IMG/VR virus record: IMGVR_UViG_3300045996_000987
Length of the DNA stretch: 64,000 nucleotides
DNA from: a virus
Direction: 5' to 3' (one strand)
A program made the position numbers and the translations under genes. The notes below the pieces were generated by a model. That model saw nothing but the letters and a program-made list of their open reading frames with translations, ran no database searches and had not been told where the DNA came from. Positions 1 to 64,000 of the stretch are shown here, in pieces (within the stretch, counting starts at the first letter, position 1; each line of letters starts with the position of its first letter).

Positions 1-2537
1 CGGAGGCCCTTCACCGCCGCTCCCACCTCCTCGGCCGAGATACCGTGCTTGAGGAGCAGCGACGTCAACTTGCCGAGGGCCGTCGCGTACGGCCGTAGCT
101 CCTCGTCGCCCTGCTCGTCCACCACGAACGCCTCTACTGGCTGGCTGTCCGCGTTGGTGCCGACGTAGACGTAGACCTTCCGCTCTGAGCCGCTATTCGA
201 GTTCCGGAAGCTCGCCTTGAACATCGAGCCCTGCGTCTCCCGGCCACGGGTCGTGAGGTGCGTGCACGCCGCTTCCGCGAACGTCGCTCTGGCCGCGGCG
301 AGTTCCTTGCGCAGCGAGGAGATCTCGGACGTGGCGGTCCCCAACTCCATCGACAGCCGGTAGATCTCGCCTTCGCTCGTCTGAGGCCGCTCGACGTAGC
401 TCGCCGGACGCGGGTCACCCCACTCGGTTGTACCGCACTCGCAGTAAGCGAACGGCTCTTCCTTCTCGAAGGCGAACGGCTGCTTGCAGTGCTCGCAGTA
501 GGGCCAGTAGGGGATTGTCTTCGGCGTCTCGGGCGCCGGCTTGGCGGCCGGTTCCTCGGTCACCGCGGTGAGCACCTGCGCGTCCCGTGAGCCGTCTCGG
601 TAGACCGTGACACCCTTGCAGCCCGACTGCCACGCCTCCATGTAGATCGCGGCCACATCGGCGGCCGTCGCGTGGCTCGGCAGGTTGAGCGTGCTGGAGA
701 TCGAGTGGTCGATGTGCTCCTGAATGGCCGCCTGCATCTTCACACGGGCGCTCCAGTCGATGTCTGCGCTCGTGACGAAGTAGTCGGGTAGCTGAACGAT
801 CCGCTGGAACTCCTCGAACGTCTTCGGCCCTTCGGGGATGTAAATGTCCTGCCGGAGCCGGACGTCCACGGCACCCTTGTAGGCCAGCGTCAGGTAGCGC
901 GTGATGTTGTCGTTGTAGAGTTCGTAGCTCACCCACGCGTCGCCCTGCGCATCCACGTACTCCGGCGTGACGTTCTCACGCGCCGGGTCCACCTTCCGGC
1001 GGCGCTTCGTCTTGTTGGCGAAGACGGGCTCCACACCCGACGAGCAGTTGAAGGACATGATCGACGTGCTGCCCGTGGGCGCGTTCGTCAGGATCGCCCC
1101 GTTCCGCCGTCCGTTCGCCTGCATGTCGGCATAGAGGGCCGGGTCTTCCACGGCGATGCGCTGGATGAACTCGCACTTCGCATCCACCTTCGGGTCGAAG
1201 AGGGGGAAGGCGCCCCGCTGCTTGGCCAGTTCCACCGACTCCCGGTAGGCGGACAGCTTGAGCGTCCGGTAGATGACACGCGCCATCTCGATACCCTCCT
1301 CCGAGTCGTACCGGATGCCGAGGCGGGCGAGCGTATCCGCGAGGCCGTGCGTGCCGAGGCCGGTGCGACGACCATCGCGGCACTTTGCGAGGAAGCGCGA
1401 GTACAGCAGGTACTCGTCGGAGCCCCGAGCCGACTTGTCCCGGAGCGCGGTCAGCTTTTCCGCTTCGAGATCCACGAGGTCATCCGAGAGGCGCATCGCC
1501 ATCCGGGTGACGTCCTCGAAGCCGGCGACATCGAAGAACGCCTCGGCCGTGAACTCGTTCCGCACGAAGTTCGCGAGGTAGATCGAGATCAGCCGGCACG
1601 AGTCGTACGGGCACAGCGGGATCTCCCCGCACGGGTTGGTCGAAACGACGCCGAAGCCCCGGTAGCCGTTGAGCGGCAGGTTGCGCTCGATCGTGTCCCA
1701 AAACAGCACGCCGGGTTCCGCCGTCGCGCAGGCCGTCTCCGCGATGAGCGTGAAGATCTCGCGAGCGCGCACCGTCCGCGTGATCTTGCACGACTCCACG
1801 AGCGCGTTCACCGGCCAGCGTAGCGTGTACTCCTCGTCGGCCTCAACGGCGCGCATGAAGTCGTCGGTGACCTTCACCGAGACGTTGGCCCCGGTGACCT
1901 TCGAGAGATCCTTCTTCATCTCGATGAACTTCTCGATGTCCGGGTGCCGGACGTCCATCGACAGCATGAGGGCACCGCGGCGTCCACTCTGGCCAACCAT
2001 CCGGGTGACGTGCGAGAAGAACTCCGCGAAGGACCACGCACCCGTGCTCGTGATCGCGGCGTTGTTCACCGGGGCACCGGCCGGACGCAGTTCCGAGAGA
2101 TCGGTGCCGACACCGGCCCGGCGCTTGTAGAGGTTCGCCATGTCCCGAGCGACGTTGAAGATGTCGCTCATGTTGTCCTGCGGCGCGGGGAGCACCTTGC
2201 AGTTGCTCGTGCTCACCAGTTGAAAGGTGTTCCCGATGCCGAACATCGGGCTGCCCTGCGGCACGATCTCCGCGAAGTTGTCGAGGTGCGAGAAGATCTC
2301 CTCTGCGCGCCGCGCGTGCAGGTAGCGCTCCTCGATCCGCGCGAACTCACGGGCCATCCGCCAGTGCATATCCGCAGGCGTGCGCTCGTAGTAAACGCCG
2401 TTCTGGTCACGAAGGGCGTACTTCTCCACGAAGACGTTCGCGGCGAGCGTGGGATTGCTCTGCCCCTGTCGCCCGCCGAAGTACACCTCCGACGCCGCCT
2501 GCACCTCTGCCTTCTCAAAAGTCTCTCGTTCCGTCAT
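1..2537 (-). CDS. nrdJ: Class II (adenosylcobalamin-dependent) ribonucleotide reductase, partial; C-terminus runs off the left edge
   Basis: Continuous minus-strand frame from ATG at 2537..2535 to position 1, absent from the ORF track because it lacks a stop. Translation carries the TNPCGEIPL thiyl-radical motif and a C-terminal Cys cluster. CAAGTAACC plus a GAGGCGAGG RBS lie upstream. Confidence 0.85.
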   Translation of the reverse strand, partial: MTERETFEKAEVQAASEVYFGGRQGQSNPTLAANVFVEKYALRDQNGVYYERTPADMHWRMAREFARIEERYLHARRAEEIFSHLDNFAEIVPQGSPMFGIGNTFQLVSTSNCKVLPAPQDNMSDIFNVARDMANLYKRRAGVGTDLSELRPAGAPVNNAAITSTGAWSFAEFFSHVTRMVGQSGRRGALMLSMDVRHPDIEKFIEMKKDLSKVTGANVSVKVTDDFMRAVEADEEYTLRWPVNALVESCKITRTVRAREIFTLIAETACATAEPGVLFWDTIERNLPLNGYRGFGVVSTNPCGEIPLCPYDSCRLISIYLANFVRNEFTAEAFFDVAGFEDVTRMAMRLSDDLVDLEAEKLTALRDKSARGSDEYLLYSRFLAKCRDGRRTGLGTHGLADTLARLGIRYDSEEGIEMARVIYRTLKLSAYRESVELAKQRGAFPLFDPKVDAKCEFIQRIAVEDPALYADMQANGRRNGAILTNAPTGSTSIMSFNCSSGVEPVFANKTKRRRKVDPARENVTPEYVDAQGDAWVSYELYNDNITRYLTLAYKGAVDVRLRQDIYIPEGPKTFEEFQRIVQLPDYFVTSADIDWSARVKMQAAIQEHIDHSISSTLNLPSHATAADVAAIYMEAWQSGCKGVTVYRDGSRDAQVLTAVTEEPAAKPAPETPKTIPYWPYCEHCKQPFAFEKEEPFAYCECGTTEWGDPRPASYVERPQTSEGEIYRLSMELGTATSEISSLRKELAAARATFAEAACTHLTTRGRETQGSMFKASFRNSNSGSERKVYVYVGTNADSQPVEAFVVDEQGDEELRPYATALGKLTSLLLKHGISAEEVGAAVKGL

Positions 2538-2595
2538 GCCTCGCCTCTGCGGTTACTTGCTCTTCGATTACTCAGCGCACGATGTGCGCACGGTT

Positions 2596-2623
2596 TACCT
2601 CCCGGCAGGCCGTAACTAGGACA
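2596..2623 (-). promoter_or_regulatory. Promoter-like element TGTCCT-N14-GGGAGGTA upstream of nrdJ
   Basis: Reverse complement of tacctccc(2596-2603)...aggaca(2618-2623); same element and spacing as 10 other copies. Confidence 0.4.
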
Positions 2624-2675
2624 GACGAAGGGCGCCGGTTGCCCGACGCCCCCGTTCGTGCCGGACCCCTAAGTC

Positions 2676-3116
2676 CTAGTGAGCCCACATCGGGATCAGT
2701 TGCCCATCGTCTGTCATCACCCGGAGGCTGATCCCAGCCTCGGTGAGCAGCGCCAACCCCTCCGGCGAACGGTACTGCTGGCGGAACACGACGTGCCGGA
2801 CCTTCGAGTTGATGATCGCTTCGGCACACGCCGCGCATGGGCTGTGCGTGACGAACATCATTAGCTCGCCCTCGTGGTAGGGCGCCTTGATGAGCGCGTT
2901 CATCTCGGCATGGAGCTTACACCCACAGTTCCCCGGCTCGTCCCGGAGGCACCCATTCGGGAGCCCCCGAGCGCGGCCGTTGTACCCGACGCTCCATGAG
3001 ATTGTCATCTCCATGTTGGTGATGACCGCCCCGACTTGGAGCCGGGCGCAGGTGCCACGGGTGGCCACCACTTCCGCGATGCACATCCACATCTCGGGCA
3101 GTGAGGGCCGTTCCAT
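2676..3116 (-). CDS. dCMP deaminase (deoxycytidylate deaminase)
   Basis: HAEMNAL and SPCAACA zinc-binding motifs. Start refined to MERPSL (ATG 3116), overlapping the upstream stop as TGATG. Confidence 0.8.
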   Translation of the reverse strand: MERPSLPEMWMCIAEVVATRGTCARLQVGAVITNMEMTISWSVGYNGRARGLPNGCLRDEPGNCGCKLHAEMNALIKAPYHEGELMMFVTHSPCAACAEAIINSKVRHVVFRQQYRSPEGLALLTEAGISLRVMTDDGQLIPMWAH

Positions 3117-3316
3117 CACGCCGGCACCGTGACGGGTCCGGGTCCGGGCATCACCCACAGCGCCTCCTCCTCGTCCTCCTCGATCTCGTCATCGTGGTCC
3201 TCGTCCTGCTCTTCGTCCTCATCCCCGAACAGGGTGGCCGAGAGCACGAAGAGGATGCCAATGACGGCGAGGATGAGCGAGAGGTACGGCGAGGGGCTGT
3301 ACTCCACGAGCCTCAT
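3116..3316 (-). CDS. Small hydrophobic protein with acidic N-terminal half
   Basis: 66-aa ORF: acidic run (DEDEEQDEDHDDEIEEDEEE) then a hydrophobic helix; translationally coupled on both sides. Confidence 0.4.
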   Translation of the reverse strand: MRLVEYSPSPYLSLILAVIGILFVLSATLFGDEDEEQDEDHDDEIEEDEEEALWVMPGPGPVTVPA

Positions 3317-3648
3317 CGCACGGCCCTCAGTCGATCTGCGAGCTTGACGTACGGCACGCGGCCGACGAAGCTCTCGATGACATGCTGGTTGCGGACGAAG
3401 AGCGTCGTGGGGAAGGCCGTGATGCGATACCGGGCCGCCGAGGCGGGACAGGCATCCACGTTCGCCTTAACCACAGCGAAACGGCCGGCGAACTCCTGCG
3501 CGAGCATGTCGAGGGACGGCGCCATCAGCTTGCACGGGCCGCAGTCCGTCTTGTAGAACTCTAGGACGACCACATCGGACGGCAGGCCGAGCAGCAGCGA
3601 CTCAAGGTGGCGGTCGTCCGGGACGTCTATGGCTTTCGCGTTATTCAT
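3313..3648 (-). CDS. trx: Thioredoxin
   Basis: FYKTDCGPCK active site and thioredoxin-fold pattern; CAAGTAACC 6 nt upstream of the ATG. Confidence 0.8.
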   Translation of the reverse strand: MNNAKAIDVPDDRHLESLLLGLPSDVVVLEFYKTDCGPCKLMAPSLDMLAQEFAGRFAVVKANVDACPASAARYRITAFPTTLFVRNQHVIESFVGRVPYVKLADRLRAVR

Positions 3649-3847
3649 CGGGGGTTACTTGTGACATGGCATGCGCCGCATTGACGGTTTCCCGCAGTAG
3701 CTCCAGCGCGTTGCCGATGATCTCGAAGTCGAAGGCCGTGAGGTCTTCGATGCTACGTCCCTGTGACCGGGACTTGCCCACCTTCCGGCGAAGCAGATCA
3801 ATGCGATTGATCGTGCGCTTCACGTCGTGCGTCTCGGAAGCCGGCAT
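3641..3847 (-). CDS. Hypothetical protein
   Basis: 68-aa ORF; CAAGTAATCGAGG upstream of the ATG. Confidence 0.35.
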   Translation of the reverse strand: MPASETHDVKRTINRIDLLRRKVGKSRSQGRSIEDLTAFDFEIIGNALELLRETVNAAHAMSQVTPDE

Positions 3848-3857
3848 TGTACCTCGA

Positions 3858-4340
3858 TTACTTGGGGCGACGCTGCTTGGGCTTCGTCTTTGTAGGCTTT
3901 GGCGTGCGGCGCGGTGGCGGGGAGGGAGACTTCTTCGGTGCGGGCTTCTTGGCCGGTGGGGGCGTAATCGCCGCAGTCGGGGCTTTCACGCGCCAGATGC
4001 CGTCCTTGCCGATCGTGCCGGTCGCGAACCGCTTGGCGTCGGGACCGCGGAGGGTCTGTTTCTTCCGGAATGGGGCCACCGCTTCCGCGCCCACGTAGCC
4101 ATCGAGAAACGAGACGATCACCTCTGTAGGACAGGCGGGATTCCCGCACGGGTACTTGAGATTGCTCACGCCGGGGATGCCGGACGGATTCCGTGTCCAT
4201 CCGCGATGCCCGGCAAGCTCGTGCTCGACCCTCTTGGCCAGCGACGGGATCGAGAAGCAGTGCGGGCAGATGGTCTTTCCGCTGTCTGGCGCATAGGCGC
4301 ACGCGACGCGTTGGACCTTGATCTTCGGGGTGCGTGCCAT
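3858..4340 (-). CDS. Zinc-ribbon protein with Pro/Lys-rich basic tail (histone H1-like), putative DNA binding
   Basis: CPHC...CGNPAC Cys4 motif; C-terminal PPPAKKPAPKKSPSPPPRRTPKPTKTKPKQRRPK. Confidence 0.45.
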   Translation of the reverse strand: MARTPKIKVQRVACAYAPDSGKTICPHCFSIPSLAKRVEHELAGHRGWTRNPSGIPGVSNLKYPCGNPACPTEVIVSFLDGYVGAEAVAPFRKKQTLRGPDAKRFATGTIGKDGIWRVKAPTAAITPPPAKKPAPKKSPSPPPRRTPKPTKTKPKQRRPK

Positions 4341-4395
4341 CGTGCGACGGGGGTGCGGTGGAGCACGCCGTGTGACGTGCCCCGACCGCTCCCGC

Positions 4396-4851
4396 TCAGA
4401 AGGGCAGGCCGGACTTGTTGTCCGCGGACACGCCCGAGGGGCGGTTCACGGGACCACGGCCCGAGCGACGCGCGCCAGAGGGCGCCGACGACGAGGCACC
4501 ACGATCGGACCCACGCGGGGCCGACGCCTCACCGCCCATGGCCTCCTGATACTTCGCGAACGCAGCCTGCGCCATCTCCTCGACGTACTTGACACCGCGC
4601 TCATCACGAGCCTCGGCATCCACGTCATAGGCGGCACGCCAGAAGTCCGAGTATTCCGTCTTCCCGTCCTTCTCGTAGCTGCGGAACGGCGCGGCAACGA
4701 ACACGCCGTTCTTCCCCTCGATCAGCCGCACATCGCGGAACTCGATACCGATCTCGGTATCGACCGTCGTGAAGTAGGCGAGGACATTGCCCTTGCCGTT
4801 CTTCACGGGGCGCATGGCGTACTTACCGGGGAACTGGAAACGCTGGCTCAT
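4396..4851 (-). CDS. SpoVG-like nucleic-acid-binding protein with Gly/Ser/Arg-rich linker and C-terminal ...SGLPF tip
   Basis: RLIEGKNGVFVAAPFRSYEKDGKTEYSDF resembles the SpoVG core; start refined to MSQRF (ATG 4851) with GGAGCAAGTAACA upstream. Confidence 0.4.
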   Translation of the reverse strand: MSQRFQFPGKYAMRPVKNGKGNVLAYFTTVDTEIGIEFRDVRLIEGKNGVFVAAPFRSYEKDGKTEYSDFWRAAYDVDAEARDERGVKYVEEMAQAAFAKYQEAMGGEASAPRGSDRGASSSAPSGARRSGRGPVNRPSGVSADNKSGLPF

Positions 4852-4909
4852 GTTACTTGCTCCATCGAAGTGATTACTCGGCGGCATCACCGCGATGCCG
4901 CACACCCGG

Positions 4910-4937
4910 TACCTCTCGATGGGCCGTAACTAGGACA
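4910..4937 (-). promoter_or_regulatory. Promoter-like element TGTCCT-N14-GAGAGGTA
   Basis: Reverse complement of tacctctc...aggaca; sits directly downstream of the terminator at 4948-4980. Confidence 0.4.
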
Positions 4938-4947
4938 GAAACGAAAA

Positions 4948-4980
4948 GAGCCCCGGCAGCCGTGATGGCCACCGGGGCTC
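4948..4980 (-). terminator. Rho-independent terminator after gene 5001..5453
   Basis: GAGCCCCGG...CCGGGGCTC hairpin followed by a T-run on the minus strand. Confidence 0.55.
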
Positions 4981-5000
4981 GCCCGTGCGGTACTGGCGGG

Positions 5001-5453
5001 CTACTTGAGGTGCCCGCGCTCGCGTAGGTACGCCTCTGTCTCTTCCATTGCCTGATGCTCCGCGGCGTCGCCCTCCAGCACCTCATGCTTCACCGTGTCG
5101 AGATCCCAGCCGGCAAGAGCGAGTCGTTCCTGCTGCGCGATGAAGGCGCGGAGATCCGGGGAACCATCCGGCTTGCGCGGCGTGCCAAACGTGGTGATCT
5201 CGTAGACACAGACCGTGCCGACTGCGTGCTTCGGCTGCGGGCGCTTCTCGCAGAACTCCAGCATCGCCTTGAACTCCGGACGGTCGAAGGTCATACCGTT
5301 CGCCGTAGGGCCGAGATCCATGAACTGCCGCTCGGGCGGGACCGGCCCGAAGCGCTGCTCCAGCATGGCGAGTTGCTGCGCGACGGAGAGCGTGTGCAGA
5401 CCGTCTGCCCGGACGTAGAAGACCTTCGGCTTGCGGGGTAGTCGGCCTGTCAT
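5001..5453 (-). CDS. Serine-recombinase (resolvase) catalytic-domain-like protein with the active-site Ser replaced
   Basis: VFYVRADGLHTLSVAQQLAMLEQ...DRPEFKAMLEF aligns to the resolvase N-domain (YxRVSTxxQ...DRPg), but RVS is RAD; no recombinase or Zn-ribbon domain follows. Confidence 0.45.
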   Translation of the reverse strand: MTGRLPRKPKVFYVRADGLHTLSVAQQLAMLEQRFGPVPPERQFMDLGPTANGMTFDRPEFKAMLEFCEKRPQPKHAVGTVCVYEITTFGTPRKPDGSPDLRAFIAQQERLALAGWDLDTVKHEVLEGDAAEHQAMEETEAYLRERGHLK

Positions 5454-5456
5454 GGT

Positions 5457-5672
5457 TCAGGGGGTGGGGACGGGGAGGTTCTGGAAGGCGGGGCCGGTGT
5501 CCCGCACGATGCGGCCGGTCGGGGAGGTGGGGGCGGGCTTGTCGTAGCGGTGCGTCTTGTAGAGTTGGTCCGCCCACTCCAGCGCCTCGCGGGGGCTCCA
5601 GCCCCGCTTCCGCATCTGCTCGACACGCTGCTCGTGCATCTGGTCGAACTGCTCTCTCGGGACGACGATCAT
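5457..5672 (-). CDS. Hypothetical protein
   Basis: ORF with start refined to MIVVP (ATGA overlap with the upstream stop). Confidence 0.35.
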   Translation of the reverse strand: MIVVPREQFDQMHEQRVEQMRKRGWSPREALEWADQLYKTHRYDKPAPTSPTGRIVRDTGPAFQNLPVPTP

Positions 5673-6019
5673 GGCGCGCATGGAGGTGGGGCGGTGGGGT
5701 CGAGTCGAGTGGCGGTGCGATAGTACCAGCATTCGTACGCGCCTTCGGTCGGGGTGTAGTGCCGTTGGTGACGCTCGCGCTCGGCTAGGAGAGCCAGCGT
5801 CGCCGCGTTGGCCTCAACCGTACGCAGATGATTGTCGGCGGGCATTTCGATCACCACCCACTTCTCGTCGGTGACAGTGGTGTGCTCCGTCGAGGTGTTC
5901 ACCCACTCTTTCTCGTTGATCTTGACGTGCTTGCGCTCGGTGACCGTGTGGTAGAGCACGAGGTGGACCCGCACCGCGATGGTGTCGGTCTTGCGCTCGT
6001 TCTGCGCCATGAGGCTCAT
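5669..6019 (-). CDS. Hypothetical protein
   Basis: 116-aa ORF, codon usage consistent with neighbours. Confidence 0.4.
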   Translation of the reverse strand: MSLMAQNERKTDTIAVRVHLVLYHTVTERKHVKINEKEWVNTSTEHTTVTDEKWVVIEMPADNHLRTVEANAATLALLAERERHQRHYTPTEGAYECWYYRTATRLDPTAPPPCAP

Positions 6020-6020
6020 G

Positions 6021-6236
6021 TCAGTTATACCTCTCCTCGCAGGTGACGCCCCGTGCGTGCTCGATCGGGGACAGCCGGCGCTCGACGTCGCGTCGGTCCT
6101 GCTCCGACCGCGCTTCCGCCTCGATGTCGATGGGCTTGGGTTGCTGGCCGGGGGCGAGCCGGTCGGCCGCGCGCTTCTCGATGAGTTGCCATGTGCCGCG
6201 GAGCGCGAGTCGCCATACGTAGCGGTCCAGTGTCAT
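6021..6236 (-). CDS. Hypothetical protein
   Basis: 71-aa ORF. Confidence 0.3.
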   Translation of the reverse strand: MTLDRYVWRLALRGTWQLIEKRAADRLAPGQQPKPIDIEAEARSEQDRRDVERRLSPIEHARGVTCEERYN

Positions 6237-6439
6237 AGCTGTCTTTGGCGCAGCCCCGCTTCGATCTGGTCCGCCATGCTCCGCAGCATCGCGGGCAGGG
6301 CCACGGTGGTTGCGAGTGTCGCCTGCACCGAGAAGCCGCTGCCCTTGGCGCCGTTGATGACGAGGAGCGCGACTTCACCCCCGACGCGTTCGCGCACGTC
6401 GGTGGTGATGTCGTCGTATGTGCCGGGTCCGAGGGGCAT
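6233..6439 (-). CDS. Hypothetical protein
   Basis: ORF 6233..6514 with start refined to MPLGPG, overlapping the upstream stop. Confidence 0.3.
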   Translation of the reverse strand: MPLGPGTYDDITTDVRERVGGEVALLVINGAKGSGFSVQATLATTVALPAMLRSMADQIEAGLRQRQL

Positions 6440-6702
6440 TAGGAAGGTGTGTGTGGGGTCGGGGCAGGGTCCGTGGCACGGCGCAGGAACGATCCTGTAC
6501 CATGCACGCCCCATCCGAGGGCGTCGTCAATCTCCGCGCCCGTGCGGCGATCGAAGGACCACTCGTAGCAGTGGATGAGCGTGGCCGTCACCTTGGTCAC
6601 GCGCAGGGGCACAGGTATGACCCCCGCAAGGTACCGGATCACGGTGTCGCCCACCTTCACGTCGGTCAGGTTCACGGCAGGGACGTTCTCTGGCGCGGTC
6701 AT
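6439..6702 (-). CDS. Hypothetical protein
   Basis: 87-aa ORF. Confidence 0.35.
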   Translation of the reverse strand: MTAPENVPAVNLTDVKVGDTVIRYLAGVIPVPLRVTKVTATLIHCYEWSFDRRTGAEIDDALGWGVHGTGSFLRRATDPAPTPHTPS

Positions 6703-6711
6703 GTTCCTCCG

Positions 6712-6897
6712 TTACGCTAGTGCCTTGGCGAGCTTGCGGCATTTCGTGCACTCGATGGCCTCGATCCCACCAGTGGCGCGGCAAAACTCCGCGCGCTTGG
6801 CGACGATCGCCCCGCAAGCCGGGCGCAGATCCTCCGTGATGAGGTGGACGCGCCCGATCTTGTTCGAGATCGTGTTCTTATAGTACCCGATCTTCAT
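6712..6897 (-). CDS. Small zinc-ribbon protein
   Basis: 61 aa with CGA...C and C..C pairs. Confidence 0.35.
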   Translation of the reverse strand: MKIGYYKNTISNKIGRVHLITEDLRPACGAIVAKRAEFCRATGGIEAIECTKCRKLAKALA

Positions 6898-7154
6898 TCC
6901 AGCCTACCGATGCTGCGGAAGTAGTCGATGTCTTCGAGCGTCGGGTGGTTCGGACAGTCGCGGCGAAGCTCGGCTTCGAGCGGCAGGCCCATCTTGGCCA
7001 CGGCCAGCCGAAACTCCTCCGGCCCGCACAACTCCGCGAGCATCCGGCCCACCGACATCAACTGCGCCTCGCCCTGCTCCGTCCCGGTGGTCACACGGTA
7101 GCCACCGTCGTTCACGATGTCGTTCACGTCGTCCGGCGTAATCGGCTGCGTCAT
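6894..7154 (-). CDS. Hypothetical protein
   Basis: 86-aa ORF. Confidence 0.4.
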   Translation of the reverse strand: MTQPITPDDVNDIVNDGGYRVTTGTEQGEAQLMSVGRMLAELCGPEEFRLAVAKMGLPLEAELRRDCPNHPTLEDIDYFRSIGRLE

Positions 7155-7215
7155 GGCGTCCTCACTGGGGATGAATGGGTACAGGAAATGTACGGCTGCT
7201 ACGGATCAGTGCAAC

Positions 7216-8529
7216 TCACTCGTCCGCTTTCTTGGCGGACTTCCGCGGCGCTCTCGGCTTTTTCGGCGCCGGTTCTTTCTTCGGCTTGGCCGCCTTCTCC
7301 ACGGGCTCCTCGCCGCGCTGCTTGCGGAAGAAGTTGTCGGTGATGCGAGTGTCTTCGTCGGTCGTCGGCTCGATCGTTGGCGCCGGTACTTCGATTGGCC
7401 GGTGCGAGGCGTACTCGAACGCGGCCTCGGGGTCCATGCCGTCTGCGACGAGATCGTATTCGAGCCGGGGGTTCGGGCAGACTTCGGAGCCGTGGAAGGC
7501 GCAGAAGTCGCAGAGCCACGAGTGGCTGCCCTTGCTCGACCGATCGGGCTTGGCCACGGTCCCCCGTGACTTGCGGAGCACGAGCGTGTCTAGGATCTCG
7601 CGCGCCTCGCTGCGGATGTACTCCTCGACCCACTCGACGGTGCCGAGGTCGATCGGGTACATGGGCCACGGCTTGAACGGGTGCCGATAGTCATCCTTCC
7701 ATACGAAAGGACCACCGCCCGTCCATGGCGCCTCGCCCATCGCGAATGCCTGAATGTGCGACTCGACCATGACTACCTGCTTCACCCCGCGTGCCACGAG
7801 CGAGGCCGGGGGCGTCGAGCGACTGGCGAGGTACGCGTACACGCGGGCCTGCTTCACATAGTCGTCCTTGATCGCCGGGTGCAGCGTGTTCTTCGGGTCA
7901 CCCTTCACGAAGAGGCGCAGGGCGTACTCTTTCTGCGTCTTGATGTCGTGGAGCTTGCACGGCAGCACGCCTGTCTCGGCATCGAACAGATGCCAGAGCG
8001 GCTGGGAGCCGTCGAGCGTGCCGCCGAGGATGATGACGAGATCACTCGGTAGCCCCTCGGCCGTGCAGACCGGGCACTCTAGCTGCGCGTAGGTCGCGAG
8101 GTCATCGACGTCGGTGTCGGCCGGAATCGGGAAGCCGCCGTGCCCTTCACGCAGGCAGAAGCCGACCTTCATGTTCCATTCGAGCACGAAGCCGTAATCC
8201 ACGAGGCTCTTGCCGCTCGATAGGACGACCGTCGCGGCTTCCTCGATCACCGTGTGGGTGATCGTTCCGCGGAACGCGGCGTAGCACTCCTCGTAGTAGG
8301 GCGCGTAGTCTAGCTCGCGCTCGGCACGCAGGCGGCGCTTGCACGACGGGAGGGCCGTCGCGCTGACATAGCGGCCTTTGTGATGATTCTTCTGATTGAC
8401 CGCGGCGATGGCGGCCATCAGGAATGGGGAGTAGCACTGGTGCTGGCACTGCGTGATGCAGTGCTCGACGTCGTGCTGCTCACCAAAGGTCGGCTTGCCG
8501 GGCGGGCAGGCGAAGGCGGCGATGGGCAT
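7216..8529 (-). CDS. Putative Cas4/RecB-family PD-(D/E)XK nuclease with Fe-S-type Cys cluster and Lys-rich tail
   Basis: LHDIKTQK resembles the RecB-family (D/E)YKT motif. N-terminal CITQCQHQC and C-terminal CDFCAFHGSEVC clusters. Tail KPKKEPAPKKPRAPRKSAKK. CAAGTAACCCGGAGAGAC-ATG upstream. Confidence 0.45.
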   Translation of the reverse strand: MPIAAFACPPGKPTFGEQHDVEHCITQCQHQCYSPFLMAAIAAVNQKNHHKGRYVSATALPSCKRRLRAERELDYAPYYEECYAAFRGTITHTVIEEAATVVLSSGKSLVDYGFVLEWNMKVGFCLREGHGGFPIPADTDVDDLATYAQLECPVCTAEGLPSDLVIILGGTLDGSQPLWHLFDAETGVLPCKLHDIKTQKEYALRLFVKGDPKNTLHPAIKDDYVKQARVYAYLASRSTPPASLVARGVKQVVMVESHIQAFAMGEAPWTGGGPFVWKDDYRHPFKPWPMYPIDLGTVEWVEEYIRSEAREILDTLVLRKSRGTVAKPDRSSKGSHSWLCDFCAFHGSEVCPNPRLEYDLVADGMDPEAAFEYASHRPIEVPAPTIEPTTDEDTRITDNFFRKQRGEEPVEKAAKPKKEPAPKKPRAPRKSAKKADE

Positions 8530-8621
8530 GTCTCTCCGGGTTACTTGTGTCGTGCGGTGATTTGATGAAGCGTCTTTTAATAGCGGGGCGGGCTATTAAA
8601 GTTTCGGGCGCTTTCCTTTAA

Positions 8622-9821
8622 CTACCGCTTGGCGGCCTTGCACACGTCGCGCACGAAGGCGGGCCAGCGGGCCTCGTCCAGCATCGTGCGCTGGAACGCG
8701 CTGAGGAGGTCGGTCATGCCCTTCCCGGCCTCGGTCTTCTCGATGGTCGCGAGATGGTCGGAGCAGGCGCGGTCCTGCGCGATGCGCCAGAACATCTTGC
8801 TTCGGAGCCGCGCGACGTAGTGCTCCCGCTCCCGCTCGATGGCCGCGCGCATCTCCGAGCTTCCGGGGGCCGGCTGCTCCACCCGCCCGACCGTGCGCTG
8901 CGCCCGCTCGCCGTCGAAGCCGCAGAGCATGCGGAGTTCCGGGTCCGTGTGCAGGATCGAGAGCATGCGCGCGTGCATCTCGGGGAGCTTCCGCACCATG
9001 TCCCGCTTGATGCGCTCGAACTCTTTGGCGCCCAGTTCCTCTTCCGTGAGCCCGGCGATGCGCAGCACCTCGCTGTACCGGCGGGGGAAGAACAGCCACT
9101 CGGTGAGCCAGAAGATCGCAGCCGGCGCCCCGTACTCCCGCACCGCGATCTCCATCACCCGCGTGACGCCGGGGCCGAAGATGTTGCGCTCATCCTCCAT
9201 GAGCCGGTGGAACTCGGCGTTCTCCACCCGGTCCATGCTATCGTAGTCAGCGATCGGCAGTGCAACCGCTTCCGGATCGAAGGGCGAGACGCGAGGGCCG
9301 TGGCGGAACTGGCGCGCGTCCAGCTTGGCGCTGGCCCGGCCGGCGGTCGCGAGGGGGACGAGGCCGACGCGCGCCTGCTTCCGCTGCATCTCCTCCTGAT
9401 GATAGTCGGTCCCGACTCCGGCGATCAGGTCGCGGAACTCCTGCGCCGCCGCGCGCACGACCTCTTCGTCCGGCACAGGGATGTGCGGCACGTAGCTGCC
9501 GAAATCCGGAAACTCGGCCACGATGATGTCGTGGTCGTGCGTCCGGTCTTTACCCGTGCAGCCATGCTTCCGGCGGGCGGCGATCCACCACGCGTCATCG
9601 AGCCCCCGGAGGAGGGAGAAGCGGTTGATGAGGACGCGGTAGAGGCCGAAGGCCAAGGCCGATTGTAGGTACTGCTCGATGTCCTCGTCGGGGAGCGCTG
9701 CCCGCGAGATCACCTTGCGCACCGTGTTGATCCGGTGCCGGACGGCCCCGCGTAGCTGCTTGAGGAGGGCGGGGCGGCAGACGTACCCGGTGATAAATTG
9801 GCCCTGCTGAGAGGTTGACAT
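8622..9821 (-). CDS. Hypothetical protein (weak ThyX-like RHR and RKQAR-LVPLAT motifs only)
   Basis: 399-aa ORF. Motifs are reminiscent of flavin-dependent thymidylate synthase but in a non-canonical arrangement and without the N-domain. Confidence 0.4.
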   Translation of the reverse strand: MSTSQQGQFITGYVCRPALLKQLRGAVRHRINTVRKVISRAALPDEDIEQYLQSALAFGLYRVLINRFSLLRGLDDAWWIAARRKHGCTGKDRTHDHDIIVAEFPDFGSYVPHIPVPDEEVVRAAAQEFRDLIAGVGTDYHQEEMQRKQARVGLVPLATAGRASAKLDARQFRHGPRVSPFDPEAVALPIADYDSMDRVENAEFHRLMEDERNIFGPGVTRVMEIAVREYGAPAAIFWLTEWLFFPRRYSEVLRIAGLTEEELGAKEFERIKRDMVRKLPEMHARMLSILHTDPELRMLCGFDGERAQRTVGRVEQPAPGSSEMRAAIEREREHYVARLRSKMFWRIAQDRACSDHLATIEKTEAGKGMTDLLSAFQRTMLDEARWPAFVRDVCKAAKR

Positions 9822-9916
9822 GCGGCGGATACTTGGGGAGCCCGAAAACGGTTACTCGGAACGTACCGGAGACGCGCCGGGGGCAGGAACGTAACGCACC
9901 CCCGGCGGCTCATCCG

Positions 9917-10204
9917 TTAGGCACGGGCCGCCCGTTGAACGCGGGGTGGGGGAGGCCCCGACACCCGCGCGTCCGCCATCTCCTGTTCCGAGATTCCGTA
10001 GTAGGCGGCGATCCGGGCCGGGCCGGGGCATTGGTCCGCCCAGCCCCAGTGCCGCATCGAGGCCGCCGCTTCGATGTTTCGCTGGCGGCAGACGCCGCAG
10101 ACGTGCTCGTGGCGGATCTGGCCGTACAGCTTGACCGAGCGGCAGTGCTTGGCCCGCCGCAGTTTGCAGTCGGAGCAGAGGTCTACCTGTCCTTCGGCTA
10201 CCAT
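9917..10204 (-). CDS. Cys-rich zinc-finger protein
   Basis: CSDC...C and CGVC motifs; GGAGG RBS. Confidence 0.4.
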   Translation of the reverse strand: MVAEGQVDLCSDCKLRRAKHCRSVKLYGQIRHEHVCGVCRQRNIEAAASMRHWGWADQCPGPARIAAYYGISEQEMADARVSGPPPPRVQRAARA

Positions 10205-10215
10205 GCGGCCTCCGG

Positions 10216-11358
10216 CTACGTGGATGATCTAGCTACAGGGGATCGTGGTCGTCGGGTCGGTTGGAGTGGCCGAAGACCCCGCCCCGTTACTTGTGGTGCA
10301 AGCGGACGCCCTGCATGAGCGACCTCGCCCGCCCGCGCACTCTGCCGCGCCCGTACAACCTCACGTAGTGCAGGGGAGTAGTCCCGGAGCGGGTCAGCAA
10401 CGAAGGTGCCAGCATCCTCGGCGGCCTGAACCGCAAGCTCGTCCAACGGGGCCAGTGGGCAGAGCGCGCACCGCGTGGGATCGCCTAGCGGGATCTCCCC
10501 GCAGGGGAAGCCGAGAGGCGTCCCACGGTCCCACGGTGTCTGCGGCTCGATGCCGACAGGGATGTGCGGCACCGGCTGCACGCGCGCCGGGGGCGGCCCG
10601 ACGAACGGCCCCTCGTACTGGACTCCCCGCATCGTGTCCGGGTGTGCGCTCGGCGCGAGGGGGATCGTCGCGCCATTCGCCATTACTAGCCGCTGCCCCT
10701 TCACACCCGAGGCGAGGAGGAGGAGGACGGCGAGCGGATCGAGCAGGAAGGCGAGCACCGTGATGACCAGCTTGGCCAGCCCGTCCTGCGTCGTGCCGAA
10801 GAGATCCGCGGCGAACCGTAGCTCCCCGATGTCCTGCTCGGCCGTGATCTGCGAGCGCCGGAGGGTCGATAGCTCCGTGCGCTTCTCCGTGATGGTGGCC
10901 GAGAGCCGGTCGATCTCGGGCTGCACCGTGGCGAGCATCCGCCGCCGGTTCGTGCCCTGTGCCGCCGGGATGGACTCCACCTGCCGGAGCAGGCGGTCCC
11001 GATCAGCCTCGATCGCGGTGATCTCCGAGGCCACGATCTCGATGGTGCCGGCCCCGGTCACGGCCGTCGTGCGGCCCTGATCGTATGCCCGGCCGAGGTA
11101 CCCGTAGATCCCGAGCGACGAGATCCCGACGAGGCAGAGCAGGCCCACGGTGAGCAGGAGCGGGACGAGCCGGACCCGGAAGTTCTGGATCAGATGGAGG
11201 GTGATCGCGACCTTCGCCGTCTCGAAGGCGATGGCCATGACGAGGATGGACAGCCCGGCCCCGGCGAAGAGGTGGACAAGCCCCGTCGCGGAGAAGTAGA
11301 GCGAGATGCCAGCAAGGAAGAGCCCCGAGAGGAGGGGCAGATTGCGGAGGTGTCTCAC
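10216..11358 (-). CDS. Membrane protein with coiled-coil segment
   Basis: N-terminal and central hydrophobic helices plus a heptad-like region; the C-terminal part is low complexity, so the true stop is uncertain. Confidence 0.35.
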   Translation of the reverse strand: MRHLRNLPLLSGLFLAGISLYFSATGLVHLFAGAGLSILVMAIAFETAKVAITLHLIQNFRVRLVPLLLTVGLLCLVGISSLGIYGYLGRAYDQGRTTAVTGAGTIEIVASEITAIEADRDRLLRQVESIPAAQGTNRRRMLATVQPEIDRLSATITEKRTELSTLRRSQITAEQDIGELRFAADLFGTTQDGLAKLVITVLAFLLDPLAVLLLLASGVKGQRLVMANGATIPLAPSAHPDTMRGVQYEGPFVGPPPARVQPVPHIPVGIEPQTPWDRGTPLGFPCGEIPLGDPTRCALCPLAPLDELAVQAAEDAGTFVADPLRDYSPALREVVRARQSARAGEVAHAGRPLAPQVTGRGLRPLQPTRRPRSPVARSST

Positions 11359-11552
11359 TCGGAGATCTCCAACGAACTGTCGTCCACCGAGACGAGGACG
11401 CCGGGAAGCTCATCGAAGAGCACCATCGGCGTGCCGTCCGTTGCATAGGCCACGATCCGGCCGGTCGCGCCCTCCTCGATATGAAGGCTAACCTTGCCCC
11501 GCCCGTGGTGGTTGTAGACGCCCGTGTAGCGTACCCACTCTCCCACCTTCAT
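11355..11552 (-). CDS. Hypothetical protein
   Basis: 65-aa ORF. Confidence 0.35.
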   Translation of the reverse strand: MKVGEWVRYTGVYNHHGRGKVSLHIEEGATGRIVAYATDGTPMVLFDELPGVLVSVDDSSLEISE

Positions 11553-11941
11553 TCCTCAGTCTCCGTCTTCGGGTTGAGAACGGTGTGGACCGCCTCTAAC
11601 GTGGCGGTCGGGAGATCCTTCCACTTCGTCGCCCCGATCTTCTCGATCAACCGAGCCCGCAGGCGGACCTCGCGGACCTCGGCCAGCGCCTCGGGCGTCG
11701 CTTGGGCGAGGAAGGTGCGCCCGCCCCACAGACCCCCGGCGCCTCCGACGAGGTTGCCGTCCTTCCGGCGGAAGCGATCCTGCCGCGCGCTGCTCCGGCG
11801 CACGATGATCTGCGTGCCGGTCAGCCGGACGACCTTGCAGATGGTGCGCTCGATGGCGGTGTAGCCCGTGCAGACGAGCACGAGATCACCGGGGGCGAGC
11901 TTCGAGAGCCAGTCTTCGCTCTCCGAATCAAGGAAGGACAT
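11549..11941 (-). CDS. Hypothetical protein
   Basis: 130-aa ORF; CAAGTAACC 22 nt upstream of the ATG. Confidence 0.4.
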   Translation of the reverse strand: MSFLDSESEDWLSKLAPGDLVLVCTGYTAIERTICKVVRLTGTQIIVRRSSARQDRFRRKDGNLVGGAGGLWGGRTFLAQATPEALAEVREVRLRARLIEKIGATKWKDLPTATLEAVHTVLNPKTETEE

Positions 11942-12067
11942 TGCGATCTCGCGGAACGGGGTTACTTGGACACGTAGGCGGTGGACGCCGCCAAGGGCTT
12001 ACCTCTCGGCCGGGAGGAATAGGACAAGGCGACGTAACCGAAAGAGCTACGTCGCCTCGCTAGTGAC

Positions 12068-14302
12068 CTACTCGGACTCGGATCGTCCCTGCTTCTGTCG
12101 CCGGGCTTCCCATGCTCGGCGGGCGCCCTCAGCACGGGCAGGAGACATGACGGTCTTCCCGTCCCGTTTCTTCTGGCGCCACTTCCTCATATAGTCGGTG
12201 GCGTCTTCGCGCCGCCGCTCGTGGTGGGGCGCTTGCGGTTCCTTGTAGACCCCGCGGAGCTTGGCGACTTCCACGCGGGAGAGGTTTCGCAGGGCAACGG
12301 TCACCTTGCTAATTCCCCTCCGAGTGGACCCAACGGTCATTGCTTGCACCGCGAGGGGTTTTCCCGTTCCACAAACGCAAGGGCTCTCGAAGCAGGAGGG
12401 GCACACCTCCGTGGCGCGAACGCCGAGTTGGAGTGCCCGCTGATCGAGAGCGAACTGCTTTTTCTCCTCGCGCGTCATGTTCCGGCAGACGACGCTGTGA
12501 GGGGTGTTCGGGAAGTGCCGGAGCCAGATGTGAAGCTGATAGGGGCGGCCGTGGGAGCGGTCCTTCGGGTCGAACTGGATGTCGATCCGGCGCACCCAGT
12601 ACCCGATGATCCGGAGCTTGTCTTCGAGCGGGGAGTGCTCCCACGCTTCCAGCACCTCCGACGTCTCATCAAGGATCTCCTCGATCATCTGCCAGTCGTC
12701 GGTCGAGCGCATCGACGCCGACTCGGCATCCTTCACAGCCTCCTGCGCCGCCTGTAGCTCGACGCCCAACCGGGCCAGCCCGTCCCGGTGCATCTGCTTC
12801 GAGAACTCGTCCGGGGTCCGGTCGATCTCGTCGGCCTTCGCGCGTGCCGATTCGAGGATGGCCTTGACCTTGGCCTTCGCCTTCTCGACCGAGTTCTCAG
12901 ACGCCTCGACGTTGTTGACGGCCTCCTCGTAGAGCGCCTTCATGGCCAGTCCCCACGCCGGGCCGGTGCGGAACTTTTTCAGTTCGTCACGGACGGCGCA
13001 CTCCACGGACCAGCCATCGACGTGATACTCACGGCAGCCGAGCGCCTTCTGCCGCTCCCGCATCTCCTGCTTCTCGCGGTTGTAGGTGCGCGAGCGGTGC
13101 TTGTACTCGGCCGACCCGTACTGGAGAAAGTGGCCTTCCTTCCCGTTCGGCTTCCGGGTGCGGGCCGTGTAGAGGCAGCCGCAGTCCGCGCAGAACATGA
13201 TGTTCGAGAGGACACGGGCCGAGTACGGCTCCGGCCGCTTCCGGCGCTGTTGGTCCCGGCGCTCCATCTCGTCCTGCACCTTCTGCCAGAGCGAAAGGGG
13301 CACCATCGGTTCCCAGTTCGCGTCGTACCATTCCTTCTCCTGCACCTTCCGCCCGCCGTAGGGCACCTTCCCGATCAGCACCTTATTGGTGAGAACCGCC
13401 CGCACCCCCCGCGTGTCCCATAGCTCGTTGTTGTGCGAGTTCCGGTAGCCTGACTTGTTCATCAACTCCACGAGCCGGGGGAACGACCAGTGGCGCAGGA
13501 AGGCCGGGGCCAGTGTGTCGGTCCAGAACGCGATTTTCTCGTCGTGCGGCTGGAGGATGGTCGAGTTCTTCTGGCCGTAGTCGCCGGGGAGCGTCTTCAC
13601 CTCACCGAAGTCGTCGGTGTACTTCTCGCCCGTCGAGTCGCGGAGCGGCACCTTCCGGCGGGTGCAGAAGCGCACCGTACCGAACGGCGCCCGCGAGTAG
13701 ACCCAGTACCCGAGCTTGGCCCAGTCCTGCTTCCCCCGCGACGTGTCGAGCGTGAGGTTGGCCGACGTCTCACCGGCCTGCCGGATGGCCATCTGGAACG
13801 TGAAGTCATCGACTTCATCGAAGCCGGTATCGGCCACACCATTGACAAAGCGCGGCAGCCAGCCCGCCTCCCACAACTGGAGATAGACGAGCGCCGCCTT
13901 CCGGGCCTCAACGATTAGCTCGTCGTTCTTCCCCTTCCGAACCGGACGAGCGAAGCGCGACGGGTGATTGATCCGGATGTGGCACTTGTTCTCCCGTGGC
14001 TGCGGATTGGCGAGGCAGAAGGCTACCATCCGCTCGAACTGCGGGCGGTCCCACTTCCGGCCGGACATCTTGTCCCCGTAGTGCGTGGGGATCTCCGTGC
14101 CCGGAATGGTCAGCGGCACCTCGCCCCACTTCCGGTAGATCTCGTTGTGCTGCTGTGGAATGGAATGCGACTGGTTCGTCGCCTCCGCGCGAGACGACGA
14201 TCGAGCGTACACGAGGGACGTGCCCGGAGGCACGCGGAGCCCGCGGGCGGGGGTGAGCCCACCGACGAGCACCTTGAGATCGGGTCTGGCGGGTGAGGTC
14301 AT
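12068..14302 (-). CDS. Large serine recombinase (phage integrase type)
   Basis: SLVYARSSS...Q...DRPQFERM resolvase catalytic motifs, a long recombinase domain, a CADCGC zinc ribbon and a coiled-coil. Start refined to MTSPARP (ATG 14302) with GGTAACCCAA-ATG upstream. Confidence 0.8.
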   Translation of the reverse strand: MTSPARPDLKVLVGGLTPARGLRVPPGTSLVYARSSSRAEATNQSHSIPQQHNEIYRKWGEVPLTIPGTEIPTHYGDKMSGRKWDRPQFERMVAFCLANPQPRENKCHIRINHPSRFARPVRKGKNDELIVEARKAALVYLQLWEAGWLPRFVNGVADTGFDEVDDFTFQMAIRQAGETSANLTLDTSRGKQDWAKLGYWVYSRAPFGTVRFCTRRKVPLRDSTGEKYTDDFGEVKTLPGDYGQKNSTILQPHDEKIAFWTDTLAPAFLRHWSFPRLVELMNKSGYRNSHNNELWDTRGVRAVLTNKVLIGKVPYGGRKVQEKEWYDANWEPMVPLSLWQKVQDEMERRDQQRRKRPEPYSARVLSNIMFCADCGCLYTARTRKPNGKEGHFLQYGSAEYKHRSRTYNREKQEMRERQKALGCREYHVDGWSVECAVRDELKKFRTGPAWGLAMKALYEEAVNNVEASENSVEKAKAKVKAILESARAKADEIDRTPDEFSKQMHRDGLARLGVELQAAQEAVKDAESASMRSTDDWQMIEEILDETSEVLEAWEHSPLEDKLRIIGYWVRRIDIQFDPKDRSHGRPYQLHIWLRHFPNTPHSVVCRNMTREEKKQFALDQRALQLGVRATEVCPSCFESPCVCGTGKPLAVQAMTVGSTRRGISKVTVALRNLSRVEVAKLRGVYKEPQAPHHERRREDATDYMRKWRQKKRDGKTVMSPARAEGARRAWEARRQKQGRSESE

Positions 14303-14307
14303 TTGGG

Positions 14308-14490
14308 TTACCGGGTGATCCTTCGCTTGAAGGCGGTGAAGCACACCTCAATGTACTTCCGGAAGACTAGCGCCTCGTCTTCGTCCTTGTAGCGCTCTGC
14401 GATCCACGCCTTCGCGCGGGCTCGCATCTCCTCCGTGTACGGAGGAAGTGCCACCGGCATACTACTCATACGCGCACGCCGGTCAAGCAC
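14308..14490 (-). CDS. Hypothetical protein
   Basis: 60-aa ORF, likely starting at MSSMPV. Confidence 0.3.
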   Translation of the reverse strand: MLDRRARMSSMPVALPPYTEEMRARAKAWIAERYKDEDEALVFRKYIEVCFTAFKRRITR

Positions 14491-14599
14491 CCGTCCGGGT
14501 GCTCGTTGTTCTTACCGTAAAACATGATCCGGGTTACCTGATCGAGCGGTTACTTGGCGGGGGTGTCCAGTCCCCGCGGGTGGTACGTGTCCACCCACT

Positions 14600-14626
14600 A
14601 CCTCCCGATTCCCGGATCTAGGACAA
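14600..14626 (-). promoter_or_regulatory. Promoter-like element TGTCCT-N13-GGGAGGTA
   Basis: Reverse complement of tacctccc(14600-07)...aggaca(14621-26); directly downstream of the terminator at 14624-14663. Confidence 0.4.
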
Positions 14627-14663
14627 AAACTGGCGAGGCCCCGTCATCCAGACCGGGGCCTCC
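14624..14663 (-). terminator. Rho-independent terminator after gene 14693..14929
   Basis: GAGGCCCCG...CGGGGCCTC hairpin plus a T-run on the minus strand. Confidence 0.5.
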
Positions 14664-14692
14664 CTGTTACCGCGTGTTACCGTAGCGCGAGG

Positions 14693-14929
14693 CTAGAAGT
14701 GCTCGCGGAGCCACCGCCGCTTGGCGGGCAGGACGTAGCGCGCGTGGAAGGTGGGGATCGTCATCCCGCGGAACGCCCGCGGATGCTTCGGCTTGAGCTT
14801 GTTGTAGACCTCAGTCGAGGCGACGTCGTAGTTGCGCTTCACCGCGCGCCAGACGGCCTCCTTCACGTTCTCATCGACATTGCTCTTCACGCGCGGCTTG
14901 CGCGGCGCGGTACGGGCGAGTGCGGGCAT
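14693..14929 (-). CDS. Hypothetical basic protein
   Basis: Start refined to MPALART with an AGGAG RBS. Confidence 0.35.
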   Translation of the reverse strand: MPALARTAPRKPRVKSNVDENVKEAVWRAVKRNYDVASTEVYNKLKPKHPRAFRGMTIPTFHARYVLPAKRRWLREHF

Positions 14930-15036
14930 GTGGTACTCCTGATGTGGGGAGTGAATCTGCCAGAGGAAAGGGCTGAAATGACTCGGGCGAGCCAACTGGG
15001 CTCGCCCGGTCACCGACCGCGGTTGTCGTGCAAGGA

Positions 15037-16146
15037 CTACGCCGAGGGTATCGCGGGTTCTCCCCGGCGGCTGCTAAAACGGCCGCTGCTGCGCCGAAGC
15101 TCGCCCTCGCGATTGTCGCGAGCGCGGTCCTGTGTGTTGTGGTCGATACCCGGTCCCCGCTTCGGGAAGATCCCGTAGAGGTTGGCCAGCGCGAATCTCC
15201 CGCTGTCGTCCGGGTGCTGGTAGTCGGGCTTGGGCTTGGGGGGTACCCAGTCCGTCGCCTGCCGGAACTCTCCGATCCGCTTCGCGAGCCGGGCGGGCAC
15301 GGCGAGGATGTCTGTCCAGCTACGCATCTTGATCTCCCCCACGCTGATGCGTTCGCGCCAGCGCACGGAGAGCGTGTGGTTGACGATGTTCAGGACGCTC
15401 TCCCATGCCCGCATCTTGTTCACCTTGTTCTGCACCGCGAGGGCCGCGTCGATCTCCGGCCGGGCCTCGGGCACGTAGGACAGGATGAACTTGACCGCGG
15501 AGTTGGTCACCGCCGTGTCGGCCACCCACTCCTGCCACGCGGTCGGGAAAATGACCCACATCGGCGCCGTCCCGGCCAGCGTGACCAGCTTCCACGTCTC
15601 CTTCACGCCGGTCCCGAAGCTCACGCGCTGCTCCTCGTGCTCGTCGCACACGAGGTAGTCCCGGTCGGGATCGAAGTCCACGGTGGCCGTGACCTCGACC
15701 GACAGGAACTCGTCGGTCTTCTCCGCGACCTTCACGGAAAAGACCCCTTCACGGCTCGCCCACAGGACGGCCCACTTCCCGAGGTAGTTCGGGTTGTCGG
15801 TCGGCCGCCGGTCGAGCACGGTCGTCGTCCACGTCCCCCACGGCTCGCCCACCAACTCCTCGTAGGTGTCGTGGGCAAGCGTGAGGGCACGGATGGTGTC
15901 GTGGGGCACCGCGAAGTACCGCGTGCCGTCCGTGGTGAAAGGATTTGGGTACTCGTACCGTTCGAGATCCGCGAGCGGGATGTCGGCGCAGAAGACGTCC
16001 GGCCCGTGGCCCTTCACGGGTTGACTCGTGAAACACAGATGTGGATAGTCCTTCCCCGCCAGCCGGCACTCCTGCCGCATGCAGGGAAGAATCCCGCGCA
16101 ACGGCGATACCAACTCCCGTCTCGCGGTGGTGTAGTAGGCGATCAT
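15037..16146 (-). CDS. Hypothetical protein
   Basis: 369-aa ORF; no recognised motif. Confidence 0.4.
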   Translation of the reverse strand: MIAYYTTARRELVSPLRGILPCMRQECRLAGKDYPHLCFTSQPVKGHGPDVFCADIPLADLERYEYPNPFTTDGTRYFAVPHDTIRALTLAHDTYEELVGEPWGTWTTTVLDRRPTDNPNYLGKWAVLWASREGVFSVKVAEKTDEFLSVEVTATVDFDPDRDYLVCDEHEEQRVSFGTGVKETWKLVTLAGTAPMWVIFPTAWQEWVADTAVTNSAVKFILSYVPEARPEIDAALAVQNKVNKMRAWESVLNIVNHTLSVRWRERISVGEIKMRSWTDILAVPARLAKRIGEFRQATDWVPPKPKPDYQHPDDSGRFALANLYGIFPKRGPGIDHNTQDRARDNREGELRRSSGRFSSRRGEPAIPSA

Positions 16147-16181
16147 CGCAGGGGCCTCGGAGTAGATAGCGTTTCGGGTAC

Positions 16182-17378
16182 CTAGTCTGCCGGAGTATTC
16201 AGCCAGCCGTAAAGTTCAAGTGCACGCTCAGTGAGGCATTGTCCGCCGATTGTGGTGAGCAACCCCAACCGGATCAGCTTGGGCTGGATGCGCTTGAGAT
16301 ACGTGTTGCGATCCACCCCAGCGGCGCTGCACAGCGCCGTCTCAGACATCTTGTACCGCACCTCGCCTGAGCGACCGGCGAGCCGATGCGGGGAGCGCAG
16401 GAGCGCCGCAATACAATCGCGGTCCTCGCGCAGCAACCCCCGCTGATCCACCTCCATCAACCGAAACGCTTTCGCCGCATGGTCCGGGGTGATGGACGAC
16501 GCCCCCGCCACACGCGCAACCTTTCGTGCCTCCGAGAAGATGAGCTTCGCCTGCCACGGAAACAACGCTCGCTCCGCGATCTCGTACGCGGCGTCGGGAT
16601 GTACTGGCACCCCGATCGCCCCGCCCTGATCCTGCACGATGAGACTCAGGGTATCGTGGTCCGGCTCCGTCAGTCGAAGCTCGGGCTCCAGACGCCGCCG
16701 CATCGCGCCGCCGGTCGTCCGGTCCAGATCGCCCGGATCTGTGGTGGCCCCAATCCACGAGATCGTCGGCGCCACGTCCAGCCACGAACCATCACCGCAC
16801 GGGAACCGAAGACGGCCGGTGTCGTGCAGCGTGTGGAAGAGGTGTTCGAGGTTCTGGAGCGTGTGGATCTCGTCAATGAAGACCGAGGCCCACGGGTCGT
16901 GGCAGACCGCCCGCATGAACCGTTCAAGCTGCCCCGCCGTGGGCACCTGCGCGGGCAGGAGTTCCCAGTAGCTACCGGGCGGCAGGCCCATCTCCATCCG
17001 CCGCTCCTGCACCCGCAGGACCGTGATCCGGGCCAGTGTCGTCTTCCCGGTCCCTGCGGGGCCAGTGAGCAACGCCTTGATCCGGTCCCCGGTTCCCAAG
17101 GCGTTGATGTGCAACATCAGGCGTTCCTTGATCGCCTCCTGCCCCCGGTAGGGCAGGGCGCCGTCCCCCACGAAGAAGCAGTCCGGCTCGCCCTCGGGGA
17201 AGTCGAGGGCGGTGGGCTCGAAGCCGGGGTCCACCAGTGGGGCCACCGTTGTCTTCCCGCTCCCCCACAGGCCCTCGACCATGTAGGGGAAGGACTTCGG
17301 GACGAAGTTCCGGATCATGCCGCAGACGTGATCGGTCACCGCGGCGAAGGCGTCGTTTCCGTTCGGTCGTGTCGTCAT
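16182..17378 (-). CDS. RuvB-like AAA+ ATPase (Holliday-junction helicase-like)
   Basis: Walker A LLTGPAGTGKTTLARI, Walker B VFIDEIHTL, sensor IGATTDPGDLDRTT, and a C-terminal winged-helix pattern matching RuvB. Start MTTRPNG with GTAGGAGGTAACCTG-ATG upstream. Confidence 0.65.
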   Translation of the reverse strand: MTTRPNGNDAFAAVTDHVCGMIRNFVPKSFPYMVEGLWGSGKTTVAPLVDPGFEPTALDFPEGEPDCFFVGDGALPYRGQEAIKERLMLHINALGTGDRIKALLTGPAGTGKTTLARITVLRVQERRMEMGLPPGSYWELLPAQVPTAGQLERFMRAVCHDPWASVFIDEIHTLQNLEHLFHTLHDTGRLRFPCGDGSWLDVAPTISWIGATTDPGDLDRTTGGAMRRRLEPELRLTEPDHDTLSLIVQDQGGAIGVPVHPDAAYEIAERALFPWQAKLIFSEARKVARVAGASSITPDHAAKAFRLMEVDQRGLLREDRDCIAALLRSPHRLAGRSGEVRYKMSETALCSAAGVDRNTYLKRIQPKLIRLGLLTTIGGQCLTERALELYGWLNTPAD

Positions 17379-17389
17379 CAGGTTACCTC

Positions 17390-18424
17390 CTACGCGGCTA
17401 CGTGGGGAAAGGAACTCCGGGGGTGTGCACTCAGGGCCGACTCGAATGCCTCGTCTTCGAGTCCGAGATAGATACACGTCGTCCGCACGTCGGAGTGTCC
17501 GAGCATCTTGGACACGACGTACAGATCGACTCCCCGATTGAGAAGGTTCGTGGCGAAGCTGTGACGGAATCGGTGCGGCGTGATTCCCGTTTCCCCGATG
17601 CGCTCCGCGTAGACGCCGACGCGCCGCCAGATGGCGTTGCCCGGATCGTCCAGTGTGGCCAGTGGGGTCATGGTGACGATGCCGCGGCGTACGGCGTAGA
17701 AGAAATGAGCGGTGGGCTTGCGTCGGCGCAGATCATCGAACGCAGCATCAGTGCCGATCTCGGATGTTACCGTAACCGTCCGCTCATCCCCGAGATGGCT
17801 CACCGCCCAGTCCCTCAGTGCCCGGTACTCCTCGGGCGTCACGATCGTCTCGCGCTCGACGTTCCCCTTGCCGACCACGTAGAGGCGGTCCCTCTTCGCG
17901 AGGCCGGCGAGGGAGAGACACGCTGCTTCCTCGCGGCGCAGCCCCGACCCGTAGAGCACTTCCAGCATGGCCCGGTCCTGCAACGTGACCGGCGTGACCT
18001 CTTCCGCGTAGACGGCGGCGAAGATCTGCTTGAGGACGTCCTTCGCCAGCGCCTTCATCCGTGCGTTCCGTCTCGGTACGGCTTGGGTCACCAGCCCCAC
18101 AGTAGGATTAGTGTGGCACAGACCCCGCTCAGTTAGAAAGGCGAAGAAGGACCGAAGGGCAGCAACCTTTACGTTCTGCGTCGGGATGGATGCCGCACCC
18201 TTACCGGGGACTTGGGCGATGGCCTGCCGCCATGCGTGCAGGGTTTCGGTCGTGGCGTAGCTCGGGTGACCGAACTCTTGGCAGAAATCCTCCGCGTAGG
18301 TGCGGTATCGAGCGGCGGTGTCCTCGGTGCGTGGTTTCTTTCCGCTGGTGGGTACCCATGCCTCGAACTCGTCCAGCACGAGCGCGAGTGCATCGGATAC
18401 GGTGGTCGGCCTGTGGCGTCCCAT
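17390..18424 (-). CDS. Tyrosine recombinase, XerC/D-like
   Basis: HRFRHSFAT and LGHSDVRTTCIYL catalytic motifs; VLYGSGLRREEA box. Confidence 0.8.
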   Translation of the reverse strand: MGRHRPTTVSDALALVLDEFEAWVPTSGKKPRTEDTAARYRTYAEDFCQEFGHPSYATTETLHAWRQAIAQVPGKGAASIPTQNVKVAALRSFFAFLTERGLCHTNPTVGLVTQAVPRRNARMKALAKDVLKQIFAAVYAEEVTPVTLQDRAMLEVLYGSGLRREEAACLSLAGLAKRDRLYVVGKGNVERETIVTPEEYRALRDWAVSHLGDERTVTVTSEIGTDAAFDDLRRRKPTAHFFYAVRRGIVTMTPLATLDDPGNAIWRRVGVYAERIGETGITPHRFRHSFATNLLNRGVDLYVVSKMLGHSDVRTTCIYLGLEDEAFESALSAHPRSSFPHVAA

Positions 18425-18470
18425 GTGACCTCCTTGCGGTTACTCGATCGGGTTACTTGCTCGGGAACAC

Positions 18471-18510
18471 GAAGGGCTCCCCAAGTCAGCCTCAACTTAG
18501 GGAGCCCTTC
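18471..18510 (-). terminator. Terminator hairpin after gene 18555..19115
   Basis: GAAGGGCTCCC...GGGAGCCCTTC 11-bp stem. Confidence 0.45.
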
Positions 18511-18554
18511 CATTTCGGCAAGCGCTGCTGCGCCTGCCGCTCCTGCTACCGCGA

Positions 18555-19115
18555 CTAGGCCGCGGCGCCCTCGTTCATCTTCGTGCCGGTCACCGTCTCG
18601 ATCGCGTCCACGACCACGCGGGCCAGTCGCATCCGCTCGGGCAGCGCCCGGCCGTTCTCCATGATGAACGCCTTGAGCCGCACCGTGGCGCCCTCGATCG
18701 TCGCTTCGGCGTCGTCGGTGAGGCTCGGGAACATCTCCTTGATGAAGGACAGCATCTCGTCGTGCTCGCGGTTCTGGCGCTCGACCTTGAGCATTTCCTG
18801 CCGCGAGGCGCGCTCCTTCGTCGTCTGGTAGTTCAGGTTGGCCAGCGCCCGACCGATCGCTGACGTCTCGGAGTTCTCCAGATGCGACGTGCGGTTGACG
18901 GGCGACTTGCCCTCGACTTCGCGAGCGAAGCCGGAGGTGTAGACGCCGTTCACCACTTCCTCGGGGTTGCGGAAGATCCGCGCCTCGAAGATGACCTCCG
19001 GCCCCTCGACGTGACGGAGGAAGGTCTGGATGCTGCCCTGCGGATGCTCCACGTAGAACTCCTGAATGCGATCCTTGACTTCGGCGTACTTGGAGAGATC
19101 GAAATTGCCGGCCAT
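18555..19115 (-). CDS. Hypothetical protein
   Basis: 186-aa ORF. Confidence 0.45.
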   Translation of the reverse strand: MAGNFDLSKYAEVKDRIQEFYVEHPQGSIQTFLRHVEGPEVIFEARIFRNPEEVVNGVYTSGFAREVEGKSPVNRTSHLENSETSAIGRALANLNYQTTKERASRQEMLKVERQNREHDEMLSFIKEMFPSLTDDAEATIEGATVRLKAFIMENGRALPERMRLARVVVDAIETVTGTKMNEGAAA

Positions 19116-19191
19116 GCTCTACCTCGACGTGACTGTGGGTACGTGGTACTGCGTCACGTACTACCTCCCAGTCACGCCGGGTAGGACAGGA

Positions 19192-19389
19192 TCATGTAAC
19201 TCTCCTGCTGTAGCGGGCCTTCACGAATAGCTCCGCTTCCTCCACCTCGATCGAATCCTCGCAGACCTCGGAACCGTGCTTGGCCCACGTCGTCTCGCTG
19301 ATCGTACGCGCGAGGTGAGCCCTGCCCCCGCTCCAGCGCACACCGGCCGCCAGCCCATCGAGGAATGCCTGCTCTTCCTTCGTCAGTTT
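19192..19389 (-). CDS. Hypothetical protein (GTG start)
   Basis: GGAGGTGAT-GTG start context. Confidence 0.3.
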   Translation of the reverse strand, partial: KLTKEEQAFLDGLAAGVRWSGGRAHLARTISETTWAKHGSEVCEDSIEVEEAELFVKARYSRRVT

Positions 19390-19655
19390 CACATCACCTC
19401 CAGCAGTACGTCGAACATGTGGGCGGGGCGTGGCTTGTACGTGTGACCGGGCCACCGGGCGATCAACATCTTGGCCTCGGCCTCGCTCGCGGCCTTGCAC
19501 CGCCACTCCTCCTCGTCATCGAAGACATCGTAGACCGGGTGGTCGTACAGCCACGAGGCGGCTTTCTCTGAACTAGCAAAACCGCCCCGGACCTTCTCGC
19601 CCCGGTCGTCGTAGACCGCGTAGGTCGCTCGCGGCTCCTCCGACTCTGTGGGCAT
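19389..19655 (-). CDS. Hypothetical acidic protein
   Basis: 88-aa ORF. Confidence 0.4.
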   Translation of the reverse strand: MPTESEEPRATYAVYDDRGEKVRGGFASSEKAASWLYDHPVYDVFDDEEEWRCKAASEAEAKMLIARWPGHTYKPRPAHMFDVLLEVM

Positions 19656-19656
19656 G

Positions 19657-19977
19657 CTATTCCTCCGTGGCCGTCACCTCGTGCTGGATCTTGGAGAGAT
19701 CGCCGGGGATCTCGTTGAGGGCGAACCGCTCCTTCGCCTTCTGGAGCGCTTCGATCATGCGGTCGATCTCGGCCGGCGAGATCATCAACTCGAACGAGTG
19801 CCCGACGTACTGGCCCTCGGTGGCCGTGCTCTCCATGCGCCAGCCGAGGACGTCGTGCGCCACGACACCGTGCCGCTGCTTCGAGTAGGTGGCGAAGGCG
19901 GCCGACTGCACCGCCTTCTCCGCGTCGAGCGGGATGATGCTCTTCGCGCTCTTGGTCTTTTTGTTGTGGACGATTTC
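19657..19977 (-). CDS. Hypothetical protein
   Basis: Start refined to MEIVHNKK. Confidence 0.35.
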   Translation of the reverse strand, partial: EIVHNKKTKSAKSIIPLDAEKAVQSAAFATYSKQRHGVVAHDVLGWRMESTATEGQYVGHSFELMISPAEIDRMIEALQKAKERFALNEIPGDLSKIQHEVTATEE

Positions 19978-19979
19978 CA

Positions 19980-20477
19980 TCAGCGCGACGCCTCGATCTG
20001 TTCGAGGAACGTCGTGCGGACGCGCGGATCGGCGTGGCGGAAGCGCGCGTAGACGTCGATCCACATGCGGGCCTCGGCCCTGTTGCCTTCGTTGAGGAAG
20101 CCGTTCGCCCGGCTGAACGCCTCCATCGGGGCGTTCGGGCCGTGCTGCTCACCCCACTCGACCGCCATCTGCGCGATGACGGCCCGGTAGTCCGGGGTAT
20201 CGAGGCTGTCGGCGCGACCGTACTCGATCGCCGCCTCGATCGTCTTCTCGATCTCCGGCGAGTCGGTGATCGGCGTGTAGATCTCGAAGCCGTCGCCGCC
20301 CTGCCGCGCCGCGAGGTGCTGCACCAGCACCGGCCTGCCGTTCGGGGCGAGGTAGTAGTACACCGCCTTCTGCGCGCCCTGACCGGGGCGCACGAACTTG
20401 AAGCCCGCCTCTTCGAGCCGGTCGCACGCGACGTCGAAGCGGTTCTTCTCCATCAGCTTGTTGATCTGCTCGGCCAT
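19980..20477 (-). CDS. Hypothetical protein
   Basis: 165-aa ORF. Confidence 0.4.
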   Translation of the reverse strand: MAEQINKLMEKNRFDVACDRLEEAGFKFVRPGQGAQKAVYYYLAPNGRPVLVQHLAARQGGDGFEIYTPITDSPEIEKTIEAAIEYGRADSLDTPDYRAVIAQMAVEWGEQHGPNAPMEAFSRANGFLNEGNRAEARMWIDVYARFRHADPRVRTTFLEQIEASR

Positions 20478-20540
20478 TGTCGTGTCCTCGTCTGTGGGTA
20501 CTTGGGGAACTTACCCGGAACCTCGTCCTACGTACTGCGC

Positions 20541-21209
20541 CTACAACCGGCCGACGTACCCGGAGTACGGGGCCGTCACCGCGGTGACCTTCCATGTGAA
20601 GACGTACTCGTTCGTCACGCCTTGGATTTCGAGCGGGAGGAGCATCTGCAACGACTTCCCGGCGTACTCCGCGTTGTACTGTTCCAGCGACGCGCCGGCC
20701 TGCGCCGTCACGAACGTCAGGCGCGGCAGCATCGGGGAGAAGCTGTTCCCGTACTGGCAGCAGTTCCAGTTCGTCACCGGGGCGATGTGATCCTCGACGC
20801 GACCTCGCCGGACGATGATGGTCGGCGGCTGGGGCTGCGTCCGAGTAGCGTAGGTCACGCCGTTGTGCACGACGCGCTCGCTCGCGCCGTCGAAGCCGAC
20901 GATCGCGGCCTCGTCCCAGTTCACCTTGATGCTATGGTCCGTGAGGTTCGTGATGGTGAGGCGGATGCCGGTGCGCATCGGGACCGCGATCACCTGCACC
21001 AGCGAGTCCTCGAACGTGTATCCGTAGACGCCACCGCTGTCGGCGCCGCGGGTGATCTTCGGGGGGCCGTACCGCTGCTGCGCGTTGGTAGGCCGCTCGA
21101 CCTCCGTGAGTTCGAGGTCGTACCTCGCCTCCTGCGGAATCATGCCGGCGCAGGCGGTGAGGAGGAGGGCCACGGCGAAGAGCGAGAGGAAGCGGGTCGT
21201 GCGGATCAT
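20541..21209 (-). CDS. Lipoprotein (signal peptide with LTAC lipobox)
   Basis: MIRTTRFLSLFAVALLLTAC N-terminus; GGAGTAACCCCA-ATG upstream. Confidence 0.5.
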   Translation of the reverse strand: MIRTTRFLSLFAVALLLTACAGMIPQEARYDLELTEVERPTNAQQRYGPPKITRGADSGGVYGYTFEDSLVQVIAVPMRTGIRLTITNLTDHSIKVNWDEAAIVGFDGASERVVHNGVTYATRTQPQPPTIIVRRGRVEDHIAPVTNWNCCQYGNSFSPMLPRLTFVTAQAGASLEQYNAEYAGKSLQMLLPLEIQGVTNEYVFTWKVTAVTAPYSGYVGRL

Positions 21210-21297
21210 TGGGGTTACTCCTAATGGGGAGGATGGAAGAGGGGCGGCCCAAGATTCAGGCCGCCCCACGGGTACGTCAAGGGTTTACTGCGGTCTA

Positions 21298-22167
21298 CTA
21301 CTTGGCGGCGAGCCCGAACCGCTTCCGGATCTCGGGGAGCGCCGCCCGGAGCGCCACATCAGCCTCGAAGACCGTCTTGTCCTTGAAGAACGGCTTCTCA
21401 TCTCCGAAGTGGATACGCACCGTGCTGCCGTGCCGGGCGGACACCTTCACCTCGACGCCGGTTGCCCCGTGCTGGCCACCGAGGAGGTAGAAGTTGAACT
21501 CCATGCCGCCGCGGCTCGTCCAGTAGTTCATGTGCTCCCCGAGGCTGCCGTCGAACTCGTCGCGCACGAGCGCTTCGAGCACGTTCCGCGGCGTCGGGGT
21601 GTCGAGCGCAGGGGGCTTCGGCTTGGCCGGCGTCTTCTCCTTCGGCTTCTCCTTCCACGCGGTGATCTCGGCCGCCCCGTTCGGCGTCCCCTCGAACGCG
21701 AGATCGGCATCGCGCTTGACCGAGAGGATCTTCTTCGCGCAGTCGGTACCGATCCACATGCCGATCGGGTGACCGTCCTTCGTCTCCCCTACCACGGGGC
21801 ACCACGAGAACGCGCTGTAGATCGCCTTGTTGCAGAGCGCACAGTGGCCACCGTCTCCGAAGCGGCTCGTGAAGAGCGTCCCCTTCGGCCAGCGCACGAT
21901 GCCGACCAGCACTTCCCGCTCCCGAAGCTCCGTGATCTCGCCAGTGCCGTAGTTCCACCAGCGAGCAGTGCGAGCGGGGCACGTAGGGCAGCGCTCCTTC
22001 TTGTTCCACTCCCCCACCTGTCCCGTGCCGTGGCAGGTGGGGCACCGCACCTTCGTGGGCACCTTCCTCAGCACGAGCTTGAAGTCGATGCGCGCAACCT
22101 TCCACCCGTCGATCTTGGCGTTCATCAGGCGCAAGGTCGTCAGCGCCTTCTCGCTGTGCGTGCTCAT
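21298..22167 (-). CDS. Zinc-finger protein
   Basis: CPTCHGTG...CPTC and CALC...C motifs; Lys/Pro-rich linker. Confidence 0.45.
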   Translation of the reverse strand: MSTHSEKALTTLRLMNAKIDGWKVARIDFKLVLRKVPTKVRCPTCHGTGQVGEWNKKERCPTCPARTARWWNYGTGEITELREREVLVGIVRWPKGTLFTSRFGDGGHCALCNKAIYSAFSWCPVVGETKDGHPIGMWIGTDCAKKILSVKRDADLAFEGTPNGAAEITAWKEKPKEKTPAKPKPPALDTPTPRNVLEALVRDEFDGSLGEHMNYWTSRGGMEFNFYLLGGQHGATGVEVKVSARHGSTVRIHFGDEKPFFKDKTVFEADVALRAALPEIRKRFGLAAK

Positions 22168-22193
22168 GTGGCTCCTCGTGGGTACTTGGGTCG

Positions 22194-22628
22194 TCAGGCG
22201 AGATAGTCGTCGTTCGCGATGTCCGCCGCGGCGCTCTCGTACTCTTCGGCCCTACTCTCCAGATCGTCCGCGACCGTTTCGAGCGAGGTGAGGTCGAGCG
22301 AGGGCCAGTCCCGGTCGAGGTTGCTCACCTCCTCCAGCCGTGAGATGGCCTCGGCTACCATCTGCCCATTATCGCCCTCCTGCCACTTCTCGGACTTCTC
22401 GTCGTAGCTGTCCTGCATCTCCGTCGCGAAGCCCTCGGCCTCGCTCTCCGCGTTGGCCGCGGCATCGTCCGCGCGGTCGAGGCACGGCTTCACCTGCTCC
22501 TCGAAGTCGCTCGTGATCTCCACGATCAGATTGCGGACCCTCTGCGCCGCCTCCCTGAGAAAGTTGCCCGTGCGGTTCAGGTCTGCGACGATCGCCTCGG
22601 CGCGCTTCTTCTGTGCCTTGCTGGCCAT
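22194..22628 (-). CDS. Acidic coiled-coil protein
   Basis: 144-aa ORF. Confidence 0.4.
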   Translation of the reverse strand: MASKAQKKRAEAIVADLNRTGNFLREAAQRVRNLIVEITSDFEEQVKPCLDRADDAAANAESEAEGFATEMQDSYDEKSEKWQEGDNGQMVAEAISRLEEVSNLDRDWPSLDLTSLETVADDLESRAEEYESAAADIANDDYLA

Positions 22629-22647
22629 GGTTGTCTCCGATGGTTGG

Positions 22648-22866
22648 TTACTTGGTGTCCTTCGCGTCCTTCTCCTCGACCGCCTTGCGCCACGCCTTGC
22701 ACGCCAGCACGAGCAGTTCGAGGTGCGCCTTCTCGTTCTGTTCCAACTCAGCGAGCGTCATCCACGAGGGGACCGCCATCCTCCCGTCCTTGATTAGCTG
22801 GACGGTCGTGGCGGTCGCCTCGTAGCTCTGGATGGCCTGATGGAGTGGCTTGTCGATCCGCCGCAT
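22648..22866 (-). CDS. Hypothetical protein
   Basis: Start refined to MRRIDKP; the upstream part of the track ORF is Arg-rich noise. Confidence 0.35.
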   Translation of the reverse strand: MRRIDKPLHQAIQSYEATATTVQLIKDGRMAVPSWMTLAELEQNEKAHLELLVLACKAWRKAVEEKDAKDTK

Positions 22867-23084
22867 CAGGGGTACGTCTTGCCGGTCGGCCGCCGCAGGT
22901 GCTTCGGCCACACGTAGAGCGGCGTGCCGTGCTCCGGGGCGATGTAGACCTGACCGATGCTGTTGATCGACAGCACCTCGCACGCCTGCCACCGCTCGGA
23001 CGTCTCGGGCGACGCGGAGAGGGCCGCGTAGTTCACCTCGGCCTTGTCGCCCACGTTCCACTCGCTCGGTGCGCGCTTGGTCAT
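22866..23084 (-). CDS. Hypothetical protein
   Basis: Start refined to MTKRAPSEW; ATGA coupling. Confidence 0.35.
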   Translation of the reverse strand: MTKRAPSEWNVGDKAEVNYAALSASPETSERWQACEVLSINSIGQVYIAPEHGTPLYVWPKHLRRPTGKTYP

Positions 23085-23317
23085 CCGGTCACCTTGGCGC
23101 GTGCCCCCATCGCGATGTGCTCCTTCGCTTCCGCCAGCGAATCCACGCGCCCGTCGTGCTCGTGCTCCCGGAAGATGTCGTACTTGCCCTCGGGGCCATC
23201 GTCGGCGCCGGGGGTCACGTTCTCCACCTGCCACAACTCGCCGTCGTAGACGAAGTAGCGGCTGCCGTCCTTCACCGGGTCGCGCGTGAGCTTCACGTCG
23301 ATCTTCGTCTTGTCCAT
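23081..23317 (-). CDS. Hypothetical protein
   Basis: 78-aa ORF. Confidence 0.4.
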   Translation of the reverse strand: MDKTKIDVKLTRDPVKDGSRYFVYDGELWQVENVTPGADDGPEGKYDIFREHEHDGRVDSLAEAKEHIAMGARAKVTG

Positions 23318-23330
23318 GATCTCCTCGTGG

Positions 23331-23570
23331 TCAGATGTACCCGTGGACCCGCGCCCGCGCCTTCACCTCCTCCTGCTTCTCCGGCCGGAGATCTCCGAGC
23401 CGCACCCACACGTCCCCGCGGGTATTGGCGTCCTTCCAGCCGTGGTACACCACGTCGTCCGGCGCCTTGTCCGCCAGCGCCCGATCGACGTTGAAGTCCG
23501 TGTTGCCGGCCAGCATGCGGTTCCACGTCCGGAGGTAGGGGTACCGCACCTTCTTCTTCTGCTCGGGCAT
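23331..23570 (-). CDS. Hypothetical protein
   Basis: 79-aa ORF. Confidence 0.4.
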   Translation of the reverse strand: MPEQKKKVRYPYLRTWNRMLAGNTDFNVDRALADKAPDDVVYHGWKDANTRGDVWVRLGDLRPEKQEEVKARARVHGYI

Positions 23571-23630
23571 GACTAGCTCCTGAAAGGGTTCACTGTGTTA
23601 TCGCAGTGAGGGGGCCGGGTGTAAACCAGA

Positions 23631-23825
23631 TCAGATCTCCTCGATCTCGTCAGGGTCCAGCAGGATCGCGTGTCGCGCCCCGTCGAAGAACACGCGGTAG
23701 GAAGGCGGGCAGTTCTCGCCGCGGTTCACGAGTTCCGTGACGGTCCCCTGCTTCCCGTACATGGCCTCGACCAGCCGGGTGTTCGCACGCACCCGCTGCC
23801 CAATCTTGAATCGCTTCTCCGGCAT
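23631..23825 (-). CDS. Hypothetical protein
   Basis: 64-aa ORF. Confidence 0.35.
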   Translation of the reverse strand: MPEKRFKIGQRVRANTRLVEAMYGKQGTVTELVNRGENCPPSYRVFFDGARHAILLDPDEIEEI

Positions 23826-23852
23826 GTTTGGTAGGGTTGGCGGTGTGATGAT

Positions 23853-24245
23853 TTACGGGGACGCGAAGAGGGCGTTCACCCGCGCCTGCTCCACCACGGT
23901 ACGCGTGATGTGGCGGGCCGTCTCCTCGTGATCCGCGAGCGGACGGGGACGCCACGACTCCTGCTCCAGAATGGCCTTGATGAGCGGCCCCACGGCGTCG
24001 GAGAGCGCCCGGAGCTTCTGCTGCTCCTGCTCCGTGGAGATGTCGAGGTACCGGCGGATGTTCGCCGCGAGCTTCGGGCTCTTGCGGGCGCGGTCGAGAA
24101 GGATGCGCTTCACCTCGTCGCCGTCGTCGTGCTCAAAGCAGGCCGAGAAGCGGCGGGTTGACGGTCGGCCGCTGCGGATGATCGCCGCCGCAATGTCGGC
24201 GCGCTGCTTCGCCGTGGTGCTCGGCACGTAGGCAATCGCGGGCAT
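23853..24245 (-). CDS. Hypothetical protein
   Basis: 130-aa ORF. Confidence 0.4.
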   Translation of the reverse strand: MPAIAYVPSTTAKQRADIAAAIIRSGRPSTRRFSACFEHDDGDEVKRILLDRARKSPKLAANIRRYLDISTEQEQQKLRALSDAVGPLIKAILEQESWRPRPLADHEETARHITRTVVEQARVNALFASP

Positions 24246-24247
24246 GG

Positions 24248-24697
24248 TCAGATCTCCTCGTAGTGCTCCAGCAGGGAGCCGAGCTTCGACGTGGGCATGG
24301 TATGGATGCCGGCGGGCGTCCGGCAGATCGCGCTATCATCGGTCACGGCGATGAGGTCGAGGGTGGTCGGGCCAAGAGCCTCGTGCCCCTTCCTGATCTT
24401 GAGCCGCACGAGGGCGAATCGCTCCGTCGCCAGCGGTGCCTCGATCATGGCCTCGATCTGCGCGGGCGTCTCACGGACAGTGAGCGGCTTGACGTCCTTC
24501 CCCTTGATCTCGATCACCGACTGAATGTTGCCACGCACGGTCATCCACGAGTCGGGCCAGACCGGGGTGACCTTGGCGATCGTGTCGAGCGGGAGGATCG
24601 TCGGTGTGAAGATGTTGATGGGCGACTTGTCCAGCGCATGCGAACCTTCGTGGACGGTCGTCACCGTGATGAACTGGCGCTTCGTCTTGGTGGTCAT
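24248..24697 (-). CDS. Hypothetical protein
   Basis: Start refined to MTTKTKRQF. Confidence 0.4.
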   Translation of the reverse strand: MTTKTKRQFITVTTVHEGSHALDKSPINIFTPTILPLDTIAKVTPVWPDSWMTVRGNIQSVIEIKGKDVKPLTVRETPAQIEAMIEAPLATERFALVRLKIRKGHEALGPTTLDLIAVTDDSAICRTPAGIHTMPTSKLGSLLEHYEEI

Positions 24698-24987
24698 GGG
24701 TCGCGTTCGAGGTCGAGGGCGAGGTTGATGTGCATGCGGCGGGTGTGCAGGGCGCCGAGGGCGGCGAGGAACCACACCAGCGCGGCGAGTCCGTTGTACC
24801 AGTAGCTCTCGCCGGCACGGAGATCGAGCACCATGCCGATCAGGTTGGTGACGGACACGCCGAGCATGGCGAGGAAGAGCAGGACCATGACCTTCGCCTG
24901 CTTCCGGTTGATGCGGGCGAGCTTCCCGTTGTTGTACCGGATCTCTTCGAGCATCCGGGTGCGGGCCGTCTGAAATGGGTCTGTCAT
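24694..24987 (-). CDS. Small membrane protein (2 TM helices)
   Basis: 97-aa ORF with hydrophobic helices. Confidence 0.4.
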   Translation of the reverse strand: MTDPFQTARTRMLEEIRYNNGKLARINRKQAKVMVLLFLAMLGVSVTNLIGMVLDLRAGESYWYNGLAALVWFLAALGALHTRRMHINLALDLERDP

Positions 24988-25092
24988 ACCGAAACCTCGG
25001 GCTGCCTTACTACCAGTAAGACCCTGAAATGGGGGTGGAATGCGGGAAGATAGGGCGGGGCGCCCGATCCTGCGACGCCCCGTCCCGGTGAC

Positions 25093-26268
25093 TCAATCAA
25101 TCAGGCGAAGGGGCATGATAAGATTCACGCTGCCCGCGATGCCCACCGGCTCCACGAGCGCCGCGCGCTCCGGGGCCTTGAAGCTCATGCTCACGGCCGC
25201 CGTCGTCAGGACCGCGAGCGTGTCCAGCACGTACTGCCCGTTGAAGCCGATGGTCATCGGCTCGCCGGAGTAGAGAACGTCCATCTCCATCTTCGCATCG
25301 CCCTTGTCGGGCGTGCTCGCCTCGGCCACGAGCAGACCGGGCTTGAGCGTGAACTTGATGCGGTGCGTCTGATCGCTGGCCACCGCGACGATCGGCTTCA
25401 CCCGCTTGATGAACGCCTCGCGCTCCACGATGAGCGTGCGGTCGTTGTCCCTCGGGATCACCTGCGCGTAGTTCGGGTACGGCCCCTCGATGAGCCGGGC
25501 GATGATCTCGCCGCCCTCGAAGACGATCTTGAGGTGCGTCCGGTGCGTGTCGCCCTTCGTCTGCTTCCGCTCCGGCGTGACCGTGAGCGTGAGCTTCCCG
25601 CTCGTGTCCTTGCCGAGCGCCTTGACGAGCAGCTTGAAGACGGTCGGCGGGATGATGAGGTCGGGCAGCTTCTCGTCCCCCTTCACGCGCTTCGAGCAGC
25701 GGAGCGCCATGATGTGCCCGTTCGTGCCCACGGCGCGGATCTCCTGCTCGCGCTCCGAGTAGTGCACGTAGAGGCCGTTCAGGATCGGGCGGCTCTCCTC
25801 CTCGGAGACGCACTCCATCGCGGGGAGCACGAGGCCGAGCAACCGCGAGGCGGGGCCGCTCCACGCCTTGTCCGTCGTCTCCCACTGGAACGTCGGGAAC
25901 TCATCCACCGGGAGACTGAGGAGCCGCGAGCGGATGCCGTCGCGCTCCACCTCGACCTTCGGATTTCCGCCTTCGGTATCGGCCGGGATCAGCGCGAGCG
26001 CCACGGTGGCACCCTTCTCGGCCTTGCCCTTCAAGATCTCCCGAAGATCCTTGAGGGGGACCAGCACGTCGCCGTCCGCCGTCGCCTTGGCATCGGGGAG
26101 GACGAGGGTGGTCATGTTGTCGAGATCGGTCGTGGTGATGGTGACGCGCCCGTCGCGTGCCGTGAACTTGGCGTAGGTGAGCACGGGGAGCGTCGCGCGG
26201 CGGGGGCAGGAGAGGGCGGCGACAGCGAGGATCTGCGTGAGGCTGGCGCGGCTCGTCGTGATACGCAT
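25093..26268 (-). CDS. dnaN: DNA polymerase III beta sliding clamp
   Basis: Aligns along the full length with E. coli DnaN: ATLPVL, TTTDLD, SRLLSLPVDEFP, NGLYVHYSE...AVGTNGH, GPYPNYAQVIPRD, DVLYSGEPMTIGFNGQYVLDTL, MPLRL. Confidence 0.85.
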   Translation of the reverse strand: MRITTSRASLTQILAVAALSCPRRATLPVLTYAKFTARDGRVTITTTDLDNMTTLVLPDAKATADGDVLVPLKDLREILKGKAEKGATVALALIPADTEGGNPKVEVERDGIRSRLLSLPVDEFPTFQWETTDKAWSGPASRLLGLVLPAMECVSEEESRPILNGLYVHYSEREQEIRAVGTNGHIMALRCSKRVKGDEKLPDLIIPPTVFKLLVKALGKDTSGKLTLTVTPERKQTKGDTHRTHLKIVFEGGEIIARLIEGPYPNYAQVIPRDNDRTLIVEREAFIKRVKPIVAVASDQTHRIKFTLKPGLLVAEASTPDKGDAKMEMDVLYSGEPMTIGFNGQYVLDTLAVLTTAAVSMSFKAPERAALVEPVGIAGSVNLIMPLRLID

Positions 26269-26330
26269 GGTGGTGATCTCCTAGAGGATACTTGGATGAA
26301 GGAACCTGCGGTTACCTACGGGTACTGCGA

Positions 26331-26570
26331 CTACTTGGCCGGGCGCAGCCAGTCGGTCGGCCGAAGCCAGATGCGCGGCTCACTGTCGCCCGCGAGTGCG
26401 GGTAGTGCAATCAGCACTTCGCCGTTCTTGTGCCCAACTACGATGGCATCGACCTCGTAGTCCTTCGGGTCGTACGATTTGGTGAGGCGCACCCTGTCCC
26501 CGAACTTGTAGTCCGTTGCGAGCACTGGGACGGGCGTGCTACTTGTGGCGCGCTGTCTTGTTCGGGCCAT
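26331..26570 (-). CDS. Hypothetical protein
   Basis: Start refined to MARTRQ; the rest of the track ORF is Arg-rich noise. Confidence 0.3.
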   Translation of the reverse strand: MARTRQRATSSTPVPVLATDYKFGDRVRLTKSYDPKDYEVDAIVVGHKNGEVLIALPALAGDSEPRIWLRPTDWLRPAK

Positions 26571-27156
26571 TGAGGTAAAGCCCCTGTGGGTTGAGGTCCG
26601 TGAGCATGCCGAGACGATCGACGGGCACGAGGATGCGAAGCTCCGCGGTGTGGTGCATCGCCGCGTAGATCTCTCCGGCTGGCCAGCCTTCCACTGGAGC
26701 GCTGGCGAGCGTCTGCCAGCCCGGCCGATCGAGCGGCCCGAGCAGATCGAGGAAGTCCTTCGCCGCCTCGGAAAGCGGGGTCTTCGGGGTGAGCTTGATG
26801 GGCTTCCCTCCGCGTGAGGTTGGGCGGCCCCAACTCCAGATGGAGCCGGAACCGTGCGGCGTGTGACGGCCCTCCGCGGCCGTCCCGATCCAGATGCCTT
26901 TGACCGTCGTGTCGTAGCTCCACAGCGTCGGGTCCACGATGATCGCATCGTGGGCGTAGCAGTCGTGGCCGACCACGACCCACGAGTGCTGGCCGCCGAC
27001 CTTCTTCGCGCTGCCTCGTGCGACCCGGACGAACTGCTCTCCGAAGACGCCGGACTTCACGAGTTGGATGGCTGCGGCGTGGCACGCCTTCGCCCACGGA
27101 TCGAGCGAGCCGCCGAGCGCGGCCATGAGGTCTGCTTCGGGTGGGACTCCCTTCAC
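26539..27156 (-). CDS. Hypothetical protein
   Basis: 205-aa ORF. Confidence 0.4.
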   Translation of the reverse strand: MKGVPPEADLMAALGGSLDPWAKACHAAAIQLVKSGVFGEQFVRVARGSAKKVGGQHSWVVVGHDCYAHDAIIVDPTLWSYDTTVKGIWIGTAAEGRHTPHGSGSIWSWGRPTSRGGKPIKLTPKTPLSEAAKDFLDLLGPLDRPGWQTLASAPVEGWPAGEIYAAMHHTAELRILVPVDRLGMLTDLNPQGLYLNGPNKTARHK

Positions 27157-27329
27157 CTGATCTCCTCCGGCGCCAACTCGCGGAAGTCGTCCTCGGGCTC
27201 GGCGGTGCCGTTGTGCACGTTGGCGAAGTCCTCCTCGACCTTGCTCGCGATGAGGGACGCCGCGAGGTGCGCCGTGTCGCGGTTGGGCGCGTCGATGTCG
27301 AAGTAGATCTTCGTGCGGAAGCGGGGCAT
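27153..27329 (-). CDS. Hypothetical small acidic protein
   Basis: Start MPRFRTK with an AGGAGGAAG RBS. Confidence 0.4.
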   Translation of the reverse strand: MPRFRTKIYFDIDAPNRDTAHLAASLIASKVEEDFANVHNGTAEPEDDFRELAPEEIR

Positions 27330-27331
27330 GG

Positions 27332-27766
27332 CTACTTCCTCCTCTTGAGTGGAACAGATAAGGACAGCTTCGGTGGGCGCTGCCGCGGCTTCTTCTTCAT
27401 GTGCTGGCGAAGCTCCTCCTCGGCCCCGCGCTTCCAGTGGGGGTGCCGCATAAGCCGGACTCGCGTTTCGAGGTGTTGGCGCTCGGCCTCCCACGTACGG
27501 AACCGATCCGGCCCGTTCAAGCGAAAGTCGATGTAGGCCGCGACCGCCAGCTTCTCGGTATCGTCGGCGGCGTGATCCGCCATGCAGTTGAAACCGATGC
27601 GCTGCCGGCCATACCCGCGATACGGCACGACACCCGAGCACTCCTTGCAGACGGGCATGCCACAGGCGAAACAGTCCGGGATCGGCCCCTCCTGCGGTTC
27701 GAGGGCTGGTGGTGCTTGACAGTTGCCCTCCACCACGTCACACGTTGGCCATTGCTTACGGGCCAC
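27332..27766 (-). CDS. Cys-rich hypothetical protein
   Basis: CFACGMPVCKEC motifs; basic tail. Confidence 0.4.
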   Translation of the reverse strand: MARKQWPTCDVVEGNCQAPPALEPQEGPIPDCFACGMPVCKECSGVVPYRGYGRQRIGFNCMADHAADDTEKLAVAAYIDFRLNGPDRFRTWEAERQHLETRVRLMRHPHWKRGAEEELRQHMKKKPRQRPPKLSLSVPLKRRK

Positions 27767-27849
27767 TTCGGAATCCTCGTGGGTAAGGGTAGAGCCGCCG
27801 CCCGTGAGGGCGCGGCGGCTCCGAGAGTCCTGCCTTACTGCGAGTAAGG

Positions 27850-28095
27850 CTACCGGGGCTTGTGCCCTTCGCGCCGCGCCATGACCAGCACGGTCGCCGT
27901 AGCTACGACGCTCGCCGTCGTTGCCAAGTAGGGGACGTCGAAGTACATGCCGATGCCGAGCGCGATCATGCAGAGGATCACCAGCCAGAGCCCGGCTGGC
28001 GTGGGCCGGCGCAGGACGAGGCGAGCGATGGCGATGCCCACGCCCGCGGAGAAGATCGTGATGGCCGCTGCGATGATCCAGAAGGGTTGCGTCAT
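27850..28095 (-). CDS. Small membrane protein (2 TM helices; possible holin-like)
   Basis: Start refined to MTQPFWII. Confidence 0.35.
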   Translation of the reverse strand: MTQPFWIIAAAITIFSAGVGIAIARLVLRRPTPAGLWLVILCMIALGIGMYFDVPYLATTASVVATATVLVMARREGHKPR

Positions 28096-28108
28096 GTGCC
28101 GGCTCCGG

Positions 28109-28699
28109 TCAGTAGTCGTACTGTTCGGCTCGCGCCTTGTCCACACACTGCTTCAAGGTGTAGAGCTTCGTGGCGTAGAGCAAGCTGGCCCCAGTGAAAG
28201 CCAGTCCTGCCGCCATCAGGGCCGGACTCGCCGCCCCGGCCGTGAGCGCCGTGAACCCGCCGAGGTGGATGACCGTATGTCCGGTGGCGACCACCGTGAG
28301 GCCCGCCGCGATGGCCTCTCCGGATTCCTTCACGCACACGATCGGGTCTTGATAAAACATGTCCCAGTCCACGCTCAGGTTCAGCCCCTCGCCCTGCGGG
28401 CCGATGCGCCGCATGGCCGGCGCCCCTGCCGCGTCGTAGCTCAGGAGCGACGCATCGCCGGTCGTCGGGAGCGTAGCCGCGCCGTCGCCCACGTAGCTCG
28501 TGAGCACGCCGCCGCCCATGCTGGCGATCATCTCCCCGTTCCGGTAGTGCTCGACCTTGCCGTTCGCCATCACGAACACGTCGTTGCCCGAGCGAAGCAC
28601 AGTCGGTTGCTCCGGTGCAGCCGGAGCCGTGGGCGCATCGCTGCACGCAGCGAGGCCGATGAGCAGGGCAAGCGTGGCCAGTCTTCCTGTCTGACGCAT
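28109..28699 (-). CDS. Lipoprotein (LAAC lipobox)
   Basis: MRQTGRLATLALLIGLAAC signal. Confidence 0.5.
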   Translation of the reverse strand: MRQTGRLATLALLIGLAACSDAPTAPAAPEQPTVLRSGNDVFVMANGKVEHYRNGEMIASMGGGVLTSYVGDGAATLPTTGDASLLSYDAAGAPAMRRIGPQGEGLNLSVDWDMFYQDPIVCVKESGEAIAAGLTVVATGHTVIHLGGFTALTAGAASPALMAAGLAFTGASLLYATKLYTLKQCVDKARAEQYDY

Positions 28700-28814
28700 G
28701 TGCATCTCCATCCATGAGTGAACAGTGAGGCAGGTAAGCATCGTCGCCTACCTGCCCCATCATACAACGGTCGCTACTGCACGCCAGTCTCAGTGTGTCA
28801 TTACCGTAATCGTG

Positions 28815-29411
28815 TCACGGCCCTCCCTTGCTCACGTAGCCCTCGGGGTACTCCTCGCCCGTCTCGATGAAGTACCGGCCCTCGGCCGACAGCGTGTCGC
28901 GCATTGTCCGCTCGACGTACTCGCGGAGCCGGTCGAGGTCCGGCACGTTCTCGACCCCCGACGCCTTCGCACTGTCCTTGGCCCACTGGATCTCGTACAG
29001 CATCCGGTCGCGCGTCACCGGCTCCCCTGCCGCATACTGCTTGAGCGGACAGGGGTCGTTGTCGCACTCCCACTGCCCCGCGATCCTCCGCGCCTCGGCC
29101 TCGTAAATCGGGTACGGCTTGGGTTCGGTGTCCAGCAACAAGCGGCCGAACCTCGTGATCCGGTATTTCTGCCAGCGGTCCTCGTCCACGTTGCCGTCCT
29201 TCTCGATCCATCCGCGAGCGAGGGCGTTCTGCACCTGATTGAGCGTCGGCCGCCGGACCTTGATCCACCACTCCGTCGCGGGAGAGAGATCCGGCCACTC
29301 CCGCGGCTTCTTCGCGTCGATCGTGTAGCCGCCGCCGCTACCGATCTGCACGGCTAGTGCACCATCCGCCGCCGCGAGGAGCAGCACGTACATGGCGTTG
29401 CTCAGGCCCAT
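28815..29411 (-). CDS. Hypothetical protein
   Basis: Start refined to MGLSNAMYVLLLAA. Confidence 0.4.
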   Translation of the reverse strand: MGLSNAMYVLLLAAADGALAVQIGSGGGYTIDAKKPREWPDLSPATEWWIKVRRPTLNQVQNALARGWIEKDGNVDEDRWQKYRITRFGRLLLDTEPKPYPIYEAEARRIAGQWECDNDPCPLKQYAAGEPVTRDRMLYEIQWAKDSAKASGVENVPDLDRLREYVERTMRDTLSAEGRYFIETGEEYPEGYVSKGGP

Positions 29412-29415
29412 GGGG

Positions 29416-29668
29416 TCACCGCTCCAAGTGCGGCACCGCGGAGATGTCCACCCCCGCCGTGTCGCGGACAAGGTTGTAGAGGTAGCGACGTGCCGAACGC
29501 ATGGCGTCCAGTTCGTCGCGCGGGTAGAGCTTCGCGGTGCACGGCTGGTTCGGGTGCGGGATGTCCTCGATCTTCTGGAACGCCCGCTCCGGCCCGCCGT
29601 TCTGGTTGTCGCTCAGGCCGAGGATGAGCGCGATACCCTCGGCCTGTTTCTCTGTCGGCTTCCTCACT
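29416..29668 (-). CDS. Hypothetical protein (GTG start)
   Basis: GGAGGAACA-GTG overlapping the upstream stop. Confidence 0.3.
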
Positions 29669-30497
29669 GTTCCTCCATGCTCTCGTTGTTGCGGAGCCTC
29701 CGCACAAGTCTCGGGATGTCCGCCCAATCCTCGAAGTGACGCCGGGCGATTTGCTTCCGCTCCTTCACCGACCGCTCCCCATACACCTGATGGAGCGGAT
29801 CGGCGCCGGTCTGGAGCATCCGCAGGTAGTACGGCGCCCACGAATCAAACCACGCGTCAGGCCCGAACTGCGCCAGCCACGCGTCGTAGTACGGGTTGGC
29901 CACGTCGCACGACTCGTAGTGGTCCCACCCATCCTCGTCACCGCTGTCGAAGGTGTGCACCAGTCGTCCACCGTAGTCCGGGCTCACCTCAAACTTGTCC
30001 GCAATGAAGTAGTCGTGCCCACTCTCGTGCTCCTCGCACGACCTCCACCACCCGTCACCCCCATCCGTCATGGGCGACTCCCACGAGGTACCGTCGCGGA
30101 TCGCCGCCTCGACCTCGGTGCGCCACACGTCCGGCATCACCTCGTCAAGCCACCGCCGCACCGCCGGGAGAGCCAGATACGCCTCGCGCTTCTCCAGCGT
30201 GTCCAGATCGCCCTCGTTCTCCCTGCTCCAGAGCGACGCGTACTTCTCCGCAGCGCGGCGTCGCTCCTCGCGGTCGTAAAACACGTACTCGAACAGCCCG
30301 TACAGCGCACGCCGGATGCTGCGCGTGCTGTAGTCCGACTCGGCGTGCCAGATGGCGTCCTCGTCGCTGTTCGGGAACAGGTAGAAGATGTATCCATGTG
30401 GCACGCCATCCCACTCGATTGAGTACGGCTCGGGGAGCATCTTTCGCACCGACTCGACCATCTCGTACAACTTCGGGTTGCTGTCGCGCTTCGTCAT
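29664..30497 (-). CDS. Hypothetical acidic, Trp-rich protein
   Basis: Start refined to MTKRDSNP with an AGGAGAGACGACA RBS. Confidence 0.4.
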   Translation of the reverse strand: MTKRDSNPKLYEMVESVRKMLPEPYSIEWDGVPHGYIFYLFPNSDEDAIWHAESDYSTRSIRRALYGLFEYVFYDREERRRAAEKYASLWSRENEGDLDTLEKREAYLALPAVRRWLDEVMPDVWRTEVEAAIRDGTSWESPMTDGGDGWWRSCEEHESGHDYFIADKFEVSPDYGGRLVHTFDSGDEDGWDHYESCDVANPYYDAWLAQFGPDAWFDSWAPYYLRMLQTGADPLHQVYGERSVKERKQIARRHFEDWADIPRLVRRLRNNESMEEQ

Positions 30498-30661
30498 TGT
30501 CGTCTCTCCTATGGGGTGGTGGTGCCAACCCACGGGAGGTTCGACGCACTCTTACGTTGCCCCGCTTACCCCCGCGCCGTGCCCGGATTCATGCCGGGTC
30601 TGTGCTCTTGGGGAGCCGCCCGCAACCACGGGTGATCCCGTGGGTCGGCGGTTGGGAATGA

Positions 30662-30934
30662 CTACAGCTTGCCGTTGAACTCGGGATCGGCCAGCACGTA
30701 GGCGAGGTCGTTGATCTTCGCCTCGGCCTCGATCGTGAAGCTCGGGCGGTTGCCTCGCCCGGCCAGCACACGGTCACCGTCAGGTCCACTCGGGGCCAGC
30801 ACACGGCCGTCGCTGAACGTGAGACTGACGCCCTTCTTGAGAAGCCGCTGCATCGCCTCGACGTCTTCGCGGAACTCCTTGAGCAGCGTGTCCTCGAACG
30901 ACCCGCTCGGGGTGATCGTCTTCGTCTGTGCCAT
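30662..30934 (-). CDS. Hypothetical protein
   Basis: 90-aa ORF. Confidence 0.4.
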   Translation of the reverse strand: MAQTKTITPSGSFEDTLLKEFREDVEAMQRLLKKGVSLTFSDGRVLAPSGPDGDRVLAGRGNRPSFTIEAEAKINDLAYVLADPEFNGKL

Positions 30935-30966
30935 CGGTTACCTGTCCGGGATGATGGTGAACCTAC

Positions 30967-31293
30967 TCACGGGGCTACTGAGTCCACCGGATAGCCGCCG
31001 CCGGCTAAGAGCAACTGCGCGGCTACGATCGCCGCGTGCTCGGTGTTATCCGTGTTCAGGTTGAACTCGAAGCTCACCTTCTCGGTGTCCTCACGATACA
31101 CCCTGCCGACGAACCCGTCCGCCGTCGTGAGCCAGAGCTTCGCCCCGTCCACGAGGATGTACGGGCCTTGGTACTTGTCGAACGGCCGGAGGATACCGTC
31201 CAAGTGACGGGCGATGGCGGCGTGCACGTTCCACACCTCACCGTTGCTGTCTTCGCCCGTAGCCGTGTCGATGTGGTGCATCTCGCCGGTCAT
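30967..31293 (-). CDS. Hypothetical protein
   Basis: 108-aa ORF. Confidence 0.4.
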   Translation of the reverse strand: MTGEMHHIDTATGEDSNGEVWNVHAAIARHLDGILRPFDKYQGPYILVDGAKLWLTTADGFVGRVYREDTEKVSFEFNLNTDNTEHAAIVAAQLLLAGGGYPVDSVAP

Positions 31294-31499
31294 CCGTCCT
31301 TGTCCTCGATGAGTGAGAGGGTACCGACGCTGTTGCCGTTGACGTCGCGCAGCGTGATGTGCGTCTCGCGATCCTCCGGCGTGATGCGGCGCACCCTGCG
31401 GGCGCAGTCATCGAGGATCTGCGCGACCTGATACTTGAGGTCGAGTTCGTTCGGGCCGAACGAGTCGTTCTCGCAGTCGATCGTGATCTCGATTCTCAT
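31290..31499 (-). CDS. Hypothetical protein
   Basis: Start MRIEITIDCE; CAAGTAACCGCGAGGTGTCGC-ATG upstream. A 1-nt ambiguity in my reading near 31440 means the start is ±1 nt. Confidence 0.35.
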   Translation of the reverse strand: MRIEITIDCENDSFGPNELDLKYQVAQILDDCARRVRRITPEDRETHITLRDVNGNSVGTLSLIEDKDG

Positions 31500-31549
31500 G
31501 CGACACCTCGCGGTTACTTGGCGTTGCCTTACTGCCGGTAAGGCGCGGG

Positions 31550-31951
31550 CTACTTGTAGATGATGATGGCGACTTCGCCCCGATCCATCCAGCCGGTCTT
31601 CACCGCCTGAGCGACGCGCCGGAAGACAACCACGCCGACCGGATACCGGATCGCGAAGTAGTCGCCCTCGTCGTGCAGATAGCGGCCCTCGATCGGTGCC
31701 CCATCCGGCCGGGTGTACTCGTTGATGAGGGCGCCGACCCACGGGTTCTTGCCGTTGTGTTGCTTGATGCTGATGTCGTAGACCTTGCCCCGCTCGGGCG
31801 GCTTCTCGGTGGCGCGCTCGTAGGGCTTCGTCCGCGTCAGCTTGTCCAGCAGGTTCTCGGGCATGTCACACTCGTCTTCGCTGAGGTTATTGCCTTCCAT
31901 CGTTGGGCTCACCATCTGGATGAACTCCCCGACCGTGATGCGCTCGGTCAT
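31550..31951 (-). CDS. Hypothetical protein
   Basis: Start MTERITVGE with an AGGAGGAAGGGG RBS. Confidence 0.4.
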   Translation of the reverse strand: MTERITVGEFIQMVSPTMEGNNLSEDECDMPENLLDKLTRTKPYERATEKPPERGKVYDISIKQHNGKNPWVGALINEYTRPDGAPIEGRYLHDEGDYFAIRYPVGVVVFRRVAQAVKTGWMDRGEVAIIIYK

Positions 31952-32235
31952 ACCCCTTCCTCCTCTTCCGGAGCCTCGTGGTAGTGGACCCCAAGCTGCG
32001 GCTCCTTGCAGACTGGGCAGATGTTCGGGCCGCCGTAGTTCGGTTCCTCGGGCACCCACGTCGCGCACACACCCCCCATACCGCGATTGGGGGCGATGCT
32101 CTCGCAGGTGCCATCATCGTTGAGCCGCCACGCGTCGGCCGGTGCGAACTGCACACGCGGCTCGCCGTCGATGTAGTAGACGGTGCGGACGCACTCTTCG
32201 GTCGAGCCGTTCAGCTTGAGTCTGACCTTGGCCAT
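31948..32235 (-). CDS. Zinc-ribbon protein
   Basis: CPVCKEPQ motif. Confidence 0.35.
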   Translation of the reverse strand: MAKVRLKLNGSTEECVRTVYYIDGEPRVQFAPADAWRLNDDGTCESIAPNRGMGGVCATWVPEEPNYGGPNICPVCKEPQLGVHYHEAPEEEEGV

Positions 32236-32648
32236 CAGACGTCCTCGACGGTGATGATGGTGAACGGCCGACCCTCGATCTGCGGGTAGCCGAGGGCGTC
32301 GTTGAGCACGTCGTGCGCGTCGTCCCTGTTCCGCGCCGCGACCGTGAACTCCGCGGCGTCGAACCGATACCGCTCGCTCACGTCCACGGGAGCCACGTCG
32401 CCGTCGCTCAGGACGTCCATGAACTGTCGGCAGTCGTTGTGGGAGCGGAAGCGCACGGTAACCTTGAAGTCTCGCGTGCCTCGCAGATCGAGCGCCGCGT
32501 CGATCGCGTTCAGCGACGACTCGATGCCGTCCGGCACGAAGCCGCCGTTGACGATCCACTGAGTCAGCGCGCAGAGGTGGCGGGCACAGGCCACGTTGTC
32601 CTTGCCCGCCGCCGCCACCGCCTCTTCGAGCGTCTTGTCCGGGTCCAT
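32235..32648 (-). CDS. Hypothetical protein
   Basis: 137-aa ORF. Confidence 0.4.
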   Translation of the reverse strand: MDPDKTLEEAVAAAGKDNVACARHLCALTQWIVNGGFVPDGIESSLNAIDAALDLRGTRDFKVTVRFRSHNDCRQFMDVLSDGDVAPVDVSERYRFDAAEFTVAARNRDDAHDVLNDALGYPQIEGRPFTIITVEDV

Positions 32649-32649
32649 G

Positions 32650-32883
32650 TCAGCCCTCCGAGGTGAACTCGTACCAGAGGTTACTGTGTACGTGGACGAC
32701 GTACTTGTTGCCCTCTTTGTGCTGGAGCTTGGCGAAGTTGTACCTCTCCAGCGCGTTGATCGGCGCCACGTTGGCTGTCGGCACGCCGACGAAGCTGCTG
32801 TCGAGATCGTAGCGCTTCACCTCCTCGGCGTTCGTGAGGACGGCGTTGAAGCGCTTCTTGTGGGAGCGGGGGATCGTTGTCAT
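32650..32883 (-). CDS. Hypothetical protein
   Basis: CAAGTAACCGGAGTGACTGT-ATG upstream. Confidence 0.4.
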   Translation of the reverse strand: MTTIPRSHKKRFNAVLTNAEEVKRYDLDSSFVGVPTANVAPINALERYNFAKLQHKEGNKYVVHVHSNLWYEFTSEG

Positions 32884-32926
32884 ACAGTCACTCCGGTTAC
32901 TTGTTGCTTACTGGCCAGTAAGCGGG

Positions 32927-33688
32927 TCAGGCCGCGCGCCGGGCAGTCGCGATGCGGGCCATCATCTCTTCGCGCCACTCCAGCGCGAAGTCGAGCGAGT
33001 TCTGGAGGTTCGTCTGGTCGTCCGTGCTATGGTACTCCCGGCGAACACGCCGCGCTTGGAAGCTCCACGCGAGGCTGTCGCTCGATGCGAGGAAGGGGGC
33101 CGCACTGATGAGGCCCGTGACCTTGAAGCCGAAGCCGTGCAGCTTGAGCCCATGCGCCTTGAGTGTGCGGATGATGTACTGGCCCGAGAACTCCTGCTGT
33201 CGGCGGCAGACCGTGCCGACCCCGACGAGTGGGTAGGTACGAAGATCCACGCCGGCCGCTGTGTACATGTCGATGTGCCGCTCGTGGTCGCCGTGCATCG
33301 ACCATCCTTGTAGGACCGGGATGAACGGTAGCTCGGGCGCAAGATTGCGGAGACAGAGGAAGTTGTCCACGCTCCTCCGCTGGTGCTCCTCGACCGTGAG
33401 CTTCGTCTTGGCCAGCATGTCAGGCTCGCACATCCAGTCCTGCGGGGCGGCCCATGCCATCTTGCCGATCTCGTCCCGGAATCGGCGCACGAGGCGGACG
33501 TACTCGCGGGGGTCCAGCCGCCACTCCCCATACATCGAGAGTTCGCTGAATCCCCCGCTATCCAAAGCCCATCGGCCGAGCGCCCGAGGGAACGTCTTCC
33601 TCCGTTCCAACTGGCGCCGGCTGATGAACAACGGTACGTCGGTCCTCGCCAGCCACGGGACTACGTGGGTGCCGAGGTAGAACTTCAT
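32927..33688 (-). CDS. dpdA: 7-deazaguanine DNA transglycosylase (TGT family, DpdA-like)
   Basis: ALDSGGFSELSM matches the TGT LTDSGGFQVFSL catalytic segment. Further TGT-like segments FYLGTH, AAPQDWMCEP, IPVLQGWS, PLVGVGTV and SSDSLAWS. Short (253 aa) with no Zn subdomain, as in phage DpdA. Confidence 0.7.
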   Translation of the reverse strand: MKFYLGTHVVPWLARTDVPLFISRRQLERRKTFPRALGRWALDSGGFSELSMYGEWRLDPREYVRLVRRFRDEIGKMAWAAPQDWMCEPDMLAKTKLTVEEHQRRSVDNFLCLRNLAPELPFIPVLQGWSMHGDHERHIDMYTAAGVDLRTYPLVGVGTVCRRQQEFSGQYIIRTLKAHGLKLHGFGFKVTGLISAAPFLASSDSLAWSFQARRVRREYHSTDDQTNLQNSLDFALEWREEMMARIATARRAA

Positions 33689-34320
33689 GCGTCCCCGTGG
33701 TACTTGCAGTCGGGGAAGTCGCAGGCAGGGTCAGCCGGGGCGAACCCGTAAGGGCAGGCGCGCGTGTTGGCGCGAGTCGTGATGAAGTCGTCCATCTGCG
33801 GGTCACTCCCCCGCCCGCAGGCACCGCAGGGCTCGCGCTTGTTGCCCCATCCGGAGCACTCCAAGCAGGCCCCGTTGTCGTACTCCTCCTCGCCGTCGAT
33901 CGCTGCGTCGGTGATAACCTCGACGCCGGGAGCGCCGTGCGCGTTCACCGTGAGCTTGAAGCACACGAAGTCTTCGCTCGTGTCCGGGTTGTCCCGAATC
34001 TCGCGGGCCTTGGCCAGCAGCGCCGCGTCGTTCTCGAACGGTCCCTCCAGTGCGGGCTCGCTGTACTCCAGCCACACGAGGTAGGGCGTGTCCGCGATCC
34101 TCGTGATGGCGTAATGCGGCTCCTCGTCAGCGCTGCTCGCCATGCGGAGCGCCTTCGACTTCTCCGCACAGTCCTCGCAAGCATCGAACTCCATCGGGGC
34201 GGCCCGCTCGTCCGTGCTGCGGAAGTGATAGACCGCGGGCTTGCCGCAGTCCTTGTTCTCTCCGGGGTTGGGCCATCCGCAAGTGCAGATGCGGATGCCT
34301 GCGCCGCTATACTTGGCCAT
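33685..34320 (-). CDS. Cys-rich hypothetical protein
   Basis: Many CxxC pairs (CTCG, CEDC, CLEC, CGAC). Confidence 0.4.
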   Translation of the reverse strand: MAKYSGAGIRICTCGWPNPGENKDCGKPAVYHFRSTDERAAPMEFDACEDCAEKSKALRMASSADEEPHYAITRIADTPYLVWLEYSEPALEGPFENDAALLAKAREIRDNPDTSEDFVCFKLTVNAHGAPGVEVITDAAIDGEEEYDNGACLECSGWGNKREPCGACGRGSDPQMDDFITTRANTRACPYGFAPADPACDFPDCKYHGDA

Positions 34321-34323
34321 CGG

Positions 34324-34614
34324 TTACCTCGCGAAGATGAGCGCCATGTTGCGCGACTTGTTCTCGATGAAGAAGCCGTCCGGTGTCGTCCACGGGGCGG
34401 TCTGCCACGAGCCGCCGTCCCACAGGTACTCGATGCTGCCACCGAAGGGCAGGAACTCGAAGCTCAGGATGTTGACGGCCACGGCGGGTGGGGAAGACAG
34501 TGCCTCCCCCATCCGCTCGCTCACGACGACATCCTCGGCCGTGTACCCGGCTGCCACCACGATCTCGCGCAGGACCGCTGCAAGAGCGTTGGCCACGTCG
34601 AGGCGCGTCATGGT
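34324..34614 (-). CDS. Hypothetical protein
   Basis: Start refined to MTRLDVANAL. Confidence 0.35.
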   Translation of the reverse strand, partial: TMTRLDVANALAAVLREIVVAAGYTAEDVVVSERMGEALSSPPAVAVNILSFEFLPFGGSIEYLWDGGSWQTAPWTTPDGFFIENKSRNMALIFAR

Positions 34615-35006
34615 CAGCCCTTTCGCGCCCGCTTGGCCGACTGCCGGATCTCGTGCTCCGCGACGTCGCTGCGGTTGCGCTCGATCGCCTGCTTGTAGTG
34701 CTTGTTCCACTCGCCGTCCTTCATCGTCGTGACGTTCGTGGAAAGGCCGATGTGGCGCCGCACGTCCTCGAACTCGAAGTACCACGGCTGCGCGTTCTTG
34801 TGCATGAACGCGGTGACGTTGCGCTGCCAGAGGTCGAGGCGGCGCCAGAACTCGTACAGGTTGTCCTCGGTGATGCGGCCGAAGCCGATCACCATCGTGG
34901 CCAGCGTGAGCGCCCACGTCACCGTCGCCCACTCGTCCGGGTTGTGCGGGTCCGTGCAGACCGTCTCGAAGTCCTTGATCTTGCTGTAGTCGAAGTTGAG
35001 CGACAT
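34614..35006 (-). CDS. Hypothetical protein
   Basis: 130-aa ORF; two tandem palindromes directly upstream (35041-35074). Confidence 0.4.
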   Translation of the reverse strand: MSLNFDYSKIKDFETVCTDPHNPDEWATVTWALTLATMVIGFGRITEDNLYEFWRRLDLWQRNVTAFMHKNAQPWYFEFEDVRRHIGLSTNVTTMKDGEWNKHYKQAIERNRSDVAEHEIRQSAKRARKG

Positions 35007-35107
35007 GGCGATACCTTGCGTGCTTGGGTGGTTACCTGTGCCTTACTGGCCAGTAACGTTACTGGCCAGTAAGGCGGGGGTACGTCAACAGCGATGCTGC
35101 GGGTGGT

Positions 35108-35593
35108 TCACGGATAGCTGTCGGCGGCCAGCGCCAACGTGGTCATCTGGTCGTAGATGGCCGAGTTCTCCCAGTTCCCCGTTCGGATCACGACGTCGGC
35201 ACCGTAGATCGAGCGGATCACGGTCGGTGTGTCGTCGGAGCCGTACCACCGCCCCTCGCTCGGGACGTAGATCATCCTGTCGTAACCCTGCACGATCTCG
35301 CGGTAGGGCTTGCCGGGCGCGTACTCCTCATCGAAGTACAACATCACGACGACGATGCCGTGGTCGGGCGTCTGGCCCGGCTGGAGCATGCGACTGGAGA
35401 GCGTGTCGCCGTTGGCGTACCAGAGCCGCCAGCCCACGATGTCGAAGATGCCGTCGCCCTTGACCGGGGTGCTGGCCACCACCGACGCCTGCGGTTGCAC
35501 CCCCGACGCCGGGGTCGGGTCCGTGGGGACGGTGCAGGCCGCGGCGAGGACGAGCGAGAGGAGGAGCGTTGTGGAGCGGAACAGCGTGCGCAT
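35108..35593 (-). CDS. Lipoprotein (LAAC lipobox)
   Basis: MRTLFRSTTLLLSLVLAAAC signal. Confidence 0.5.
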   Translation of the reverse strand: MRTLFRSTTLLLSLVLAAACTVPTDPTPASGVQPQASVVASTPVKGDGIFDIVGWRLWYANGDTLSSRMLQPGQTPDHGIVVVMLYFDEEYAPGKPYREIVQGYDRMIYVPSEGRWYGSDDTPTVIRSIYGADVVIRTGNWENSAIYDQMTTLALAADSYP

Positions 35594-35650
35594 TGCGTGT
35601 CTCCGAAATGGAGGGTGGGTACTACGAGGGAACTGCGGGGTGCTACGGTA

Positions 35651-35830
35651 CTACACGATCGAGCGGGGCGGAATGGGATTGCCGCCCTTGCAGCCCTTCT
35701 TGTGCGGGCGCTCCCAGTCCCCGACGCGCCCTTTGGCCCACTGCCAGCGCGCCCCGCACTCTTCGCACGGCCCCGAGGGAGGGGTGTACGTCGCGTCCTC
35801 GGCCGTGATCGTGGTCGGCTCGTCCATCAC
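35651..35830 (-). CDS. Small zinc-ribbon protein
   Basis: Start MDEPTTI with a GGAGGAG RBS; CEEC motif. Confidence 0.3.
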   Translation of the reverse strand: MMDEPTTITAEDATYTPPSGPCEECGARWQWAKGRVGDWERPHKKGCKGGNPIPPRSIV

Positions 35831-36552
35831 TCCTCCATCGGCCGGACTTCCGCGCCGAAGAGCAGGGCATGGAACCGCCCCTTCTTGAAGTTCTGCTCGA
35901 CGTACCACGCCGGGGGATCGTCGGGCCGGACCTCGACACCGAACCAGTTGTCCGGCGAGTGGACGAAGTACGCGCAGACGACGCCCGTGCCGAGACTGCC
36001 CATCCGGACCCGCTCCCCGACCTTCGGCATCCAGTGCTTCGGGTGGCTCCAGCGCCCGGACTGGCCGTTCGCCTCGTAGATCGCGTGATCGACGTGCTTG
36101 CCGTCCATCAGCGTCGTGCTCGACCCGGTGTGCTCGGCCGGACCCTTGAGGCACAGCCGGTAGTCGCCGGTCTGCGGGATGTAGGCGCTCGCGATCGGCT
36201 TGAAGTAGGCGACGACGTAGAGGTAGCCGTGGCTGGCCTGCGGGTTGGCCAGCACGACGAGGTGCTGATCCTCGTACAGCGTCACCTCCTTGTCCTCGTC
36301 GGTGCGAAGCTCGTACGCCTTGAGCAGCCGCGCCGCCTCGCGCCGCTCGGCGCCGTCCACCTCGGTGTTCAGGTAGTCGAGGAGCCGCTTGCGCTCGTCG
36401 TCGGGTCCGAAGCAGTCCTGCCGGTTGTGCACCTGATCGACGTGCCCGTTCTGCTTCACGATCCAGCGGGCACCCCATGCGGCGATGACGCCAGCGATGA
36501 GGCCGCGGTTGTAGCCGAAGCTCAGGCTGGACTTCTGCGCGGTCGCTTCCAT
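35827..36552 (-). CDS. Hypothetical protein
   Basis: 241-aa ORF. Confidence 0.4.
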   Translation of the reverse strand: MEATAQKSSLSFGYNRGLIAGVIAAWGARWIVKQNGHVDQVHNRQDCFGPDDERKRLLDYLNTEVDGAERREAARLLKAYELRTDEDKEVTLYEDQHLVVLANPQASHGYLYVVAYFKPIASAYIPQTGDYRLCLKGPAEHTGSSTTLMDGKHVDHAIYEANGQSGRWSHPKHWMPKVGERVRMGSLGTGVVCAYFVHSPDNWFGVEVRPDDPPAWYVEQNFKKGRFHALLFGAEVRPMEE

Positions 36553-36573
36553 GTTGGTCACTTGGGTGAGTGG

Positions 36574-36768
36574 TTACTTGGACTGCTCGAACGTGAACGG
36601 ATCGGGGCACGCGTCGTTGGTGCACCCCAAGTCCTCGCCGCTGACCTTGCCGCCACAGCCGGGACACGTCGTGTCGGGCGGGTCGGGGCGGTCGTACTTG
36701 CCGACGCCCATCGCCTCCTCCCACTCCTCGGTGGTCGTGGCGGGCATGTCGTCTCGCGGGTCGTCCAT
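36574..36768 (-). CDS. Small zinc-ribbon protein
   Basis: CPGCGG...C...C motif. Confidence 0.35.
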   Translation of the reverse strand: MDDPRDDMPATTTEEWEEAMGVGKYDRPDPPDTTCPGCGGKVSGEDLGCTNDACPDPFTFEQSK

Positions 36769-36802
36769 GTGGCCTCCTTACTGGCCAGTAAGCGGTGAGC
36801 GC

Positions 36803-37543
36803 TCAGTAGACCGGCACAAGGTTGGCCGGTAGCTTGGGCTCGGGATCACCCTGCTCGATGTCGTCCCGATCGCGGACGATGATGGTGATGTGCGGGGACG
36901 TTGCCTCGGCGCCCTGTACCACGCCGCCGGAGCAGTGAACGACGACGGTGATCTTGTCGGCCGGCGCCTCACTGTCGTCCGTCTCCTCCTCGTCGTCCAC
37001 CGTGACGCCAGCGAGCGCGAGGGCGGCGTCCGCGTCGTCCCCCAAACTGTCGGTGTGCCCGGCATCCATCTGCCGGTACGCGAGCAGAGCCTTGGTCAGA
37101 GCCGCGATGATGGCGTCCTTGTCCCGCCCCTTGAGCGGAATCGGCTCGCCCGACACGTCGTTGGTGGGCGGGTCGAAGCCTTGAAGAATGAAGTCCGACT
37201 GGAAGATCGCGTTGAGCATGGTCTGGAAGCTCACCGCGTCGAACGGCCCGTGGAGTAGGGCGCACACCGCATCGTGCATCAGCCCGCGCATGCGCATGAT
37301 GCTCTCGGCCACCTCCTTGCCGTACACCGGAGCGATGCAGTCCGCCTCACGCTGCCAGTGCTGGCTGAGACGCGGGACCATCGGAGACGCGAGCACGGCC
37401 GCGAGCTTCCGGACGTCGCTCTGCTCCGGGTCGTGTAGGGTGATGCGCGGCTGCGAGAGCAGCATGATGAGTCGGTGAAGTCCCTGCGCCTGCTCCGTGG
37501 TGAGCACGACGGGGCCAGTCGGGGGAAAGTCGGGATGTGACAT
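36803..37543 (-). CDS. Hypothetical protein
   Basis: 246-aa ORF; acidic C-terminal region. Confidence 0.4.
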   Translation of the reverse strand: MSHPDFPPTGPVVLTTEQAQGLHRLIMLLSQPRITLHDPEQSDVRKLAAVLASPMVPRLSQHWQREADCIAPVYGKEVAESIMRMRGLMHDAVCALLHGPFDAVSFQTMLNAIFQSDFILQGFDPPTNDVSGEPIPLKGRDKDAIIAALTKALLAYRQMDAGHTDSLGDDADAALALAGVTVDDEEETDDSEAPADKITVVVHCSGGVVQGAEATSPHITIIVRDRDDIEQGDPEPKLPANLVPVY

Positions 37544-37548
37544 GGTGG

Positions 37549-37818
37549 TTACTTGTGAGTGGCGGCGAACTGGTACCCGTGCACCTCACCGTGGCGCCAG
37601 TGCTGCGTGCCGGTGTAGGGCTCGGGGGCGGGCTTACCCTCGAAGAACGCGCGGGCGCCGTCGAGCCAGCCGAAGGTGTACGCCATCGACTTGTGCTCGC
37701 TGGTGTCATCGAAGTAGGCGCGGAGCTTCTTCGGGTTGACGCGCTTCTGCGTCCCGTCGAGCGTGCGCTTCACCCGCTGCACATACTCCGGGCGAGGATC
37801 GGCCTGTGTCTCGGGCAT
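37549..37818 (-). CDS. Hypothetical protein
   Basis: 89-aa ORF. Confidence 0.4.
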   Translation of the reverse strand: MPETQADPRPEYVQRVKRTLDGTQKRVNPKKLRAYFDDTSEHKSMAYTFGWLDGARAFFEGKPAPEPYTGTQHWRHGEVHGYQFAATHK

Positions 37819-37876
37819 CGGGCGTTACTGGTCGTAAGGTGGGTGCCGGGGCCGAAGCCCCGGCCGTGGTGGGTGA

Positions 37877-38047
37877 CTAGGGGAAGCGGAACATCTGCCG
37901 CAGGATCTTCGGCCCCTGCTCGTTCTTCGGCAGCTTGGCCACCGCCTCGTCCTCCAGCTTCTCGCACTTGCGGCACTTGCCGTACTGTGCGCGTGTCGGC
38001 TTGCCGCAGCCCTTGCAGGGCATCGGCTTTCGGTTGGCGTTGAGCAT
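37877..38047 (-). CDS. Small zinc-ribbon protein
   Basis: CKGCGKP...CRKC motif; start refined to MLNANRK. Confidence 0.35.
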   Translation of the reverse strand: MLNANRKPMPCKGCGKPTRAQYGKCRKCEKLEDEAVAKLPKNEQGPKILRQMFRFP

Positions 38048-38048
38048 G

Positions 38049-38471
38049 TCAGTCGCGGAAGCAGCGCTTGAAGAAGCGGGCGTACGCGGCCTCCTCGCAC
38101 GCCCAGCGGGTCCGCTGGTCGCGATCGGGGACTGTGGCGTCACCGTAGGTGTAGCTCCGGAGCAGGAAGTAGTCGCCGTCCATGAAGTAGTTCTCGTCGG
38201 CGTTGTAGAGCCAGACGATGTACTGCTCCTTGTCGGGGTTCCAGCAGAGGACGACCCACCGATCGACCGTGCGGGACTCGGGGGCCAGATGCTCGGCCTT
38301 CACGACCTCGCAGCCGCGCTCCTCCGCGAGCTTCACCATCGGCTCGGGCAGAGCGAAGACGGCCTGCCGCACCGTCTCCTTGTCGGCGTCGTGATGCGAA
38401 AGGGCGACGAGGGCCGCCGTCCCCTCTGCGAAGAAGAGGCGGATCAGGGCGCCGCGGACACTCGTGGTCAT
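38049..38471 (-). CDS. Hypothetical protein
   Basis: ORF with start likely MTTSVRG. Confidence 0.35.
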   Translation of the reverse strand: MTTSVRGALIRLFFAEGTAALVALSHHDADKETVRQAVFALPEPMVKLAEERGCEVVKAEHLAPESRTVDRWVVLCWNPDKEQYIVWLYNADENYFMDGDYFLLRSYTYGDATVPDRDQRTRWACEEAAYARFFKRCFRD

Positions 38472-38522
38472 GGCAAGCATGTGCGTTACTCTCCAGTAAG
38501 GCTGGATGGTGGATGGGAACTG

Positions 38523-39161
38523 CTAGTAGATCATCGCGAGGCGATCGAACGGCACGATCGCCTCGTACTCCCCGTACGGCCGCGTCTCGTCAGTCGAGGC
38601 CGCGTGGTTCGGATCGTCCCGGTCGGTCCACACGACGCGGACCTTCTTCTCGAAGGCGAAGACCTCCGCGATCCGGGCGGTGGCCATGTAGTTCGTGTAA
38701 GGGACGTCGTTGCCCCACTTGCTCGTGCGGCGGGCGGTGATTGGGAACGCCTTCCCGCCGAGATCGGTCACCCGCACTCGCTCTCCGAGCTTGATGCGCT
38801 TCGGGTCGATCGCCTCGTTGCAGAGGGCGATGGCCTGCTCGTGGGTGATGCTCGTGATCGTGCCCTCGCCGCCGTCGTGCTTCACAGTGATGAGGAAGGT
38901 CACGAACGACGAGTTCTCGCGGAGCCAGTAGGCGAGTCCGTCGTTACCCGGCGGGCCGGCGTTGAGCAGGTACATCTCGGTGCCATGGGTGCGCAGGAGC
39001 CAGACGAAGCGGTCACCCGCCTTCGACTTGGCCAGTCGGTTCCGGTCGTGCTCGTGGAGGTCTTCCTTGTACGCCACGAGCAGGTGCGGGAACTCGGCGG
39101 CGAGTGCCACGAGCAACGTGTAGAGGTTGCCCGTGCGTCGGATGATCTTGGTGGTCGTCAT
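38523..39161 (-). CDS. Hypothetical protein
   Basis: Start MTTTKIIRR immediately after the palindrome GTTACTGGCCAGTAAGG. Confidence 0.4.
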   Translation of the reverse strand: MTTTKIIRRTGNLYTLLVALAAEFPHLLVAYKEDLHEHDRNRLAKSKAGDRFVWLLRTHGTEMYLLNAGPPGNDGLAYWLRENSSFVTFLITVKHDGGEGTITSITHEQAIALCNEAIDPKRIKLGERVRVTDLGGKAFPITARRTSKWGNDVPYTNYMATARIAEVFAFEKKVRVVWTDRDDPNHAASTDETRPYGEYEAIVPFDRLAMIY

Positions 39162-39178
39162 GTTACTGGCCAGTAAGG

Positions 39179-39388
39179 CTAGACGGTGGACTTGAAGGCC
39201 CCGCCGTTGTCCATGATGCGAGCAACGGTAGGCCATGCGAAACCGCATCCGAGGAACGGCGTCTCGTACGTCTCGACGCGGGCGTAGGCGAGCTTCACGC
39301 CGTACACACGGGCCGGTCGTCCATCGAGAGTGCAGGCACCCTCAGTGATGGCGCGCTCACAGAGAGCGCGCTTGTCGTCCTCGCTCAC
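39179..39388 (-). CDS. Hypothetical protein
   Basis: 69-aa ORF. Confidence 0.35.
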   Translation of the reverse strand: MSEDDKRALCERAITEGACTLDGRPARVYGVKLAYARVETYETPFLGCGFAWPTVARIMDNGGAFKSTV

Positions 39389-39891
39389 GCGTCCTCCTCC
39401 GTCTTCGGATTGTGATGCTGCACGTAGCGCAGCAGCGCATTGAGCCGGGCCTTCTCGAAGCGGCGGGAGAGCACGGGGAGCCCGCTCTTGCCCGACGCGA
39501 GGCTGCGCAGGTTGTCCTCGATCTCACGCTCCGCTCCGTCCACGATGGTCCCGGTGCTCGACAGTGCGTAGAGCGGGAAGAACTGCCCACCGTGCCACTC
39601 GGACGCGATGCGCCGGGCTGCGCTCTCGTGCAGGATGGCACAGCCGTCGTACTCCGCGGCTGCGGCGCTCGCCGCCTGCGACGCCGCACGGACGTAGCCA
39701 CGAGCGAGGTGAACACTGAGCTTCATCGGCCCCGTATCCCTCGCCGCCTTGTACTTGCGCGCCCGCTCCATGTGGACGCTGGCGCTCTCCAGCATGTCTT
39801 CGATGAAGCTCGGACGATGCCCGTAGGTGGAGCGAAGGTACTCCACGAACTCCGGGATCGTCTTGTAGGTGTAGCCGTCGATGATGTGCAT
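39385..39891 (-). CDS. Hypothetical protein
   Basis: 168-aa ORF. Confidence 0.4.
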   Translation of the reverse strand: MHIIDGYTYKTIPEFVEYLRSTYGHRPSFIEDMLESASVHMERARKYKAARDTGPMKLSVHLARGYVRAASQAASAAAAEYDGCAILHESAARRIASEWHGGQFFPLYALSSTGTIVDGAEREIEDNLRSLASGKSGLPVLSRRFEKARLNALLRYVQHHNPKTEEDA

Positions 39892-39896
39892 GAGGC

Positions 39897-40580
39897 TTAC
39901 TGGGCAGTAAGGGGCTCGTTGACGACCGCCATGAAGTCGCTCCAGTCGCGGTCGATGGGCCAGATCAGGTAGAACTCACCCGGCGTGTCGTGCGAGCCGG
40001 ACGAATACTGCCCCATCTTGAAGACGCCACTCTCGCGCGCCTTCTGCTGCAAGAGCCACGGCAGGCGCCACTCGTAGTGGGTGATCCGGTTATCGCGGTC
40101 CCGCTGGTGGCACTCCTCGATCCGCCACGGCAGCGGGTCGAGGGAGACTTCCACCATCGCCATCATGTCGTCGGTGAGGCGCGTGAACCACGTCACCTCG
40201 ACCTTGTGGTAGCTCGGCCCGTGCTTGCTGCCCCACTGATTCAGGGTGAGCACGAAGGGCGCGATGTGCGTGATGTCGTTATGCTCCGTGTCCTTGTCGG
40301 TGAGCAGGGCGGTGGGCTTGAAGCTCAGGAACGTGCCCTTCACTCGGGAGAGGTCGAGCGGGGGCAGCGTCTCCATGAGCGCGGCCACCTTGTCCAGCGG
40401 CACGCCCTCGATCGCGACCCGCGCCTTGGTGTACGTCTCGTGGATGGAGCAGCGCACCTTGTAGGCGAAAACCGACTCGGGCAGCGCCGCGGTGATGGCC
40501 GCCTCGCGCTCGATGCGCGCCTTCTCTTCCTCGAACTTGCGCTGCGCCTCGGCCAGCGCTTCCTCTTTGGTCTGTGGCAT
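39897..40580 (-). CDS. Hypothetical protein
   Basis: 227-aa ORF. Confidence 0.4.
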   Translation of the reverse strand: MPQTKEEALAEAQRKFEEEKARIEREAAITAALPESVFAYKVRCSIHETYTKARVAIEGVPLDKVAALMETLPPLDLSRVKGTFLSFKPTALLTDKDTEHNDITHIAPFVLTLNQWGSKHGPSYHKVEVTWFTRLTDDMMAMVEVSLDPLPWRIEECHQRDRDNRITHYEWRLPWLLQQKARESGVFKMGQYSSGSHDTPGEFYLIWPIDRDWSDFMAVVNEPLTAQ

Positions 40581-40612
40581 GGTCCGTTACTGGGCAGTAA
40601 GAGGGTGAGCTA

Positions 40613-41164
40613 TCAGGAAGCGTAGGGATGCAGCCAAGGCACGTACTTGTCGGGCTCCCTCGTGAACCACGAGTAGTCGCCGCGGCTGCGGTACTCGGTC
40701 GCAGGCACGAGGATGGTGCGCTCCTCGCTCGTCTCGGTGTGCCTGATGTGGACGCCGACGTAGCCCTCCGGCACGGTCTTGTGCCAGTCGCCCGATGCGG
40801 AGACGCCCTCCCACGCACCCTTGATGCGCTCCGTGTGCGCCCGCTTCGCGAGGATGTACGAATCCGCCTCGGTCAGCGTCTCCCCGGTGTGCTGCATGTA
40901 CCGATCGGGGTGATAGTTCTTCGCGGTCGCCTTCGCACTCTCCACCACCTCCGGCTTGAACAGGTGCGGGAAGGCGAGCGCCACGAGGGACCAGTCGCAG
41001 TCCTCCTCGTAGATGCCGTGCGGCAGGCGCAGGGGAGCGGGCATGGTGGCGAGCACCGCATCATCCACGATGATGCCCCCGTGACCCGCCGTGCTCACCT
41101 GCCGGATACCGGGGGCGAGCGTGTCGGAGTGCTGGACGGCACCCCACCGATGATCGTATGCCAT
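40613..41164 (-). CDS. Hypothetical protein
   Basis: 183-aa ORF. Confidence 0.4.
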   Translation of the reverse strand: MAYDHRWGAVQHSDTLAPGIRQVSTAGHGGIIVDDAVLATMPAPLRLPHGIYEEDCDWSLVALAFPHLFKPEVVESAKATAKNYHPDRYMQHTGETLTEADSYILAKRAHTERIKGAWEGVSASGDWHKTVPEGYVGVHIRHTETSEERTILVPATEYRSRGDYSWFTREPDKYVPWLHPYAS

Positions 41165-41190
41165 GTTCCGTTACTCGCAGTAAGGCGTGG

Positions 41191-41442
41191 TTACTCGGGC
41201 CGCACGAGGCCGTGCGACTGGGCGTACTCGATGACGGACTGCGTGAGATCGCGGCCGGACTTGAAGAAGCCGTCCTCGAACATCGACCGAGCGTCGTCGT
41301 CCCACCACTCCGCGACGGTGGTGTTCTCGTCGCCGTGATAGAGGTGGATGTGGAGACGGTCGCGCTCCTCCCACACGGACACCTTGCACTCCGACGCGGG
41401 GGGCGCAGCCTTGCGATGCTTGCCGGTGCGCGGGACCATCAG
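41191..41442 (-). CDS. Hypothetical protein
   Basis: Start refined to MVPRTGKH; ATGA coupling. Confidence 0.35.
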   Translation of the reverse strand: MMVPRTGKHRKAAPPASECKVSVWEERDRLHIHLYHGDENTTVAEWWDDDARSMFEDGFFKSGRDLTQSVIEYAQSHGLVRPE

Positions 41443-41705
41443 AGTGTCGTCGGAAAGAGGGTGTCGAACGGAACGCCGCGCACGATGTCGTACTTGTCGG
41501 AGATCAGGACGACCGTGGCGCCATCGCCCTCGGCGTCGAAGTCGTAGACGGTGTACGGCAGGCCGCGGTACTGGCGCCGGTCCCCGATCTTCACCCCACG
41601 GCAGGACGTGCCCTTCGCCTTGTGGTAGCGGATGTGGTCGAGCGCAGCGTTGCGCTCGTCGTCGCGCAGCCGGCGGGTGGTGATCTTCATTGCGGTGGAC
41701 ATCAA
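41439..41705 (-). CDS. Hypothetical protein
   Basis: 88-aa ORF. Confidence 0.4.
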   Translation of the reverse strand: MMSTAMKITTRRLRDDERNAALDHIRYHKAKGTSCRGVKIGDRRQYRGLPYTVYDFDAEGDGATVVLISDKYDIVRGVPFDTLFPTTL

Positions 41706-41781
41706 TCGGTCCTCGTGGTGCTTGGGTGAGTAAGGGGACCAGCAAGGCGGCAGGGCGCCGCCTTACTGGCCAGTAAGCGAG

Positions 41782-42282
41782 CTACGCCGCGGCGCCGGAG
41801 TAGATGCGACCCCCGCTGGCGATGTCGTACGCCTCGTCCTTCGACTTGCCATCCGCGAGCGCCGCCTGATAGCGCCGCTGGAACGCGATCCACGACCGGA
41901 GTTCGTCCGCCACGCTGCTGTGCGAGAACCCGATCCCCGTGATGAACGCCTCGTCGTCCTCGACCGCGGGCGTCCACGCGTTCTGGCCAAGGTGCAGGCG
42001 CATCCACTCGGCGGCCGACTCCATCGGCACGTCGTGGCTCGTCTGGCTGTGGCACCCACTGATGCTGCCGTCCTCACGGATCAGCGCACTCACGATGCCG
42101 GCGGACGAGTCGCGCCAGATGATGCCGCGGTGGCCGTGCACGGTGATGATGACCGGCGTGTAGCTCGCCCGCATCGCGCGCTCGATGAAGCGCTCGGCGT
42201 TCGCCTTCGCCTCGGCCCTCGTGGCGCCCTCCGCGTAGACGCTGAGGTACTGCACCTGCACGGTCTTCTTGCGACCAGCCAT
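41782..42282 (-). CDS. Hypothetical protein
   Basis: 166-aa ORF. Confidence 0.4.
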   Translation of the reverse strand: MAGRKKTVQVQYLSVYAEGATRAEAKANAERFIERAMRASYTPVIITVHGHRGIIWRDSSAGIVSALIREDGSISGCHSQTSHDVPMESAAEWMRLHLGQNAWTPAVEDDEAFITGIGFSHSSVADELRSWIAFQRRYQAALADGKSKDEAYDIASGGRIYSGAAA

Positions 42283-42345
42283 GATGATCCTCGCAGAAAC
42301 TTGGGTTACTTGACGTGCCTTACTGGACAGTAAGGCGGGACCGCC

Positions 42346-42639
42346 TCAGCACCGTCCGGGCGGGTACTCCTTGTCGAAGTCGGCCTTGAGGATGGCCTGC
42401 TCCGTCGCGTCCTCGTTGAACAGCCTCTCGCGGTACGCGGTGACCTCGGCCGGGGACAGCGGGGCCGGCGTGAGTTCATCGCAAAACGCGTTGTGCGTCT
42501 CGTCCGTGGCCACATCCCGCACCTCGTACATCGGCGCGTTCTCGATGTCCACCTCGGACGGGACGGATAGTTCGCGCACTATCTCCACCTCGATGTCCTT
42601 GAGGTGGGGCGCGTCGGAGTCGATCGAAGTGAAGCGCAT
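42346..42639 (-). CDS. Hypothetical acidic protein
   Basis: 97-aa ORF. Confidence 0.4.
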   Translation of the reverse strand: MRFTSIDSDAPHLKDIEVEIVRELSVPSEVDIENAPMYEVRDVATDETHNAFCDELTPAPLSPAEVTAYRERLFNEDATEQAILKADFDKEYPPGRC

Positions 42640-42657
42640 TGTACTAGTGGTTGAGTG

Positions 42658-43077
42658 TTAGCAGCCCATGCGGCGCTCGGACTCCGCGATCAGGTCGGGC
42701 GGCTCGTACTCGGCCACCTGCCGGACCATATCGACCTTGCCCGTGCCGTTGCACGTCGTGCATGTGACGTCGTAGTTACCCGCCATCATGCCCTCGAATG
42801 CCTCGAAGTCCTCTGCGATGTCGCTCGACGTCCAGACGGAGCACGCGGGGTGCACGCGGCGGCCCTCGCCGTTGCAGTCGTCGCAGATGACCCACTCGCG
42901 AATGCCCTTCGAGCGAAGGTGACGGTTGTGCTGGCGGTGGCACGAGGCCGCGGTGCAGATGAGCCGCTTCGTGCCGTGCTCGCAGCGGGTGAGGTAGTCG
43001 TCGTGCTCGCGGTCCTCGTCCTTCTCCGGGGGAAGCTCGTGCTTCTCCCCGCAGTAGAAGCAGTTGGCGTCTGCCAT
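42658..43077 (-). CDS. Cys-rich zinc-finger protein (DnaJ-type CxxCxGxG repeat)
   Basis: CFYCGEKH, CTAASCH, CDDCNGEG and CTTCNGTGKV motifs; start MADANCF. Confidence 0.4.
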   Translation of the reverse strand: MADANCFYCGEKHELPPEKDEDREHDDYLTRCEHGTKRLICTAASCHRQHNRHLRSKGIREWVICDDCNGEGRRVHPACSVWTSSDIAEDFEAFEGMMAGNYDVTCTTCNGTGKVDMVRQVAEYEPPDLIAESERRMGC

Positions 43078-43106
43078 GGGCGTTACTGGCCAGTAAGGGT
43101 GGAGGG

Positions 43107-43478
43107 TCAGATGATCGCGCCCTTCTGCACGAGCCGGGCGATCAGGTCGCACTTCTTCCAGTACGGCATCGCGACGAACTTCTCGCGATTCGCGTCGTTC
43201 AGCTTGCCCGGCTTGCCGTCGCTGCCCAGCAGCATGTCGATGCGGGCATCGTAGAACGTCTCCATCGCCCAGCCGATGCGCTTGCGAAACGCGGACTCGC
43301 TGATGTCCGTGGCCTTGGCCGGAAGGGGCTCACGGTTGTCGCCCCCGCACGAGCGGCACATACCGTACCCATAGTCGAACGGGTACGGCTCCTGCCCAAA
43401 GACCGTGTTCTCGTCGGCGTTGTTGCGCACGCCGCCGCCACAGCAGGAGCAGGATAGGATGTCGTCCACGATGTGCAT
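43107..43478 (-). CDS. Cys-rich hypothetical protein
   Basis: CSCCGGG and CRSCGG motifs; start MHIVDD. Confidence 0.35.
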   Translation of the reverse strand: MHIVDDILSCSCCGGGVRNNADENTVFGQEPYPFDYGYGMCRSCGGDNREPLPAKATDISESAFRKRIGWAMETFYDARIDMLLGSDGKPGKLNDANREKFVAMPYWKKCDLIARLVQKGAII

Positions 43479-43488
43479 GGTGTCTCCG

Positions 43489-43797
43489 TTACTCGCCCGT
43501 AAGGCGGTGAGTGACCGTCTCGACGGTGTGCTTCTGCACACGCACGAGGCAGGCGATGTGGTATGGAATGGAGAGATCGTTGGGTGCGCGGTACGCCGTG
43601 ATGACGGCGCCGGACAGGTACCACTCGCCCGCCTTCGGAGCACGCTTCTCGCCTGTCCACTCGGCTCGGACCTCGGGCCATGCGAGCTTGCTCAGGTCGA
43701 TGCTCAGGGCTGCCCGCTCTTCGCGGGTGACGTAATCGCCCACGGGGTAGGTCGCGCCCCGGCGCAGCTTCTCGGACGCGTCGCTCTGGTGTGCCAT
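43489..43797 (-). CDS. Hypothetical protein
   Basis: Start MAHQSDASEK. Confidence 0.35.
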   Translation of the reverse strand: MAHQSDASEKLRRGATYPVGDYVTREERAALSIDLSKLAWPEVRAEWTGEKRAPKAGEWYLSGAVITAYRAPNDLSIPYHIACLVRVQKHTVETVTHRLTGE

Positions 43798-43826
43798 GGT
43801 CGTTACTGGCCGGTAAGGGTGGGCGA

Positions 43827-44306
43827 TCAGGGAAGGGGACGGATGGGCGTGCGCATCTTGAGGTTGAGCGTGAAGTAGTGCGGCCGGTGCTCCTTGATGA
43901 TGTCGTGCGCGCTGTCCAGCGATGCGGACCACGCGCAGTCACCGCCGTACTCGACGCACACCGCGCAGTCGCACCGGATGTTGCAGTTCCAGCGCCACAC
44001 GGCCCACTGATAGTGCGTGCAGCGCCCGCGCTCGTCGCAGTCGTTCCCGCAGACCGTGCAGAGCTTCGGCAGAGGAACGGCCGTGCAGGACATGACGATG
44101 TGGGCGCCGGAGTGCTGACCGTTGAACTCCCGGTGCTCGGGCTCGTGGTGCATGTGGCAGACGTCCCGTGTGTCCCTCGTGCGAACCTCGCCATTGGCGA
44201 GCGTCCGGAACGTCTCGCGAAGCTCTGCGCGGAACGTGCAGCGGGTGGCAGGGTTGGCGCGGTTGTGCTGGCAGGTGCGGTGCGTTTGGGCAGGCAGCAG
44301 ACGCAT
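43827..44306 (-). CDS. Cys/His-rich hypothetical protein
   Basis: About 14 Cys; start MRLLPAQ with GGAG upstream. Confidence 0.35.
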   Translation of the reverse strand: MRLLPAQTHRTCQHNRANPATRCTFRAELRETFRTLANGEVRTRDTRDVCHMHHEPEHREFNGQHSGAHIVMSCTAVPLPKLCTVCGNDCDERGRCTHYQWAVWRWNCNIRCDCAVCVEYGGDCAWSASLDSAHDIIKEHRPHYFTLNLKMRTPIRPLP

Positions 44307-44412
44307 GGCCGTTCTCCGAAGGAACATGGTGGGGAGCTAGAAGCTAAGGACCGGGACTGTCAGTGCCAGAGGCGTAGCCCTCCCCCAAAGAGGAGGGCAT
44401 GGATGAGATTAC

Positions 44413-44555
44413 GGAGCAGCCGCGACATGGCCGATGGTCGTGCTGATGGACGTGGTGAGGAAGGACGCCGCCTCGGCCGCCATCCAGAGGAAGCCGAGAA
44501 GGAGGATCGCGCGAGAGGCCGCGCAGAGCTTGCGATCGAGCGAGCGGTTCATGGC
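44413..44555 (-). CDS. Small membrane protein (46 aa, below the ORF-track cutoff)
   Basis: ATG immediately after a palindrome copy; hydrophobic ILLLGFLWMAAEAASFL helix; GCCCTCC...GGAGGGC hairpin downstream. Confidence 0.3.
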
Positions 44556-44573
44556 GTTACTGGCCGGTAAGGC

Positions 44574-44984
44574 TCAGTCCTCGATGGGGGTGAGGAAGAA
44601 CCACGCGGCAGCGTCAGCATCGCCGGACGTGGAGGGGGACACCTTGCCTGCGTGGTGGCCGATCGACCAACGGATCTCACCGCACCCATTGATTGAGAGC
44701 AGCATCACCCGCTGCCCGTCCTCGGTCGTCCACGCGTGGCCGTAGGTGCGCATCCAGCCCGTGCCCTGCCGATCCACCGGCACGATGCAGTAGGTGTTCC
44801 CCTGCTTCGACCAGTAGATGCGGCTGGAGTCAGCGCCGGGGTAGAGGCTACCAGCGGGAATCTGGACACGGCCGTCCTGCCGCATGTAGAGGACTTCGCG
44901 CTTGCGCGCCTCGCGCTCACGCTCCGCGGCACGCTGCCTCGCACGCTCCAGCCACGCCTCCACCTTGCCGTTTGCGTCGGTCAT
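44574..44984 (-). CDS. Hypothetical protein
   Basis: Upstream context is palindrome, then CAAGTAACC, then CGTAGGAGG, then ATG. Confidence 0.4.
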   Translation of the reverse strand: MTDANGKVEAWLERARQRAAEREREARKREVLYMRQDGRVQIPAGSLYPGADSSRIYWSKQGNTYCIVPVDRQGTGWMRTYGHAWTTEDGQRVMLLSINGCGEIRWSIGHHAGKVSPSTSGDADAAAWFFLTPIED

Positions 44985-45047
44985 ACGGTTACCTCCTACG
45001 GGTTACTTGGATGGGACACGCAGCCTTACTGGGAGTAAGGCTGACAG

Positions 45048-45134
45048 GGGACGAGGCACGAATCGAACGTGCGCCTCCGCGAGAACACGCATTACTGAGC
45101 GAGTCGCGGCGCTCTGCCACTGAGCTACCCGTCC
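45048..45134 (-). tRNA. tRNA-like gene with oversized (21-23 nt) anticodon loop
   Basis: Minus strand. Acceptor GGACGGG/CTCGTCC, D-arm GCTCAGTGGCAGAGC, T-arm GCACGTTCGATTCGTGC; the anticodon stem CCGCG/CGCGG encloses ACTCGCTCAGTAATGCGTGTTCT. Confidence 0.35.
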
Positions 45135-45140
45135 GATCTA

Positions 45141-45428
45141 CTAGATGGCGACGCCGTGGCTGTAGTCGCACACCGTGACGCCACGGGCGCGCAGCTTGGC
45201 GTCGATGTCGAGGATGTTGTTGCGCATCCTCTCGGTGATGTACGAGTGGACACCGGCCTTGCACGCGGCCACCCAGTCGGCCACGGCGACCTTGCGGGCG
45301 CCCTCCAGCGTGGCCACGGCCAGCCGGTGCTCGCGCTGCTCGGCCGTCTCGGTGGCGAGCTTGCGCTGCGCGACCGACTGCTGCGTGCGGCGGATCATCG
45401 TGGCCATCGCCTTGTCGTTCGTGCGCAT
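45141..45428 (-). CDS. Hypothetical protein
   Basis: 95-aa ORF. Confidence 0.4.
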   Translation of the reverse strand: MRTNDKAMATMIRRTQQSVAQRKLATETAEQREHRLAVATLEGARKVAVADWVAACKAGVHSYITERMRNNILDIDAKLRARGVTVCDYSHGVAI

Positions 45429-45498
45429 GATCGGTTACCTCAAGCGAAGGGTTACTTGGAACGGCGGCCTTACTGGCAGTAAGGCAGGGGTACTGCGA

Positions 45499-45555
45499 TG
45501 GCATGCCGCACGAGTCGAACGTGCGCGGAGTAGTGCTCCGGTCCAGACGCATGCC
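45499..45555 (-). ncRNA. Truncated tRNA-like element (acceptor, anticodon-like hairpin and T-arm; no D-arm)
   Basis: T-arm GCACGTTCGACTCGTGC is nearly identical to the element at 45048-45134; flanked by GGCATGC/GCATGCC. Confidence 0.2.
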
Positions 45556-45605
45556 GCTTGGCTAGAGCATGGTACAGCCCTCCATTAGCTGAGGAACATC
45601 GGGGA

Positions 45606-45938
45606 TCAGGCGCACGGGCGGGAGAACGGCCATGCCGTACCGAAGGGACTCACGCTCGGCTCCGTGGGGAACCAGTCCACGTAGATCGGCTCGACCGTGT
45701 GGATGGTCAGAATCTCGCCCTTCGAGGGAAAACCGATCGTCACGGGGTCGCCCTTGTCGAGATCGCGAAGCTGGCCGTGCGTCAGGCCGACCGCCATGCC
45801 GTGCGGGCCACTGGCGATGAGGGCGAAGACCACGCCGTGCGGATCGTTCTCGTGCCCGATGAACTTGGCCACAGCCGGGGCGACGTGCGCATCGACGCTG
45901 CCGTTCCGCCGCTCGCGGGCAATCAGGATCTTGCTCAT
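45606..45938 (-). CDS. Hypothetical protein
   Basis: 110-aa ORF. Confidence 0.4.
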   Translation of the reverse strand: MSKILIARERRNGSVDAHVAPAVAKFIGHENDPHGVVFALIASGPHGMAVGLTHGQLRDLDKGDPVTIGFPSKGEILTIHTVEPIYVDWFPTEPSVSPFGTAWPFSRPCA

Positions 45939-45982
45939 GGTTACTTGTGGTGAAGGGTTACTTGCCTTACTGCCAGTAAGGA

Positions 45983-46201
45983 TCAGCGGACGACCGTCTC
46001 GAAGAGGATGACGTAGGGACCGCCCTCGAAGTTCACGCGATCCTCGCCAACGCTCACGATGGATAGGTGCTGGTTGATGGCGATGCTATTGACCGTGGCG
46101 TAGAAGCCAGACTCGGCATCGGGACGCGCGGTGTAGTCGCGCTCTTCGGTTTCCATGGAGTCAGAGCCAGTGCGAGCTATGACCCGGTATGCGAGTCGCA
46201 T
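45983..46201 (-). CDS. Hypothetical protein
   Basis: GGAGG RBS; palindrome and CAAGTCACC upstream. Confidence 0.4.
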   Translation of the reverse strand: MRLAYRVIARTGSDSMETEERDYTARPDAESGFYATVNSIAINQHLSIVSVGEDRVNFEGGPYVILFETVVR

Positions 46202-46316
46202 GTGACCTCCTACGGGTGACTTGCCTTACTGCCAGTAAAGGACTGCCATGCGCGCCCACGGCCCGACCCGTGGCGACCTTACTGGCGAGTAAGGCCGAAC
46301 CCATGCGCGCTCCACG

Positions 46317-46556
46317 TCACTTCCGGGACTGACAAGGGCAGGCGCAAATCTTCGCCATCGCCGCGTCAATCTTCGCCTGCTCGTTCCGCTGGAACCGTTC
46401 GAGGTTGTGTGCACCCATGATGAACACGACGTGCCGGGGCGCATGCTTGTGCTGGAGCATGCGGAACTCGGCAAGCTGCGCGTCGATGAGGTCCATCGCG
46501 CAGCCAGTGCAGTCGCGCCACGGCTTCGTGTAGACGGCGATCGGGGCGGAAGCCAT
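46317..46556 (-). CDS. Glutaredoxin/NrdH-like redoxin
   Basis: IAVYTKPWRDCTGC (CxxC) and PRHVVFIMG resemble the Grx fold; start refined to MASAPIA. Confidence 0.4.
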   Translation of the reverse strand: MASAPIAVYTKPWRDCTGCAMDLIDAQLAEFRMLQHKHAPRHVVFIMGAHNLERFQRNEQAKIDAAMAKICACPCQSRK

Positions 46557-46756
46557 TGCTGTCTCCAAGTGAAGGGGAAAGCTTACTGCCAGTAAGGGAC
46601 GGGGAAGTGGGCCGGCGGGCATCGAATCCCGCACACGGGGCTGTTATCGAGCGAGGGGTTGCGTGTGTCCGATCTTCGGCCCAATGCGCGCCCACGGTGC
46701 GAGCCGTGGCAGCCTTACTGGGCAGTAAGGCCGAACCCATGCGCGCGTTCCATCTA

Positions 46757-47077
46757 CTAGGCGATCTGCAAGGCAGCCATGTCAGCCTTGCGACGCTTGG
46801 CGGCGTGGTGGTAGCTGGCCAGACCGCGGACGTGGACCGCCTTGCGCTCGAACTCGATGCGGGCGGCCGTGGCGACCTTGCGGTCGAGGACCATGAGGTA
46901 GACGTACTGCTCGAACTTCGCGGCGCGCTCCGCGATGAACGCCTGCGAGTCGCGGTAGTAGGTGCCGTGGTCGGACGTGCTCACCCACGCCAGATTGGAC
47001 CCCTGCTCGCGAAGATCGGCCGCGATGCGAGCGATGGCGCGACGGATGGCGAGGAAGATGCGGACCTTGCGGATCAT
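46757..47077 (-). CDS. Hypothetical protein
   Basis: Start refined to MIRKVRIF. Confidence 0.35.
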   Translation of the reverse strand: MIRKVRIFLAIRRAIARIAADLREQGSNLAWVSTSDHGTYYRDSQAFIAERAAKFEQYVYLMVLDRKVATAARIEFERKAVHVRGLASYHHAAKRRKADMAALQIA

Positions 47078-47207
47078 GGGACGTTCTCCGGAACATGGTG
47101 ACGTGTGCCTTACTGGCGAGTAAGGCGAGGGGACTGCCATGGCGCGGCGAGGGCGCGACCCCTCGCGACCTTACTGGCAGTAAGGCCGAACCGATCCGCG
47201 CGACCGA

Positions 47208-47480
47208 CTACTCGGAAGGATCGACGTGGCCAAGCGCGACCACGTTGAGCGTGCACACGTCGCGATCGTCAAACTTCCCGTGCGGGTCGATCCGGGCGAT
47301 TTCGTGCTCGGGTTGCGTGAGGCAGTCGAGGAACGCCCGCGGCTCGGAGCCGTAGGTGAACGTGACCGCGAAGCGGCTGACGTCGGCGCGAGCGGCGAGC
47401 ATGCGACGGCCGTCGTGCTGGCCAAGGAAGAAAGCGGCGAAGGCAAGCAGAACGGCGGCGACGGTGGCGATGGCGCGCAT
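47208..47480 (-). CDS. Secreted small protein (signal peptide)
   Basis: MRAIATVAAVLLAFAAFFLG N-terminus. Confidence 0.4.
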   Translation of the reverse strand: MRAIATVAAVLLAFAAFFLGQHDGRRMLAARADVSRFAVTFTYGSEPRAFLDCLTQPEHEIARIDPHGKFDDRDVCTLNVVALGHVDPSE

Positions 47481-47689
47481 GGGACGGACTCCGGAACATG
47501 GTGGACGTTACTGGCCAGTAAGGGACGGCCCTACGGTACTGCAACGTGCGCCGTGCCTGCGAAAGCACGCGGGCGGCACCCCTGCCTTACTGGCCAGTAA
47601 TGCCGCCCGAACCGATGCGCACTGCCGTTCGACTACACTGGCGGACGGGCGCGCACGTCTCGTGCGCGTCCGGCCGGCAGTCACCACAC

Positions 47690-48403
47690 TTACGCGACCG
47701 GCATGGCAGCGACGTTCTTGCCGACCGACGTCAGGACCGCGAGAATGTCCTTGGGAGCCATGCCGTCGCGCACGCCAGCCTTGACCGCATCGGCGAAGAT
47801 CGCCGCCATCTTCACGGCGTCCATCTTGCCCGTCGTGTCCACGGCCGGCGCGTCGGTCGCGGGCGCGTCCACCGTGCCGCCCTTGCCACCCTTGCGCGAC
47901 GGCGCCGCGGCGGCCCATCCCTGCTCGATGGCGTAGAAGCTGCCGACGTTGCCCGTGAAGAAACCGACCGCGGTCGCACTGCCGTTCATGGCGTCGCGGA
48001 CGGCGCGCGTCACCTTGCTGTACCGGACGGTGAGCGAACGGTAGGCGGTCACGACGGCCGCCATGCTCTCCGGGAACGTGTCGCACGCGTTGGCGTCGAA
48101 CCGATCTTCATCGCTCGCGAACGCGTCCCACATCTTGCGCTCGGCCGGCGACAGCTTGGCCAGCAACCCCGCCCGGAGCGCGTCCACCACGGCCGCCCGG
48201 AAGCCGTCCAGCATCTTGCGCTCGCTCCACGTCGCGAGCCCCGCGGCGACGGCCGCGATGTAGAAGGACCGGGCCACGTTGTCCATCTTGCGCCCGGCCG
48301 ACCGGCCCAACGTCGCGATGTCGAGGTTGTCCGCGATGGCGCCCGTGATGAACGCGGCGGCGATGGCGAACGTGACGTTGGCGTTGCTCGTGGTCTTCGA
48401 CAT
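47690..48403 (-). CDS. Hypothetical Ala-rich protein; first gene of the leftward block
   Basis: Start refined to MSKTTSNANV with AAAGGTGACCAAA-ATG upstream. Confidence 0.4.
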   Translation of the reverse strand: MSKTTSNANVTFAIAAAFITGAIADNLDIATLGRSAGRKMDNVARSFYIAAVAAGLATWSERKMLDGFRAAVVDALRAGLLAKLSPAERKMWDAFASDEDRFDANACDTFPESMAAVVTAYRSLTVRYSKVTRAVRDAMNGSATAVGFFTGNVGSFYAIEQGWAAAAPSRKGGKGGTVDAPATDAPAVDTTGKMDAVKMAAIFADAVKAGVRDGMAPKDILAVLTSVGKNVAAMPVA

Positions 48404-48445
48404 TTTGGTCACCTTTGGAAACTGGGTTGAACAGTCGCAAGGCAT

Positions 48446-49800
48446 TCGCTTGCGACACTGGCGCGCATCGCTCCGAAACGATGCGGAACCTTGCTGCCGT
48501 TACTGGCCAGTAAGGACCGAACCTATCGCGCCGTGACGGTCGCCCGTCACTTGGCATGCGTTCCACAATCCCGGCCCGACGCAATCCCTTGTGTTGAGAC
48601 TGCCGGAATCACTGGCGAATTCCCCGTGTCACGCCCTGTCACGGCCCGGATTCATCGCCCGATATTCCACCGCTCTTGCTTCCCGCATACTTGGCCCCAT
48701 GGCGTCCGGCCGTCGCGACGTTTCACAACGTTGCCCGGATTGCGTCCGCCATTGCCTAGACCGCATTCCCCGCGATGCACTCGGCTCGCTCTTGCGGTCA
48801 CTCGCTCCACCCGGCGCCATTCTGGCGAACCTTCCGCCCGCAACCCGCGGGTTGCGTTTGAACCTCTGGCACCTTGCCCGTTTCCCTTCCCGCCCTTTGG
48901 GGTCCACCGTCCGGTCGCATCCTTTCGGGATTCCATCCCCGGCCCCATCGGGCACGGTGGCGGAATCCGTTTCGGCGCTCCGGCGGGGCCGCTTCCCGAT
49001 CCGGGGAAGCGGCACGCCCCATTGGCGCGGTGTGCCTTTCGGCACTATGTCAATCAGCATGTGGTCCGGGGCCGATACGTTGCGCATGCTTGCCGCTTGC
49101 CGCTTGTCGCGCGCCTATCGGAATGCCGTCCGCCATTCTGTGCCGTACCGTGCGCCACACGTTCGCTTGCCGCTTGCCGCTTGTCCGTGTGTCCTACGCA
49201 ACCCGCCCGCTTGCTCGTGCATCGGAGTTGCCGCCGGTACGTGCCGGTCTTCCTTACTGCCGGTAACGTTGCGTTACCGTATCCGACCCGCTTGTGTCGG
49301 TCGCGCCACGCGTTGCGCACCGGCCGGGTTGTCTTTTCTGCCCGCCGCTTTCCTTCCGACCCCTCCGCATAAGCCCTTTTACGAATGCGGCCATTTTCCC
49401 AAACCCCCCATTTGCACCGACTTACAGCGCTCGATTTGCCATGCGCAAAACGCGAATGCCCCCGGTTGCCCCCATCGTCCTCGAAGTAACTGAGGACATC
49501 ACGGGAGTAACCGGGGACAACGTGTAAGTACCCGAGAAGTACAGGCTTAAACTCAGTGAATCCGACGAAAACGACCCCTTACGCACCCCCTTCGCGTACG
49601 TATGGGGTAGCTCTCGATCAACTCATGGCCATCTCTTCGCGCTTCCTATATAGGAAAAGACGGGATCGACGTTGGAGTAGGTGATGGGGGCCGAAAAGGG
49701 TGCGGGGCCGCTGAGGGCAGTGGGCCGAAAGTGTCCTATACGGCGTAATCGAGAGGTATCAGGTACCGAGTACCAAGTAACCGATCCTCAAGTAACCGCT
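48446..49800. promoter_or_regulatory. Non-coding divergent control region between the leftward and rightward gene blocks
   Basis: No credible ORF (only Arg/Pro-rich noise frames). Contains GCTTGCC direct repeats, hairpin CCGCTTCCCG...CGGGGAAGCGG, AT-rich palindrome TTCCTATATAGGAA (about 49641-49654), GGGCCGAAA(A)G direct repeats and promoter-like element A at 49732-49758. Confidence 0.5.
49732..49758 (+). promoter_or_regulatory. Promoter-like element TGTCCT-N13-GAGAGGTA, followed by two CAAGTAACC copies
   Basis: tgtcct(49732-37) and gagaggta(49751-58), then accaagtaacc...tcaagtaaccgctc-GTG. Confidence 0.45.
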
Positions 49801-49801
49801 C

Positions 49802-50746
49802 GTGCAGCTACAGGTCATTCAGGGCGCAGCCGTGCGCTTCTACAGCCGCATCACCCACGAGGGTGAGCATCACGTCTGGAACAACCCGAGATCCGCGCGC
49901 ACGACGCGCTTTGCCGCGCCCCACGACGGGCGGCAGCAGTTCGGTGAGCCGTCACGCCTCGCATGGATGCTGCACCACGGCTGCGAGGTACCGGCCGAGG
50001 ACGCGATCCGCCGAACCTGCGAGCATCCGCGGTGCGTAAACCCGCTCCACCTCGAACGGCAGTCCGTGCTGCACGCCCGGCGTGTCGAGCAACTGGCCAG
50101 CGAGCTACACGAGCGCCGGCAGAGCGAGGAACGAGAGCGCGTGGCACGGGCCGAGCGCGACCGGCGGGAGGACGCTGAGATCCGCGCGCTACGGGAGCGC
50201 GTGAAGCCACCGCCCTACATGGTGCAGGCCGCGACGCCGGAGGAACTACCGGCGCGTCGGGAGTGCCGACACTGCGGAGCGGACACCGAGCGCGCAAACC
50301 TGATTCAGTCGCGATCTAGCAAGACGGGGCTCTACCGTCAGATAGCGCAGTGTCGGCCGTGCGCGCGGGCCACGAACGCCGGATGGTACCGCCGGAGTAG
50401 CCAGTCGCCCGGCGGGCTCGTGAAGCGCGTCGTCTCCTCAGCACGGAAGCGGGCGCGGGATACCGGCATGGCCTTCGATCTCACCCACGAGTTCGTCGCG
50501 GAGCTATACCGGCGGCAAGGCGGGCGCTGCGCGCTGACCGACATCGCCTTCGAGTTCAACGATTTCAGGACGGGCTGGCAGAGCCACCCACACAACCCGT
50601 CCCTCGACCGGATCGACTCGAAGGGTGGGTACACGCAGGACAACGTGCGCTTCGTCCTGCTCGTCGTGAACGTGGCCCTCCGGGACTGGGGGCTCGAAGT
50701 CGTGCTCCCGGCCCTGCGGGCACTCACGAAGCGGCAGGTTGCCTAG
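49802..50746 (+). CDS. HNH endonuclease-like protein
   Basis: HHGCEVPAEDAIRRTCEHPRCVNPLHLE (HNH_3-like) and C-terminal CALTDIAF...SLDRIDSKGGYTQDNVRFVLLVVN nuclease-like segment; GTG start 6 nt after CAAGTAACC. Confidence 0.5.
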   Translation: MQLQVIQGAAVRFYSRITHEGEHHVWNNPRSARTTRFAAPHDGRQQFGEPSRLAWMLHHGCEVPAEDAIRRTCEHPRCVNPLHLERQSVLHARRVEQLASELHERRQSEERERVARAERDRREDAEIRALRERVKPPPYMVQAATPEELPARRECRHCGADTERANLIQSRSSKTGLYRQIAQCRPCARATNAGWYRRSSQSPGGLVKRVVSSARKRARDTGMAFDLTHEFVAELYRRQGGRCALTDIAFEFNDFRTGWQSHPHNPSLDRIDSKGGYTQDNVRFVLLVVNVALRDWGLEVVLPALRALTKRQVA

Positions 50747-50815
50747 CGGGCACGTCTGGCCCTTTCGCTAGACTCGATTAGGTTTTCGCCCTACATGCCT
50801 GTCAGGGAGTAACCG

Positions 50816-51283
50816 ATGGCCGAGAAACCGGGAGTCGTACGCGAGTGGACGCCGGGGCAGTTGTTCCGCGTATCCACGACCCTCTCCACGTTCGCCGCGG
50901 GGCTCGTGTGGGGAGGGGTGGTCGATCATCTGTGGGTCCGCCTCGGGCTCGTGCTCGCGGTGATGGTCGTCGCGGGCTTGCTCGGGTGGCTGGGGCAGCG
51001 CCGGGCGAAGGAGCGGACGCGCGAGCTTGGGGATGACGAGGAGGACGTCACCATCCTCGCGATGGCCGTCTCGCCCCAGTTCATCGACCGCGTGCAGCGG
51101 CTCGGGGAGAAGGCCGCGCACGAGGGGAGGCCCACCGTCGAGCCGCCGCACCTCATCTGCGCCTCGCTCGCCTTCATGGAGTGGGCGGTAGACCGCCAGA
51201 GCGAAGGGCTGCACATCGCGGCCGTCGCGGAGCTTCCGCCGGGTGCATGGCGGCCGTCCGAGCCGCGGGAGCCATGGCAGTGA
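50816..51283 (+). CDS. Membrane protein (2 TM helices)
   Basis: GGGAGTAACCG-ATG upstream; hydrophobic helices. Confidence 0.4.
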   Translation: MAEKPGVVREWTPGQLFRVSTTLSTFAAGLVWGGVVDHLWVRLGLVLAVMVVAGLLGWLGQRRAKERTRELGDDEEDVTILAMAVSPQFIDRVQRLGEKAAHEGRPTVEPPHLICASLAFMEWAVDRQSEGLHIAAVAELPPGAWRPSEPREPWQ

Positions 51284-51465
51284 ACGACGACGAGATCCGC
51301 TACGAGGTCTACCCGCCGGCCGGCTCGGGCACCCTCTACGCCGTCATCGCGATCCACCGCGCCTCGAAGATCTACGCCGCCGCCGCCGCGGAGGACGAGG
51401 ACGAGGCCAAGGCGACCGCAGCAAAAAGGCTCCGGCTGCTTGCGCCCCCGAAAACCCCTGATTAG
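51274..51465 (+). CDS. Hypothetical small protein
   Basis: Start MAVNDDEIRY with a GGGAG RBS; overlaps the upstream gene. Confidence 0.35.
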   Translation: MAVNDDEIRYEVYPPAGSGTLYAVIAIHRASKIYAAAAAEDEDEAKATAAKRLRLLAPPKTPD

Positions 51466-51613
51466 GCTCCCCCCGCGGCAACGGATTCGGCCCTGTTGTC
51501 GATGTGGCTTTCCTCGTAGGGCGAACACCGTTGGTAGCTGGGGCGTCCACTCCTACTACCAGCGGTGTTCGTGCGGGGAGCACTGGCCCGAGTATCCTGA
51601 GCGGAGAGTAGCC

Positions 51614-51871
51614 ATGCGCGCCAGCACGCCCACCGTGCTCGTAGACCCGCGCGAGATCTACCGCCGAGAGCGGAACTCCCCCACGCGCGAGGGCTCGCAC
51701 GATCGCCTCATGGCCGAGGCCCAGCGCCTCTTCGACGCCGCGCTCGCAGACGACAAGGCGAAGCGCGAGACGCAGAAGAAGGGCGGGCGCCCGAAGATGA
51801 AGCCGTTGAACACCGAGACGCGGCGCCGGGCGAAAAAAGTTTTGGAGCGAGCGACCGATTCTGTCCTATAG
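51614..51871 (+). CDS. Hypothetical basic protein
   Basis: Start MRASTPTV with a GGAGAG RBS; the 3' end overlaps promoter-like element B. Confidence 0.35.
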   Translation: MRASTPTVLVDPREIYRRERNSPTREGSHDRLMAEAQRLFDAALADDKAKRETQKKGGRPKMKPLNTETRRRAKKVLERATDSVL

Positions 51872-51888
51872 GGCGTAATCGAGAGGTA
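51862..51888 (+). promoter_or_regulatory. Promoter-like element TGTCCT-N13-GAGAGGTA(AGGGGTGTAAC)
   Basis: tgtcct(51862-67), gagaggta(51881-88). Confidence 0.45.
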
Positions 51889-51927
51889 AGGGGTGTAACT
51901 GACCGCCACCTCACGCTGACTCCTCCG

Positions 51928-52209
51928 ATGGCTCCCACTTTCGCTGTACCGCGTACCACGAACGCCCTGCTCTGGCAGACCTTCCGGGATCTCCAAGCGG
52001 AGTACGACGATTTCTCCGGGTGGGAAGTCGTGGAGGAGCGGGCGACGGGGAAGGTGAGTATCCGTGCGTATAGCCCGACGATGGGCGCCACGGTCTACGC
52101 GTTGGTCCTCAAGTACGACGACCATCCCGACGTCTGGTGCCGCCGGCTCCGCGCGCAGTTCAAGGAGTTCGCGCAACTGGCGGACGACCTCCACCGCTCC
52201 CACAAATGA
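51928..52209 (+). CDS. Hypothetical protein
   Basis: 93-aa ORF. Confidence 0.4.
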   Translation: MAPTFAVPRTTNALLWQTFRDLQAEYDDFSGWEVVEERATGKVSIRAYSPTMGATVYALVLKYDDHPDVWCRRLRAQFKEFAQLADDLHRSHK

Positions 52210-52391
52210 CCCTCACGCAGAAGTCGGCCCTCGTCGGCCGCACCATCGCCGCCGTAGAAGAGAAGCGCGAGAACATCATCGTCCTCCGCTTCACGGACGG
52301 GTCCGAAGCGCGCATCACGGCCTACGGGCTCAACTGCGCCGACATCGGGATTGCGTGCGAGGTGCGAGAACCGGAGCCGGCTTCGGCGTGA
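52206..52391 (+). CDS. Hypothetical small protein
   Basis: ATGA-coupled start MTLTQKS. Confidence 0.35.
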   Translation: MTLTQKSALVGRTIAAVEEKRENIIVLRFTDGSEARITAYGLNCADIGIACEVREPEPASA

Positions 52392-52648
52392 TCGACGTCA
52401 ACGGGCGGATCGGGGACGCACCGCCACCGTCGATGACCCTCGCGGAGTTCTGCGCCGCGTACACGGACGAGCACCGCAGGGAGTTGCACGAAGCGCTCGA
52501 AGCGCTGTGGCGAGAACGGACAGCAAAGCTCCGCGCGAGCGGAGTCGAGAAAGAGGCCGCGGAGTATGCAGCACACCTCGCGGGGGTAACCGGCAGGCAC
52601 GCTCTCCAGTTAATCAGCGCGATCCACGGAGAAACCTACAAGTGGTGA
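52388..52648 (+). CDS. Hypothetical protein (GTG start; ATG alternative at 52433)
   Basis: GTGA coupling. Confidence 0.3.
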   Translation: MIDVNGRIGDAPPPSMTLAEFCAAYTDEHRRELHEALEALWRERTAKLRASGVEKEAAEYAAHLAGVTGRHALQLISAIHGETYKW

Positions 52649-53025
52649 CGCAAGTAACCGCCCCCGAGCCCCGCGATCTCTCCGCGTGGGCACGCCAGAA
52701 GACGAACACCGAACTCGCCAGCGCGCTCGATCTCCTCGCCCGCGGCGCCCCGCAGCAGCCGGTGTTCGAGCAACAGGTGGCCATCCTACGGGAGAGCGCC
52801 CACCGCCTGCGCGAGAGCGTCGTAGACGAGCACTTCACGCTCACGATCGTCACCCCGGATGGCAGCACCGACGTCACGGTCGGCTCGCTGGAATCCGTGG
52901 CCAACTTCGAGCGCAGCTACAGTGGCGATGGCTACGCGGTCGTCCGCGCCGGACACCGCACGCTCGGTCGCGTCCCGCTTACTCCCGACGAGCAGCAGCG
53001 GCTCCGCGCGATGAGGGCCGACTGA
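52642..53025 (+). CDS. Hypothetical protein (GTG start)
   Basis: CAAGTAACC lies at codons 4-6. Confidence 0.3.
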   Translation: MVTQVTAPEPRDLSAWARQKTNTELASALDLLARGAPQQPVFEQQVAILRESAHRLRESVVDEHFTLTIVTPDGSTDVTVGSLESVANFERSYSGDGYAVVRAGHRTLGRVPLTPDEQQRLRAMRAD

Positions 53026-53210
53026 TGCCCCGCTACCTCTTCTCGTACCAAGGACGGCCCGCCTACCTGCCGCCGCGGTTCGTGGTCATCGACGCGCCGT
53101 CGCTCGAAGAGTGCGCGCCGATCGCGGAACCCCTGCGCCTGCGGTTCGAGGGGTACGCCGATGGGAGCGCGGTCGAATACAACGCGTGGCCCGAGTTGGT
53201 CGCGCACTGA
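53025..53210 (+). CDS. Hypothetical small protein
   Basis: TGATG-coupled start MPRYLF. Confidence 0.35.
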   Translation: MPRYLFSYQGRPAYLPPRFVVIDAPSLEECAPIAEPLRLRFEGYADGSAVEYNAWPELVAH

Positions 53211-53830
53211 TGCAGCCCTGCGAGTGCATCCCCGGCCCCACGGTCGTGCCCGAGCCCGCGACGTTCGCGCTCGTGGCGATCGGCCTCCTCTTGCTCGCCG
53301 TGCTCCACAAGCGGCGACGGCGGGTAGGGCTCGGGCTTCTCGCGGTGCTCACGTTCGCCCGCCCGGCCGAGGCGCAGTGCCCGTGCCCGCCGATCGTCCC
53401 GACGACGCCGGAGCTTCCGGCGCCCGTGGCCGATACGACAGGCTCACGCAACCGTGTTCCGTGGTGGCCGTTCCTCGCGCCCTTCCTCGTGCTGCCGTTC
53501 ATCGGCGGGGACGACGACGACGCGGAGATCGGGGCCGGCGAAGGCACCAGTAGCCCGCCCGCGGCGCCGGCTGCGCCGCTTTCGTTCTCCGACTTCCACG
53601 AGCGCACAGTGGCCGGCAGCGAGCCAGAACTGACACCGAGTGCGCGCGTGTTCCGGCAGCAGATGCACGCGGTCCCATCTCCGACCGCGCCCTCCGACGT
53701 GCACGAGCGGCCTACGGAGCGCATGGGCGTCGTACCACCGAAGACGGCCACGGTGCTGCCGTTCGCTCTCATGCTCGGGCTCGCGCTGTCGAGCGCGGGG
53801 CTCGCGCTCCTACGAAGGAAGAAGGCGTAG
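53210..53830 (+). CDS. Membrane-anchored Pro-rich protein with N-terminal PEP-TM-KRRRR segment and C-terminal TM plus RRKKA
   Basis: VPEPATFALVAIGLLLLAVLHKRRRR near the N-terminus; C-terminal VLPFALMLGLALSSAGLALLRRKKA. Confidence 0.4.
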   Translation: MQPCECIPGPTVVPEPATFALVAIGLLLLAVLHKRRRRVGLGLLAVLTFARPAEAQCPCPPIVPTTPELPAPVADTTGSRNRVPWWPFLAPFLVLPFIGGDDDDAEIGAGEGTSSPPAAPAAPLSFSDFHERTVAGSEPELTPSARVFRQQMHAVPSPTAPSDVHERPTERMGVVPPKTATVLPFALMLGLALSSAGLALLRRKKA

Positions 53831-53919
53831 CACGCTGTCCCAGTTACCGCCTACCGGGAGGTAATACGTGAAAGGCACACCGCATCGGGGTGCCACAACA
53901 CGGTGCCCCGGAGGGCGGG

Positions 53920-54186
53920 ATGGCGAAGAACGCGCTGGAAAACGCGGAAGCGGTACACAACCTGCTGCGACGCTTCGAGGACTTCATCGAGGAGAAGGCG
54001 CTGCGCGCGGAGTTCGAGCGCACGCTGGATGAGGAGGAGCTAGAGCACTACCGCAATACGTTCGATCACGTCGGTGAGCCGCCCAGCGATCTCGCAGATG
54101 CGTGGGGCGAGGACTACGACGACTACGAGGACGAGGAGGAAGCGGGCGGGCTGCCAGACGGATTCCGGTACGATGACGAAGACTGA
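53920..54186 (+). CDS. Hypothetical acidic protein
   Basis: GGAGGG RBS. Confidence 0.4.
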   Translation: MAKNALENAEAVHNLLRRFEDFIEEKALRAEFERTLDEEELEHYRNTFDHVGEPPSDLADAWGEDYDDYEDEEEAGGLPDGFRYDDED

Positions 54187-54637
54187 GTACGTCGTCGGCT
54201 TCGCCTACGACTCCGTTGGTCGTGTCGTCCTCATCCGGAAGACGCGGCCCACATGGCAGGCGGGGAAGCTCAACGGCGTCGGCGGGAAGATCGAAGCGCA
54301 CGAGACGGCGAAGCAGGCGATGGCCAGAGAGTTCGAGGAAGAGACGGGCGTGCAGACGCTCTCGACCGCGTGGCGTCACGTCGGTACGATGATCGGGGCC
54401 GCGTATGTTGTGCACATCCTTGCATTCGAGAGTGACACGATTACACTCGAAGTAGCGACAACGACGGACGAGCAAGTGGTGGTGCGCGACGGCCGGCGAC
54501 TGCCGGAAGACTGCCTCCCGAACGTGCCCTACCTCGTCGGCATGGCGATGGATCGCGACCTCACCGGGGCTCGCCTCGTGTACGGCCTGCCCGAGCCGGT
54601 GACGCAAGAAGAAAGGTGGAAGATTTCGGCAGCCTGA
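54173..54637 (+). CDS. NUDIX hydrolase
   Basis: Nudix box GGKIEAHETAKQAMAREFEEETGV (GGx5Ex7REUxEExGU). Confidence 0.75.
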   Translation: MTKTEYVVGFAYDSVGRVVLIRKTRPTWQAGKLNGVGGKIEAHETAKQAMAREFEEETGVQTLSTAWRHVGTMIGAAYVVHILAFESDTITLEVATTTDEQVVVRDGRRLPEDCLPNVPYLVGMAMDRDLTGARLVYGLPEPVTQEERWKISAA

Positions 54638-54647
54638 CCCCCGATTC

Positions 54648-54674
54648 TGTCCTGTAGGCGAAAATCGAGAGGTA
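54648..54674 (+). promoter_or_regulatory. Promoter-like element TGTCCT-N13-GAGAGGTA(AGGGGTGTAAG) upstream of the tRNA cluster
   Basis: tgtcct(54648-53), gagaggta(54667-74). Confidence 0.45.
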
Positions 54675-54757
54675 AGGGGTGTAAGCGAAGCGGTTCCTCG
54701 TTCCCGGCGAAAGCGAAAACGAGGTGGTGGAGGGTGACTGGCAGCAGTCGCCCCTAG

Positions 54758-54852
54758 TACGAGGTGGTGAACGGATAGCACCCGATTGCGCACCGCCCTT
54801 TGAGGGCGGGAAGGCGGGCGGCCCATGCGAGGTTCGAGTCCTCGCCCTCGTA
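54758..54852 (+). tRNA. Irregular tRNA-like gene (possible anticodon TTG; abnormal arm lengths)
   Basis: Acceptor TACGAGG/CCTCGTA, T-arm CGAGGTTCGAGTCCTCG, anticodon-like stem-loop CCGCC-CTTTGAG-GGCGG; the body is about 20 nt too long. Confidence 0.25.
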
Positions 54853-54865
54853 CGTGATGTGTGAT

Positions 54866-54945
54866 GGAACGCAGCGGTACGGCCGCCGTCAGTCCTCACC
54901 GGGCGATTGGCGCACGGCGGGAGGGTTCGACCCCCTCCCCGTTCC
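54866..54945 (+). tRNA. Irregular tRNA-like sequence (T-arm GAGGGTTCGACCCCCTC)
   Basis: T-loop consensus and partial acceptor pairing only. Confidence 0.2.
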
Positions 54946-54950
54946 CTTCG

Positions 54951-55024
54951 GTCCTTCTAGCTCAACTGGTTAGAGCAGCGGACTCTTAATCCGCAGGTTC
55001 TCGGTTCGATCCCGAGGGGGGACA
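54951..55024 (+). tRNA. tRNA-Lys(CTT): tRNA-Lys (anticodon CTT)
   Basis: Cloverleaf: acceptor GTCCTTC/GGGGGAC with two G-U pairs, D-arm GCTCAACTGGTTAGAGC, anticodon loop CTCTTAA, T-arm CTCGGTTCGATCCCGAG. Confidence 0.65.
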
Positions 55025-55166
55025 TAGGTACGGATGCAGTCGGGCCGCGGGAGTACAACATCGGGGGTGTGCGCAAGCACGAGTCGTTCCCCGTCAACGC
55101 TCCGGGTTCCGTAACTTCCGTACCGCTCGATCGAGTGGAAAGACCGGCGAAGACCCGGTACGGACA

Positions 55167-55200
55167 GGCTCCGTTCGTCTAGTCAGATAGGACGCCACTC
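55167..55200 (+). pseudogene. Diverged duplicate of the 5' half of tRNA-Glu (no 3' partner)
   Basis: GGCTCCGTTCGTCTAGTCAGATAGGACGCC shares CCGTTCGTCTA with tRNA-Glu at 55427; no complementary acceptor or T-arm follows. Confidence 0.3.
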
Positions 55201-55426
55201 ACGGCAGGTGTTGGTAGCAGGTGCGGGGCTCGCTTCATGGCGAAGCAATGCGAGGCCACAACCGTCCCGAGGCCCTAAGTTCCCACTGGTAGCTCAGTGG
55301 GCGACCTCCTTCTTAGGGTGTTCCCTCTACTCTTGGAGCGCGAACTAGGTCGCCACTGTGGTCGTAAGCGGGTAGCCTCGGAGTGTCTTGTCTTGGACAG
55401 CCCGCTCGTCGCAGGTGTCAGGTGAA

Positions 55427-55498
55427 GGCCCGTTCGTCTATCGGTTAGGACGCTACCCTTTCAAGGTGGAGAGACGAGTTCGACTCTCGTACGGGCTA
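55427..55498 (+). tRNA. tRNA-Glu(TTC): tRNA-Glu (anticodon TTC)
   Basis: Acceptor GGCCCGT/ACGGGCT, D-arm GTCTATCGGTTAGGAC, anticodon loop CTTTCAA, T-arm ACGAGTTCGACTCTCGT. Confidence 0.7.
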
Positions 55499-55938
55499 CT
55501 GCTCTTCGCTGTAACTTGAAGGGACTTAGGGAAGTGTAGGACCAGTACCGGGGCCGACATGGCATCGACTGGTATGTGACACGGAACGTCGAAGTGCGCC
55601 GAGGGACTTCATCTCGCCTCGTAAATCACGGGTGGACAAAACACAAATGCCAGCGATAACCTCGCGGCAGCGGATCGGCTTCTGGCCGAAGTTCTTGGCG
55701 GCGTAGCCGTCGAGAACCCCCACTTCGCAGCGGTCTAACGACCCTCGTAGCGGGTGACGCAACCCTGACGGACTCCGATACAGTCAGGGGCCTTGCATCG
55801 GGCGACACCGGGAGAGACTGGGGGTCTTGTCAGTGTCCCTTACCACGACTGACGACGGTTGGCTCGCTCGCCACGGGACCGTAACACCCGAAGGAGCTAC
55901 GCGCGCTGAACAAGACTGAACGACGATCATATCAACAC

Positions 55939-55963
55939 GGGAGTTCGATTCTCCCCGGCTCCA
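55939..55963 (+). ncRNA. Orphan tRNA 3'-end-like sequence (T-arm, acceptor 3' strand, CCA) ending a roughly 430-nt non-coding stretch
   Basis: GGGAGTTCGATTCTCCCCGGCTCCA; no matching 5' acceptor or D-arm upstream. Confidence 0.3.
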
Positions 55964-56181
55964 CTTGCTCCACGAGGTCACCATGCAGGTCATGTATCCA
56001 CGGACGCGAGTAACCGTACCGACAATGGAAGACGTGAAGAAGACGTGGGCGAGCCTACGTCATCGTGTGAAGTACGCGGTGAGCAAGACCTACCGTGAGC
56101 AGTTGGAACGGGAACGCGCAGAGCAGCGCGTGCGGGCCATGATGTACCTGCGGACGCCACCCGTCGTATAGCTCGCGGTAC

Positions 56182-56267
56182 GCCGGGGTATCCAAGAGGC
56201 CAAAGGGTGCTGACTGTAAATCAGCCGGGCGCCACGCCCTTCGTAGGTTCGACCCCTACCCCCGGCA
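56182..56267 (+). tRNA. tRNA-Tyr(GTA): tRNA-Tyr (anticodon GTA)
   Basis: Acceptor GCCGGGG/CCCCGGC, anticodon loop CTGTAAA, long variable arm, T-arm GTAGGTTCGACCCCTAC. Confidence 0.7.
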
Positions 56268-56274
56268 CTGTGCT

Positions 56275-56358
56275 GCTCGGATGGCGAAACTGGTAAACGC
56301 GCCAGACTTAGGATCTGGTGGGCGAAAGCCCCTGTCGGTTCGAGTCCGACTCTGAGCA
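56275..56358 (+). tRNA. tRNA-Leu(TAG): tRNA-Leu (anticodon TAG)
   Basis: Acceptor GCTCGGA/TCTGAGC, anticodon loop CTTAGGA, long variable arm, T-arm GTCGGTTCGAGTCCGAC. Confidence 0.7.
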
Positions 56359-56525
56359 TGTTGTCGCGTTTCCCCTGACAGGACGGGCGGTTAGTCATCA
56401 ACCAATATTGTCTGTCGCCGGTAGTTCGGAAATGCTCTCGTTTGATGGGGCGCGCTTGTAGAGGTGCTTAAACGCCGAAACCCCCAAAGGCACCCGTAGA
56501 TGAGCGACGGGGCCGACTACCAATG

Positions 56526-56560
56526 AAAAAGCCCGGTCACCGCAAGGTGCCGGGCTTCTT
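56526..56560. terminator. Bidirectional rho-independent terminator
   Basis: AAAAAGCCCGG...CCGGGCTTCTT, with an A-run before and a T-run after. Confidence 0.6.
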
Positions 56561-56580
56561 CATGTCCACCGCGCTCGCGC

Positions 56581-56892
56581 TCAGGTGATGGCCTCGATGT
56601 TCGTCCAGAGGCCGATCGTCGCACCCTTCGGACGGATCTTGATCTGGCCGCCGAGGATCTTCGTGTCCTCGATGAAGACCTCCACGCCCGCCCGGAGCAT
56701 GATGCACCGCGACTGCGCGATGAGGCTCGCCGCGGCCTCTTGGTCGCGGTTGACGATGTAGCGCGTGAACTGGCTGTGATCTTCGCGGGTGAGGCAGGCG
56801 GCGTACCCGCTCTTGGTCCGGCGAGACTGCCCCTCGGCGGCCTCAGAGACAGCGAGAAGGGCGACGGTCGCGAGGGCGAGCTTGGCAAGCAT
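56581..56892 (-). CDS. Secreted small protein (signal peptide)
   Basis: MLAKLALATVALLAVSEAAEG; GGAGG RBS. Confidence 0.5.
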   Translation of the reverse strand: MLAKLALATVALLAVSEAAEGQSRRTKSGYAACLTREDHSQFTRYIVNRDQEAAASLIAQSRCIMLRAGVEVFIEDTKILGGQIKIRPKGATIGLWTNIEAIT

Positions 56893-57010
56893 GGAGCGGC
56901 CTCCGTGGGAAGGGGAACGGCATGAGCGCTACTAATACCACCCCCGGCCGAACCCCGCCAGAGGGGAATAGCCTCTTGCGGAGAAGAAATCTTGCCCCAC
57001 AGGACCGATT

Positions 57011-57037
57011 CTGTCCTGTAACCGAAAATCGAGAGGT
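57011..57037 (+). promoter_or_regulatory. Promoter-like element TGTCCT-N13-GAGAGGTA, then GTGTAACC, CAACTAACC and CAAGTAATCC before the ATG
   Basis: tgtcct(57011-16), gagaggta(57030-37). Confidence 0.45.
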
Positions 57038-57082
57038 AAGACGTGTAACCCAACTAACCCAAGTAATCCGGAGATCCCCGCC

Positions 57083-57475
57083 ATGCGTAAGCCTGTGGAT
57101 TTTGCTGACCACCCGGTCCCTGTGCGCGGCCTCTATCGCGCCGTGTGCAAGCACGTCGTGGACGGCGACACGTTCGACTTCCTGATCGACCTCGGCTTCA
57201 ACCAGTACGCCTACGCGACCGTCCGACTGAACGGCGTGAACACGCCGGAGATTTTCAGCGGTACGGAGCGCGAGTGGGGCAAGAAGGTGAAGACGTACGT
57301 CGAGGGCCTGCTGCTCAACCGGCAGGTGGAGCTTCGCACGAAGCCCGACGCTATCACCTTCGGGCGCTACGTGGCCGATGTCCGCCTCTACGTCGAAGTG
57401 GAGCCCGGCGTCACGCAGAGCTTCGACCTCGCGAATCATCTTCTCACCCTCGACATGGCGGTAGCGGCGCGATGA
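57083..57475 (+). CDS. Thermonuclease (staphylococcal/micrococcal nuclease-like)
   Basis: VVDGDTFDFLIDLG...VRLNGVNTPE SNase active-site pattern. Confidence 0.65.
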   Translation: MRKPVDFADHPVPVRGLYRAVCKHVVDGDTFDFLIDLGFNQYAYATVRLNGVNTPEIFSGTEREWGKKVKTYVEGLLLNRQVELRTKPDAITFGRYVADVRLYVEVEPGVTQSFDLANHLLTLDMAVAAR

Positions 57476-57714
57476 CCCTCAAGACCGTCCTGCTCAAGAA
57501 CAGCCACATCGCCGTCGTGCTCATGGAGACGAAGACGGCGGGTGCGCGCATCCTACGCACGAAACGGTGGAAGGAGCGCGACGCGGAGTACGACCGGGCC
57601 AAGCGCGCCCTCACCCCGCTCGTCGGCTTCGAGGCCAGCAAACCCGAGCTACGCTCGATGGAAGCGTGGGACGTCGTGATCGGTCAGGTGGCCCTCAACC
57701 TCGGGCTCCGCTGA
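57472..57714 (+). CDS. Hypothetical protein
   Basis: ATGA-coupled start. Confidence 0.4.
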   Translation: MTLKTVLLKNSHIAVVLMETKTAGARILRTKRWKERDAEYDRAKRALTPLVGFEASKPELRSMEAWDVVIGQVALNLGLR

Positions 57715-57716
57715 CG

Positions 57717-58505
57717 ATGCACCTCCTTCTCATCGACTTCGCGAACCTCTGCTGCCGGCTCTACTACCGGAAGGGCTGCGCGACGCCCGCCGACGTCGTG
57801 CCCCACGTCCGTCACGCCCTGCTCGGCGCCGTGCGGGAGTGGGCGGCCACGCACCTGATCGCCGCGCTCGACGCCCCGCGGTGCTTCCGCTACGACCTCT
57901 ACCCGGAGTATAAGGGACATCGCGCCAGCAAGGACGGGCCGACTGCGCAGGAGATCTGCGCGGCCGTCATCCCGCACCTCGACGCGTGGGGCGTGCAGAC
58001 GGCATACGCCGATGACTTCGAGGCCGACGACGTGATCGCCACGCTCGTGAGCCGTGCAGCGGAGCGCGGGACCGCCGTCTCGATCCTCTCCACCGATCGC
58101 GACCTCTTCGCCCTCGTGAATGACGACCACCGCGTGTGCGTGCTCTACCCGGAGCACGGCAAGGAAGTTGTCATCCGAGAGGCGGATGTCTTGGCCCGTC
58201 TCGGCGTCTGGCCACAGCAGGTGGTGACATGGAAGCTCCTCGCCGGAGACAAGAGCGACAACATTCCGAAGGTCGGCCTCGACAAGATGACGGCCGCCGG
58301 GGTGCGGCGGTACGGCTTCACACCTGAGCGCGCCGCCGAGATCCTGACTCGACCGCTCGGGTATCGCGACCTCTCCGAGAAGGAGCAGGCGTGGGTAGAC
58401 GCGTCGCGCGACCAATGTGCCACGCTTCGTCTCGTGGTCGCGCTTCGGCCGGACGCGCCGGTCGCCGTCGATGCCTACCGCTGCGCCGTGTCGTATCTGC
58501 GATGA
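57717..58505 (+). CDS. 5'-3' exonuclease / flap endonuclease (Pol I N-terminal-domain-like)
   Basis: LLLIDFANLCCRLYY, YPEYKGHR, FEADDVIATL, LSTDRDLFAL and LLAGDKSDNIPKV motifs. Confidence 0.8.
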   Translation: MHLLLIDFANLCCRLYYRKGCATPADVVPHVRHALLGAVREWAATHLIAALDAPRCFRYDLYPEYKGHRASKDGPTAQEICAAVIPHLDAWGVQTAYADDFEADDVIATLVSRAAERGTAVSILSTDRDLFALVNDDHRVCVLYPEHGKEVVIREADVLARLGVWPQQVVTWKLLAGDKSDNIPKVGLDKMTAAGVRRYGFTPERAAEILTRPLGYRDLSEKEQAWVDASRDQCATLRLVVALRPDAPVAVDAYRCAVSYLR

Positions 58506-58735
58506 CCCAGTATCGCCTCCTCTGCCAGAACTTCCGCCGCTTCGTGCGCGTCAAGGTGCAACGGAACGTGGGCGGGCACTGGTCTACGACCGGCATCGAG
58601 CAGATGCACCTGCTCTTCTTCGCCGGCTGGCGCATGGAACTACAGCAATGGGCCGACGAGCGGGGCATCACGCTCGTGTGGACCGGCAACGCCGTCACCG
58701 CCAAGGTGCGTCTCCCCTCATGCGCCCGACCATGA
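58502..58735 (+). CDS. Hypothetical protein
   Basis: ATGA-coupled. Confidence 0.35.
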   Translation: MTQYRLLCQNFRRFVRVKVQRNVGGHWSTTGIEQMHLLFFAGWRMELQQWADERGITLVWTGNAVTAKVRLPSCARP

Positions 58736-59010
58736 TCCAGCGACTCCTGATGGCCCTGACCGCCGACTGGGTGCCTCGCGCCGAGTACCGCTACATCGTC
58801 TCCACCGCGACCGCTACGCACGGTACCGTGTGGCTCCAGCAGCGGCAGGTAGATCTCGCGAACAGCCGGCGGGAGCGGTGGGTACAGGTCGGATACACTT
58901 TCGAGATCTATCGACGCCGCGGGCTCCGCGTCGGTCAAGCGCTCTCGGTCGCGGAGGTCGTCAGCGGGCGTCCACAGCCGCTCGGAAGATTCGCCTACCG
59001 CCACGACTGA
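58732..59010 (+). CDS. Hypothetical protein
   Basis: ATGA-coupled start MIQRLL. Confidence 0.35.
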   Translation: MIQRLLMALTADWVPRAEYRYIVSTATATHGTVWLQQRQVDLANSRRERWVQVGYTFEIYRRRGLRVGQALSVAEVVSGRPQPLGRFAYRHD

Positions 59011-59013
59011 TTC

Positions 59014-59040
59014 TGTCCTGTAGCGCGTAATCGAGAGGTA
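59014..59040 (+). promoter_or_regulatory. Promoter-like element TGTCCT-N13-GAGAGGTA
   Basis: tgtcct(59014-19), gagaggta(59033-40). Confidence 0.45.
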
Positions 59041-59121
59041 GTGGATGTAACTGAGCGGCACGATGCCGACCGGGCCGGACGCCCCCGCGATGGCGCCCTA
59101 CAAGTAACCCGACCGAGTAAT

Positions 59122-59943
59122 ATGCGACGCTTCTTCCCCCTCCTTGCCGTGCTGGCGCTCGGCGCCTGCACCTCCATCGACTCGACCGATCACTGCGTCG
59201 AGACGCGCTACGGCGACGTCGTGACGCAGAAGATGAAGCCGGGACTCACGACGACGTTCACGACGGCGACGGAGTGCTTCCCGCTCACGCAGCAGACGTG
59301 GCCCAGCGGCAAGGGTGAAGACGGTCAGGCATCCGCGGAGAAGGTCAGCTTCATCACGAAGGACTCCGTGAGCATCGAGAACGCGGAGATCGCGCTGCTC
59401 TGGAAGTACACGGATGCAGGGCAGGCGTTCGGCATCAAGCGCACGCACGACGCCGTGCTCGTGGAACTCTCCAACGCCGTGCGCTCCGGTGTGCGGGACT
59501 TTGGCGCGACGCTGACCCTGCCGATGCTGCTTGGCGCGGAGCGGGCCAATCTCGATGAGGCGGCACGGAAGGCGATTCAGGACAAGATGAGCCCCTTCGT
59601 CCAGATCGAGAAGGTGTACCTGCGCAGCATGGAGCCGCCGGCCAACATCAAGGCGCTGTGGTCGTCCGCGATGGCCCAGCAGGGCGAGCAGACGAAGGCG
59701 CGGGCGCAGTTCGTCACCGACTCCCTCAACGCTCGGCGCAACGTGATGCTGGCCGAAGCTCGTGCGAAGGAGACGGAGTTGAAGAACCGCGCTCTCGCCG
59801 CGAATCCGGAAGTGCTCAAGCTGGAGCGCGACCGCTCGCTGGCTGAGGCGAGCGCGAAGCTCCTCTCCTCGTGCACGAGCAACTGCTTCATCGGCGGTGA
59901 CGCGTTCACGCGCAGCCTCCTCCAGACGGTGCCGCGTCAGTGA
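59122..59943 (+). CDS. Lipoprotein with SPFH/band-7-like domain and coiled-coil
   Basis: LLAVLALGAC lipobox; LLGAERANLDEAARKAIQDKMSPFVQIEKVYLRSMEPP then a coiled-coil; CAAGTAACCCGACCGAGTAAT-ATG upstream. Confidence 0.45.
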   Translation: MRRFFPLLAVLALGACTSIDSTDHCVETRYGDVVTQKMKPGLTTTFTTATECFPLTQQTWPSGKGEDGQASAEKVSFITKDSVSIENAEIALLWKYTDAGQAFGIKRTHDAVLVELSNAVRSGVRDFGATLTLPMLLGAERANLDEAARKAIQDKMSPFVQIEKVYLRSMEPPANIKALWSSAMAQQGEQTKARAQFVTDSLNARRNVMLAEARAKETELKNRALAANPEVLKLERDRSLAEASAKLLSSCTSNCFIGGDAFTRSLLQTVPRQ

Positions 59944-60089
59944 TCCCGGCCGCTCTCGTCATCATCGGTGGCGTCGTCCTGCTGATCGCCCGCGACATCG
60001 CCCACTCCGTGCGGAACCGCGCGCTCGAAGCGCGGCTCGCGAAGATCGAGGCGGCGCTAGAGACGGCCTGCCTGCTCTCCAGCAAGTAG
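59940..60089 (+). CDS. Small membrane protein (49 aa, GTG start overlapping the upstream stop)
   Basis: VIPAALVIIGGVVLLIARDIA helix then an amphipathic tail; below the ORF-track cutoff. Confidence 0.3.
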   Translation: MIPAALVIIGGVVLLIARDIAHSVRNRALEARLAKIEAALETACLLSSK

Positions 60090-60096
60090 TAACTCC

Positions 60097-60357
60097 GTGA
60101 GTCACCGCGTGGCCCCTTCGGGGGCCGCGCCCCACGTCCTCCCGACCATGCTCAAGCTCCGCATCCTCTTCTGGTTGCTCGTCGGTTGGTACGCCCACCG
60201 GCAGTGTCGTCTCGGGCAGTACCTCGTGAACGTCGCCCCGACCGGGGCCGATCTCTGGAACATCCGCGACATGGACTGGGCCTTCCGGCTGCGCATGGTA
60301 GCCCTCTACGGCCTCGACTGGGAGTTTCCCGCCAAGGAGCACGATTATGCCCACTGA
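60097..60357 (+). CDS. Hypothetical protein
   Basis: CAAGTAGTAACTCC-GTG; possible internal ATG at 60148. Confidence 0.35.
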   Translation: MSHRVAPSGAAPHVLPTMLKLRILFWLLVGWYAHRQCRLGQYLVNVAPTGADLWNIRDMDWAFRLRMVALYGLDWEFPAKEHDYAH

Positions 60358-60835
60358 GCGCGCTGTGAAGGCCCGGAAGACGTACAACGGCGAGATCCCG
60401 TTCGACCCGTTCACGGGCAACATGATGAGCTATCCGATGCCGCAGTGGGCCTACCGGGATCTCGACACCGGAGAAGTCTTCCCCCGCTCGCAGTTCGTGG
60501 CCGGGCGGAACGCCGAGTCGGTGTGGTTCGAGCCGGCGTACGAGTTCAACCGGATCTTCCGCGCTACGCTCCAGATCACCGGCTTCGGGCGGGGGCGTAG
60601 CTCCGCGGTGGTCTACCTCCGCGTGCTGCACATCCTCGATCCGCTCGGGGGTATCGAGAAGGGCGCACAGTTCTCCATGTTCCTCTCCGACTTCACGGAG
60701 ATGGTGATGGGTGCACGGAGCATCGACGGCGGGGTGCTCGATGGTTGTTGGACGTTCTGCAAGGTGGGCGCGAACTACGGCCTGCGCTGGCTCGGGGAGT
60801 GGGACGACCCGATCGCGCACGAGGACGACGAATGA
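60347..60835 (+). CDS. Hypothetical protein
   Basis: 162-aa ORF. Confidence 0.4.
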   Translation: MPTERAVKARKTYNGEIPFDPFTGNMMSYPMPQWAYRDLDTGEVFPRSQFVAGRNAESVWFEPAYEFNRIFRATLQITGFGRGRSSAVVYLRVLHILDPLGGIEKGAQFSMFLSDFTEMVMGARSIDGGVLDGCWTFCKVGANYGLRWLGEWDDPIAHEDDE

Positions 60836-61077
60836 GCCGGGGCCTCGTTCGTGATCCCCTCGCGCGCTCCATCGAGCGAGTCGTGAAGAAAGGGTGCGAC
60901 GCTCACCTCGGAGGCCGGCAGTGCCGGTGCGGTAGCCGCAATGGCGTCACCCGCAAGACGGCGCAGATCGCCCACTCCGTAGTGACGTATAGCGAGTGCA
61001 ACGACTGCAAGACGTGGCTGATGGACTCTCCCAACCGTCACCGTATGGCGGACGCGCAGTACCGGACGAACCGATGA
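60832..61077 (+). CDS. Zinc-finger protein
   Basis: CRCGS...CNDC motif; ATGA-coupled. Confidence 0.35.
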   Translation: MSRGLVRDPLARSIERVVKKGCDAHLGGRQCRCGSRNGVTRKTAQIAHSVVTYSECNDCKTWLMDSPNRHRMADAQYRTNR

Positions 61078-61367
61078 GCGCTGTCCCGGCATACGCCGCG
61101 CTCCGGGGCATCGCGGTGCTCGACTCCTACGGGCAGACGATCCTCCCCAACGCCAAAGTCGCGTTCAACCAGAGCGGCTTCCTCCGGCTCGGCCGGGTGA
61201 AGACGGCGCGCTGCATGAGTGAGGAGAAGCACCATTGGCGGGGCGTCTGGCGGACGTGGCTCGTGGAGATCGAGGTGATCGAGCCGAACGGGGGCACGCT
61301 GCACACCGCGAAGGTGCGCAACCCGGACGGGATTATCGTGCTCCCGGAGTTCCCGATCCTCCCATGA
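61074..61367 (+). CDS. Hypothetical protein
   Basis: ATGA-coupled. Confidence 0.35.
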   Translation: MSAVPAYAALRGIAVLDSYGQTILPNAKVAFNQSGFLRLGRVKTARCMSEEKHHWRGVWRTWLVEIEVIEPNGGTLHTAKVRNPDGIIVLPEFPILP

Positions 61368-61540
61368 TGGTCGATCTCCGTGACCTCGTGGCCGCGCTCG
61401 TGCTCCTCGCCTTCGGCGGCGCCGGCTCGGCCGTTCTCGCGAACGCGGTGTGGCCGAGCATCCCGGAGGTGCCGCACGTCGTGCTGCGCGTCATCATCGT
61501 CCTGCTCGGCGTGTGGGCGCTCCGCTGGATCGCTCGGTGA
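61364..61540 (+). CDS. Small membrane protein (2 TM helices)
   Basis: Hydrophobic helices; ATGA-coupled. Confidence 0.35.
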   Translation: MMVDLRDLVAALVLLAFGGAGSAVLANAVWPSIPEVPHVVLRVIIVLLGVWALRWIAR

Positions 61541-61553
61541 GTCTGGACACGAC

Positions 61554-61590
61554 GAACGCCCCGCGGTGACTCGCGGGGCGTTCCGTTCGT
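61554..61590. terminator. Bidirectional terminator hairpin
   Basis: GAACGCCCCGCG...CGCGGGGCGTTC 12-bp stem between convergent genes. Confidence 0.55.
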
Positions 61591-61598
61591 TCGGGAGC

Positions 61599-62384
61599 TT
61601 AGAAGGTCGTCCCGAAATCGACCTCGATCAACAGGCCCCTCGGCAGCCCGGCAAGGTCGAGGAGATCCGCGAGCAGCCCGTGCATCTCAGTCATCGGGGC
61701 GAAGAACATCGTCTCGCCCTGCATGCGGCGGGTGTTGTACGTGGTCACCATCGTCCGGAGCCGCTGCCGCTGATCGTGGCCCGTGATCTTCGCGCTCGCT
61801 CGCTTGGTCGGAGGCGGGCTCACCGTCCCGACACCAACGACGGCGGTCCCGTTCTGCGCCGCCTTCCTCGCGCGGAGCTTGATGGCGTTCGGCGTCATGG
61901 AGAGCGGCTTGCCCGTTCGCGGGGAGCGAGGCACCTGCCCGTCGCTGCGCGGCGCCCTCCCCGTGGGATGGGCACCCGGACGGGGCTTCCCGGCTTGCCC
62001 CGCTGCCCGGCGTATCCGTTCGAGTTGGTCCTGTGCGAAGGCGTACTCGTAGCCGCCCGCCAGCAACTCGGCCCGGATGTCCTCCTGCGACCGCCGAAGG
62101 GCCTTCGCGAGCGCCTTCACGAGCGGCGGGACGAACGGGTGGTTCACCGGCAGTTCGTAGTTCCGCTCCATCCGCATGAGCGAGCTATCGGACACCCCGC
62201 TCGCGTCCTGCATGGCGCGGAAGCTCAGGCCCGCCTCCGTGCGCAACCGTGCGAGGTTCTTGCTGACGGCCGCCGGGGGCCGCTGGTAGAACGAGCCCTC
62301 CGCGACACTCCGGAGCGACGGAGGGAGGGCCGTGTTCGAGGCCGGCGGGGTGATCTCCCCGACGACAGGGGCGGAAGCAGCCAT
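61599..62384 (-). CDS. XRE-family helix-turn-helix transcriptional regulator with C-terminal domain
   Basis: SKNLARLRTEAGLSFRAMQDASGVSDSSLMRMERN matches the HTH_XRE pattern. Confidence 0.6.
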   Translation of the reverse strand: MAASAPVVGEITPPASNTALPPSLRSVAEGSFYQRPPAAVSKNLARLRTEAGLSFRAMQDASGVSDSSLMRMERNYELPVNHPFVPPLVKALAKALRRSQEDIRAELLAGGYEYAFAQDQLERIRRAAGQAGKPRPGAHPTGRAPRSDGQVPRSPRTGKPLSMTPNAIKLRARKAAQNGTAVVGVGTVSPPPTKRASAKITGHDQRQRLRTMVTTYNTRRMQGETMFFAPMTEMHGLLADLLDLAGLPRGLLIEVDFGTTF

Positions 62385-62402
62385 GGTGCGGATCTCCTCG
62401 GG

Positions 62403-62894
62403 TTAGGACACGGCGGCGAGCAGTTCGCTCTCGATCGCGTGCCGGAGGTCGTTGATCTGGCCCTTCACCGGGCGCATCTCCTTGAGCGAGCCGTAGCGGT
62501 CGAACCAGCGGCTCAGTTCCCGCAACGCCTGCTCGACCACCTGCTCGCGGAGCCTCGACTGCCGCATGGCCGTCTGGAGGGGGACGTACGCCTTCCGGCT
62601 GTGCGGCGTCGGCTGCACGTAGACGAATGCCTTCGTGGCTGTCTTGCGGGCGCCCTTGACGAGCACCAACTGGGACATGACCGAGCCGGTCTGCTTCGTC
62701 CGGTAGAGGTCGGCCGCCTTGGCGTCGTCGCGCTCGATCAGCGGGTGGAGGGGACTCCGGCGATCGGCCGCCTCAGCCAAGATCGTTTCCTTCGTCACGC
62801 CGCCGTGTTCCGCCGCCAACGCTTCGAGGCGGTCACCGACCGCTTGGGCGTCGGCGGTGGGGAACAGGCTTTCGTTTCGCCATGCGTAGCGCAC
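62403..62894 (-). CDS. Hypothetical protein (GTG start)
   Basis: CAAGTATCC...GGAGACGGTC-GTG context; upstream part of the track ORF rejected. Confidence 0.35.
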   Translation of the reverse strand: MRYAWRNESLFPTADAQAVGDRLEALAAEHGGVTKETILAEAADRRSPLHPLIERDDAKAADLYRTKQTGSVMSQLVLVKGARKTATKAFVYVQPTPHSRKAYVPLQTAMRQSRLREQVVEQALRELSRWFDRYGSLKEMRPVKGQINDLRHAIESELLAAVS

Positions 62895-63042
62895 GACCGT
62901 CTCCGAGTTACAGGGTCCGTGGGATACTTGTGGACAAACGCCGTAAGTGGCTGCCCGCAAGGATGATACCGAGGCGTCCCGGACGGCGCCACCCTCTGCC
63001 CCCGTGGGGTGCCCCGGAGGGTGTAACTGGTGGCCATGGGAC

Positions 63043-63069
63043 TGTCCTGTCCGGGCCGATCGGGAGGTA
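63043..63069 (+). promoter_or_regulatory. Promoter-like element TGTCCT-N13-GGGAGGTA (no ORF downstream)
   Basis: tgtcct(63043-48), gggaggta(63062-69). Confidence 0.4.
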
Positions 63070-63183
63070 ATGGGGCTATTGGGCAAACCGCAGATAGCCC
63101 GGAGGTATTGGCACTCCAGCCCGGCGGGCAAATAACACCTAGAGGTTAAAAATGCACAATTCAACCTAGAGGTTATGGCGGTC

Positions 63184-63210
63184 TGTCCTATCCGGGGAAA
63201 TCGGGAGGTA
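63184..63210 (+). promoter_or_regulatory. Promoter-like element TGTCCT-N13-GGGAGGTA (no ORF downstream)
   Basis: tgtcct(63184-89), gggaggta(63203-10). Confidence 0.4.
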
Positions 63211-63289
63211 CTGCGTGGAGGACTCCACGAACGGGATTCAGTGCCGAAAGCTGGCGCCGCGCTTTTTTCTGCGCAGGCGACGGTTGTTG

Positions 63290-63560
63290 TGGGAGTGCGC
63301 CCGCGCGCCCCTACTACGAGTTACTGAGTTACTTCAACGTCGAAGTAGCTCGTTTGCCAGAGTTACTTGAGAGTGGCAATAAGAGAGTTACTTCGACGTA
63401 ACGGTCTAACTCAGACGTAACACTGAACTCACACGTAAATCACAAGGAACTCGAAGAGCAAAGAGTTACGAGAGAGTTCTAACAACATACGCTCACGTAA
63501 CAGAGAACAGATACTCTTCACGTTACGTCAACGAGAGCGTTGAGTAGCGTTGAGCCTGTG
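63290..63560. repeat. AT-rich island with at least 10 GTAAC/GTTAC-core repeats (GAGTTACT, ACGTAAC, CACGTTAC)
   Basis: About 45% G+C against about 67% overall; copies include AGAGTTACTTG, which is CAAGTAACTCT on the other strand. Confidence 0.6.
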
Positions 63561-63582
63561 GAGAAGACGGGTGACGGGATTC

Positions 63583-63610
63583 TGTCCTACGGGGCAGGGG
63601 ACGAGAGGTA
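63583..63610 (+). promoter_or_regulatory. Promoter-like element TGTCCT-N14-GAGAGGTA(AGGGGCGTAACC)
   Basis: tgtcct(63583-88), gagaggta(63603-10); 27 nt upstream of ATG 63637. Confidence 0.45.
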
Positions 63611-63636
63611 AGGGGCGTAACCCTACAGGAGCGCGA

Positions 63637-64000
63637 ATGTCAGGTCACCCGGATTACCCGATCGTCTACGAGTATCGGGACGGGAGCGAAGTGCACCCGG
63701 AGTGGGCGGGCCAGCAGGTGCCAGTGCCGCCGGAGTGGGTGCGCCAGCGTACCGGGCTCACGCGCGGCTGCGAGTTGGCGTGCCTCTCGCCGGAGTTGAA
63801 GGATCGGTTCAGCCCGGAGATCCGGAAGGGCCTCGTCGCCTACGTGCGCGACTACGAGCGCGTCCGCCGGGACGGCGCGAACCTGCTCGTCTGTGGATCG
63901 GGCGCGAGCTTCCGTCTCCGGCAGTGGGCCGCGGCGGCGACGCTCAACGAGATCGTCATGCGGTGGTCGTCGCGGTACGACCTCTCGGCGTCGTGGCTGT
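63637..64000 (+). CDS. Hypothetical protein, partial (runs off the right edge)
   Basis: ATG 63637 after GGAGCGCGA; open frame to the window end (MSGHPDYPIVYEYRDG...). Confidence 0.4.
   Translation, partial: MSGHPDYPIVYEYRDGSEVHPEWAGQQVPVPPEWVRQRTGLTRGCELACLSPELKDRFSPEIRKGLVAYVRDYERVRRDGANLLVCGSGASFRLRQWAAAATLNEIVMRWSSRYDLSASWL

Follow-up and report, generated by a model that had tools for sequence, protein, structure and literature searches.

The 9-mer CAAGTAACC recurs immediately upstream of genes in a 64-kb window of an uncultivated, phage-like genome of ~150 kb (IMGVR_UViG_3300045996_000987; the window is the whole stretch of DNA analyzed), where it may be a lineage-specific element of the mRNA, located in the translation-initiation region and recognized by a trans-factor that co-evolves with the phage lineage (probability of roughly 0.45). 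The motif is truly start-associated, beyond mere intergenic location, and is distinct from the Shine-Dalgarno (SD) sequence.

A co-oriented 9-mer is enriched upstream of phage genes

The window holds 20 exact copies of CAAGTAACC against 0.11 expected, and none of 100 dinucleotide shuffles contained 20 or more, a density far from random. AGTAACC occurs 28 times (2.4 expected). With up to one mismatch, CAAGTAACC has 44 matches in the window, 35 of them fully non-coding, where non-coding DNA makes up ~22% of the total. Every exact copy (20/20) and every AGTAACC (28/28) is co-oriented with the local genes, on the minus strand up to 46 kb and on the plus strand from 49.5 kb. K-mers were counted without bias in the 45-nt stretches preceding 106 starts, which had been called only from codon statistics; AGTAAC/GTAACC ranked first, with 26 genes versus ~1.6 expected, and the palindrome words described below ranked second. 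The sequence-only reading had placed the motif at the starts of dozens of genes on both strands. We count about 30 of ~106 genes, which bears out the word dozens, but the motif is not universal; the named examples hold by eye: nrdJ (2537), trx (3648), 4851, 8529, dnaN (26268, CAAGTATCC), 14302 (GGTAACC), 17378, 21209, 31499, 32883, 44984, 45428, 49802 (two copies), 50816, 59122, and 62894.

Exact copies of CAAGTAACC and the elements that accompany them:
2551..2559, minus: 13 nt before the nrdJ ATG (2537), 3 nt before an SD-like GAGG
3653..3661, minus: 4 nt before the trx ATG (3648), without an SD
8539..8547, minus: 1 nt before GGAG, 9 nt before ATG 8529 (Cas4-like gene, 437 aa)
11960..11968, minus: 18 nt before ATG 11941, after a promoter-like element at 12025 and a hairpin
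14548..14556, minus: in tandem with CAGGTAACC at 14532-14540 (minus), itself 6 nt before ATG 14525
18451..18459, minus: in tandem with CGAGTAACC at 18438-18446 (minus), itself 3 nt before AGGAGG; integrase ATG 18424
22646..22654, minus: its TAA is the upstream gene's stop; 17 nt before ATG 22628
31512..31520, minus: 2 nt before GAGG, 12 nt before ATG 31499; palindrome 6 nt upstream
32895..32903, minus: abuts GGAG, 11 nt before ATG 32883; palindrome 2 nt upstream
36572..36580, minus: its TAA is the upstream stop; in tandem with CAAGTGACC at 36556-36564 (minus), itself 3 nt before an ATG
37547..37555, minus: its TAA is the upstream stop; 3 nt before ATG 37543
42304..42312, minus: 21 nt before ATG 42282; palindrome 5 nt upstream
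45001..45009, minus: 3 nt before an AGGAGG that is fused to a second GTAACC (44987-44992, minus), 2 nt before ATG 44984
45450..45458, minus: 21 nt before ATG 45428; a second copy, GAGGTAACC (minus), 4 nt before the same ATG
45939..45947, minus: abuts ATG 45938
45956..45964, minus: tandem copy, 17 nt upstream of ATG 45938; abuts palindrome 45965-45981
49774..49782, plus: first of two before GTG 49802 (HNH/endonuclease VII gene, plus), 3' of a promoter-like element at 49733
49789..49797, plus: 4 nt before GTG 49802
52651..52659, plus: uncertain start, perhaps a GTG 26 nt further on, unless the copy falls within the 5' end of ORF 52642-53025
59101..59109, plus: 12 nt before ATG 59122 (SPFH gene); a GTAACT copy at 59047 (plus) lies 6 nt after AGGTA of the promoter-like element 59015

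Start-proximal variants, given on the gene-sense strand (3856..62930), with one mismatch unless fused to the SD:
3856-3864, minus: CAAGTAATC
4851-4859, minus: CAAGTAACA, overlaps the ATG
9827-9835, minus: CAAGTATCC
9850-9858, minus: CGAGTAACC
20496-20504 and 22180-22188, minus: CAAGTACCC
26286-26294, minus: CAAGTATCC, dnaN (start 26268)
30936-30944 and 35030-35038, minus: CAGGTAACC
41189-41197, minus: CGAGTAACC
46215-46223, minus: CAAGTCACC
56007-56015, plus: CGAGTAACC
57051-57068, plus: CAACTAACC+CAAGTAATC
62922-62930, minus: CAAGTATCC
21213-21221 (minus) and 50806-50814 (plus): GGAGTAACC, SD-fused
ending at 17381, minus: GGAGGTAACC, SD-fused
ending at 34322, minus: GAGGTAACC, SD-fused

The motif is registered to the ribosome-binding site

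Between the motif's end and the first usable start there are 0-5 nt in 6 cases and 9-28 nt in 26. In spacers of at least 60 nt, it lies at a median relative distance of 0.10 from the start, and it falls within the start-side third in 27 of 29 (KS p≈2e-12), a clear positional bias. The start proximity in the earlier description (0-25 nt) stood, but the spacing is not loose: there are two tight registers, directly 5' of the SD (0-3 nt) or directly 5' of the start codon (0-4 nt), the latter sometimes inside the SD-ATG spacer. The gap between motif and SD is at most 3 nt in 22 of 31 genes, where free placement would give 2.3 (P<5e-5). The motif is often duplicated, with tandem copies 11-21 nt apart.

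An SD had been said to lie often between motif and start, and pooling the window with its relatives gave an SD-like sequence there in 45 of 66 cases. The motif is also, as proposed, not simply the ribosome-binding site (RBS), being without complementarity to the anti-SD and usually adjoined by an SD. Of 34 motifs that abut the ATG, 14 have an SD directly upstream or fused to them (9% background), which indicates that transcripts run through the motif. The SDs of motif-bearing genes are not weaker than those of other genes, so there is no sign that the motif compensates for a missing SD; the same observation counts against an mRNA element. Inside genes, the core of the motif is not avoided in sense orientation, which fits a signal whose effect is confined to the neighborhood of an RBS. 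In a genome of 65% GC, the motif forms an A/U-rich, accessible island, with a predicted single-strandedness of 0.58 versus 0.45 for its flanks and 0.49 for AT-matched controls.

The element is conserved in position but drifts in sequence

Conservation in related phages is borne out by eight syntenic relatives from metagenomes (contigs up to 142–152 kb; GC 56-66%), in which an equivalent element precedes orthologous genes. Its sequence depends on the lineage: GTAACC, GTAACT, GTCACTAT, or CGTTAAC. Across the relatives, sense GTAACY occurs at 9.2/kb in intergenic DNA versus 0.38/kb in coding and 0.8/kb in antisense intergenic DNA, and in those with database gene calls the motif is on the start side in 36 of 45 long spacers. 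Orthologues of the 437-aa, 399-aa, integrase, and nrdJ genes share only motif and SD in their upstream regions, as compared among relatives with 399-aa and 437-aa marker proteins at 37-68% identity to those of the window. L122, L123, and L126 keep the tandem motif before the integrase. L128 and the window have similar GC yet different motifs. Meanwhile, the motif is missing before the genes of a host-like, Gemmatimonadota-like chromosome (L129), which together with the lineage drift suggests a reader that co-evolves, not the universal anti-SD.

Palindromes and promoter-like elements accompany the motif

A palindrome, (G)CCTTACTG-N1-2-CAGTAAGG(C), is present in 26 copies of 17-18 nt, all intergenic (26/26) and all within 25.0-48.5 kb (25005..48515). 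The majority either precede an ATG by 2-39 nt or stand directly before the motif.

Palindromes 1-9: 25005, 27833, 31527, 32906, 35041, 35057, 36776, 39895, 40585
Palindromes 10-18: 41761, 42318, 43081, 43801, 44555, 45024, 45468, 45965, 46224
Palindromes 19-26: 46277, 46581, 46713, 47108, 47169, 47506, 47585, 48498

The half-site, CCAGTAAGG or CCAGTAACG, does resemble CAAGTAACC, as the sequence-only reading had noticed, and palindromes 2-4 nt from an ATG have the motif-like CCAGTAACG as their right arm. L127 has its own motif (CGTTAAC/CTAAC) with a matching palindrome (GCTAACCGTTAGC), and the half-site arrangement varies among lineages. It is plausible that one factor reads both motif and half-site. 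Changes in the palindrome arms show no RNA-type compensation, which speaks against an mRNA element, and G·U counts do not differ between the two strands.

A non-coding array (63316..63545) adjoining an XRE-type HTH gene contains at least ten GTAAC/GTTAC cores in both orientations with no start codon behind: AAGTAACTC three times, CAGTAACTC and TCGTAACTC on the minus strand, and GTTACG/GTAACG copies. Another palindrome pair, two copies of AACCTCTAGGTT (about 63137-63174), looks like a local repressor operator.

Upstream of the motif lies a promoter-like class, GTCCYR-N14-15-(G)AGGTA-nnnnGT, co-oriented with the genes (2596..63609). The class, in short form GTCCTR-N14-15-AGGTA, gave 17 matches versus 1.8 expected; three were judged to be chance, and 14 elements were kept:

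Minus: 2596-2622, 4910-4936, 12000-12025, 14599-14624, 19162-19187
Plus: 49733-49758, 51863-51888, 53837-53862, 54649-54674, 57013-57038
Plus: 59015-59040, 63044-63069, 63185-63210, 63584-63609

The class also occurs in L121, L122, L123, and L126 and is missing from the host-like L129; no sigma-70-type promoters were found in 40-50 kb. The usual order is promoter-like element, hairpin, motif, then SD/ATG, which places the motif in the 5' UTR; judged by this layout, the motif is separate from the putative promoter upstream. GTAAC cores also occur within some promoter-like elements or at their predicted start site; four have GTAACY 6 nt past AGGTA, and five have GTTAC/GTAAC beside GTCCT. GTAAC cores in palindromes, a bidirectional array, and promoter-like elements are in contexts typical of DNA-binding sites, a point against an mRNA element.

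A translational regulon is the favored reading

We suggest that CAAGTAACC would be transcribed as part of the mRNA and act inside the translation-initiation region. A trans-acting factor co-evolving with the phage lineage, possibly a small RNA-binding protein or an RNA and probably phage-encoded, would bind the unstructured A/U-rich 9-mer and thereby regulate how the 30S subunit reaches many non-structural cistrons simultaneously, making a translational operator or enhancer regulon. Recognition would take place on RNA rather than DNA, and the effect could be activation or repression.

Favoring an mRNA element are the enrichment and 100% sense orientation; the start-side bias in long spacers, unlike that of L5 stoperators; the RBS registration, with an SD 5' of the ATG-abutting motif and the promoter-like class and hairpin upstream; the upstream footprint of motif and SD only, the lineage drift, and the core not avoided in genes; and the predicted single-strandedness, with T4 RegA operators as a precedent of similar logic. 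RegA operators are A+U-rich and unstructured; they sit at the AUG or directly 5' of it in about 30 early mRNAs, and their specificity differs between T4 and RB69 (PMC3014915). Against it, the P-site lies at a different distance from the motif in each register, which is easier to square with steric occlusion than with one fixed contact to the ribosome. Among about 90 window proteins, scans with Pfam and PHROGs revealed no RNA-binding regulator: a SpoVG-like match was rejected as an SSB-like protein, and a ProQ_C-like match was weak and not conserved in L122.

It is unlikely that the sites instead act on DNA, as operators or stoperators of a phage regulator (e.g., an immunity repressor) binding GTAAC sites as a monomer and palindromes as a dimer, silencing promoters and stopping elongation just ahead of every cistron in the manner of L5 gp71. 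In favor of this, the sites are asymmetric, more than 40 in number, in one orientation to transcription, and at ~0.7/kb similar in density to those of L5 (PMC9283540, PMC6550527). The shared half-site, the matching pair of L127, the uncompensated arms, the array beside the HTH gene, the cores in promoter-like elements, and the drift, as in operators, also fit, and integrases, with a cassette swapped between Ser and Tyr types, suggest a temperate lifestyle. However, a roadblock needs neither SD registration nor start-side hugging, and L5 stoperators, measured in the same way as a control, favor the upstream-stop side, lying at most 12 nt from the stop in 13 of 17 cases, with long spacers split 4:4. 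No gp71-like repressor was found, the L5 consensus occurs in the window at chance level only, and a local repressor operator is suggested by the AACCTCTAGGTT pair.

Less probable still is a 5'-end-forming signal, either a short promoter of a phage RNA polymerase (RNAP) with its start site at the 3' edge or the site of a sequence-specific endoribonuclease, yielding leaderless mRNAs (motif/ATG) or mRNAs beginning at the SD. The motif-start distances resemble a 5'-UTR length distribution, in both registers the putative 5' end would coincide with an RBS element, and 40-50 kb, as noted, gave no sigma-70-type promoters. Promoters of T7, T3, and SP6 likewise drift by lineage; the L128 variant cTGTCACTATAc matches positions -8..-1 of the T7/SP6 promoters (TCACTATA / ACACTATA), and yeast mitochondrial promoters are 9-mers (ATATAAGTA). 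Yet the SDs upstream of or fused to start-abutting motifs, and the motif-SD-motif-ATG order at nrdJ of L126, mean that functional transcripts must include sequence 5' of the motif. Only 9-11 bp are conserved, and the density, at least one per non-overlapping gene with closely spaced tandems, would be extreme for promoters, of which a separate class is already present. Neither an RNAP nor a sigma factor turned up in the 64 kb or in 20-kb blocks of the relatives, and the lack of avoidance of the sense core within genes argues against a simple 6-mer nuclease site. A -10 box is impossible, as the start site would fall inside genes and leave the SD untranscribed.

Least probable is direct reading by the host ribosome, in which the motif would be an epsilon-like translational enhancer recognized by a variable stretch of 16S rRNA or by protein S1, and lineage differences would reflect hosts rather than a phage factor (hosts may differ, given the relatives' GC range). 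The position 0-3 nt 5' of the SD and the A/U-rich island suit it, and the T7 gene 10 epsilon UUAACUUUA, which is located a few nt upstream of the SD and can work even where there is none, shares UAACU with GUAACUAU. But the host-like chromosome lacks such a motif, L128 and the window differ at similar GC, 20 exact 9-mers exceed what A/U-richness would produce, and the SDs are not weaker.

The Cluster K start-associated sequence (SAS/ESAS), named earlier as the closest analogue, remains an architectural parallel, being asymmetric, in one orientation, and preceded by inverted repeats at a subset of copies (PMC3203893). In sequence the two differ, as had been stated: the SAS contains the SD and the window motif does not, and no match to the SAS consensus exists in the window. 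The actinophage context this analogy implied finds no support: the window has no similarity to deposited phages, and the closest relatives of its DnaN, at about 40% identity, are from Gemmatimonadota.

A nine-base element is registered to start codons and Shine-Dalgarno sequences

Exact copies of CAAGTAACC number 20 in the window, against 0.11 expected, and AGTAACC occurs there 28 times against 2.4 expected; all copies of both forms lie on the gene-sense strand. Allowing one mismatch raises the count to 44, of which 35 copies are fully non-coding; together they serve ~30 genes. The sequence-only reading had placed such a motif just upstream of the start codons of dozens of genes, and every gene that it listed as an example was verified. 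We called genes by codon statistics alone and ranked the k-mers found within 45 nt upstream of the 106 starts. In this de novo ranking, which the same reading had proposed, AGTAAC/GTAACC came first, in 26 genes compared with ~1.6 expected. On the sense strand, GTAACY occurs twice in 47 kb of coding sequence and is present in 25 of 104 upstream windows of 40 nt. Dinucleotide shuffles and the unbiased k-mer ranking rule out a chance or compositional artefact. The - strand carries the genes from 1 to 48.5 kb and the + strand those from 49.8 kb, with a 1.2-kb non-coding stretch between, and the motif flips its orientation at this divergent region (48.5-49.7 kb).

Several observations tie the motif to starts rather than to intergenic DNA at large. 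First, in spacers of at least 60 nt its median relative position is 0.10 from the downstream start (KS p=2e-12), with 27 of 29 copies in the start-side third and none in the stop-side third; the start association first read from the sequence is borne out, and the positional tests in the window and in relatives rule out a merely intergenic motif. Second, the 3' end of the motif lies no more than 3 nt from the Shine-Dalgarno sequence (SD) in 22 of the 31 genes that have both, where free placement predicts 2.3 (P<5e-5). Third, in a further 34 genes the motif ends 0-4 nt before the start codon, and 14 of these 34 start-abutting motifs have an SD directly 5' or fused to them, for example as GGAGGTAACCtgATG or caGGAGGtcGTAACTATG, against a background of 9%. 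Over all genes, the motif-to-start distance is 0-28 nt. The motif thus takes two registers, the 5' flank of the SD or the flank of the ATG; some copies in the second register fill the SD-ATG spacer. The motif is often found in tandem; two copies precede the integrase gene in the window and in three relatives (L122, L123, and L126).

The motif is not itself the SD. No stretch of CAAGUAACC that is 4 nt or longer is complementary to the anti-SD CCUCC, as read from the sequence and with the proviso that CCUCC may not be the host's tail, and a separate GGAG-type SD is present in 45 of 66 cases when the window is pooled with the relatives. Both results agree with the original remark that the motif is not simply a ribosome-binding site. 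Only ~5 copies (22646, 34322, 36572, 37547, and 41189) supply the TAA stop codon of the upstream gene, a role that is therefore incidental. We rejected by reasoning a replication-linked skewed motif (Chi, KOPS, or primase-like), which leaves the start/SD registration unexplained. Inside genes, a comparison of sense with antisense found the core no rarer than codon usage would make it, a result that does not discriminate.

The element is kept at orthologous genes and drifts by lineage

Eight syntenic metagenomic relatives, listed as L121-L123 and L125-L128, were found only through protein look-ups. A pattern search with CAGTAAGG-N0-20-CAAGTAACC returned unrelated single matches only, a 25-base composite pattern found nothing in viral or metagenome collections, and locus searches seeded with alignments (A1, A3) were negative in the viral, genome, and metagenome collections alike. 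We identified the upstream elements of the relatives by unbiased k-mer counts on the database gene calls. Conservation in related phages had been proposed as a check of the motif, and an equivalent start-proximal element was found, its sequence drifting by lineage.

Upstream elements of the syntenic relatives
L122, L123, L125, L126: CTGTAACT(A)
L121: GGTAACT / ATAACT
L128: cTGTCACTATA
L127: CACGTTAAC(C/A)

In L121, L122, L123, L125, and L126, sense GTAACY has a density of 9.2/kb in intergenic DNA, against 0.38/kb in coding sequence and 0.8/kb in antisense intergenic DNA, and 36 of 45 copies are on the start side. Orthologous upstream regions keep the motif and the SD, all else having diverged. 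A host-like dnaA-dnaN region (L129) has no motif, no palindrome, and no GTCCT...AGGTA element.

A promoter-like class lies upstream of the motif

A second class of non-coding element, (gat)tctGTCCTR-N14-15-(G)AGGTA-nnnnGT, is sharply conserved and has 17 matches in the window against 1.8 expected. We judged three of them to be chance; the other 14 sites (2596-63609) are co-oriented with genes and often follow terminator hairpins. The class is conserved in L121, L122, L123, and L126 and differs from the sigma-70 consensus; its reader may be a sigma factor or polymerase specific to the phage. Promoter prediction over 40-50 kb gave none of the sigma-70 type. The typical order is promoter-like element, hairpin, motif, and then SD and ATG, which places the motif in the 5' UTR. 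A sigma-70-type -10 box stands ~7 nt upstream of the transcription start, with the SD and ATG downstream of that start. Geometry excludes the motif as such a box, since only 0-4 nt separate it from the SD or ATG that follows; the position equivalent to -7 has no T.

The architecture is closest to the start-associated sequences of Cluster K

The sequence-only reading had likened the motif to the start-associated sequence (SAS) of Cluster K mycobacteriophages while noting a different sequence, and both halves of that comparison stand. Each is a short, asymmetric, single-orientation repeat, present in many copies directly upstream of the starts of many non-structural genes and conserved at orthologous genes across subgroups. 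Some copies of each are preceded by inverted repeats whose arm differences are uncompensated, in Cluster K as the extended form (ESAS). The Cluster K SAS, GGGATAGGAGCCC, is 13 nt long and includes the SD core (AGGAG), lies 3-7 bp from the start, and is restricted to the non-structural half of the genome; about half of its copies are preceded by imperfect 17-bp inverted repeats with 4-13-bp spacers (PMC3203893). Start-associated sequences were described in Cluster K in 2011, and their function was still untested in 2025 (PMC12699233).

The defining tests of the SAS family nevertheless fail, since the consensus is absent, the motif holds no SD, and both the spacing and the inverted-repeat dimensions are different. 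We found no match to GGGATAGGAGCCC in the window with up to two deviations (1.95 expected by chance). The motif is a 9-mer that sits 5' of the SD, in the SD-ATG spacer, or against the ATG, and it does not occupy the ribosome-binding position with an AGGAG core 3-7 bp from the start. The palindrome directly 5' of ~8 motif copies has arms of 8-9 bp and a spacer of 1-2 nt, its arm mismatches are uncompensated, and its half-site resembles the motif itself. The genome, too, is unrelated to Cluster K: it is ~150 kb, uncultivated, and its host need not be, and probably is not, actinobacterial. Cluster K SAS/ESAS (PMC3203893) is thus the closest architecture, and we regard the motif as an independent system with the same overall architecture.

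An mRNA element in the translation-initiation region is the best-supported reading

Of the readings that we weighed, the best supported, at a little under even odds, is that the motif is an mRNA element that would act within the translation-initiation region. The tight SD/ATG registration, the need for transcripts to run through the motif, and its position in the 5' UTR argue for this, as do the lack of avoidance of the core in genes and a modestly higher predicted single-strandedness. Since the motif changes from one lineage to the next and is missing from host-like DNA, its reader is probably a co-evolving, phage-encoded factor rather than the universal anti-SD. No reader emerged among the candidates (window proteins, Pfam/PHROGs scans). 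We rejected a 437-aa family as a Cas4/RecB-like PD-(D/E)xK protein with four Cys, a SpoVG-like family as SSB-like with an acidic ...DLPF tip, and a ProQ_C-like candidate as a weak match that is not conserved; a 399-aa family showed no relative of known structure.

By analogy, T4 RegA offers a documented precedent for the logic of an mRNA element. This phage-encoded factor acts at the translation-initiation regions of ~30 early mRNAs, on A+U-rich, unstructured sites at or immediately 5' of the AUG, and its specificity differs between T4 and RB69; the targets of RegB lie in the SD (PMC3014915). In being A/U-rich and predicted to be unstructured, and in lying at the AUG or SD of many early mRNAs or directly 5' of it, the motif resembles a RegA-type operator. 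RegA sites, which span the AUG, lack a sharp consensus, whereas the motif is a sharp 9-mer, often duplicated, that excludes the AUG. No Pfam or PHROG match to a RegA or RegB homolog was found among the ~90 window proteins.

A more specific proposal, which we consider improbable, is that the motif is a private start tag: a phage factor would read the 9-mer and recruit ribosomes to phage cistrons. Recognition would take place on the mRNA, or on the non-template DNA strand of a transcribing polymerase, for which RfaH at ops sites is a model, and recruitment would be independent of the SD or joint with it. The successive forms GTAACC, GTAACT, GTCACT, and TTAACC would then belong to the phage's own, co-evolving translation-initiation code.

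The main rival to the mRNA element, unlikely though the strongest of the alternatives, is a DNA operator or stoperator. GTAAC cores occur in contexts typical of DNA sites, among them 26 palindromes with a motif-like half-site and uncompensated arms, the palindrome GGTAACGttgCGTTACC, and a bidirectional array at 63.3-63.5 kb, and some copies lie inside promoter-like elements or at their predicted start site. Cluster A stoperators resemble the motif in being dozens of asymmetric sites in a single orientation relative to transcription, intergenic and also at promoters, with a consensus that drifts between related phages. Those of phage L5 are 13-mers bound by a two-domain monomeric repressor, gp71 (PMC9283540, PMC6550527). 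Stoperators of this kind occupy short intergenic spaces without regard to the start codon, and the bound repressor blocks elongation depending on their orientation. An operator does not predict registration to the SD, however, and L5 itself contradicts the placement. In its annotated genome (NC_001335), 13 of 17 stoperators are no more than 12 nt from the upstream stop codon, and those in longer spacers divide 4:4 between stop and start; intergenic regulatory sites therefore do not in general hug the start. The motif shares with stoperators an orientation tied to transcription, whereas its spacing is tied to the SD and ATG, with 27 of 29 copies on the start side in the window and 36 of 45 in the relatives. 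The stoperator consensus GGTGGMTGTCAAG is at chance level in the window (3 matches against 2.6), and Pfam/PHROGs scans, which remote homologs may escape, gave no gp71-type repressor.

We give somewhat less credence to a site that forms 5' ends, as a promoter or by processing. Promoters of single-subunit, phage-type RNA polymerases (those of T7/SP6 and the nonanucleotide promoters of yeast mitochondria) are asymmetric, 9-11 bp long, located directly upstream of the transcribed or translated unit, and subject to lineage-specific drift. The distance distribution of the motif agrees with such a site, as does the T7-like look of the L128 variant TCACTATA, which we take to equal T7 promoter positions -8 to -1. 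Set against this, SDs lie 5' of the start-abutting copies, the density is extreme, copies stand in tandem, the conserved width is short, and a separate promoter-like class exists; the 64-kb window and the relatives' ~20-kb blocks yielded no phage RNA polymerase gene.

The least probable rival is an epsilon-like enhancer read by the host ribosome. Epsilon of T7 gene 10, reportedly described by Olins and Rangwala in 1989, is said to be a 9-mer rich in A/U that precedes the SD of phage mRNAs by a few nt, to be active without an SD when placed near the AUG, and to have been proposed to pair with host 16S rRNA. Its geometry agrees with that of the motif, and it shares the pentamer UAACU with GUAACUAU of the relatives. 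Descriptions of epsilon concern a handful of T7 late genes and no genome-wide tag, and the motif differs in drifting by lineage, with different motifs at similar GC content, and in being absent from host-like genes.

Since the motif is separate from the SD, its effect can be tested without destroying the ribosome-binding site, and the natural variants in at least eight relatives are a ready-made co-variation test for a reader, be it a small protein or an RNA with the anti-motif GGUUACUUG. Should the reader be a phage factor acting on translation initiation, the motif would be a regulon-scale post-transcriptional switch in uncharacterized ~150-kb soil phages, a group that also carries tRNAs, tmRNA, DpdA, and the unusual promoter class. 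Should it bind DNA, this would be stoperator-type silencing outside actinophages, in a new geometry linked to the ribosome-binding site.

Palindromes and other non-coding elements

The following non-coding features were observed in the window.

25005-48515: 26 palindromes, GCCTTACTG-N1-2-CAGTAAGGC, confined to a block without a convincing GTCCT...AGGTA element (the single match there, at 45017, is probably a chance one)
46195-48560 (-): five tandem regulatory modules, GCGCGCATgGGTTCGG-palindrome-hairpin-GCGCGCATGGCAGTC-palindrome-TCCGGAG-ATG, preceding five consecutive small genes by the divergent junction
48516-49732: 1.2-kb non-coding region with direct repeats GCTTGCCGCTTGCCGCTTGTC near 49090 and 49165 and the palindrome GGTAACGttgCGTTACC at 49262-49278; a possible replication origin or control region
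63137-63174: palindrome AACCTCTAGGTT, two copies 27 nt apart, between divergent promoter-like elements and by an XRE-type HTH gene
63185-63270 (+): promoter-like element followed ~50-60 nt later by an intrinsic terminator (stem 63241-63257 and a T-run); a candidate small RNA
63316-63545: AT-richer non-coding array with at least 10 GTAAC/GTTAC cores in both orientations (AAGTAACTC three times, and others)

Many of the palindromes occupy the gap from one stop codon to the following ATG, which they precede by 2-7 nt. We rejected them as RNA hairpins, as they show no strand-specific G·U tolerance and no compensation. The distant relative L127 has its own palindrome, GCTAACCGTTAGC, upstream of 3767, 5702, 12978, and 17985; its half-site matches the start-proximal motif of L127 (CTAAC/TTAAC), parallel to the relation between motif and palindrome in the window. 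The AACCTCTAGGTT pair looks like a classical operator pair. The 63316-63545 array may serve as a set of operators or iterons; alternatively, it may be a decoy, or an antisense RNA, for whatever reads the motif. More than 120 unrelated IMG/VR contigs (loci L001-L120 in viral_contigs) hold a single copy of CAGTAAGGnCAAGTAACC, which is probably a conserved gene segment unrelated to the motif.

Gene content and lineage

The window has a GC content of 65%, and the gene content of the window and of all the relatives' loci is non-structural only.

Genes identified in the window
Class II RNR and thioredoxin (by orthology to L122)
dCMP deaminase
DnaN
Tyrosine integrase, with an adjoining RuvB-like AAA protein
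Large serine recombinase
Cas4/RecB-like nuclease, 437-aa family
5'-3' exonuclease
HNH/endonuclease VII
NUDIX
32927-33688 (-): DpdA homolog (E=1e-75)
54951-56359 (+): four tRNAs (tRNA-Lys, tRNA-Glu, tRNA-Tyr, tRNA-Leu) and tmRNA (55550-55966)
61599-62384 (-): XRE-type HTH protein

Most remaining ORFs in the window have no Pfam or PHROGs match, and a tRNA-Glu(ctc) at 45047-45134 (-) was called by ARAGORN only, without Rfam confirmation. The DpdA homolog suggests that the phage DNA carries a 7-deazaguanine modification. Deposited phages show no DNA similarity to the window and no protein similarity to its serine recombinase or 437-aa protein. DnaN has only distant matches among phage proteins (<30% identity) and is ~40% identical to Gemmatimonadota chromosomal DnaN proteins. 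The exact proteins of the window are located on one 66,269-bp JGI contig; homologs of the 437-aa protein are on metagenomic contigs of up to 142-152 kb, which assigns the element to an uncultivated, ~150-kb phage-like lineage. The relatives' source samples include JGI 3300078502, ENA ERZ1761204, SRR29980907, and SRR13425446, and the 142-152-kb contigs include JS_farmland1387406 (ERZ1761204), JAWVHH010000191.1 (GCA_040384045.1), and those of P0155 and P0160.

The integration cassette differs among relatives at the same position. A large serine recombinase is found in the window (12068-14344, -), L122, L123, and L126, and a tyrosine integrase with a neighboring HTH_17 gene in L121 (8509-9630) and L128 (2225-3623), which suggests a temperate lifestyle with module swapping. 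The class II RNR of L126 (14677-18576) and L128 (8396-13795) carries one or two inteins (LAGLIDADG/HNH), and that of the window is apparently intein-free. A conserved protein of ~150 aa has a weakly SpoVG-like domain at its N terminus, a linker rich in G/S/R, and an acidic tip, ...D-L-P-F, that resembles the C terminus of SSB; from these features it may be a non-OB-fold SSB.

Locations of the ~150-aa SpoVG-like/SSB-like protein
Window: 4396-4851 (-)
L122: 13665-14159
L126: 12763-13218
L127: 11961-12464
L128: 6763-7257

Follow-up and report, generated by a model that had tools for sequence, protein, structure and literature searches.

An array of dyad repeats in the leftward gene block

The window analysed in this study, 64,000 nt of virus DNA (IMG/VR record IMGVR_UViG_3300045996_000987), is a fragment of a large uncultivated phage. 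Its early region contains a leftward block of small genes, almost all of them ORFans, and no pair of block proteins matches at E <= 0.01. Gaps between these genes carry a short dyad with the consensus (C)CTTACTG-(G)C-CAGTAAG(G). Block, tRNA gene and dyads are given below, the dyads from right to left and without strand.

31290..48445, minus strand: leftward block, about 39 small genes; DpdA at 32927-33688
45048..45134, minus strand: tRNA gene inside the early block, with a 23-nt insert in the anticodon loop
49254..49266: 13-bp dyad, sense TTACCGGCAGTAA, within the divergent non-coding region of 1.3 kb; overlaps inverted repeat GGTAAC-N5-GTTACC
48500..48513: 14-bp dyad TTACTGGCCAGTAA, followed by C; first copy, lying in the leftward block's leader
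47587..47600: 14-bp dyad, upstream member of a two-copy leader module
47508..47521: 14-bp dyad, downstream member of this module, followed by C; ATG at 47480, 27 nt on
47171..47183: 13-bp dyad, upstream member of its module, then a GC-rich hairpin
47110..47123: 14-bp dyad variant, sense TTACTCGCCAGTAA, downstream member of the 47171 module
46715..46728: 14-bp dyad variant, sense TTACTGCCCAGTAA, upstream member of its module
46583..46595: 13-bp dyad, downstream member of the 46715 module
46279..46292: 14-bp dyad variant, upstream member of its module
46226..46238: 13-bp dyad, downstream member of the 46279 module, then Shine-Dalgarno and ATG
45967..45979: 13-bp dyad, TGA stop 3 nt before; two AAGTAACC motifs and ATG after
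45470..45482: 13-bp dyad, upstream of it a tRNA-like element without D-arm
45026..45038: 13-bp dyad, 3' end of the tRNA gene 9 nt before
44557..44570: 14-bp dyad, sense TTACCGGCCAGTAA, followed by C; ATG at 4 nt, no Shine-Dalgarno
43803..43816: 14-bp dyad, followed by C; ATG at 5 nt, no Shine-Dalgarno
43489..43502: 14-bp dyad variant, its TAA being the upstream gene's stop codon
43083..43096: 14-bp dyad, followed by C; ATG at 5 nt, no Shine-Dalgarno
42320..42333: 14-bp dyad variant, followed by G; AAGTAACC and Shine-Dalgarno downstream
41763..41776: copy of the perfect 16-bp palindrome
41171..41183: 13-bp dyad, followed by C; ATG at 6 nt
40587..40600: 14-bp dyad variant, followed by C; ATG at 6 nt
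39897..39910: 14-bp dyad variant, its TAA being the upstream stop; ATG at 5 nt
39163..39176: 14-bp dyad, ATG at 1 nt
38486..38499: 14-bp dyad variant with centre GGAG, followed by C; ATG at 5 nt
37825..37837: 13-bp dyad variant, followed by C; ATG at 6 nt
36778..36791: perfect 16-bp palindrome, 3' end merging into Shine-Dalgarno GGAGG
35043..35072: two exact 14-bp dyads in tandem (35043-35056 and 35059-35072), their centres 16 bp apart
32908..32921: perfect 16-bp palindrome, TGA stop 5 nt before; AAGTAACC and Shine-Dalgarno downstream
31529..31541: 13-bp dyad, the last one in the dense block
27835..27847: outlying 13-bp dyad, then a GC-rich hairpin
25007..25019: outlying 13-bp dyad, ATG 19 nt downstream

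A preliminary description of this DNA had reported at least 30 perfect 16-bp palindromes between 31520 and 49280. The repeat is indeed present there and is not due to chance, the exact 14-mer TTACTGGCCAGTAA being found 10 times against 0.00 expected (100 shuffles). The quoted variants and the example CCTTACTGGCCAGTAAC-ATG at 39161 (the copy at 39163) are present too. The perfect palindrome itself was found only three times, and the 16-mer with up to two mismatches 18 times. The number of about 30 is reached with the looser pattern TTAC-N5/6-GTAA, which has 32 matches spanning 25,007-49,266. Most of these lie inside the range first given, and the two outlying 13-bp copies lie beyond it.

By definition of this search the TTAC and GTAA arms are invariant. 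Variation is concentrated in the centre, including its length: 20 of the 32 copies are 14 bp long (6-nt centre) and 12 are 13 bp long (5-nt centre). A rigid dimer should not tolerate a centre shortened by 1 bp, which disfavours a simple symmetric dimer operator. The most frequent centre is GGCC, a palindrome in its own right. Lone TTACTG or CAGTAA half-sites are scarce (n = 5).

Placement relative to genes

Placement was evaluated for the leftward 17.2 kb from 31,290 to 48,520, which are 11.7% non-coding. All 29 dyads in this block are intergenic (P ~1e-27), confirming the suspected intergenic enrichment; 27 lie wholly outside coding sequence, and the other two overlap only the last codons and stop of the upstream gene, the TAA of the motif being the stop codon. 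Between genes separated by at least 10 nt a dyad is the rule (22 of 26 junctions), whereas only 1 of 12 abutting or overlapping junctions carries one. The original impression of a copy at almost every gene boundary thus holds for gapped junctions and not overall (23/38), and the gaps, described as 15-60 bp, reach about 200 nt. On the transcribed strand the dyads stand between stop and start, and the upstream stop codon is often 2-12 nt before the dyad or inside it. The array is confined to the first 17 kb of the transcription unit.

A selfish mobile repeat of miniature size, or a REP-like element of host type without function for the phage, would likewise be high in copy number, palindromic and intergenic. 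We consider such an origin very improbable. Target-site duplications are absent (0-1 of 32 flank matches at k = 3-5), the conserved unit measures just 14-20 bp, and no multi-copy array was found in the public collections searched: 185,579 species representatives, IMG/VR and metagenome contigs hold at most an isolated copy or one pair. In high-GC bacterial chromosomes the 14-mer occurs as one pair 21 bp apart and as single copies in intergenic stretches that look promoter-like by eye, some of them adjoining regulator genes. These occurrences make it a plausible operator sequence for a helix-turn-helix (HTH) protein.

Polarity and a companion start-associated motif

The dyad is polar. It is followed by C in 10 of 20 copies, the corresponding figure for the mirror position being 1 of 20 (p = 0.003), and the identity of the following base predicts how far away the ATG lies (p = 4.6e-4). 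In 9 of 12 dyads followed by C, an ATG lies within 10 nt and lacks a Shine-Dalgarno sequence. Start contexts fall into two groups, with the ATG either 0-7 nt away without Shine-Dalgarno or 9-30 nt away with one. Both the polarity and the tie between following base and ATG distance speak against a symmetric operator.

Moreover, the right arm of the dyad matches a second motif, C-A-(A/G)-GTAACC, which is found contig-wide. The dyad consists of two inverted (C)AGTAA half-sites, and the same core is single in this companion motif.

2552..48504, minus strand: companion motif C-A-(A/G)-GTAACC, sense copies at leftward genes (35 AGTAAC in the span)
49485..60093, plus strand: sense AGTAAC copies at rightward genes; tandem pair 49776 and 49791 just before GTG 49802
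63319..63528, minus strand: half-site cluster (four TTACGT, five GTAACT, one TTAC-N6-GTAA at 63388-63401) in a control region of 51.7% GC, upstream of the operon of the XRE-type gene

The companion motif is strictly sense-oriented on both gene blocks and precedes roughly 40% of genes; judged by eye, about two-thirds of the copies have a start codon no more than 30 nt downstream. It has only about nine informative positions and no extended upstream conservation. That an arm of the dyad doubles as a strand-specific, start-associated motif across the contig further disfavours a symmetric operator, and by orientation and start proximity an RNA or translation signal would fit equally well. Half-sites also form clusters in two ORF-free control regions (49,485-49,796 and 63,319-63,528), 150-300 nt from any start codon.

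RNA folding and intergenic modules

The dyads might act at the RNA level, as already raised in the preliminary description. Each would be part of a polycistronic early mRNA and form a hairpin of 5-9 bp between the upstream stop and the next start. Three modes of action are conceivable. The hairpin could gate translation of the cistron that follows, occluding the AGUAAC/UAAGG start signal until a terminating ribosome melts it. A translational repressor similar to RegA or to coat proteins could bind the hairpin. Finally, dyads and the tRNA and tRNA-like elements of the block could jointly mark sites of processing or stability. The stop-to-start position, the close ATG without Shine-Dalgarno after C-followed copies and the strand-specific, start-associated companion motif agree with this explanation, as does the location of variation, 13/14-bp length included, in the would-be loop. 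So do the tRNA directly upstream of one dyad and the tRNA-like element upstream of another. Dyads followed by GG are predicted to give stable extended stems (-8 to -11.6 kcal/mol), and in five 5'-proximal modules the dyad is part of a larger predicted fold beside a GC hairpin, with pairing kept across differing sequences.

However, the predicted hairpin is stable in only about half of the copies and marginal in the rest; dyads followed by C reach -1 to -4 kcal/mol (background -3.5 +/- 2.6). No covariation is seen between the arms, and what is conserved is sequence rather than structure. Where pair 5/10 is mismatched, it is C.A (four copies) or G.A (two copies) and never G.U, and folding energies are equal for sense and antisense. 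A loop does not need a palindromic centre GGCC, the half-site clusters are remote from start codons, and no match to an Rfam family was found. We therefore regard an RNA element as possible, if somewhat doubtful.

Two intergenic cassettes, the 46279 and 46715 modules, are 89% identical over 63 nt. The resemblance of the 5' modules to composite hairpin-plus-leader cassettes, the bracketing of unrelated ORFans by the same sequence and the Rad52-type annealing proteins encoded beside a tyrosine integrase in syntenic relatives would suit repeats that serve mainly as short homologies for the exchange of ORFan cassettes, similar to PeSLs, with regulation secondary. Yet most copies have only 14-20 bp in common, which is short for homologous exchange, and polarity and the fixed relation to start codons would be left unaccounted for, so that a primary role in recombination appears quite unlikely. 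Unrelated ORFans flanked by near-identical intergenic cassettes favour a protein-binding site.

Counterparts in relatives

A scan of related phage genomes, as had been proposed, revealed different but analogous motifs. Lineage-specific versions, among them TGTAACTA and GTCACTATA, occur in syntenic fragments from relatives of 140-152 kb, and one relative has GCTAAC-N-GTTAGC six times in 21 kb. We take GTCACTATA to resemble the -7 to -1 part of T7/SP6-type promoters. Lineage-specific analogues are the pattern expected of a co-evolving protein-site pair.

They would also be compatible with a promoter-type signal for phage-specific transcription machinery. C-A-A-GTAACC would then be a short promoter element giving each early cistron its own start, and the dyad two such elements back to back or a hairpin promoter like that of the N4 virion RNA polymerase. 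Messengers would be leaderless or very short-leadered where the ATG adjoins and leadered with Shine-Dalgarno elsewhere, in line with the clean split of start contexts. Furthermore, motif orientation follows transcription on both blocks, the rightward block and the XRE operon begin with tandem copies upstream, and no sigma-70-type promoter was found in 31-50 kb. Against this stand the few informative positions of the motif and its distance to the ATG, which varies between 0 and 7 nt and so does not agree with transcripts that always start at the A of ATG. As promoters, motifs before some 40% of genes would also be unusually dense. The 64,000-nt window showed no gene for an RNA polymerase or sigma factor. 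A promoter function is thus unlikely.

Interpretation of the array

We tentatively regard the dyad as a cis-acting punctuation element of the early ORFan block. The single best reading, to which we assign a probability of roughly 0.4, is that the dyads form an array of operator or roadblock type, at which a sequence-specific DNA-binding protein would control the early block. Invariant arms that do not covary, marginal hairpins in about half of the copies and half-site clusters in two non-coding control regions favour such a regulon. A putative phage-encoded protein would recognise the half-site, two subunits or monomers would bind back to back at each dyad, and the 31 inter-cistron sites would act jointly in switching the early block off or keeping it silent, in a manner resembling stoperators or phiC31 conserved inverted repeats (CIRs). 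A protein as reader, action on DNA and repression as its effect are all inferred. The regulon of a dimeric DNA-binding protein proposed at the outset is retained as a regulon-like array, without the simple symmetric dimer, which spacer length and polarity disfavour.

The operator reading is weakened by the block itself, as no DNA-binding protein was found among its approximately 37 proteins. In the first leftward gene (47690-48445), one of the two candidate binders named previously, no DNA-binding domain could be detected. The XRE gene (61599-62384), the only HTH gene found, is linked to the dyad circumstantially, by the half-site cluster and one degenerate dyad upstream of its operon; its HTH_31 match is borderline (27 bits, cut-off 27). 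The operator reading is also weakened by the restriction of the array to the first 17 kb of the transcription unit, since stoperators are genome-wide.

Comparison with known phage repeats

The array is a denser example of a kind of repeat array known from other phages. Multi-copy palindromes of 13-17 bp also include the phiC31 CIRs and the sites of ParB-family proteins (parS, Noc NBS, KorB OB), by which one dimeric protein controls many transcription units; their cognate proteins are known. Relatives of the present phage encode a ParB_N protein, and a ParB-like gene would here fall beyond the left end of the window.

Cluster O mycobacteriophages contain a 17-bp palindromic repeat, TGTTCGGNNNCCGAACA, in more than 30 copies per genome (PMC4351075). 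It is likewise a short dyad with invariant arms and variable centre, often in short gaps of leftward non-structural operons. In contrast to the dyad here, it has a fixed 3-bp spacer, is genome-wide with 10 of 34 copies well inside ORFs, and shows neither polarity nor a linked start-associated half-site. Our dyad has two spacer lengths, one 17-kb block, polar flanks and an unrelated sequence, and no copy lies inside coding sequence except that two just reach the upstream gene's last codons. The 18-bp inverted repeat GATCAACCNNGGTTGATC of Microbacterium Cluster EG phages (PMC7302621) is also a start-associated palindrome in short gaps of one non-structural arm, conserved despite divergence of flanking genes, but is present in only 8-10 copies, which have a fixed spacer and keep a regular distance of 14-22 bp to the start codon.

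PeSL promoter/terminator cassettes of T4-type phages (PMC2839356, PMC4122927) are conserved composite intergenic cassettes which bracket unrelated ORFans in an early hyperplastic region, as do the modules here. PeSLs have a recognisable sigma-70 early promoter and a stem-loop terminator, and comparison of genomes has demonstrated their role in indels, whereas neither promoter nor U-tract terminator was detected here.

Stoperators and the Cluster K start-associated sequences, both drawn upon in the preliminary description, are apt analogies and not families to which the array belongs. In Cluster A and CA actinophages, a repressor silences whole operons through stoperators (PMC9283540, PMC6550527, PMC13313380). 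They comprise at least 25 short sites in gaps or overlapping gene termini and are oriented with transcription, as is our companion motif. Unlike the dyad here, which is limited to one block, they are asymmetric sites of 13-14 bp, spread genome-wide and recognised by a two-domain repressor in monomeric form; such a repressor was not found here. SAS/ESAS of Cluster K mycobacteriophages and Microbacterium Cluster EF (PMC3203893, PMC7302621) combine an asymmetric sense motif a few nt before the ATG of non-structural genes with, in a subset, an inverted repeat directly upstream, and their consensus varies by lineage, all as in our phage. The Cluster K SAS includes a complete Shine-Dalgarno core, GGGATAGGAGCCC, and the ESAS has imperfect 17-bp arms separated by 4-13 bp, while here the start motif is AT-rich, the palindrome is a compact 13/14 bp and one dyad arm is the start motif itself.

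Sequence and polarity of the palindromic repeat

The repeat is real and highly non-random: TTACTGGCCAGTAA occurs in 10 exact copies in the window as compared to 0.00 expected from a shuffled control. The preliminary description had proposed an operator-like array of 30 or more perfect 16-bp palindromes. The motif itself stands, and the count of perfect copies was overstated, as only three copies are perfect 16-mers and 18 sites lie within two mismatches of the 16-mer. On the relaxed definition TTAC-N5/6-GTAA, hereafter called the dyad, 32 copies are found between 25,007 and 49,266, in addition to one doubtful site at 63,388. Across the 32 copies the arms TTAC(T)/(A)GTAA are constant and the centre is variable, measuring 6 nt (14-bp dyad) in 20 copies and 5 nt (13-bp dyad) in 12. 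Copies differ mainly at pair 5/10 and within the 3-4 nt of the centre. Read in the direction of transcription, the consensus is g-C-C-TTACTGGCCAGTAA-(G/C)-G-c, and the conserved unit of the repeat comprises 14-20 bp only.

The dyad is polar. The preceding base is C in 18 of 20 copies, while the mirror base after it is G in 10 and C in the other 10 (p = 0.003). When C follows, so that the right arm reads AGTAAC, an ATG is found within 10 nt in 9 of 12 copies, usually 4-6 nt off and without a Shine-Dalgarno sequence. When G follows, an ATG is as near in only 2 of 19 copies, and a separate leader that includes a Shine-Dalgarno sequence comes next (p = 4.6e-4, C versus G). One flanking base decides whether the dyad arm doubles as a start signal.

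Placement of the dyads in the early block

Gene strands were called by third-position GC analysis, after which gene starts were refined. All genes from position 1 to approximately 48,450 are on the minus strand, and rightward genes begin at 49,802. Thirty of the 32 dyads lie in 31.5-49.3 kb and the other two in 0-31 kb; the rightward genes have none. The dyad-rich block, with about 39 small genes, covers the initial 17 kb of the leftward transcription unit. After start refinement, 11.7% of the block (31,290-48,520) is non-coding, and all 29 copies within it are intergenic (P ~1e-27), as had been proposed. Of these, 27 are wholly outside coding sequence, and the other two overlap the final codons and stop only, the TAA of the motif being the stop codon of the upstream gene. 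The earlier statement that almost every gene boundary carries the motif holds where genes are separated by 10 nt or more, one or two copies being present at 22 of 26 such junctions, but it is overstated overall, with copies at only 1 of 12 abutting or overlapping junctions. Except for DpdA and a DUF7007 protein, the block proteins gave no family match in Pfam, PHROGs and PDB sequence searches, and no pair of block products shows mutual similarity.

The five junctions closest to the 5' end of the block (46.2-48.5 kb) carry longer composite leaders. The four leaders at 46.2-47.65 kb contain, in this order, a first dyad, a GC-rich hairpin, a second dyad, a Shine-Dalgarno sequence and the ATG. Pairing in the GC-rich hairpin is kept despite differing sequences, and the leader modules share up to 89% identity over up to 63 nt. 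A 19-codon upstream ORF with a Shine-Dalgarno sequence (48409-48468, minus strand; MRASVAS...) extends across the start annotated for the first block gene, and its initial codons match those of the gene at 47208-47480 (MRAIAT...). From this resemblance, the leaders of the two are probably duplicated. Two RNA elements are embedded among the early ORFs:

45048-45134, minus strand: tRNA gene (50 bits) in which a 23-nt insert replaces the 7-nt anticodon loop; a dyad lies directly downstream
45499-45555, minus strand: tRNA-like fold without D-arm (57 nt, -27.9 kcal/mol); a dyad lies downstream

A companion motif associated with gene starts

The right arm of the dyad equals a separate, start-associated companion motif, and the left arm its complement. 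AGTAAC occurs in 49 copies in the window versus 7.2 expected, ranging from 2552 to 60093 (e.g. 4852-4857, 8540-8545, 37548-37553 and 50808-50813). At least 47 copies are in sense orientation relative to the local genes, in the leftward as well as the rightward blocks. The logo is C-A-(A/G)-G-T-A-A-C-C, with no additional conserved positions. Judged by eye, about two-thirds of the AGTAAC copies lie at most 30 nt upstream of a start codon. Many are placed 0-7 nt before the ATG without a Shine-Dalgarno sequence, others have one after them, and some include the TAA stop of the preceding gene. The motif was also considered as a host-type ribosome-binding signal, which is not supported, GTAAC showing no enrichment in one Gemmatimonadota locus. 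A T7-like extended promoter was rejected, as only about nine positions are informative.

In two control regions the companion motif forms clusters free of ORFs (49,485-49,796 and 63,319-63,528). The surrounding stretches show further repeats:

48521-49801: 1.3-kb non-coding region between the divergent gene blocks, with CAAGCGG repeats (six copies at 49,099-49,294), an overlapping inverted-repeat pair (49,254-49,278) and, ahead of the first rightward gene, direct repeats of AGTAAC/AGTACC
63165-63549: 385-bp divergent control region, AT-richer (51.7% GC), with the half-sites TTACGT (four copies) and GTAACT (five copies), upstream of a leftward two-gene operon whose last gene is XRE-type

Its repeat content gives the 385-bp region the look of an iteron-type origin or a complex operator.

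Comparison with known repeat arrays

Reports from 2011-2015 onward document, in several actinophage clusters, arrays of conserved palindromes between genes and of sequences linked to gene starts. Stoperators aside, we know of no such array with a known mechanism. The array in the window is unusually dense (31 copies in 18 kb; 85% of gapped junctions) and strictly intergenic. Its main added value is that start-associated motif and palindromic array are physically linked, the palindrome being built of the start-associated half-site. A mechanism must therefore account for single sites that are strand-specific as well as for double sites that are symmetric.

By analogy, the array resembles, and may work like, the elements of Clusters O, EG, K/EF and A and the T4 PeSL elements, yet it misses defining features of each. 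As far as sequence comparison goes, it is without common sequence or phage ancestry with those systems. Cluster A stoperators (PMC9283540) are asymmetric 13-14-bp sites in one orientation, spread over both arms of the whole genome; they are served by a gp71-type immunity repressor, whose binding blocks transcription elongation. Here, in contrast, the site is a dyad whose oriented parts are the +1 flank and the separate 9-nt companion motif, and 30 of 32 dyads fall into 31.5-49.3 kb of the visible 64 kb. As to a repressor, the approximately 80 proteins scanned in these 64 kb of a ~140-150 kb genome include one borderline HTH_31 protein. The 17-bp palindromes of Cluster O (PMC4351075) and the 18-bp inverted repeats of Cluster EG (PMC7302621) resemble the dyad in their many copies, invariant arms and free centre. 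Their spacer is fixed, whereas centres of 6 nt (20 copies) and 5 nt (12 copies) occur here, and these clusters have no sequence or phage kinship with the window.

The companion motif is like the start-associated sequences (SAS) of Cluster K (PMC3203893), also found in Cluster EF (PMC7302621), in being asymmetric, in sense orientation and a few nucleotides before the ATG of non-structural genes. The Cluster K SAS contains a Shine-Dalgarno core, whereas the motif here is C-A-(A/G)-GTAACC. Upstream of the SAS, Cluster K phages have the ESAS, an imperfect inverted repeat of 17 bp whose spacer measures 4-13 bp; the palindrome of the window, in contrast, is compact (13/14 bp), and its right arm can serve as the start-associated motif. 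T4-type PeSL elements (PMC4122927) consist of an early sigma-70 promoter and a terminator stem-loop, whereas here 31-50 kb shows no promoter-like sites and the hairpins are without U-tracts. Indels between close relatives end at the T4-type cassettes. A PeSL-like role in recombination would fit the unrelated ORFans between common cassettes; we regard it as unlikely.

Candidate readers of the dyad

Among the approximately 80 window proteins scanned with Pfam, PHROGs or both (64 of ~140-150 kb), no binding protein for the dyad was identified, and the sole HTH match was that of one borderline HTH_31 protein, which is XRE-type. The preliminary description had named two candidate regulators, this XRE-type gene (61599-62384) and the first leftward gene (47690-48445), for both of which Pfam, PHROGs and PDB sequence searches were uninformative. 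The half-site cluster upstream of its operon speaks for the XRE-type gene, the borderline quality of its HTH match against it.

A sigma-70 promoter scan found no promoter-like sites in 31-50 kb. A phage-specific promoter would explain the split between leaderless-like and leadered genes, but it leaves the variable spacing and the short logo unexplained and is quite unlikely. On the transcribed strand of 18-50 kb no terminator-like site was detected in an intrinsic-terminator scan. Dyad stems are AU-rich and without a T-run, and the GC hairpins of the 46-47.6 kb modules lack U-tracts. Dyads were rejected as intrinsic terminators, not being GC-rich stems with a U-tract. Rfam yielded no family at the dyads. 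Integron attC sites and tyrosine-recombinase core sites were likewise discarded, since the conserved unit is too short and the R'/R'' cores are absent. A link of the dyad to the DpdA 7-deazaguanine system was considered, and no supporting evidence was found.

Predicted folding energies of dyads followed by C are at background level (-1 to -4 kcal/mol), as compared to -8 to -11.6 kcal/mol for dyads followed by GG. Sense and antisense energies are equal. Covariation between the arms is absent, and mismatches are C.A or G.A, not G.U. A purely structural RNA hairpin, be it a terminator or a stabiliser, is therefore unlikely. What is conserved is the sequence of both arms, which points to a sequence-specific reader. 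The most economical reading is a DNA-binding protein that would act on the dyads as an operator or roadblock array, to which we assign a probability of about 0.4. The same reading also covers the ORF-free clusters of half-sites and the lineage-specific motifs. A classical dimer operator fits poorly with a dyad that is polar, that is 13 bp long in some copies and 14 bp in others, and whose half-site is tightly coupled to start codons. These features keep an RNA-level role alive, which we hold to be possible rather than likely: the start signal could be occluded until a ribosome opens it, a translational repressor could bind, or the dyad could mark a site of processing.

Dyad and half-site might also form a phage-specific code of gene punctuation, read on nucleic-acid hairpins or RNA and not as a classical operator, which we consider unlikely. 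Each early cistron would then have either its own hairpin-type or bidirectional mini-promoter, or an endonuclease mark releasing leaderless or very short-leader mRNAs, in a host phylum (perhaps Gemmatimonadota) that is possibly sparing in Shine-Dalgarno use. The tRNA and tRNA-like elements of the block would belong to the same punctuation.

Occurrence in other genomes

The array is specific to the phage of the window. IMG/VR contains 74 matches to the 14-mer, all single and at chance level, and in metagenome contigs and GTDB species genomes isolated copies are found, with the exception of one exact pair and a few looser pairs. A blastn search of INPHARED with the tandem dyad gave only a coincidental match within coding sequence of cyanophages, and a full-text literature search found no paper on the motif. 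The preliminary description had raised the alternative of a mobile miniature repeat with target-site duplications. No such duplications or direct flank repeats occur at the dyads. Together with the restriction of conservation to 14-20 bp and the merely single, chance-level matches in GTDB genomes, IMG/VR and metagenomes, this essentially excludes a selfish repeat of the REP/MITE type.

The exact pair is found in a high-GC bacterial chromosome fragment (JGI Ga0209023_10002383, 10653-10687), where two exact TTACTGGCCAGTAA copies, 21 bp apart, lie between an Lrp/AsnC gene and a methyl-accepting chemotaxis gene, upstream of the latter. The first copy supplies the stop codon of the Lrp/AsnC regulator gene. 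Single TTACTGGCCAGTAA copies also occur in actinobacterial genomes, within intergenic stretches that resemble promoters when judged by eye. Both cases make the sequence a credible HTH operator in cells. In Thermoplasmatota and Methanosarcina contigs (loci L115, L119, L160, L169 and L172), TTACTGGCCAGTAA is accompanied by a second TTACTG-NN-CAGTAA-type site exactly 15 bp off. Given its recurrence, this pair may either belong to a gene or represent a conserved operator of archaea.

The phage, its relatives and a possible host

The window represents 64 kb of a 66,269-bp JGI metagenome contig and is a piece of a large phage with an expected genome of ~140-150 kb. It encodes a clamp loader, DpdA, a large serine recombinase, a tyrosine integrase, a 5'-3' exonuclease and endonuclease VII/HNH proteins, as well as a bona fide tmRNA and five tRNAs, of which one lies in the early block. 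None of the window proteins scanned was recognised as structural. Further features are:

3-2537: ribonucleotide reductase gene, without intein
25093-26268, minus strand: DnaN-like clamp gene
54951-56359, plus strand: cluster of four tRNAs (Lys, Glu, Tyr, Leu), together with a full-length tmRNA (Rfam 69.9 bits) whose predicted tag peptide is odd

INPHARED and IMG/VR contain no relatives of the window, and isolated phages show neither nucleotide nor protein similarity to it except for 98 nt within the DpdA gene. Through a 437-aa protein (7216-8529), syntenic replication modules were located on metagenomic contigs; these are as long as 152 kb, three of them measuring ~142-151 kb. The phage belongs to a previously undescribed lineage of ~140-150 kb phages with tRNAs and a tmRNA, which may infect Gemmatimonadota. 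In a homologue search, the window clamp was closest to chromosomal DnaN of Gemmatimonadota (Longimicrobiaceae, Gemmatimonadales; 38-41% identity), and the syntenic relatives returned no close DnaN. This similarity suggests a host-derived clamp gene with Gemmatimonadota as possible host phylum; hence the host may not be an actinobacterium.

The syntenic relatives carry motif versions of their own. L176, L179 and L180 have (C)TGTAACTA, often with GGTAACT abutting the ATG, and GTAAC in L180 is found 30 times in sense versus three times in antisense orientation. L178 has the version GTCACTATA, and L177 and L181 have GTTAAC/CTAAC versions. In L177 (GCA_040384045.1 JAWVHH010000191.1, a contig of ~151 kb), six copies of the 13-bp palindrome GCTAAC-N-GTTAGC are found in 21 kb (1283-17981), mostly at gene junctions; in IMG/VR this palindrome gave single matches only. 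In L181, TTAAC-NN-GTTAAC lies ahead of several starts. Palindromic sites of the ParB/KorB/Noc type are bound by a ParB-family protein that the replicon itself encodes. The ParB_N genes of the relatives are located ~1.5-2 kb downstream of the ribonucleotide reductase gene; for the phage of the window, the equivalent position would lie beyond the left end of the sequence. Inteins with LAGLIDADG or HNH domains split the ribonucleotide reductase genes of L176 (14677-18576) and L178 (8396-13795).

Follow-up and report, generated by a model that had tools for sequence, protein, structure and literature searches.

The window, by which we mean the whole stretch of 64,000 nucleotides that was analysed, belongs to a 66,269-nt JGI metagenome contig which encodes the identical protein P0001 and is itself part of a genome. 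On the minus strand of the window lies an intact gene for a DpdA-family base-swapping enzyme (Table 1). The protein matches the Pfam DpdA family PF23859 with E=1.2e-75 (254.7 bits, where the cutoff is 27), in an alignment that covers residues 2–246 and profile positions 4–253 of 291, and it matches PHROG 1279 with E=9e-83; its match to PHROG 887 is weak, at E=1.5e-4 only. These two strong matches bear out the DpdA-family, TGT-fold identity that an earlier note on this DNA had read from the letters. The start codon, ATG, shares bases with the stop codon of the gene upstream (GCATGA), is preceded by a GGGGA motif and is consistent with the N-termini of homologues. As no minus-strand terminator is predicted near the gene, it is placed inside a long operon, within which it is translationally coupled. 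The upstream gene, which encodes a Cys-rich protein and gave no match in Pfam or PADLOC, is probably co-translated with DpdA.

The earlier note had allowed for unrecognised partners among the small neighbouring genes, a suggestion that lost its footing on comparison with 167 other loci, where none of the window's own neighbours recurs beside DpdA. The upstream Cys-rich gene was considered as a partner and rejected on this ground and for want of a domain match. DnaJ-like CxxCxGxG motifs are found in this protein and in a second small Cys-rich protein encoded further along the window, neither with a significant family match.

As far as 48.4 kb, the minus strand carries almost every gene. The genes of the window recognised through Pfam and PHROGs encode the large subunit of ribonucleotide reductase (RNR), thioredoxin, dCMP deaminase, a clamp and clamp loader, RusA, a 5'–3' exonuclease, endonuclease VII, a NUDIX protein and a serine recombinase. 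The same searches detected none for a terminase, portal, capsid, tail, DNA polymerase, primase or helicase and, because all structural, packaging and polymerase genes are missing, the window must be a partial genome. It looks like the early or non-structural arm of a much larger, highly divergent phage genome. When 55 kb of the window was compared with deposited phages by megablast, only a stretch of about 100 nt inside DpdA matched; no phage protein exceeds 29% identity to the clamp, and a 758-aa ORF has no phage homologue. Judged by these comparisons, the phage is very distant from anything cultured.

Several further features of the window were recorded. A nucleotide-metabolism set takes in the genes for the RNR large subunit, dCMP deaminase, thioredoxin, NUDIX, the beta clamp, the clamp loader, the large serine recombinase and a DUF7007 protein. 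A cluster of tRNA genes on the plus strand includes a tmRNA of 417 nt (Rfam RF00023, 69.9 bits), the predicted tag of which is atypical, with 29 amino acids ending in ...PHFAAV and not in the usual ...ALAA. An 88-nt "tRNA-Glu(CTC)" was called by ARAGORN only and not confirmed by Rfam at its gathering threshold; it is perhaps a spurious call, or else an unusual tRNA. A non-coding region of 1.3 kb, where transcription changes over from minus strand to plus, contains a perfect 21-nt direct repeat, GCTTGCCGCTTGCCGCTTGTC. The 1-kb gap between the genes at 17477 and 18555 contains a strong hairpin, with arms of 16 nt that are 94% complementary and a loop of 8 nt.

Table 1. Positions of features in the window and in related loci
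Feature	Sequence	Position	Strand	Remark
DpdA-family (PF23859) guanine transglycosylase gene	window	32927..33688	-	253 aa
D43-S-G-G-F47 block	window	33548..33562	-	D43, S44 in 168/168 loci; F47 in 165/168; aligned to TGT DSGGF by hhalign
PQDWMCEP block (D84, E88)	window	33422..33445	-	invariant in 168/168 loci
VLQGW block (Q127-G128)	window	33302..33316	-	invariant in 168/168 loci
SSDSLAWS block, last beta strand	window	33062..33085	-	D204, S205, W208 invariant in 168/168 loci
C-terminal loop YHSTDDQTNLQNS, in place of "C..H..CxNC" knuckle	window	32996..33034	-	sequence comparison, 168 loci
Upstream Cys-rich gene	window	33685..34320	-	211 aa; stop overlaps DpdA start (ATGA)
Second small Cys-rich protein gene	window	42658-43152	-	CxxCxGxG motifs
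RNR large subunit	window	1-2537	-	runs off window; domain match
dCMP deaminase	window	2676-3158	-	domain match
758-aa ORF	window	12068-14344		
Hairpin	window	18471-18510		
Beta clamp	window	25093-26268		domain match
"tRNA-Glu(CTC)"	window	45047-45134	-	ARAGORN only
Non-coding region	window	48446-49801		strand switch
Direct repeat, two copies	window	49088; 49165		inside the non-coding region
tRNA/tmRNA cluster	window	54951-56359	+	tRNA-Lys(CTT), tRNA-Glu(TTC), tmRNA, tRNA-Tyr(GTA), tRNA-Leu(TAG)
YhhQ/Vut_1 gene adjoining DpdA start	L029	9532-10050		about 40 further loci
YhhQ/Vut_1 gene adjoining DpdA start	L100	9456-10004		
YhhQ/Vut_1 gene adjoining DpdA start	L118	9435-10001		
YhhQ/Vut_1 gene adjoining DpdA start	L161	9369-9944		
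ParB-DpdA-QueC-QueD-QueE-FolE cluster	L082	504-4762		Rosebush type
PF23859 DpdA	L082	10001-10753		followed by Mom
Rosebush gp2	L001	789-1946		

Genes that could supply a 7-deazaguanine base were sought in the window by several routes. The FolE, QueD, QueE and QueC proteins of phage Rosebush (taken from its locus, L001) gave nothing below E=0.05 against the six-frame translation in tblastn or phmmer --max, and neither iterated HMMs of QueC, QueD, QueE and FolE, the Que models having been iterated on the Que genes of related loci, nor a YhhQ HMM matched any six-frame ORF of at least 50 aa. Pfam found no QueC, PTPS, radical SAM, GTP cyclohydrolase I, QueF or Vut_1 domain among 98 predicted proteins, and Rfam found no preQ1 riboswitch. 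The earlier statement that the window lacks preQ0 biosynthesis genes was thus confirmed by the Rosebush queries, the iterated HMMs, Pfam and Rfam. Where the same statement was made of roughly 115 genes (our count is about 99), the absence is real but carries little weight, as the window also lacks structural, packaging and polymerase genes; being only part of a larger genome, it offers weak evidence on the genome as a whole. For a locus with no supply gene in the window, it is reasonable to suppose that it depends on host precursors or on genes that lie beyond the window.

An AlphaFold model of the protein, built on 41 sequences, has a pLDDT of 92.6 and a pTM of 0.90. It folds as a (beta/alpha)8 barrel, as in the TGT superfamily, and the structures most like it belong to DpdA enzymes or tRNA-guanine transglycosylases (TGTs), with the TGT of Z. 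mobilis as the top Foldseek neighbour (E=5e-6, TM about 0.55). By sequence the family is isolated, since neither the protein (phmmer) nor the 41-sequence family profile detects any PDB chain and the PADLOC defence models are unmatched. The TGT catalytic segment to which the earlier note had drawn attention is there: residues 41–52, ALDSGGFSELSM, are placed by hhalign onto ILTDSGGFQVFSL of E. coli TGT, with ALDSGGF on TDSGGF. The family-profile alignment to TDSGGFQVFSL is weak (E=0.06), and the DSGGF block is the only part of E. coli TGT that hhalign aligned.

Conservation extends well beyond this block, as D43, S44, D84, E88, Q127, G128, G158, C161, R162, H184, G187, K189, D204, S205 and W208 are identical in all 168 loci compared, the window included. 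In the bacterial enzyme bDpdA, D95 is the acid/base, F99 stacks on the base, D130 and H181 contact the Watson–Crick edge and D256 is the nucleophile (PMC10164549). By analogy, and backed by the alignment, D43 is presumed to be the general acid/base aspartate, equivalent to bDpdA D95 and E. coli TGT D89, with F47 as the base-stacking phenylalanine equivalent to F99. The order of the other blocks along the barrel suggests that D84 would contact the Watson–Crick edge of guanine like bDpdA D130, that Q127 would be a TGT-like glutamine at the position of bDpdA H181, and that D204, which lies inside the last beta strand of the model (residues 202–205), would be the covalent nucleophile equivalent to D256.

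Relatives of this protein carry the legacy name "queuine tRNA-ribosyltransferase", and a true TGT would act on G34 of tRNAs with GUN anticodons, including the phage tRNA-Tyr(GUA). We regard a tRNA target as improbable. In the profile comparison with TGTs and DpdAs that the earlier note had proposed, the DpdA family was matched and the TGT family PF01702 was not, at E up to 1, and identity to bacterial and archaeosine TGTs is about 14%. The protein ends 49 residues past the presumed nucleophile D204 and has no Cys cluster there, whereas TGT has a zinc-binding CxCxxC...H; the C-terminal RNA-binding parts are likewise absent, as are the zinc subdomain and Ins8 that lie along the RNA in TGT structures (PMC10164549). 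The neighbours of its relatives are DNA methylases and Mom, not QueA, QueG or QueF, and in B1 mycobacteriophages the gene is surrounded by tail genes and shows no association with those for tRNAs.

The C-terminal region distinguishes the window protein from nearly all members of its family. Relatives possess a Cys/His knuckle, [C/H]..H..CxNC, with at least two cysteines at this place in 164 of 168 loci (98%); here it is replaced by a loop that is the lowest-pLDDT part of the model. The four loci with no Cys at the knuckle are the window, L010 (protein P0003), L078 and the truncated L086, and P0002 is likewise without it. P0002 (65% identity) and P0003/L010 (61%) are the closest relatives of the window protein. 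The replacement loops of both are conserved with that of the window, in the case of L010/P0003 as T-D-[DE]...LQNS.DFA. From this conservation, the proteins without a knuckle look like a stable zinc-less sublineage, not like products of decay. The knuckle is near-universal in the PF23859 clade, not invariant, and the window protein is treated as a variant member.

Loss of a knuckle that most relatives keep, in a window with no supply genes, might be taken to mean that the enzyme was destabilised and that the gene is a decaying or inactive relic, passively carried. This is very improbable: the ORF is intact and full length, all family-invariant residues are retained, the model is confident without a metal site, the gene is part of a long operon in which its translation is coupled, and the conserved replacement loop argues for selection, not drift. 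A different course for the same sublineage, quite improbable in our estimation, is that a DpdA-fold enzyme has departed from preQ0 and either inserts another base into DNA or exchanges bases against host nucleic acid. The window protein, P0002 and P0003/L010 have no Que or YhhQ gene in any known context and, if the shift away from preQ0 were true, the persistence of Orion-type singletons in hosts without 7-deazaguanine synthesis would also be explained.

A DpdA encoded alone is, in itself, nothing unusual. Hutinet 2019 listed 76 phages with DpdA but no preQ0 or G+ genes, the largest group in that study, and suggested that they might use host preQ0 or imported precursors (PMC6884629). PF23859 now has members in about 400 phage genomes on deposit, in 237 IMG/VR contigs and at 434 reference-genome sites, and the family comprises about 5,200 proteins. 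The solo DpdA presented earlier as noteworthy is therefore a published and common situation, and the missing pathway is typical of the clade. Only one clade member, from mycobacteriophage Orion, has been tested, and its virion DNA contained no dPreQ0, dADG, dG+, dPreQ1 or dQ; Mycobacterium has no Q genes at all, and the possibility that the singleton cluster has diverged in function was raised as a question (PMC6884629). Other DpdAs expressed alone in E. coli put host-made preQ0 into DNA (PMC6884629). A 2023 follow-up to Hutinet 2019 left the role of solo DpdAs unanswered, and in the literature searched we found neither later work that settles it nor a demonstrated activity for any PF23859 member. 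It is an acknowledged question, sharpest in hosts such as mycobacteria that do not synthesise preQ0. The window makes it no more testable, as it comes from an uncultured, partial genome.

A comparative census of related loci does sharpen the question, as it reveals one clade coupled alternatively to QueC/D/E or to YhhQ. It took in 80 of 237 IMG/VR matches, 80 of 434 reference-genome matches (mostly from Streptomyces, Amycolatopsis, Nocardia, Kribbella, Solirubrobacterales, Sorangium, Planctomycetota and Acidobacteriota) and several metagenomic and phage loci, which were dereplicated at 90% identity to 139 DpdA clusters and scored for features within 10 kb of DpdA. Within this distance Que genes were found in 4 of the 139 clusters (3%), a YhhQ/Vut_1 importer in 37 (27%) and a DNA methylase or Mom in 24 (17%). 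These classes overlap, with 7 methylase/Mom clusters also having YhhQ or Que genes, and the Mom counts are those of non-iterated searches, since the iterated "Mom" profile drifted onto out-of-frame ORFs overlapping DpdA. The remaining 81 clusters (58%), the window among them, have none of the three. A source of a preQ0-type base, either Que genes or YhhQ, is thus encoded near DpdA in 41 of 139 related loci and not in the 64-kb window; Que and YhhQ occur in the same locus in none of the 139 clusters.

All four Que-linked arrangements were checked with Pfam. Three of them are QueE-QueD-QueC-DpdA (L013, the DpdA of which is 55% identical to the window protein), QueC-QueD-DpdA (L042) and QueC-DpdA-Mom-methylases (L006). 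The fourth, on a single IMG/VR contig (L082), has a full Rosebush-type cluster and, 5 kb from it, a PF23859 DpdA followed by Mom; it carries both DpdA types, which are therefore distinct, unrelated lineages, here in one genome. The YhhQ gene (PF02592 Vut_1), where present, in most cases stops precisely where the DpdA start codon lies. Such pairs occur in viral contigs as well as in prophages and conjugative elements, the organisms concerned including Streptomyces, Amycolatopsis and Sorangium. For this tight two-gene module in the PF23859 clade we found no description in the literature searched. A similar split has been reported for bacterial dpdAB islands, in which 27% have de novo synthesis and 9% YhhQ (PMC11888242), so that the division of supply between synthesis and import has precedent.

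Some loci of the census showed other neighbours. An RNA ligase (PF09414) lies about 0.7–1.4 kb upstream of DpdA, before the YhhQ-DpdA pair, in L100, L101, L107, L018, L021 and L032, and its presence in several Streptomyces and viral loci hints at a possible connection with RNA. On the chromosome of Streptomyces sp. V1I6 (L008) the homologue stands beside FtsK/SpoIIIE, RepSA, NUDIX and DUF2637 genes, in what looks, from its gene content, like an actinomycete integrative conjugative element; with a homologue in such an element, PF23859 is not restricted to phages.

Taken together, we consider the most probable reading, with a confidence of roughly 0.55, to be that the enzyme is an active guanine transglycosylase of DNA and puts in a 7-deazaguanine base that it receives from another source. 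The Que-linked relatives are scattered across the family tree, YhhQ adjoins DpdA in 37 of the 139 loci, including L019 and L029 of the sister clade, and DNA methylases or Mom at no more than 10 kb, together with a DarB-like antirestriction gene near DpdA in phage Phrappuccino, agree with a role in DNA modification. The enzyme would be a catalytically competent, minimal member of the Orion-type PF23859 clade, a single TIM-barrel of about 250 aa. By analogy with bacterial DpdA and TGT, D204 would attack C1' of a deoxyguanosine in duplex DNA as D43 protonates the leaving guanine, giving a covalent enzyme–DNA intermediate; preQ0 or a closely related 7-deazaguanine, present as the free base, would then attack, with D43 as the base, to leave a modified base in the DNA. 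The expected outcome would be partial resistance of the phage DNA to restriction. The enzyme itself would make no precursor, and the base would come from the host, by de novo synthesis or import, or from the remaining genome; without supply it would stand idle, as the Orion enzyme apparently does on M. smegmatis. The comparisons establish the family, the fold, the intactness of the conserved residues, the lack of supply genes in the window and the linkage of relatives to such genes; that DNA is the substrate, which base is inserted and that it protects against restriction are inferred.

Against this reading stand the negative virion DNA of Orion, whose gp20 is 47% identical to the window protein (PMC6884629), the 58% of dereplicated loci without a supply gene in cis, the missing knuckle that 98% of relatives possess, and the lack of detectable sequence similarity to validated DpdAs. 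Part of this evidence would suit an enzyme that is active but diverged, using a base other than the known 7-deazaguanines, or acting as a guanine exchanger or glycosylase on host or phage DNA, for example in anti-defence or host takeover, with no need of preQ0. Such divergence was raised explicitly for the singleton cluster in Hutinet 2019 and would account for the gene being kept in about 400 mycobacteriophage genomes although the five deazaguanines assayed were all absent from Orion DNA and M. smegmatis has no pathway (PMC6884629); the catalytic residues are all invariant even in loci without a supply gene, and 58% of loci have neither Que nor YhhQ genes. We find divergence unlikely, if worth serious consideration. 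In a neighbour-joining tree, which is star-like and unsupported so that placements are indicative only, L010 is placed beside the window, the YhhQ-linked L019 and L029 fall in the sister group of this pair, and the Que-linked members are scattered among singletons. Linked and unlinked members are thus interspersed and share all invariant residues, which points away from a separate specificity class; the Que- and YhhQ-linked relatives have DpdAs 50–60% identical to the window protein, which is nearer to the Que-linked L013 than to Orion gp20, and the hosts of most loci may supply preQ0. As the clade is linked to Que (3%) or YhhQ (27%), never both, and its catalytic residues do not vary, we favour the same enzyme with outsourced supply over divergence. 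The most economical reading of these comparisons would be one DNA guanine/7-deazaguanine exchanger throughout the clade, with only the source of the base varying.

A TGT-like fold is also found in Cap10 of type IV CBASS, which adds a deazaguanine to protein, and a protein-modifying enzyme of this kind would be a highly improbable identity for the window protein. The match to Cap10 is weaker than those to DpdA or TGT, no CD-NTase or QueC-like Cap9 gene, and so no Cap10-type operon, was found in the window, PADLOC gave no match, and the related L006 lies amid DNA methylases and Mom.

Among the established DpdA systems, the Salmonella Montevideo enzyme bDpdA (PDB 7ui4), the DNA preQ0 insertase of Dpd restriction-modification, is 11% identical to the window protein and was matched by neither phmmer nor the family profile, nor was there a match to the PADLOC Dpd models. 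It has His181 and a 128-residue Ins8 insertion, where the window protein has Gln and no Ins8. DpdB (a ParB-like ATPase), DpdC and dpdD-K have no counterpart in the window, to judge by the absence of ParB_N, DndB and DUF6884 domains among its proteins; tblastn gave a weak match to Rosebush ParB at 63.6 kb (E=0.03), in an ORF without a Pfam match. The phage enzymes of the Rosebush/9g/CAjan type, linked by experiment to dPreQ0 or dG+, are also phage-encoded and presumably catalyse the same reaction. Rosebush gp2, a mycobacteriophage DpdA tied experimentally to 28% dPreQ0, has 385 aa against 253 and lies in a ParB-DpdA-QueC-QueD-QueE-FolE cluster of which the window has no equivalent; BLASTP between the two gave no significant similarity (E=0.3), and no Escherichia phage was present among 406 tblastn matches of the window protein. 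The likeness to phage DpdA drawn in the earlier note thus has to be moved from the validated kind to the Orion-type clade. Rosebush gp2 itself has no Pfam-A match at E up to 0.01, so that what Pfam calls "DpdA" stands for the singleton lineage and not for the validated enzymes.

In prophages, conjugative elements and metagenomic phages, modules of the YhhQ-DpdA or Que-DpdA type have their own supply immediately upstream of DpdA, where the window has its Cys-rich soluble protein. Closest to the window are the Orion-type singletons (Orion gp20, Phipps gp20 and Chris gp42, all PF23859), with some 250–290 aa, the same invariant residues, and DpdA without Que genes in variable "moron-like" contexts. 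Orion gp20 is 47% identical to the window protein over 258 columns (E=3e-79), and the approximately 400 mycobacteriophage genes annotated as "queuine tRNA-ribosyltransferase" or "DpdA-like" are 47–52% identical. The knuckle, C..H..CxNC, is kept in all four mycobacteriophage and Streptomyces-phage representatives and not in the window protein, and the genomes differ in type, a cluster B1 or K siphovirus for the Orion-type genes and an uncultured, very divergent large phage here. With this identity to the Orion type, and no similarity to Rosebush gp2, the window protein belongs to the Mycobacterium-type "singleton DpdA" cluster (group 3) of Hutinet 2019 (PMC6884629).
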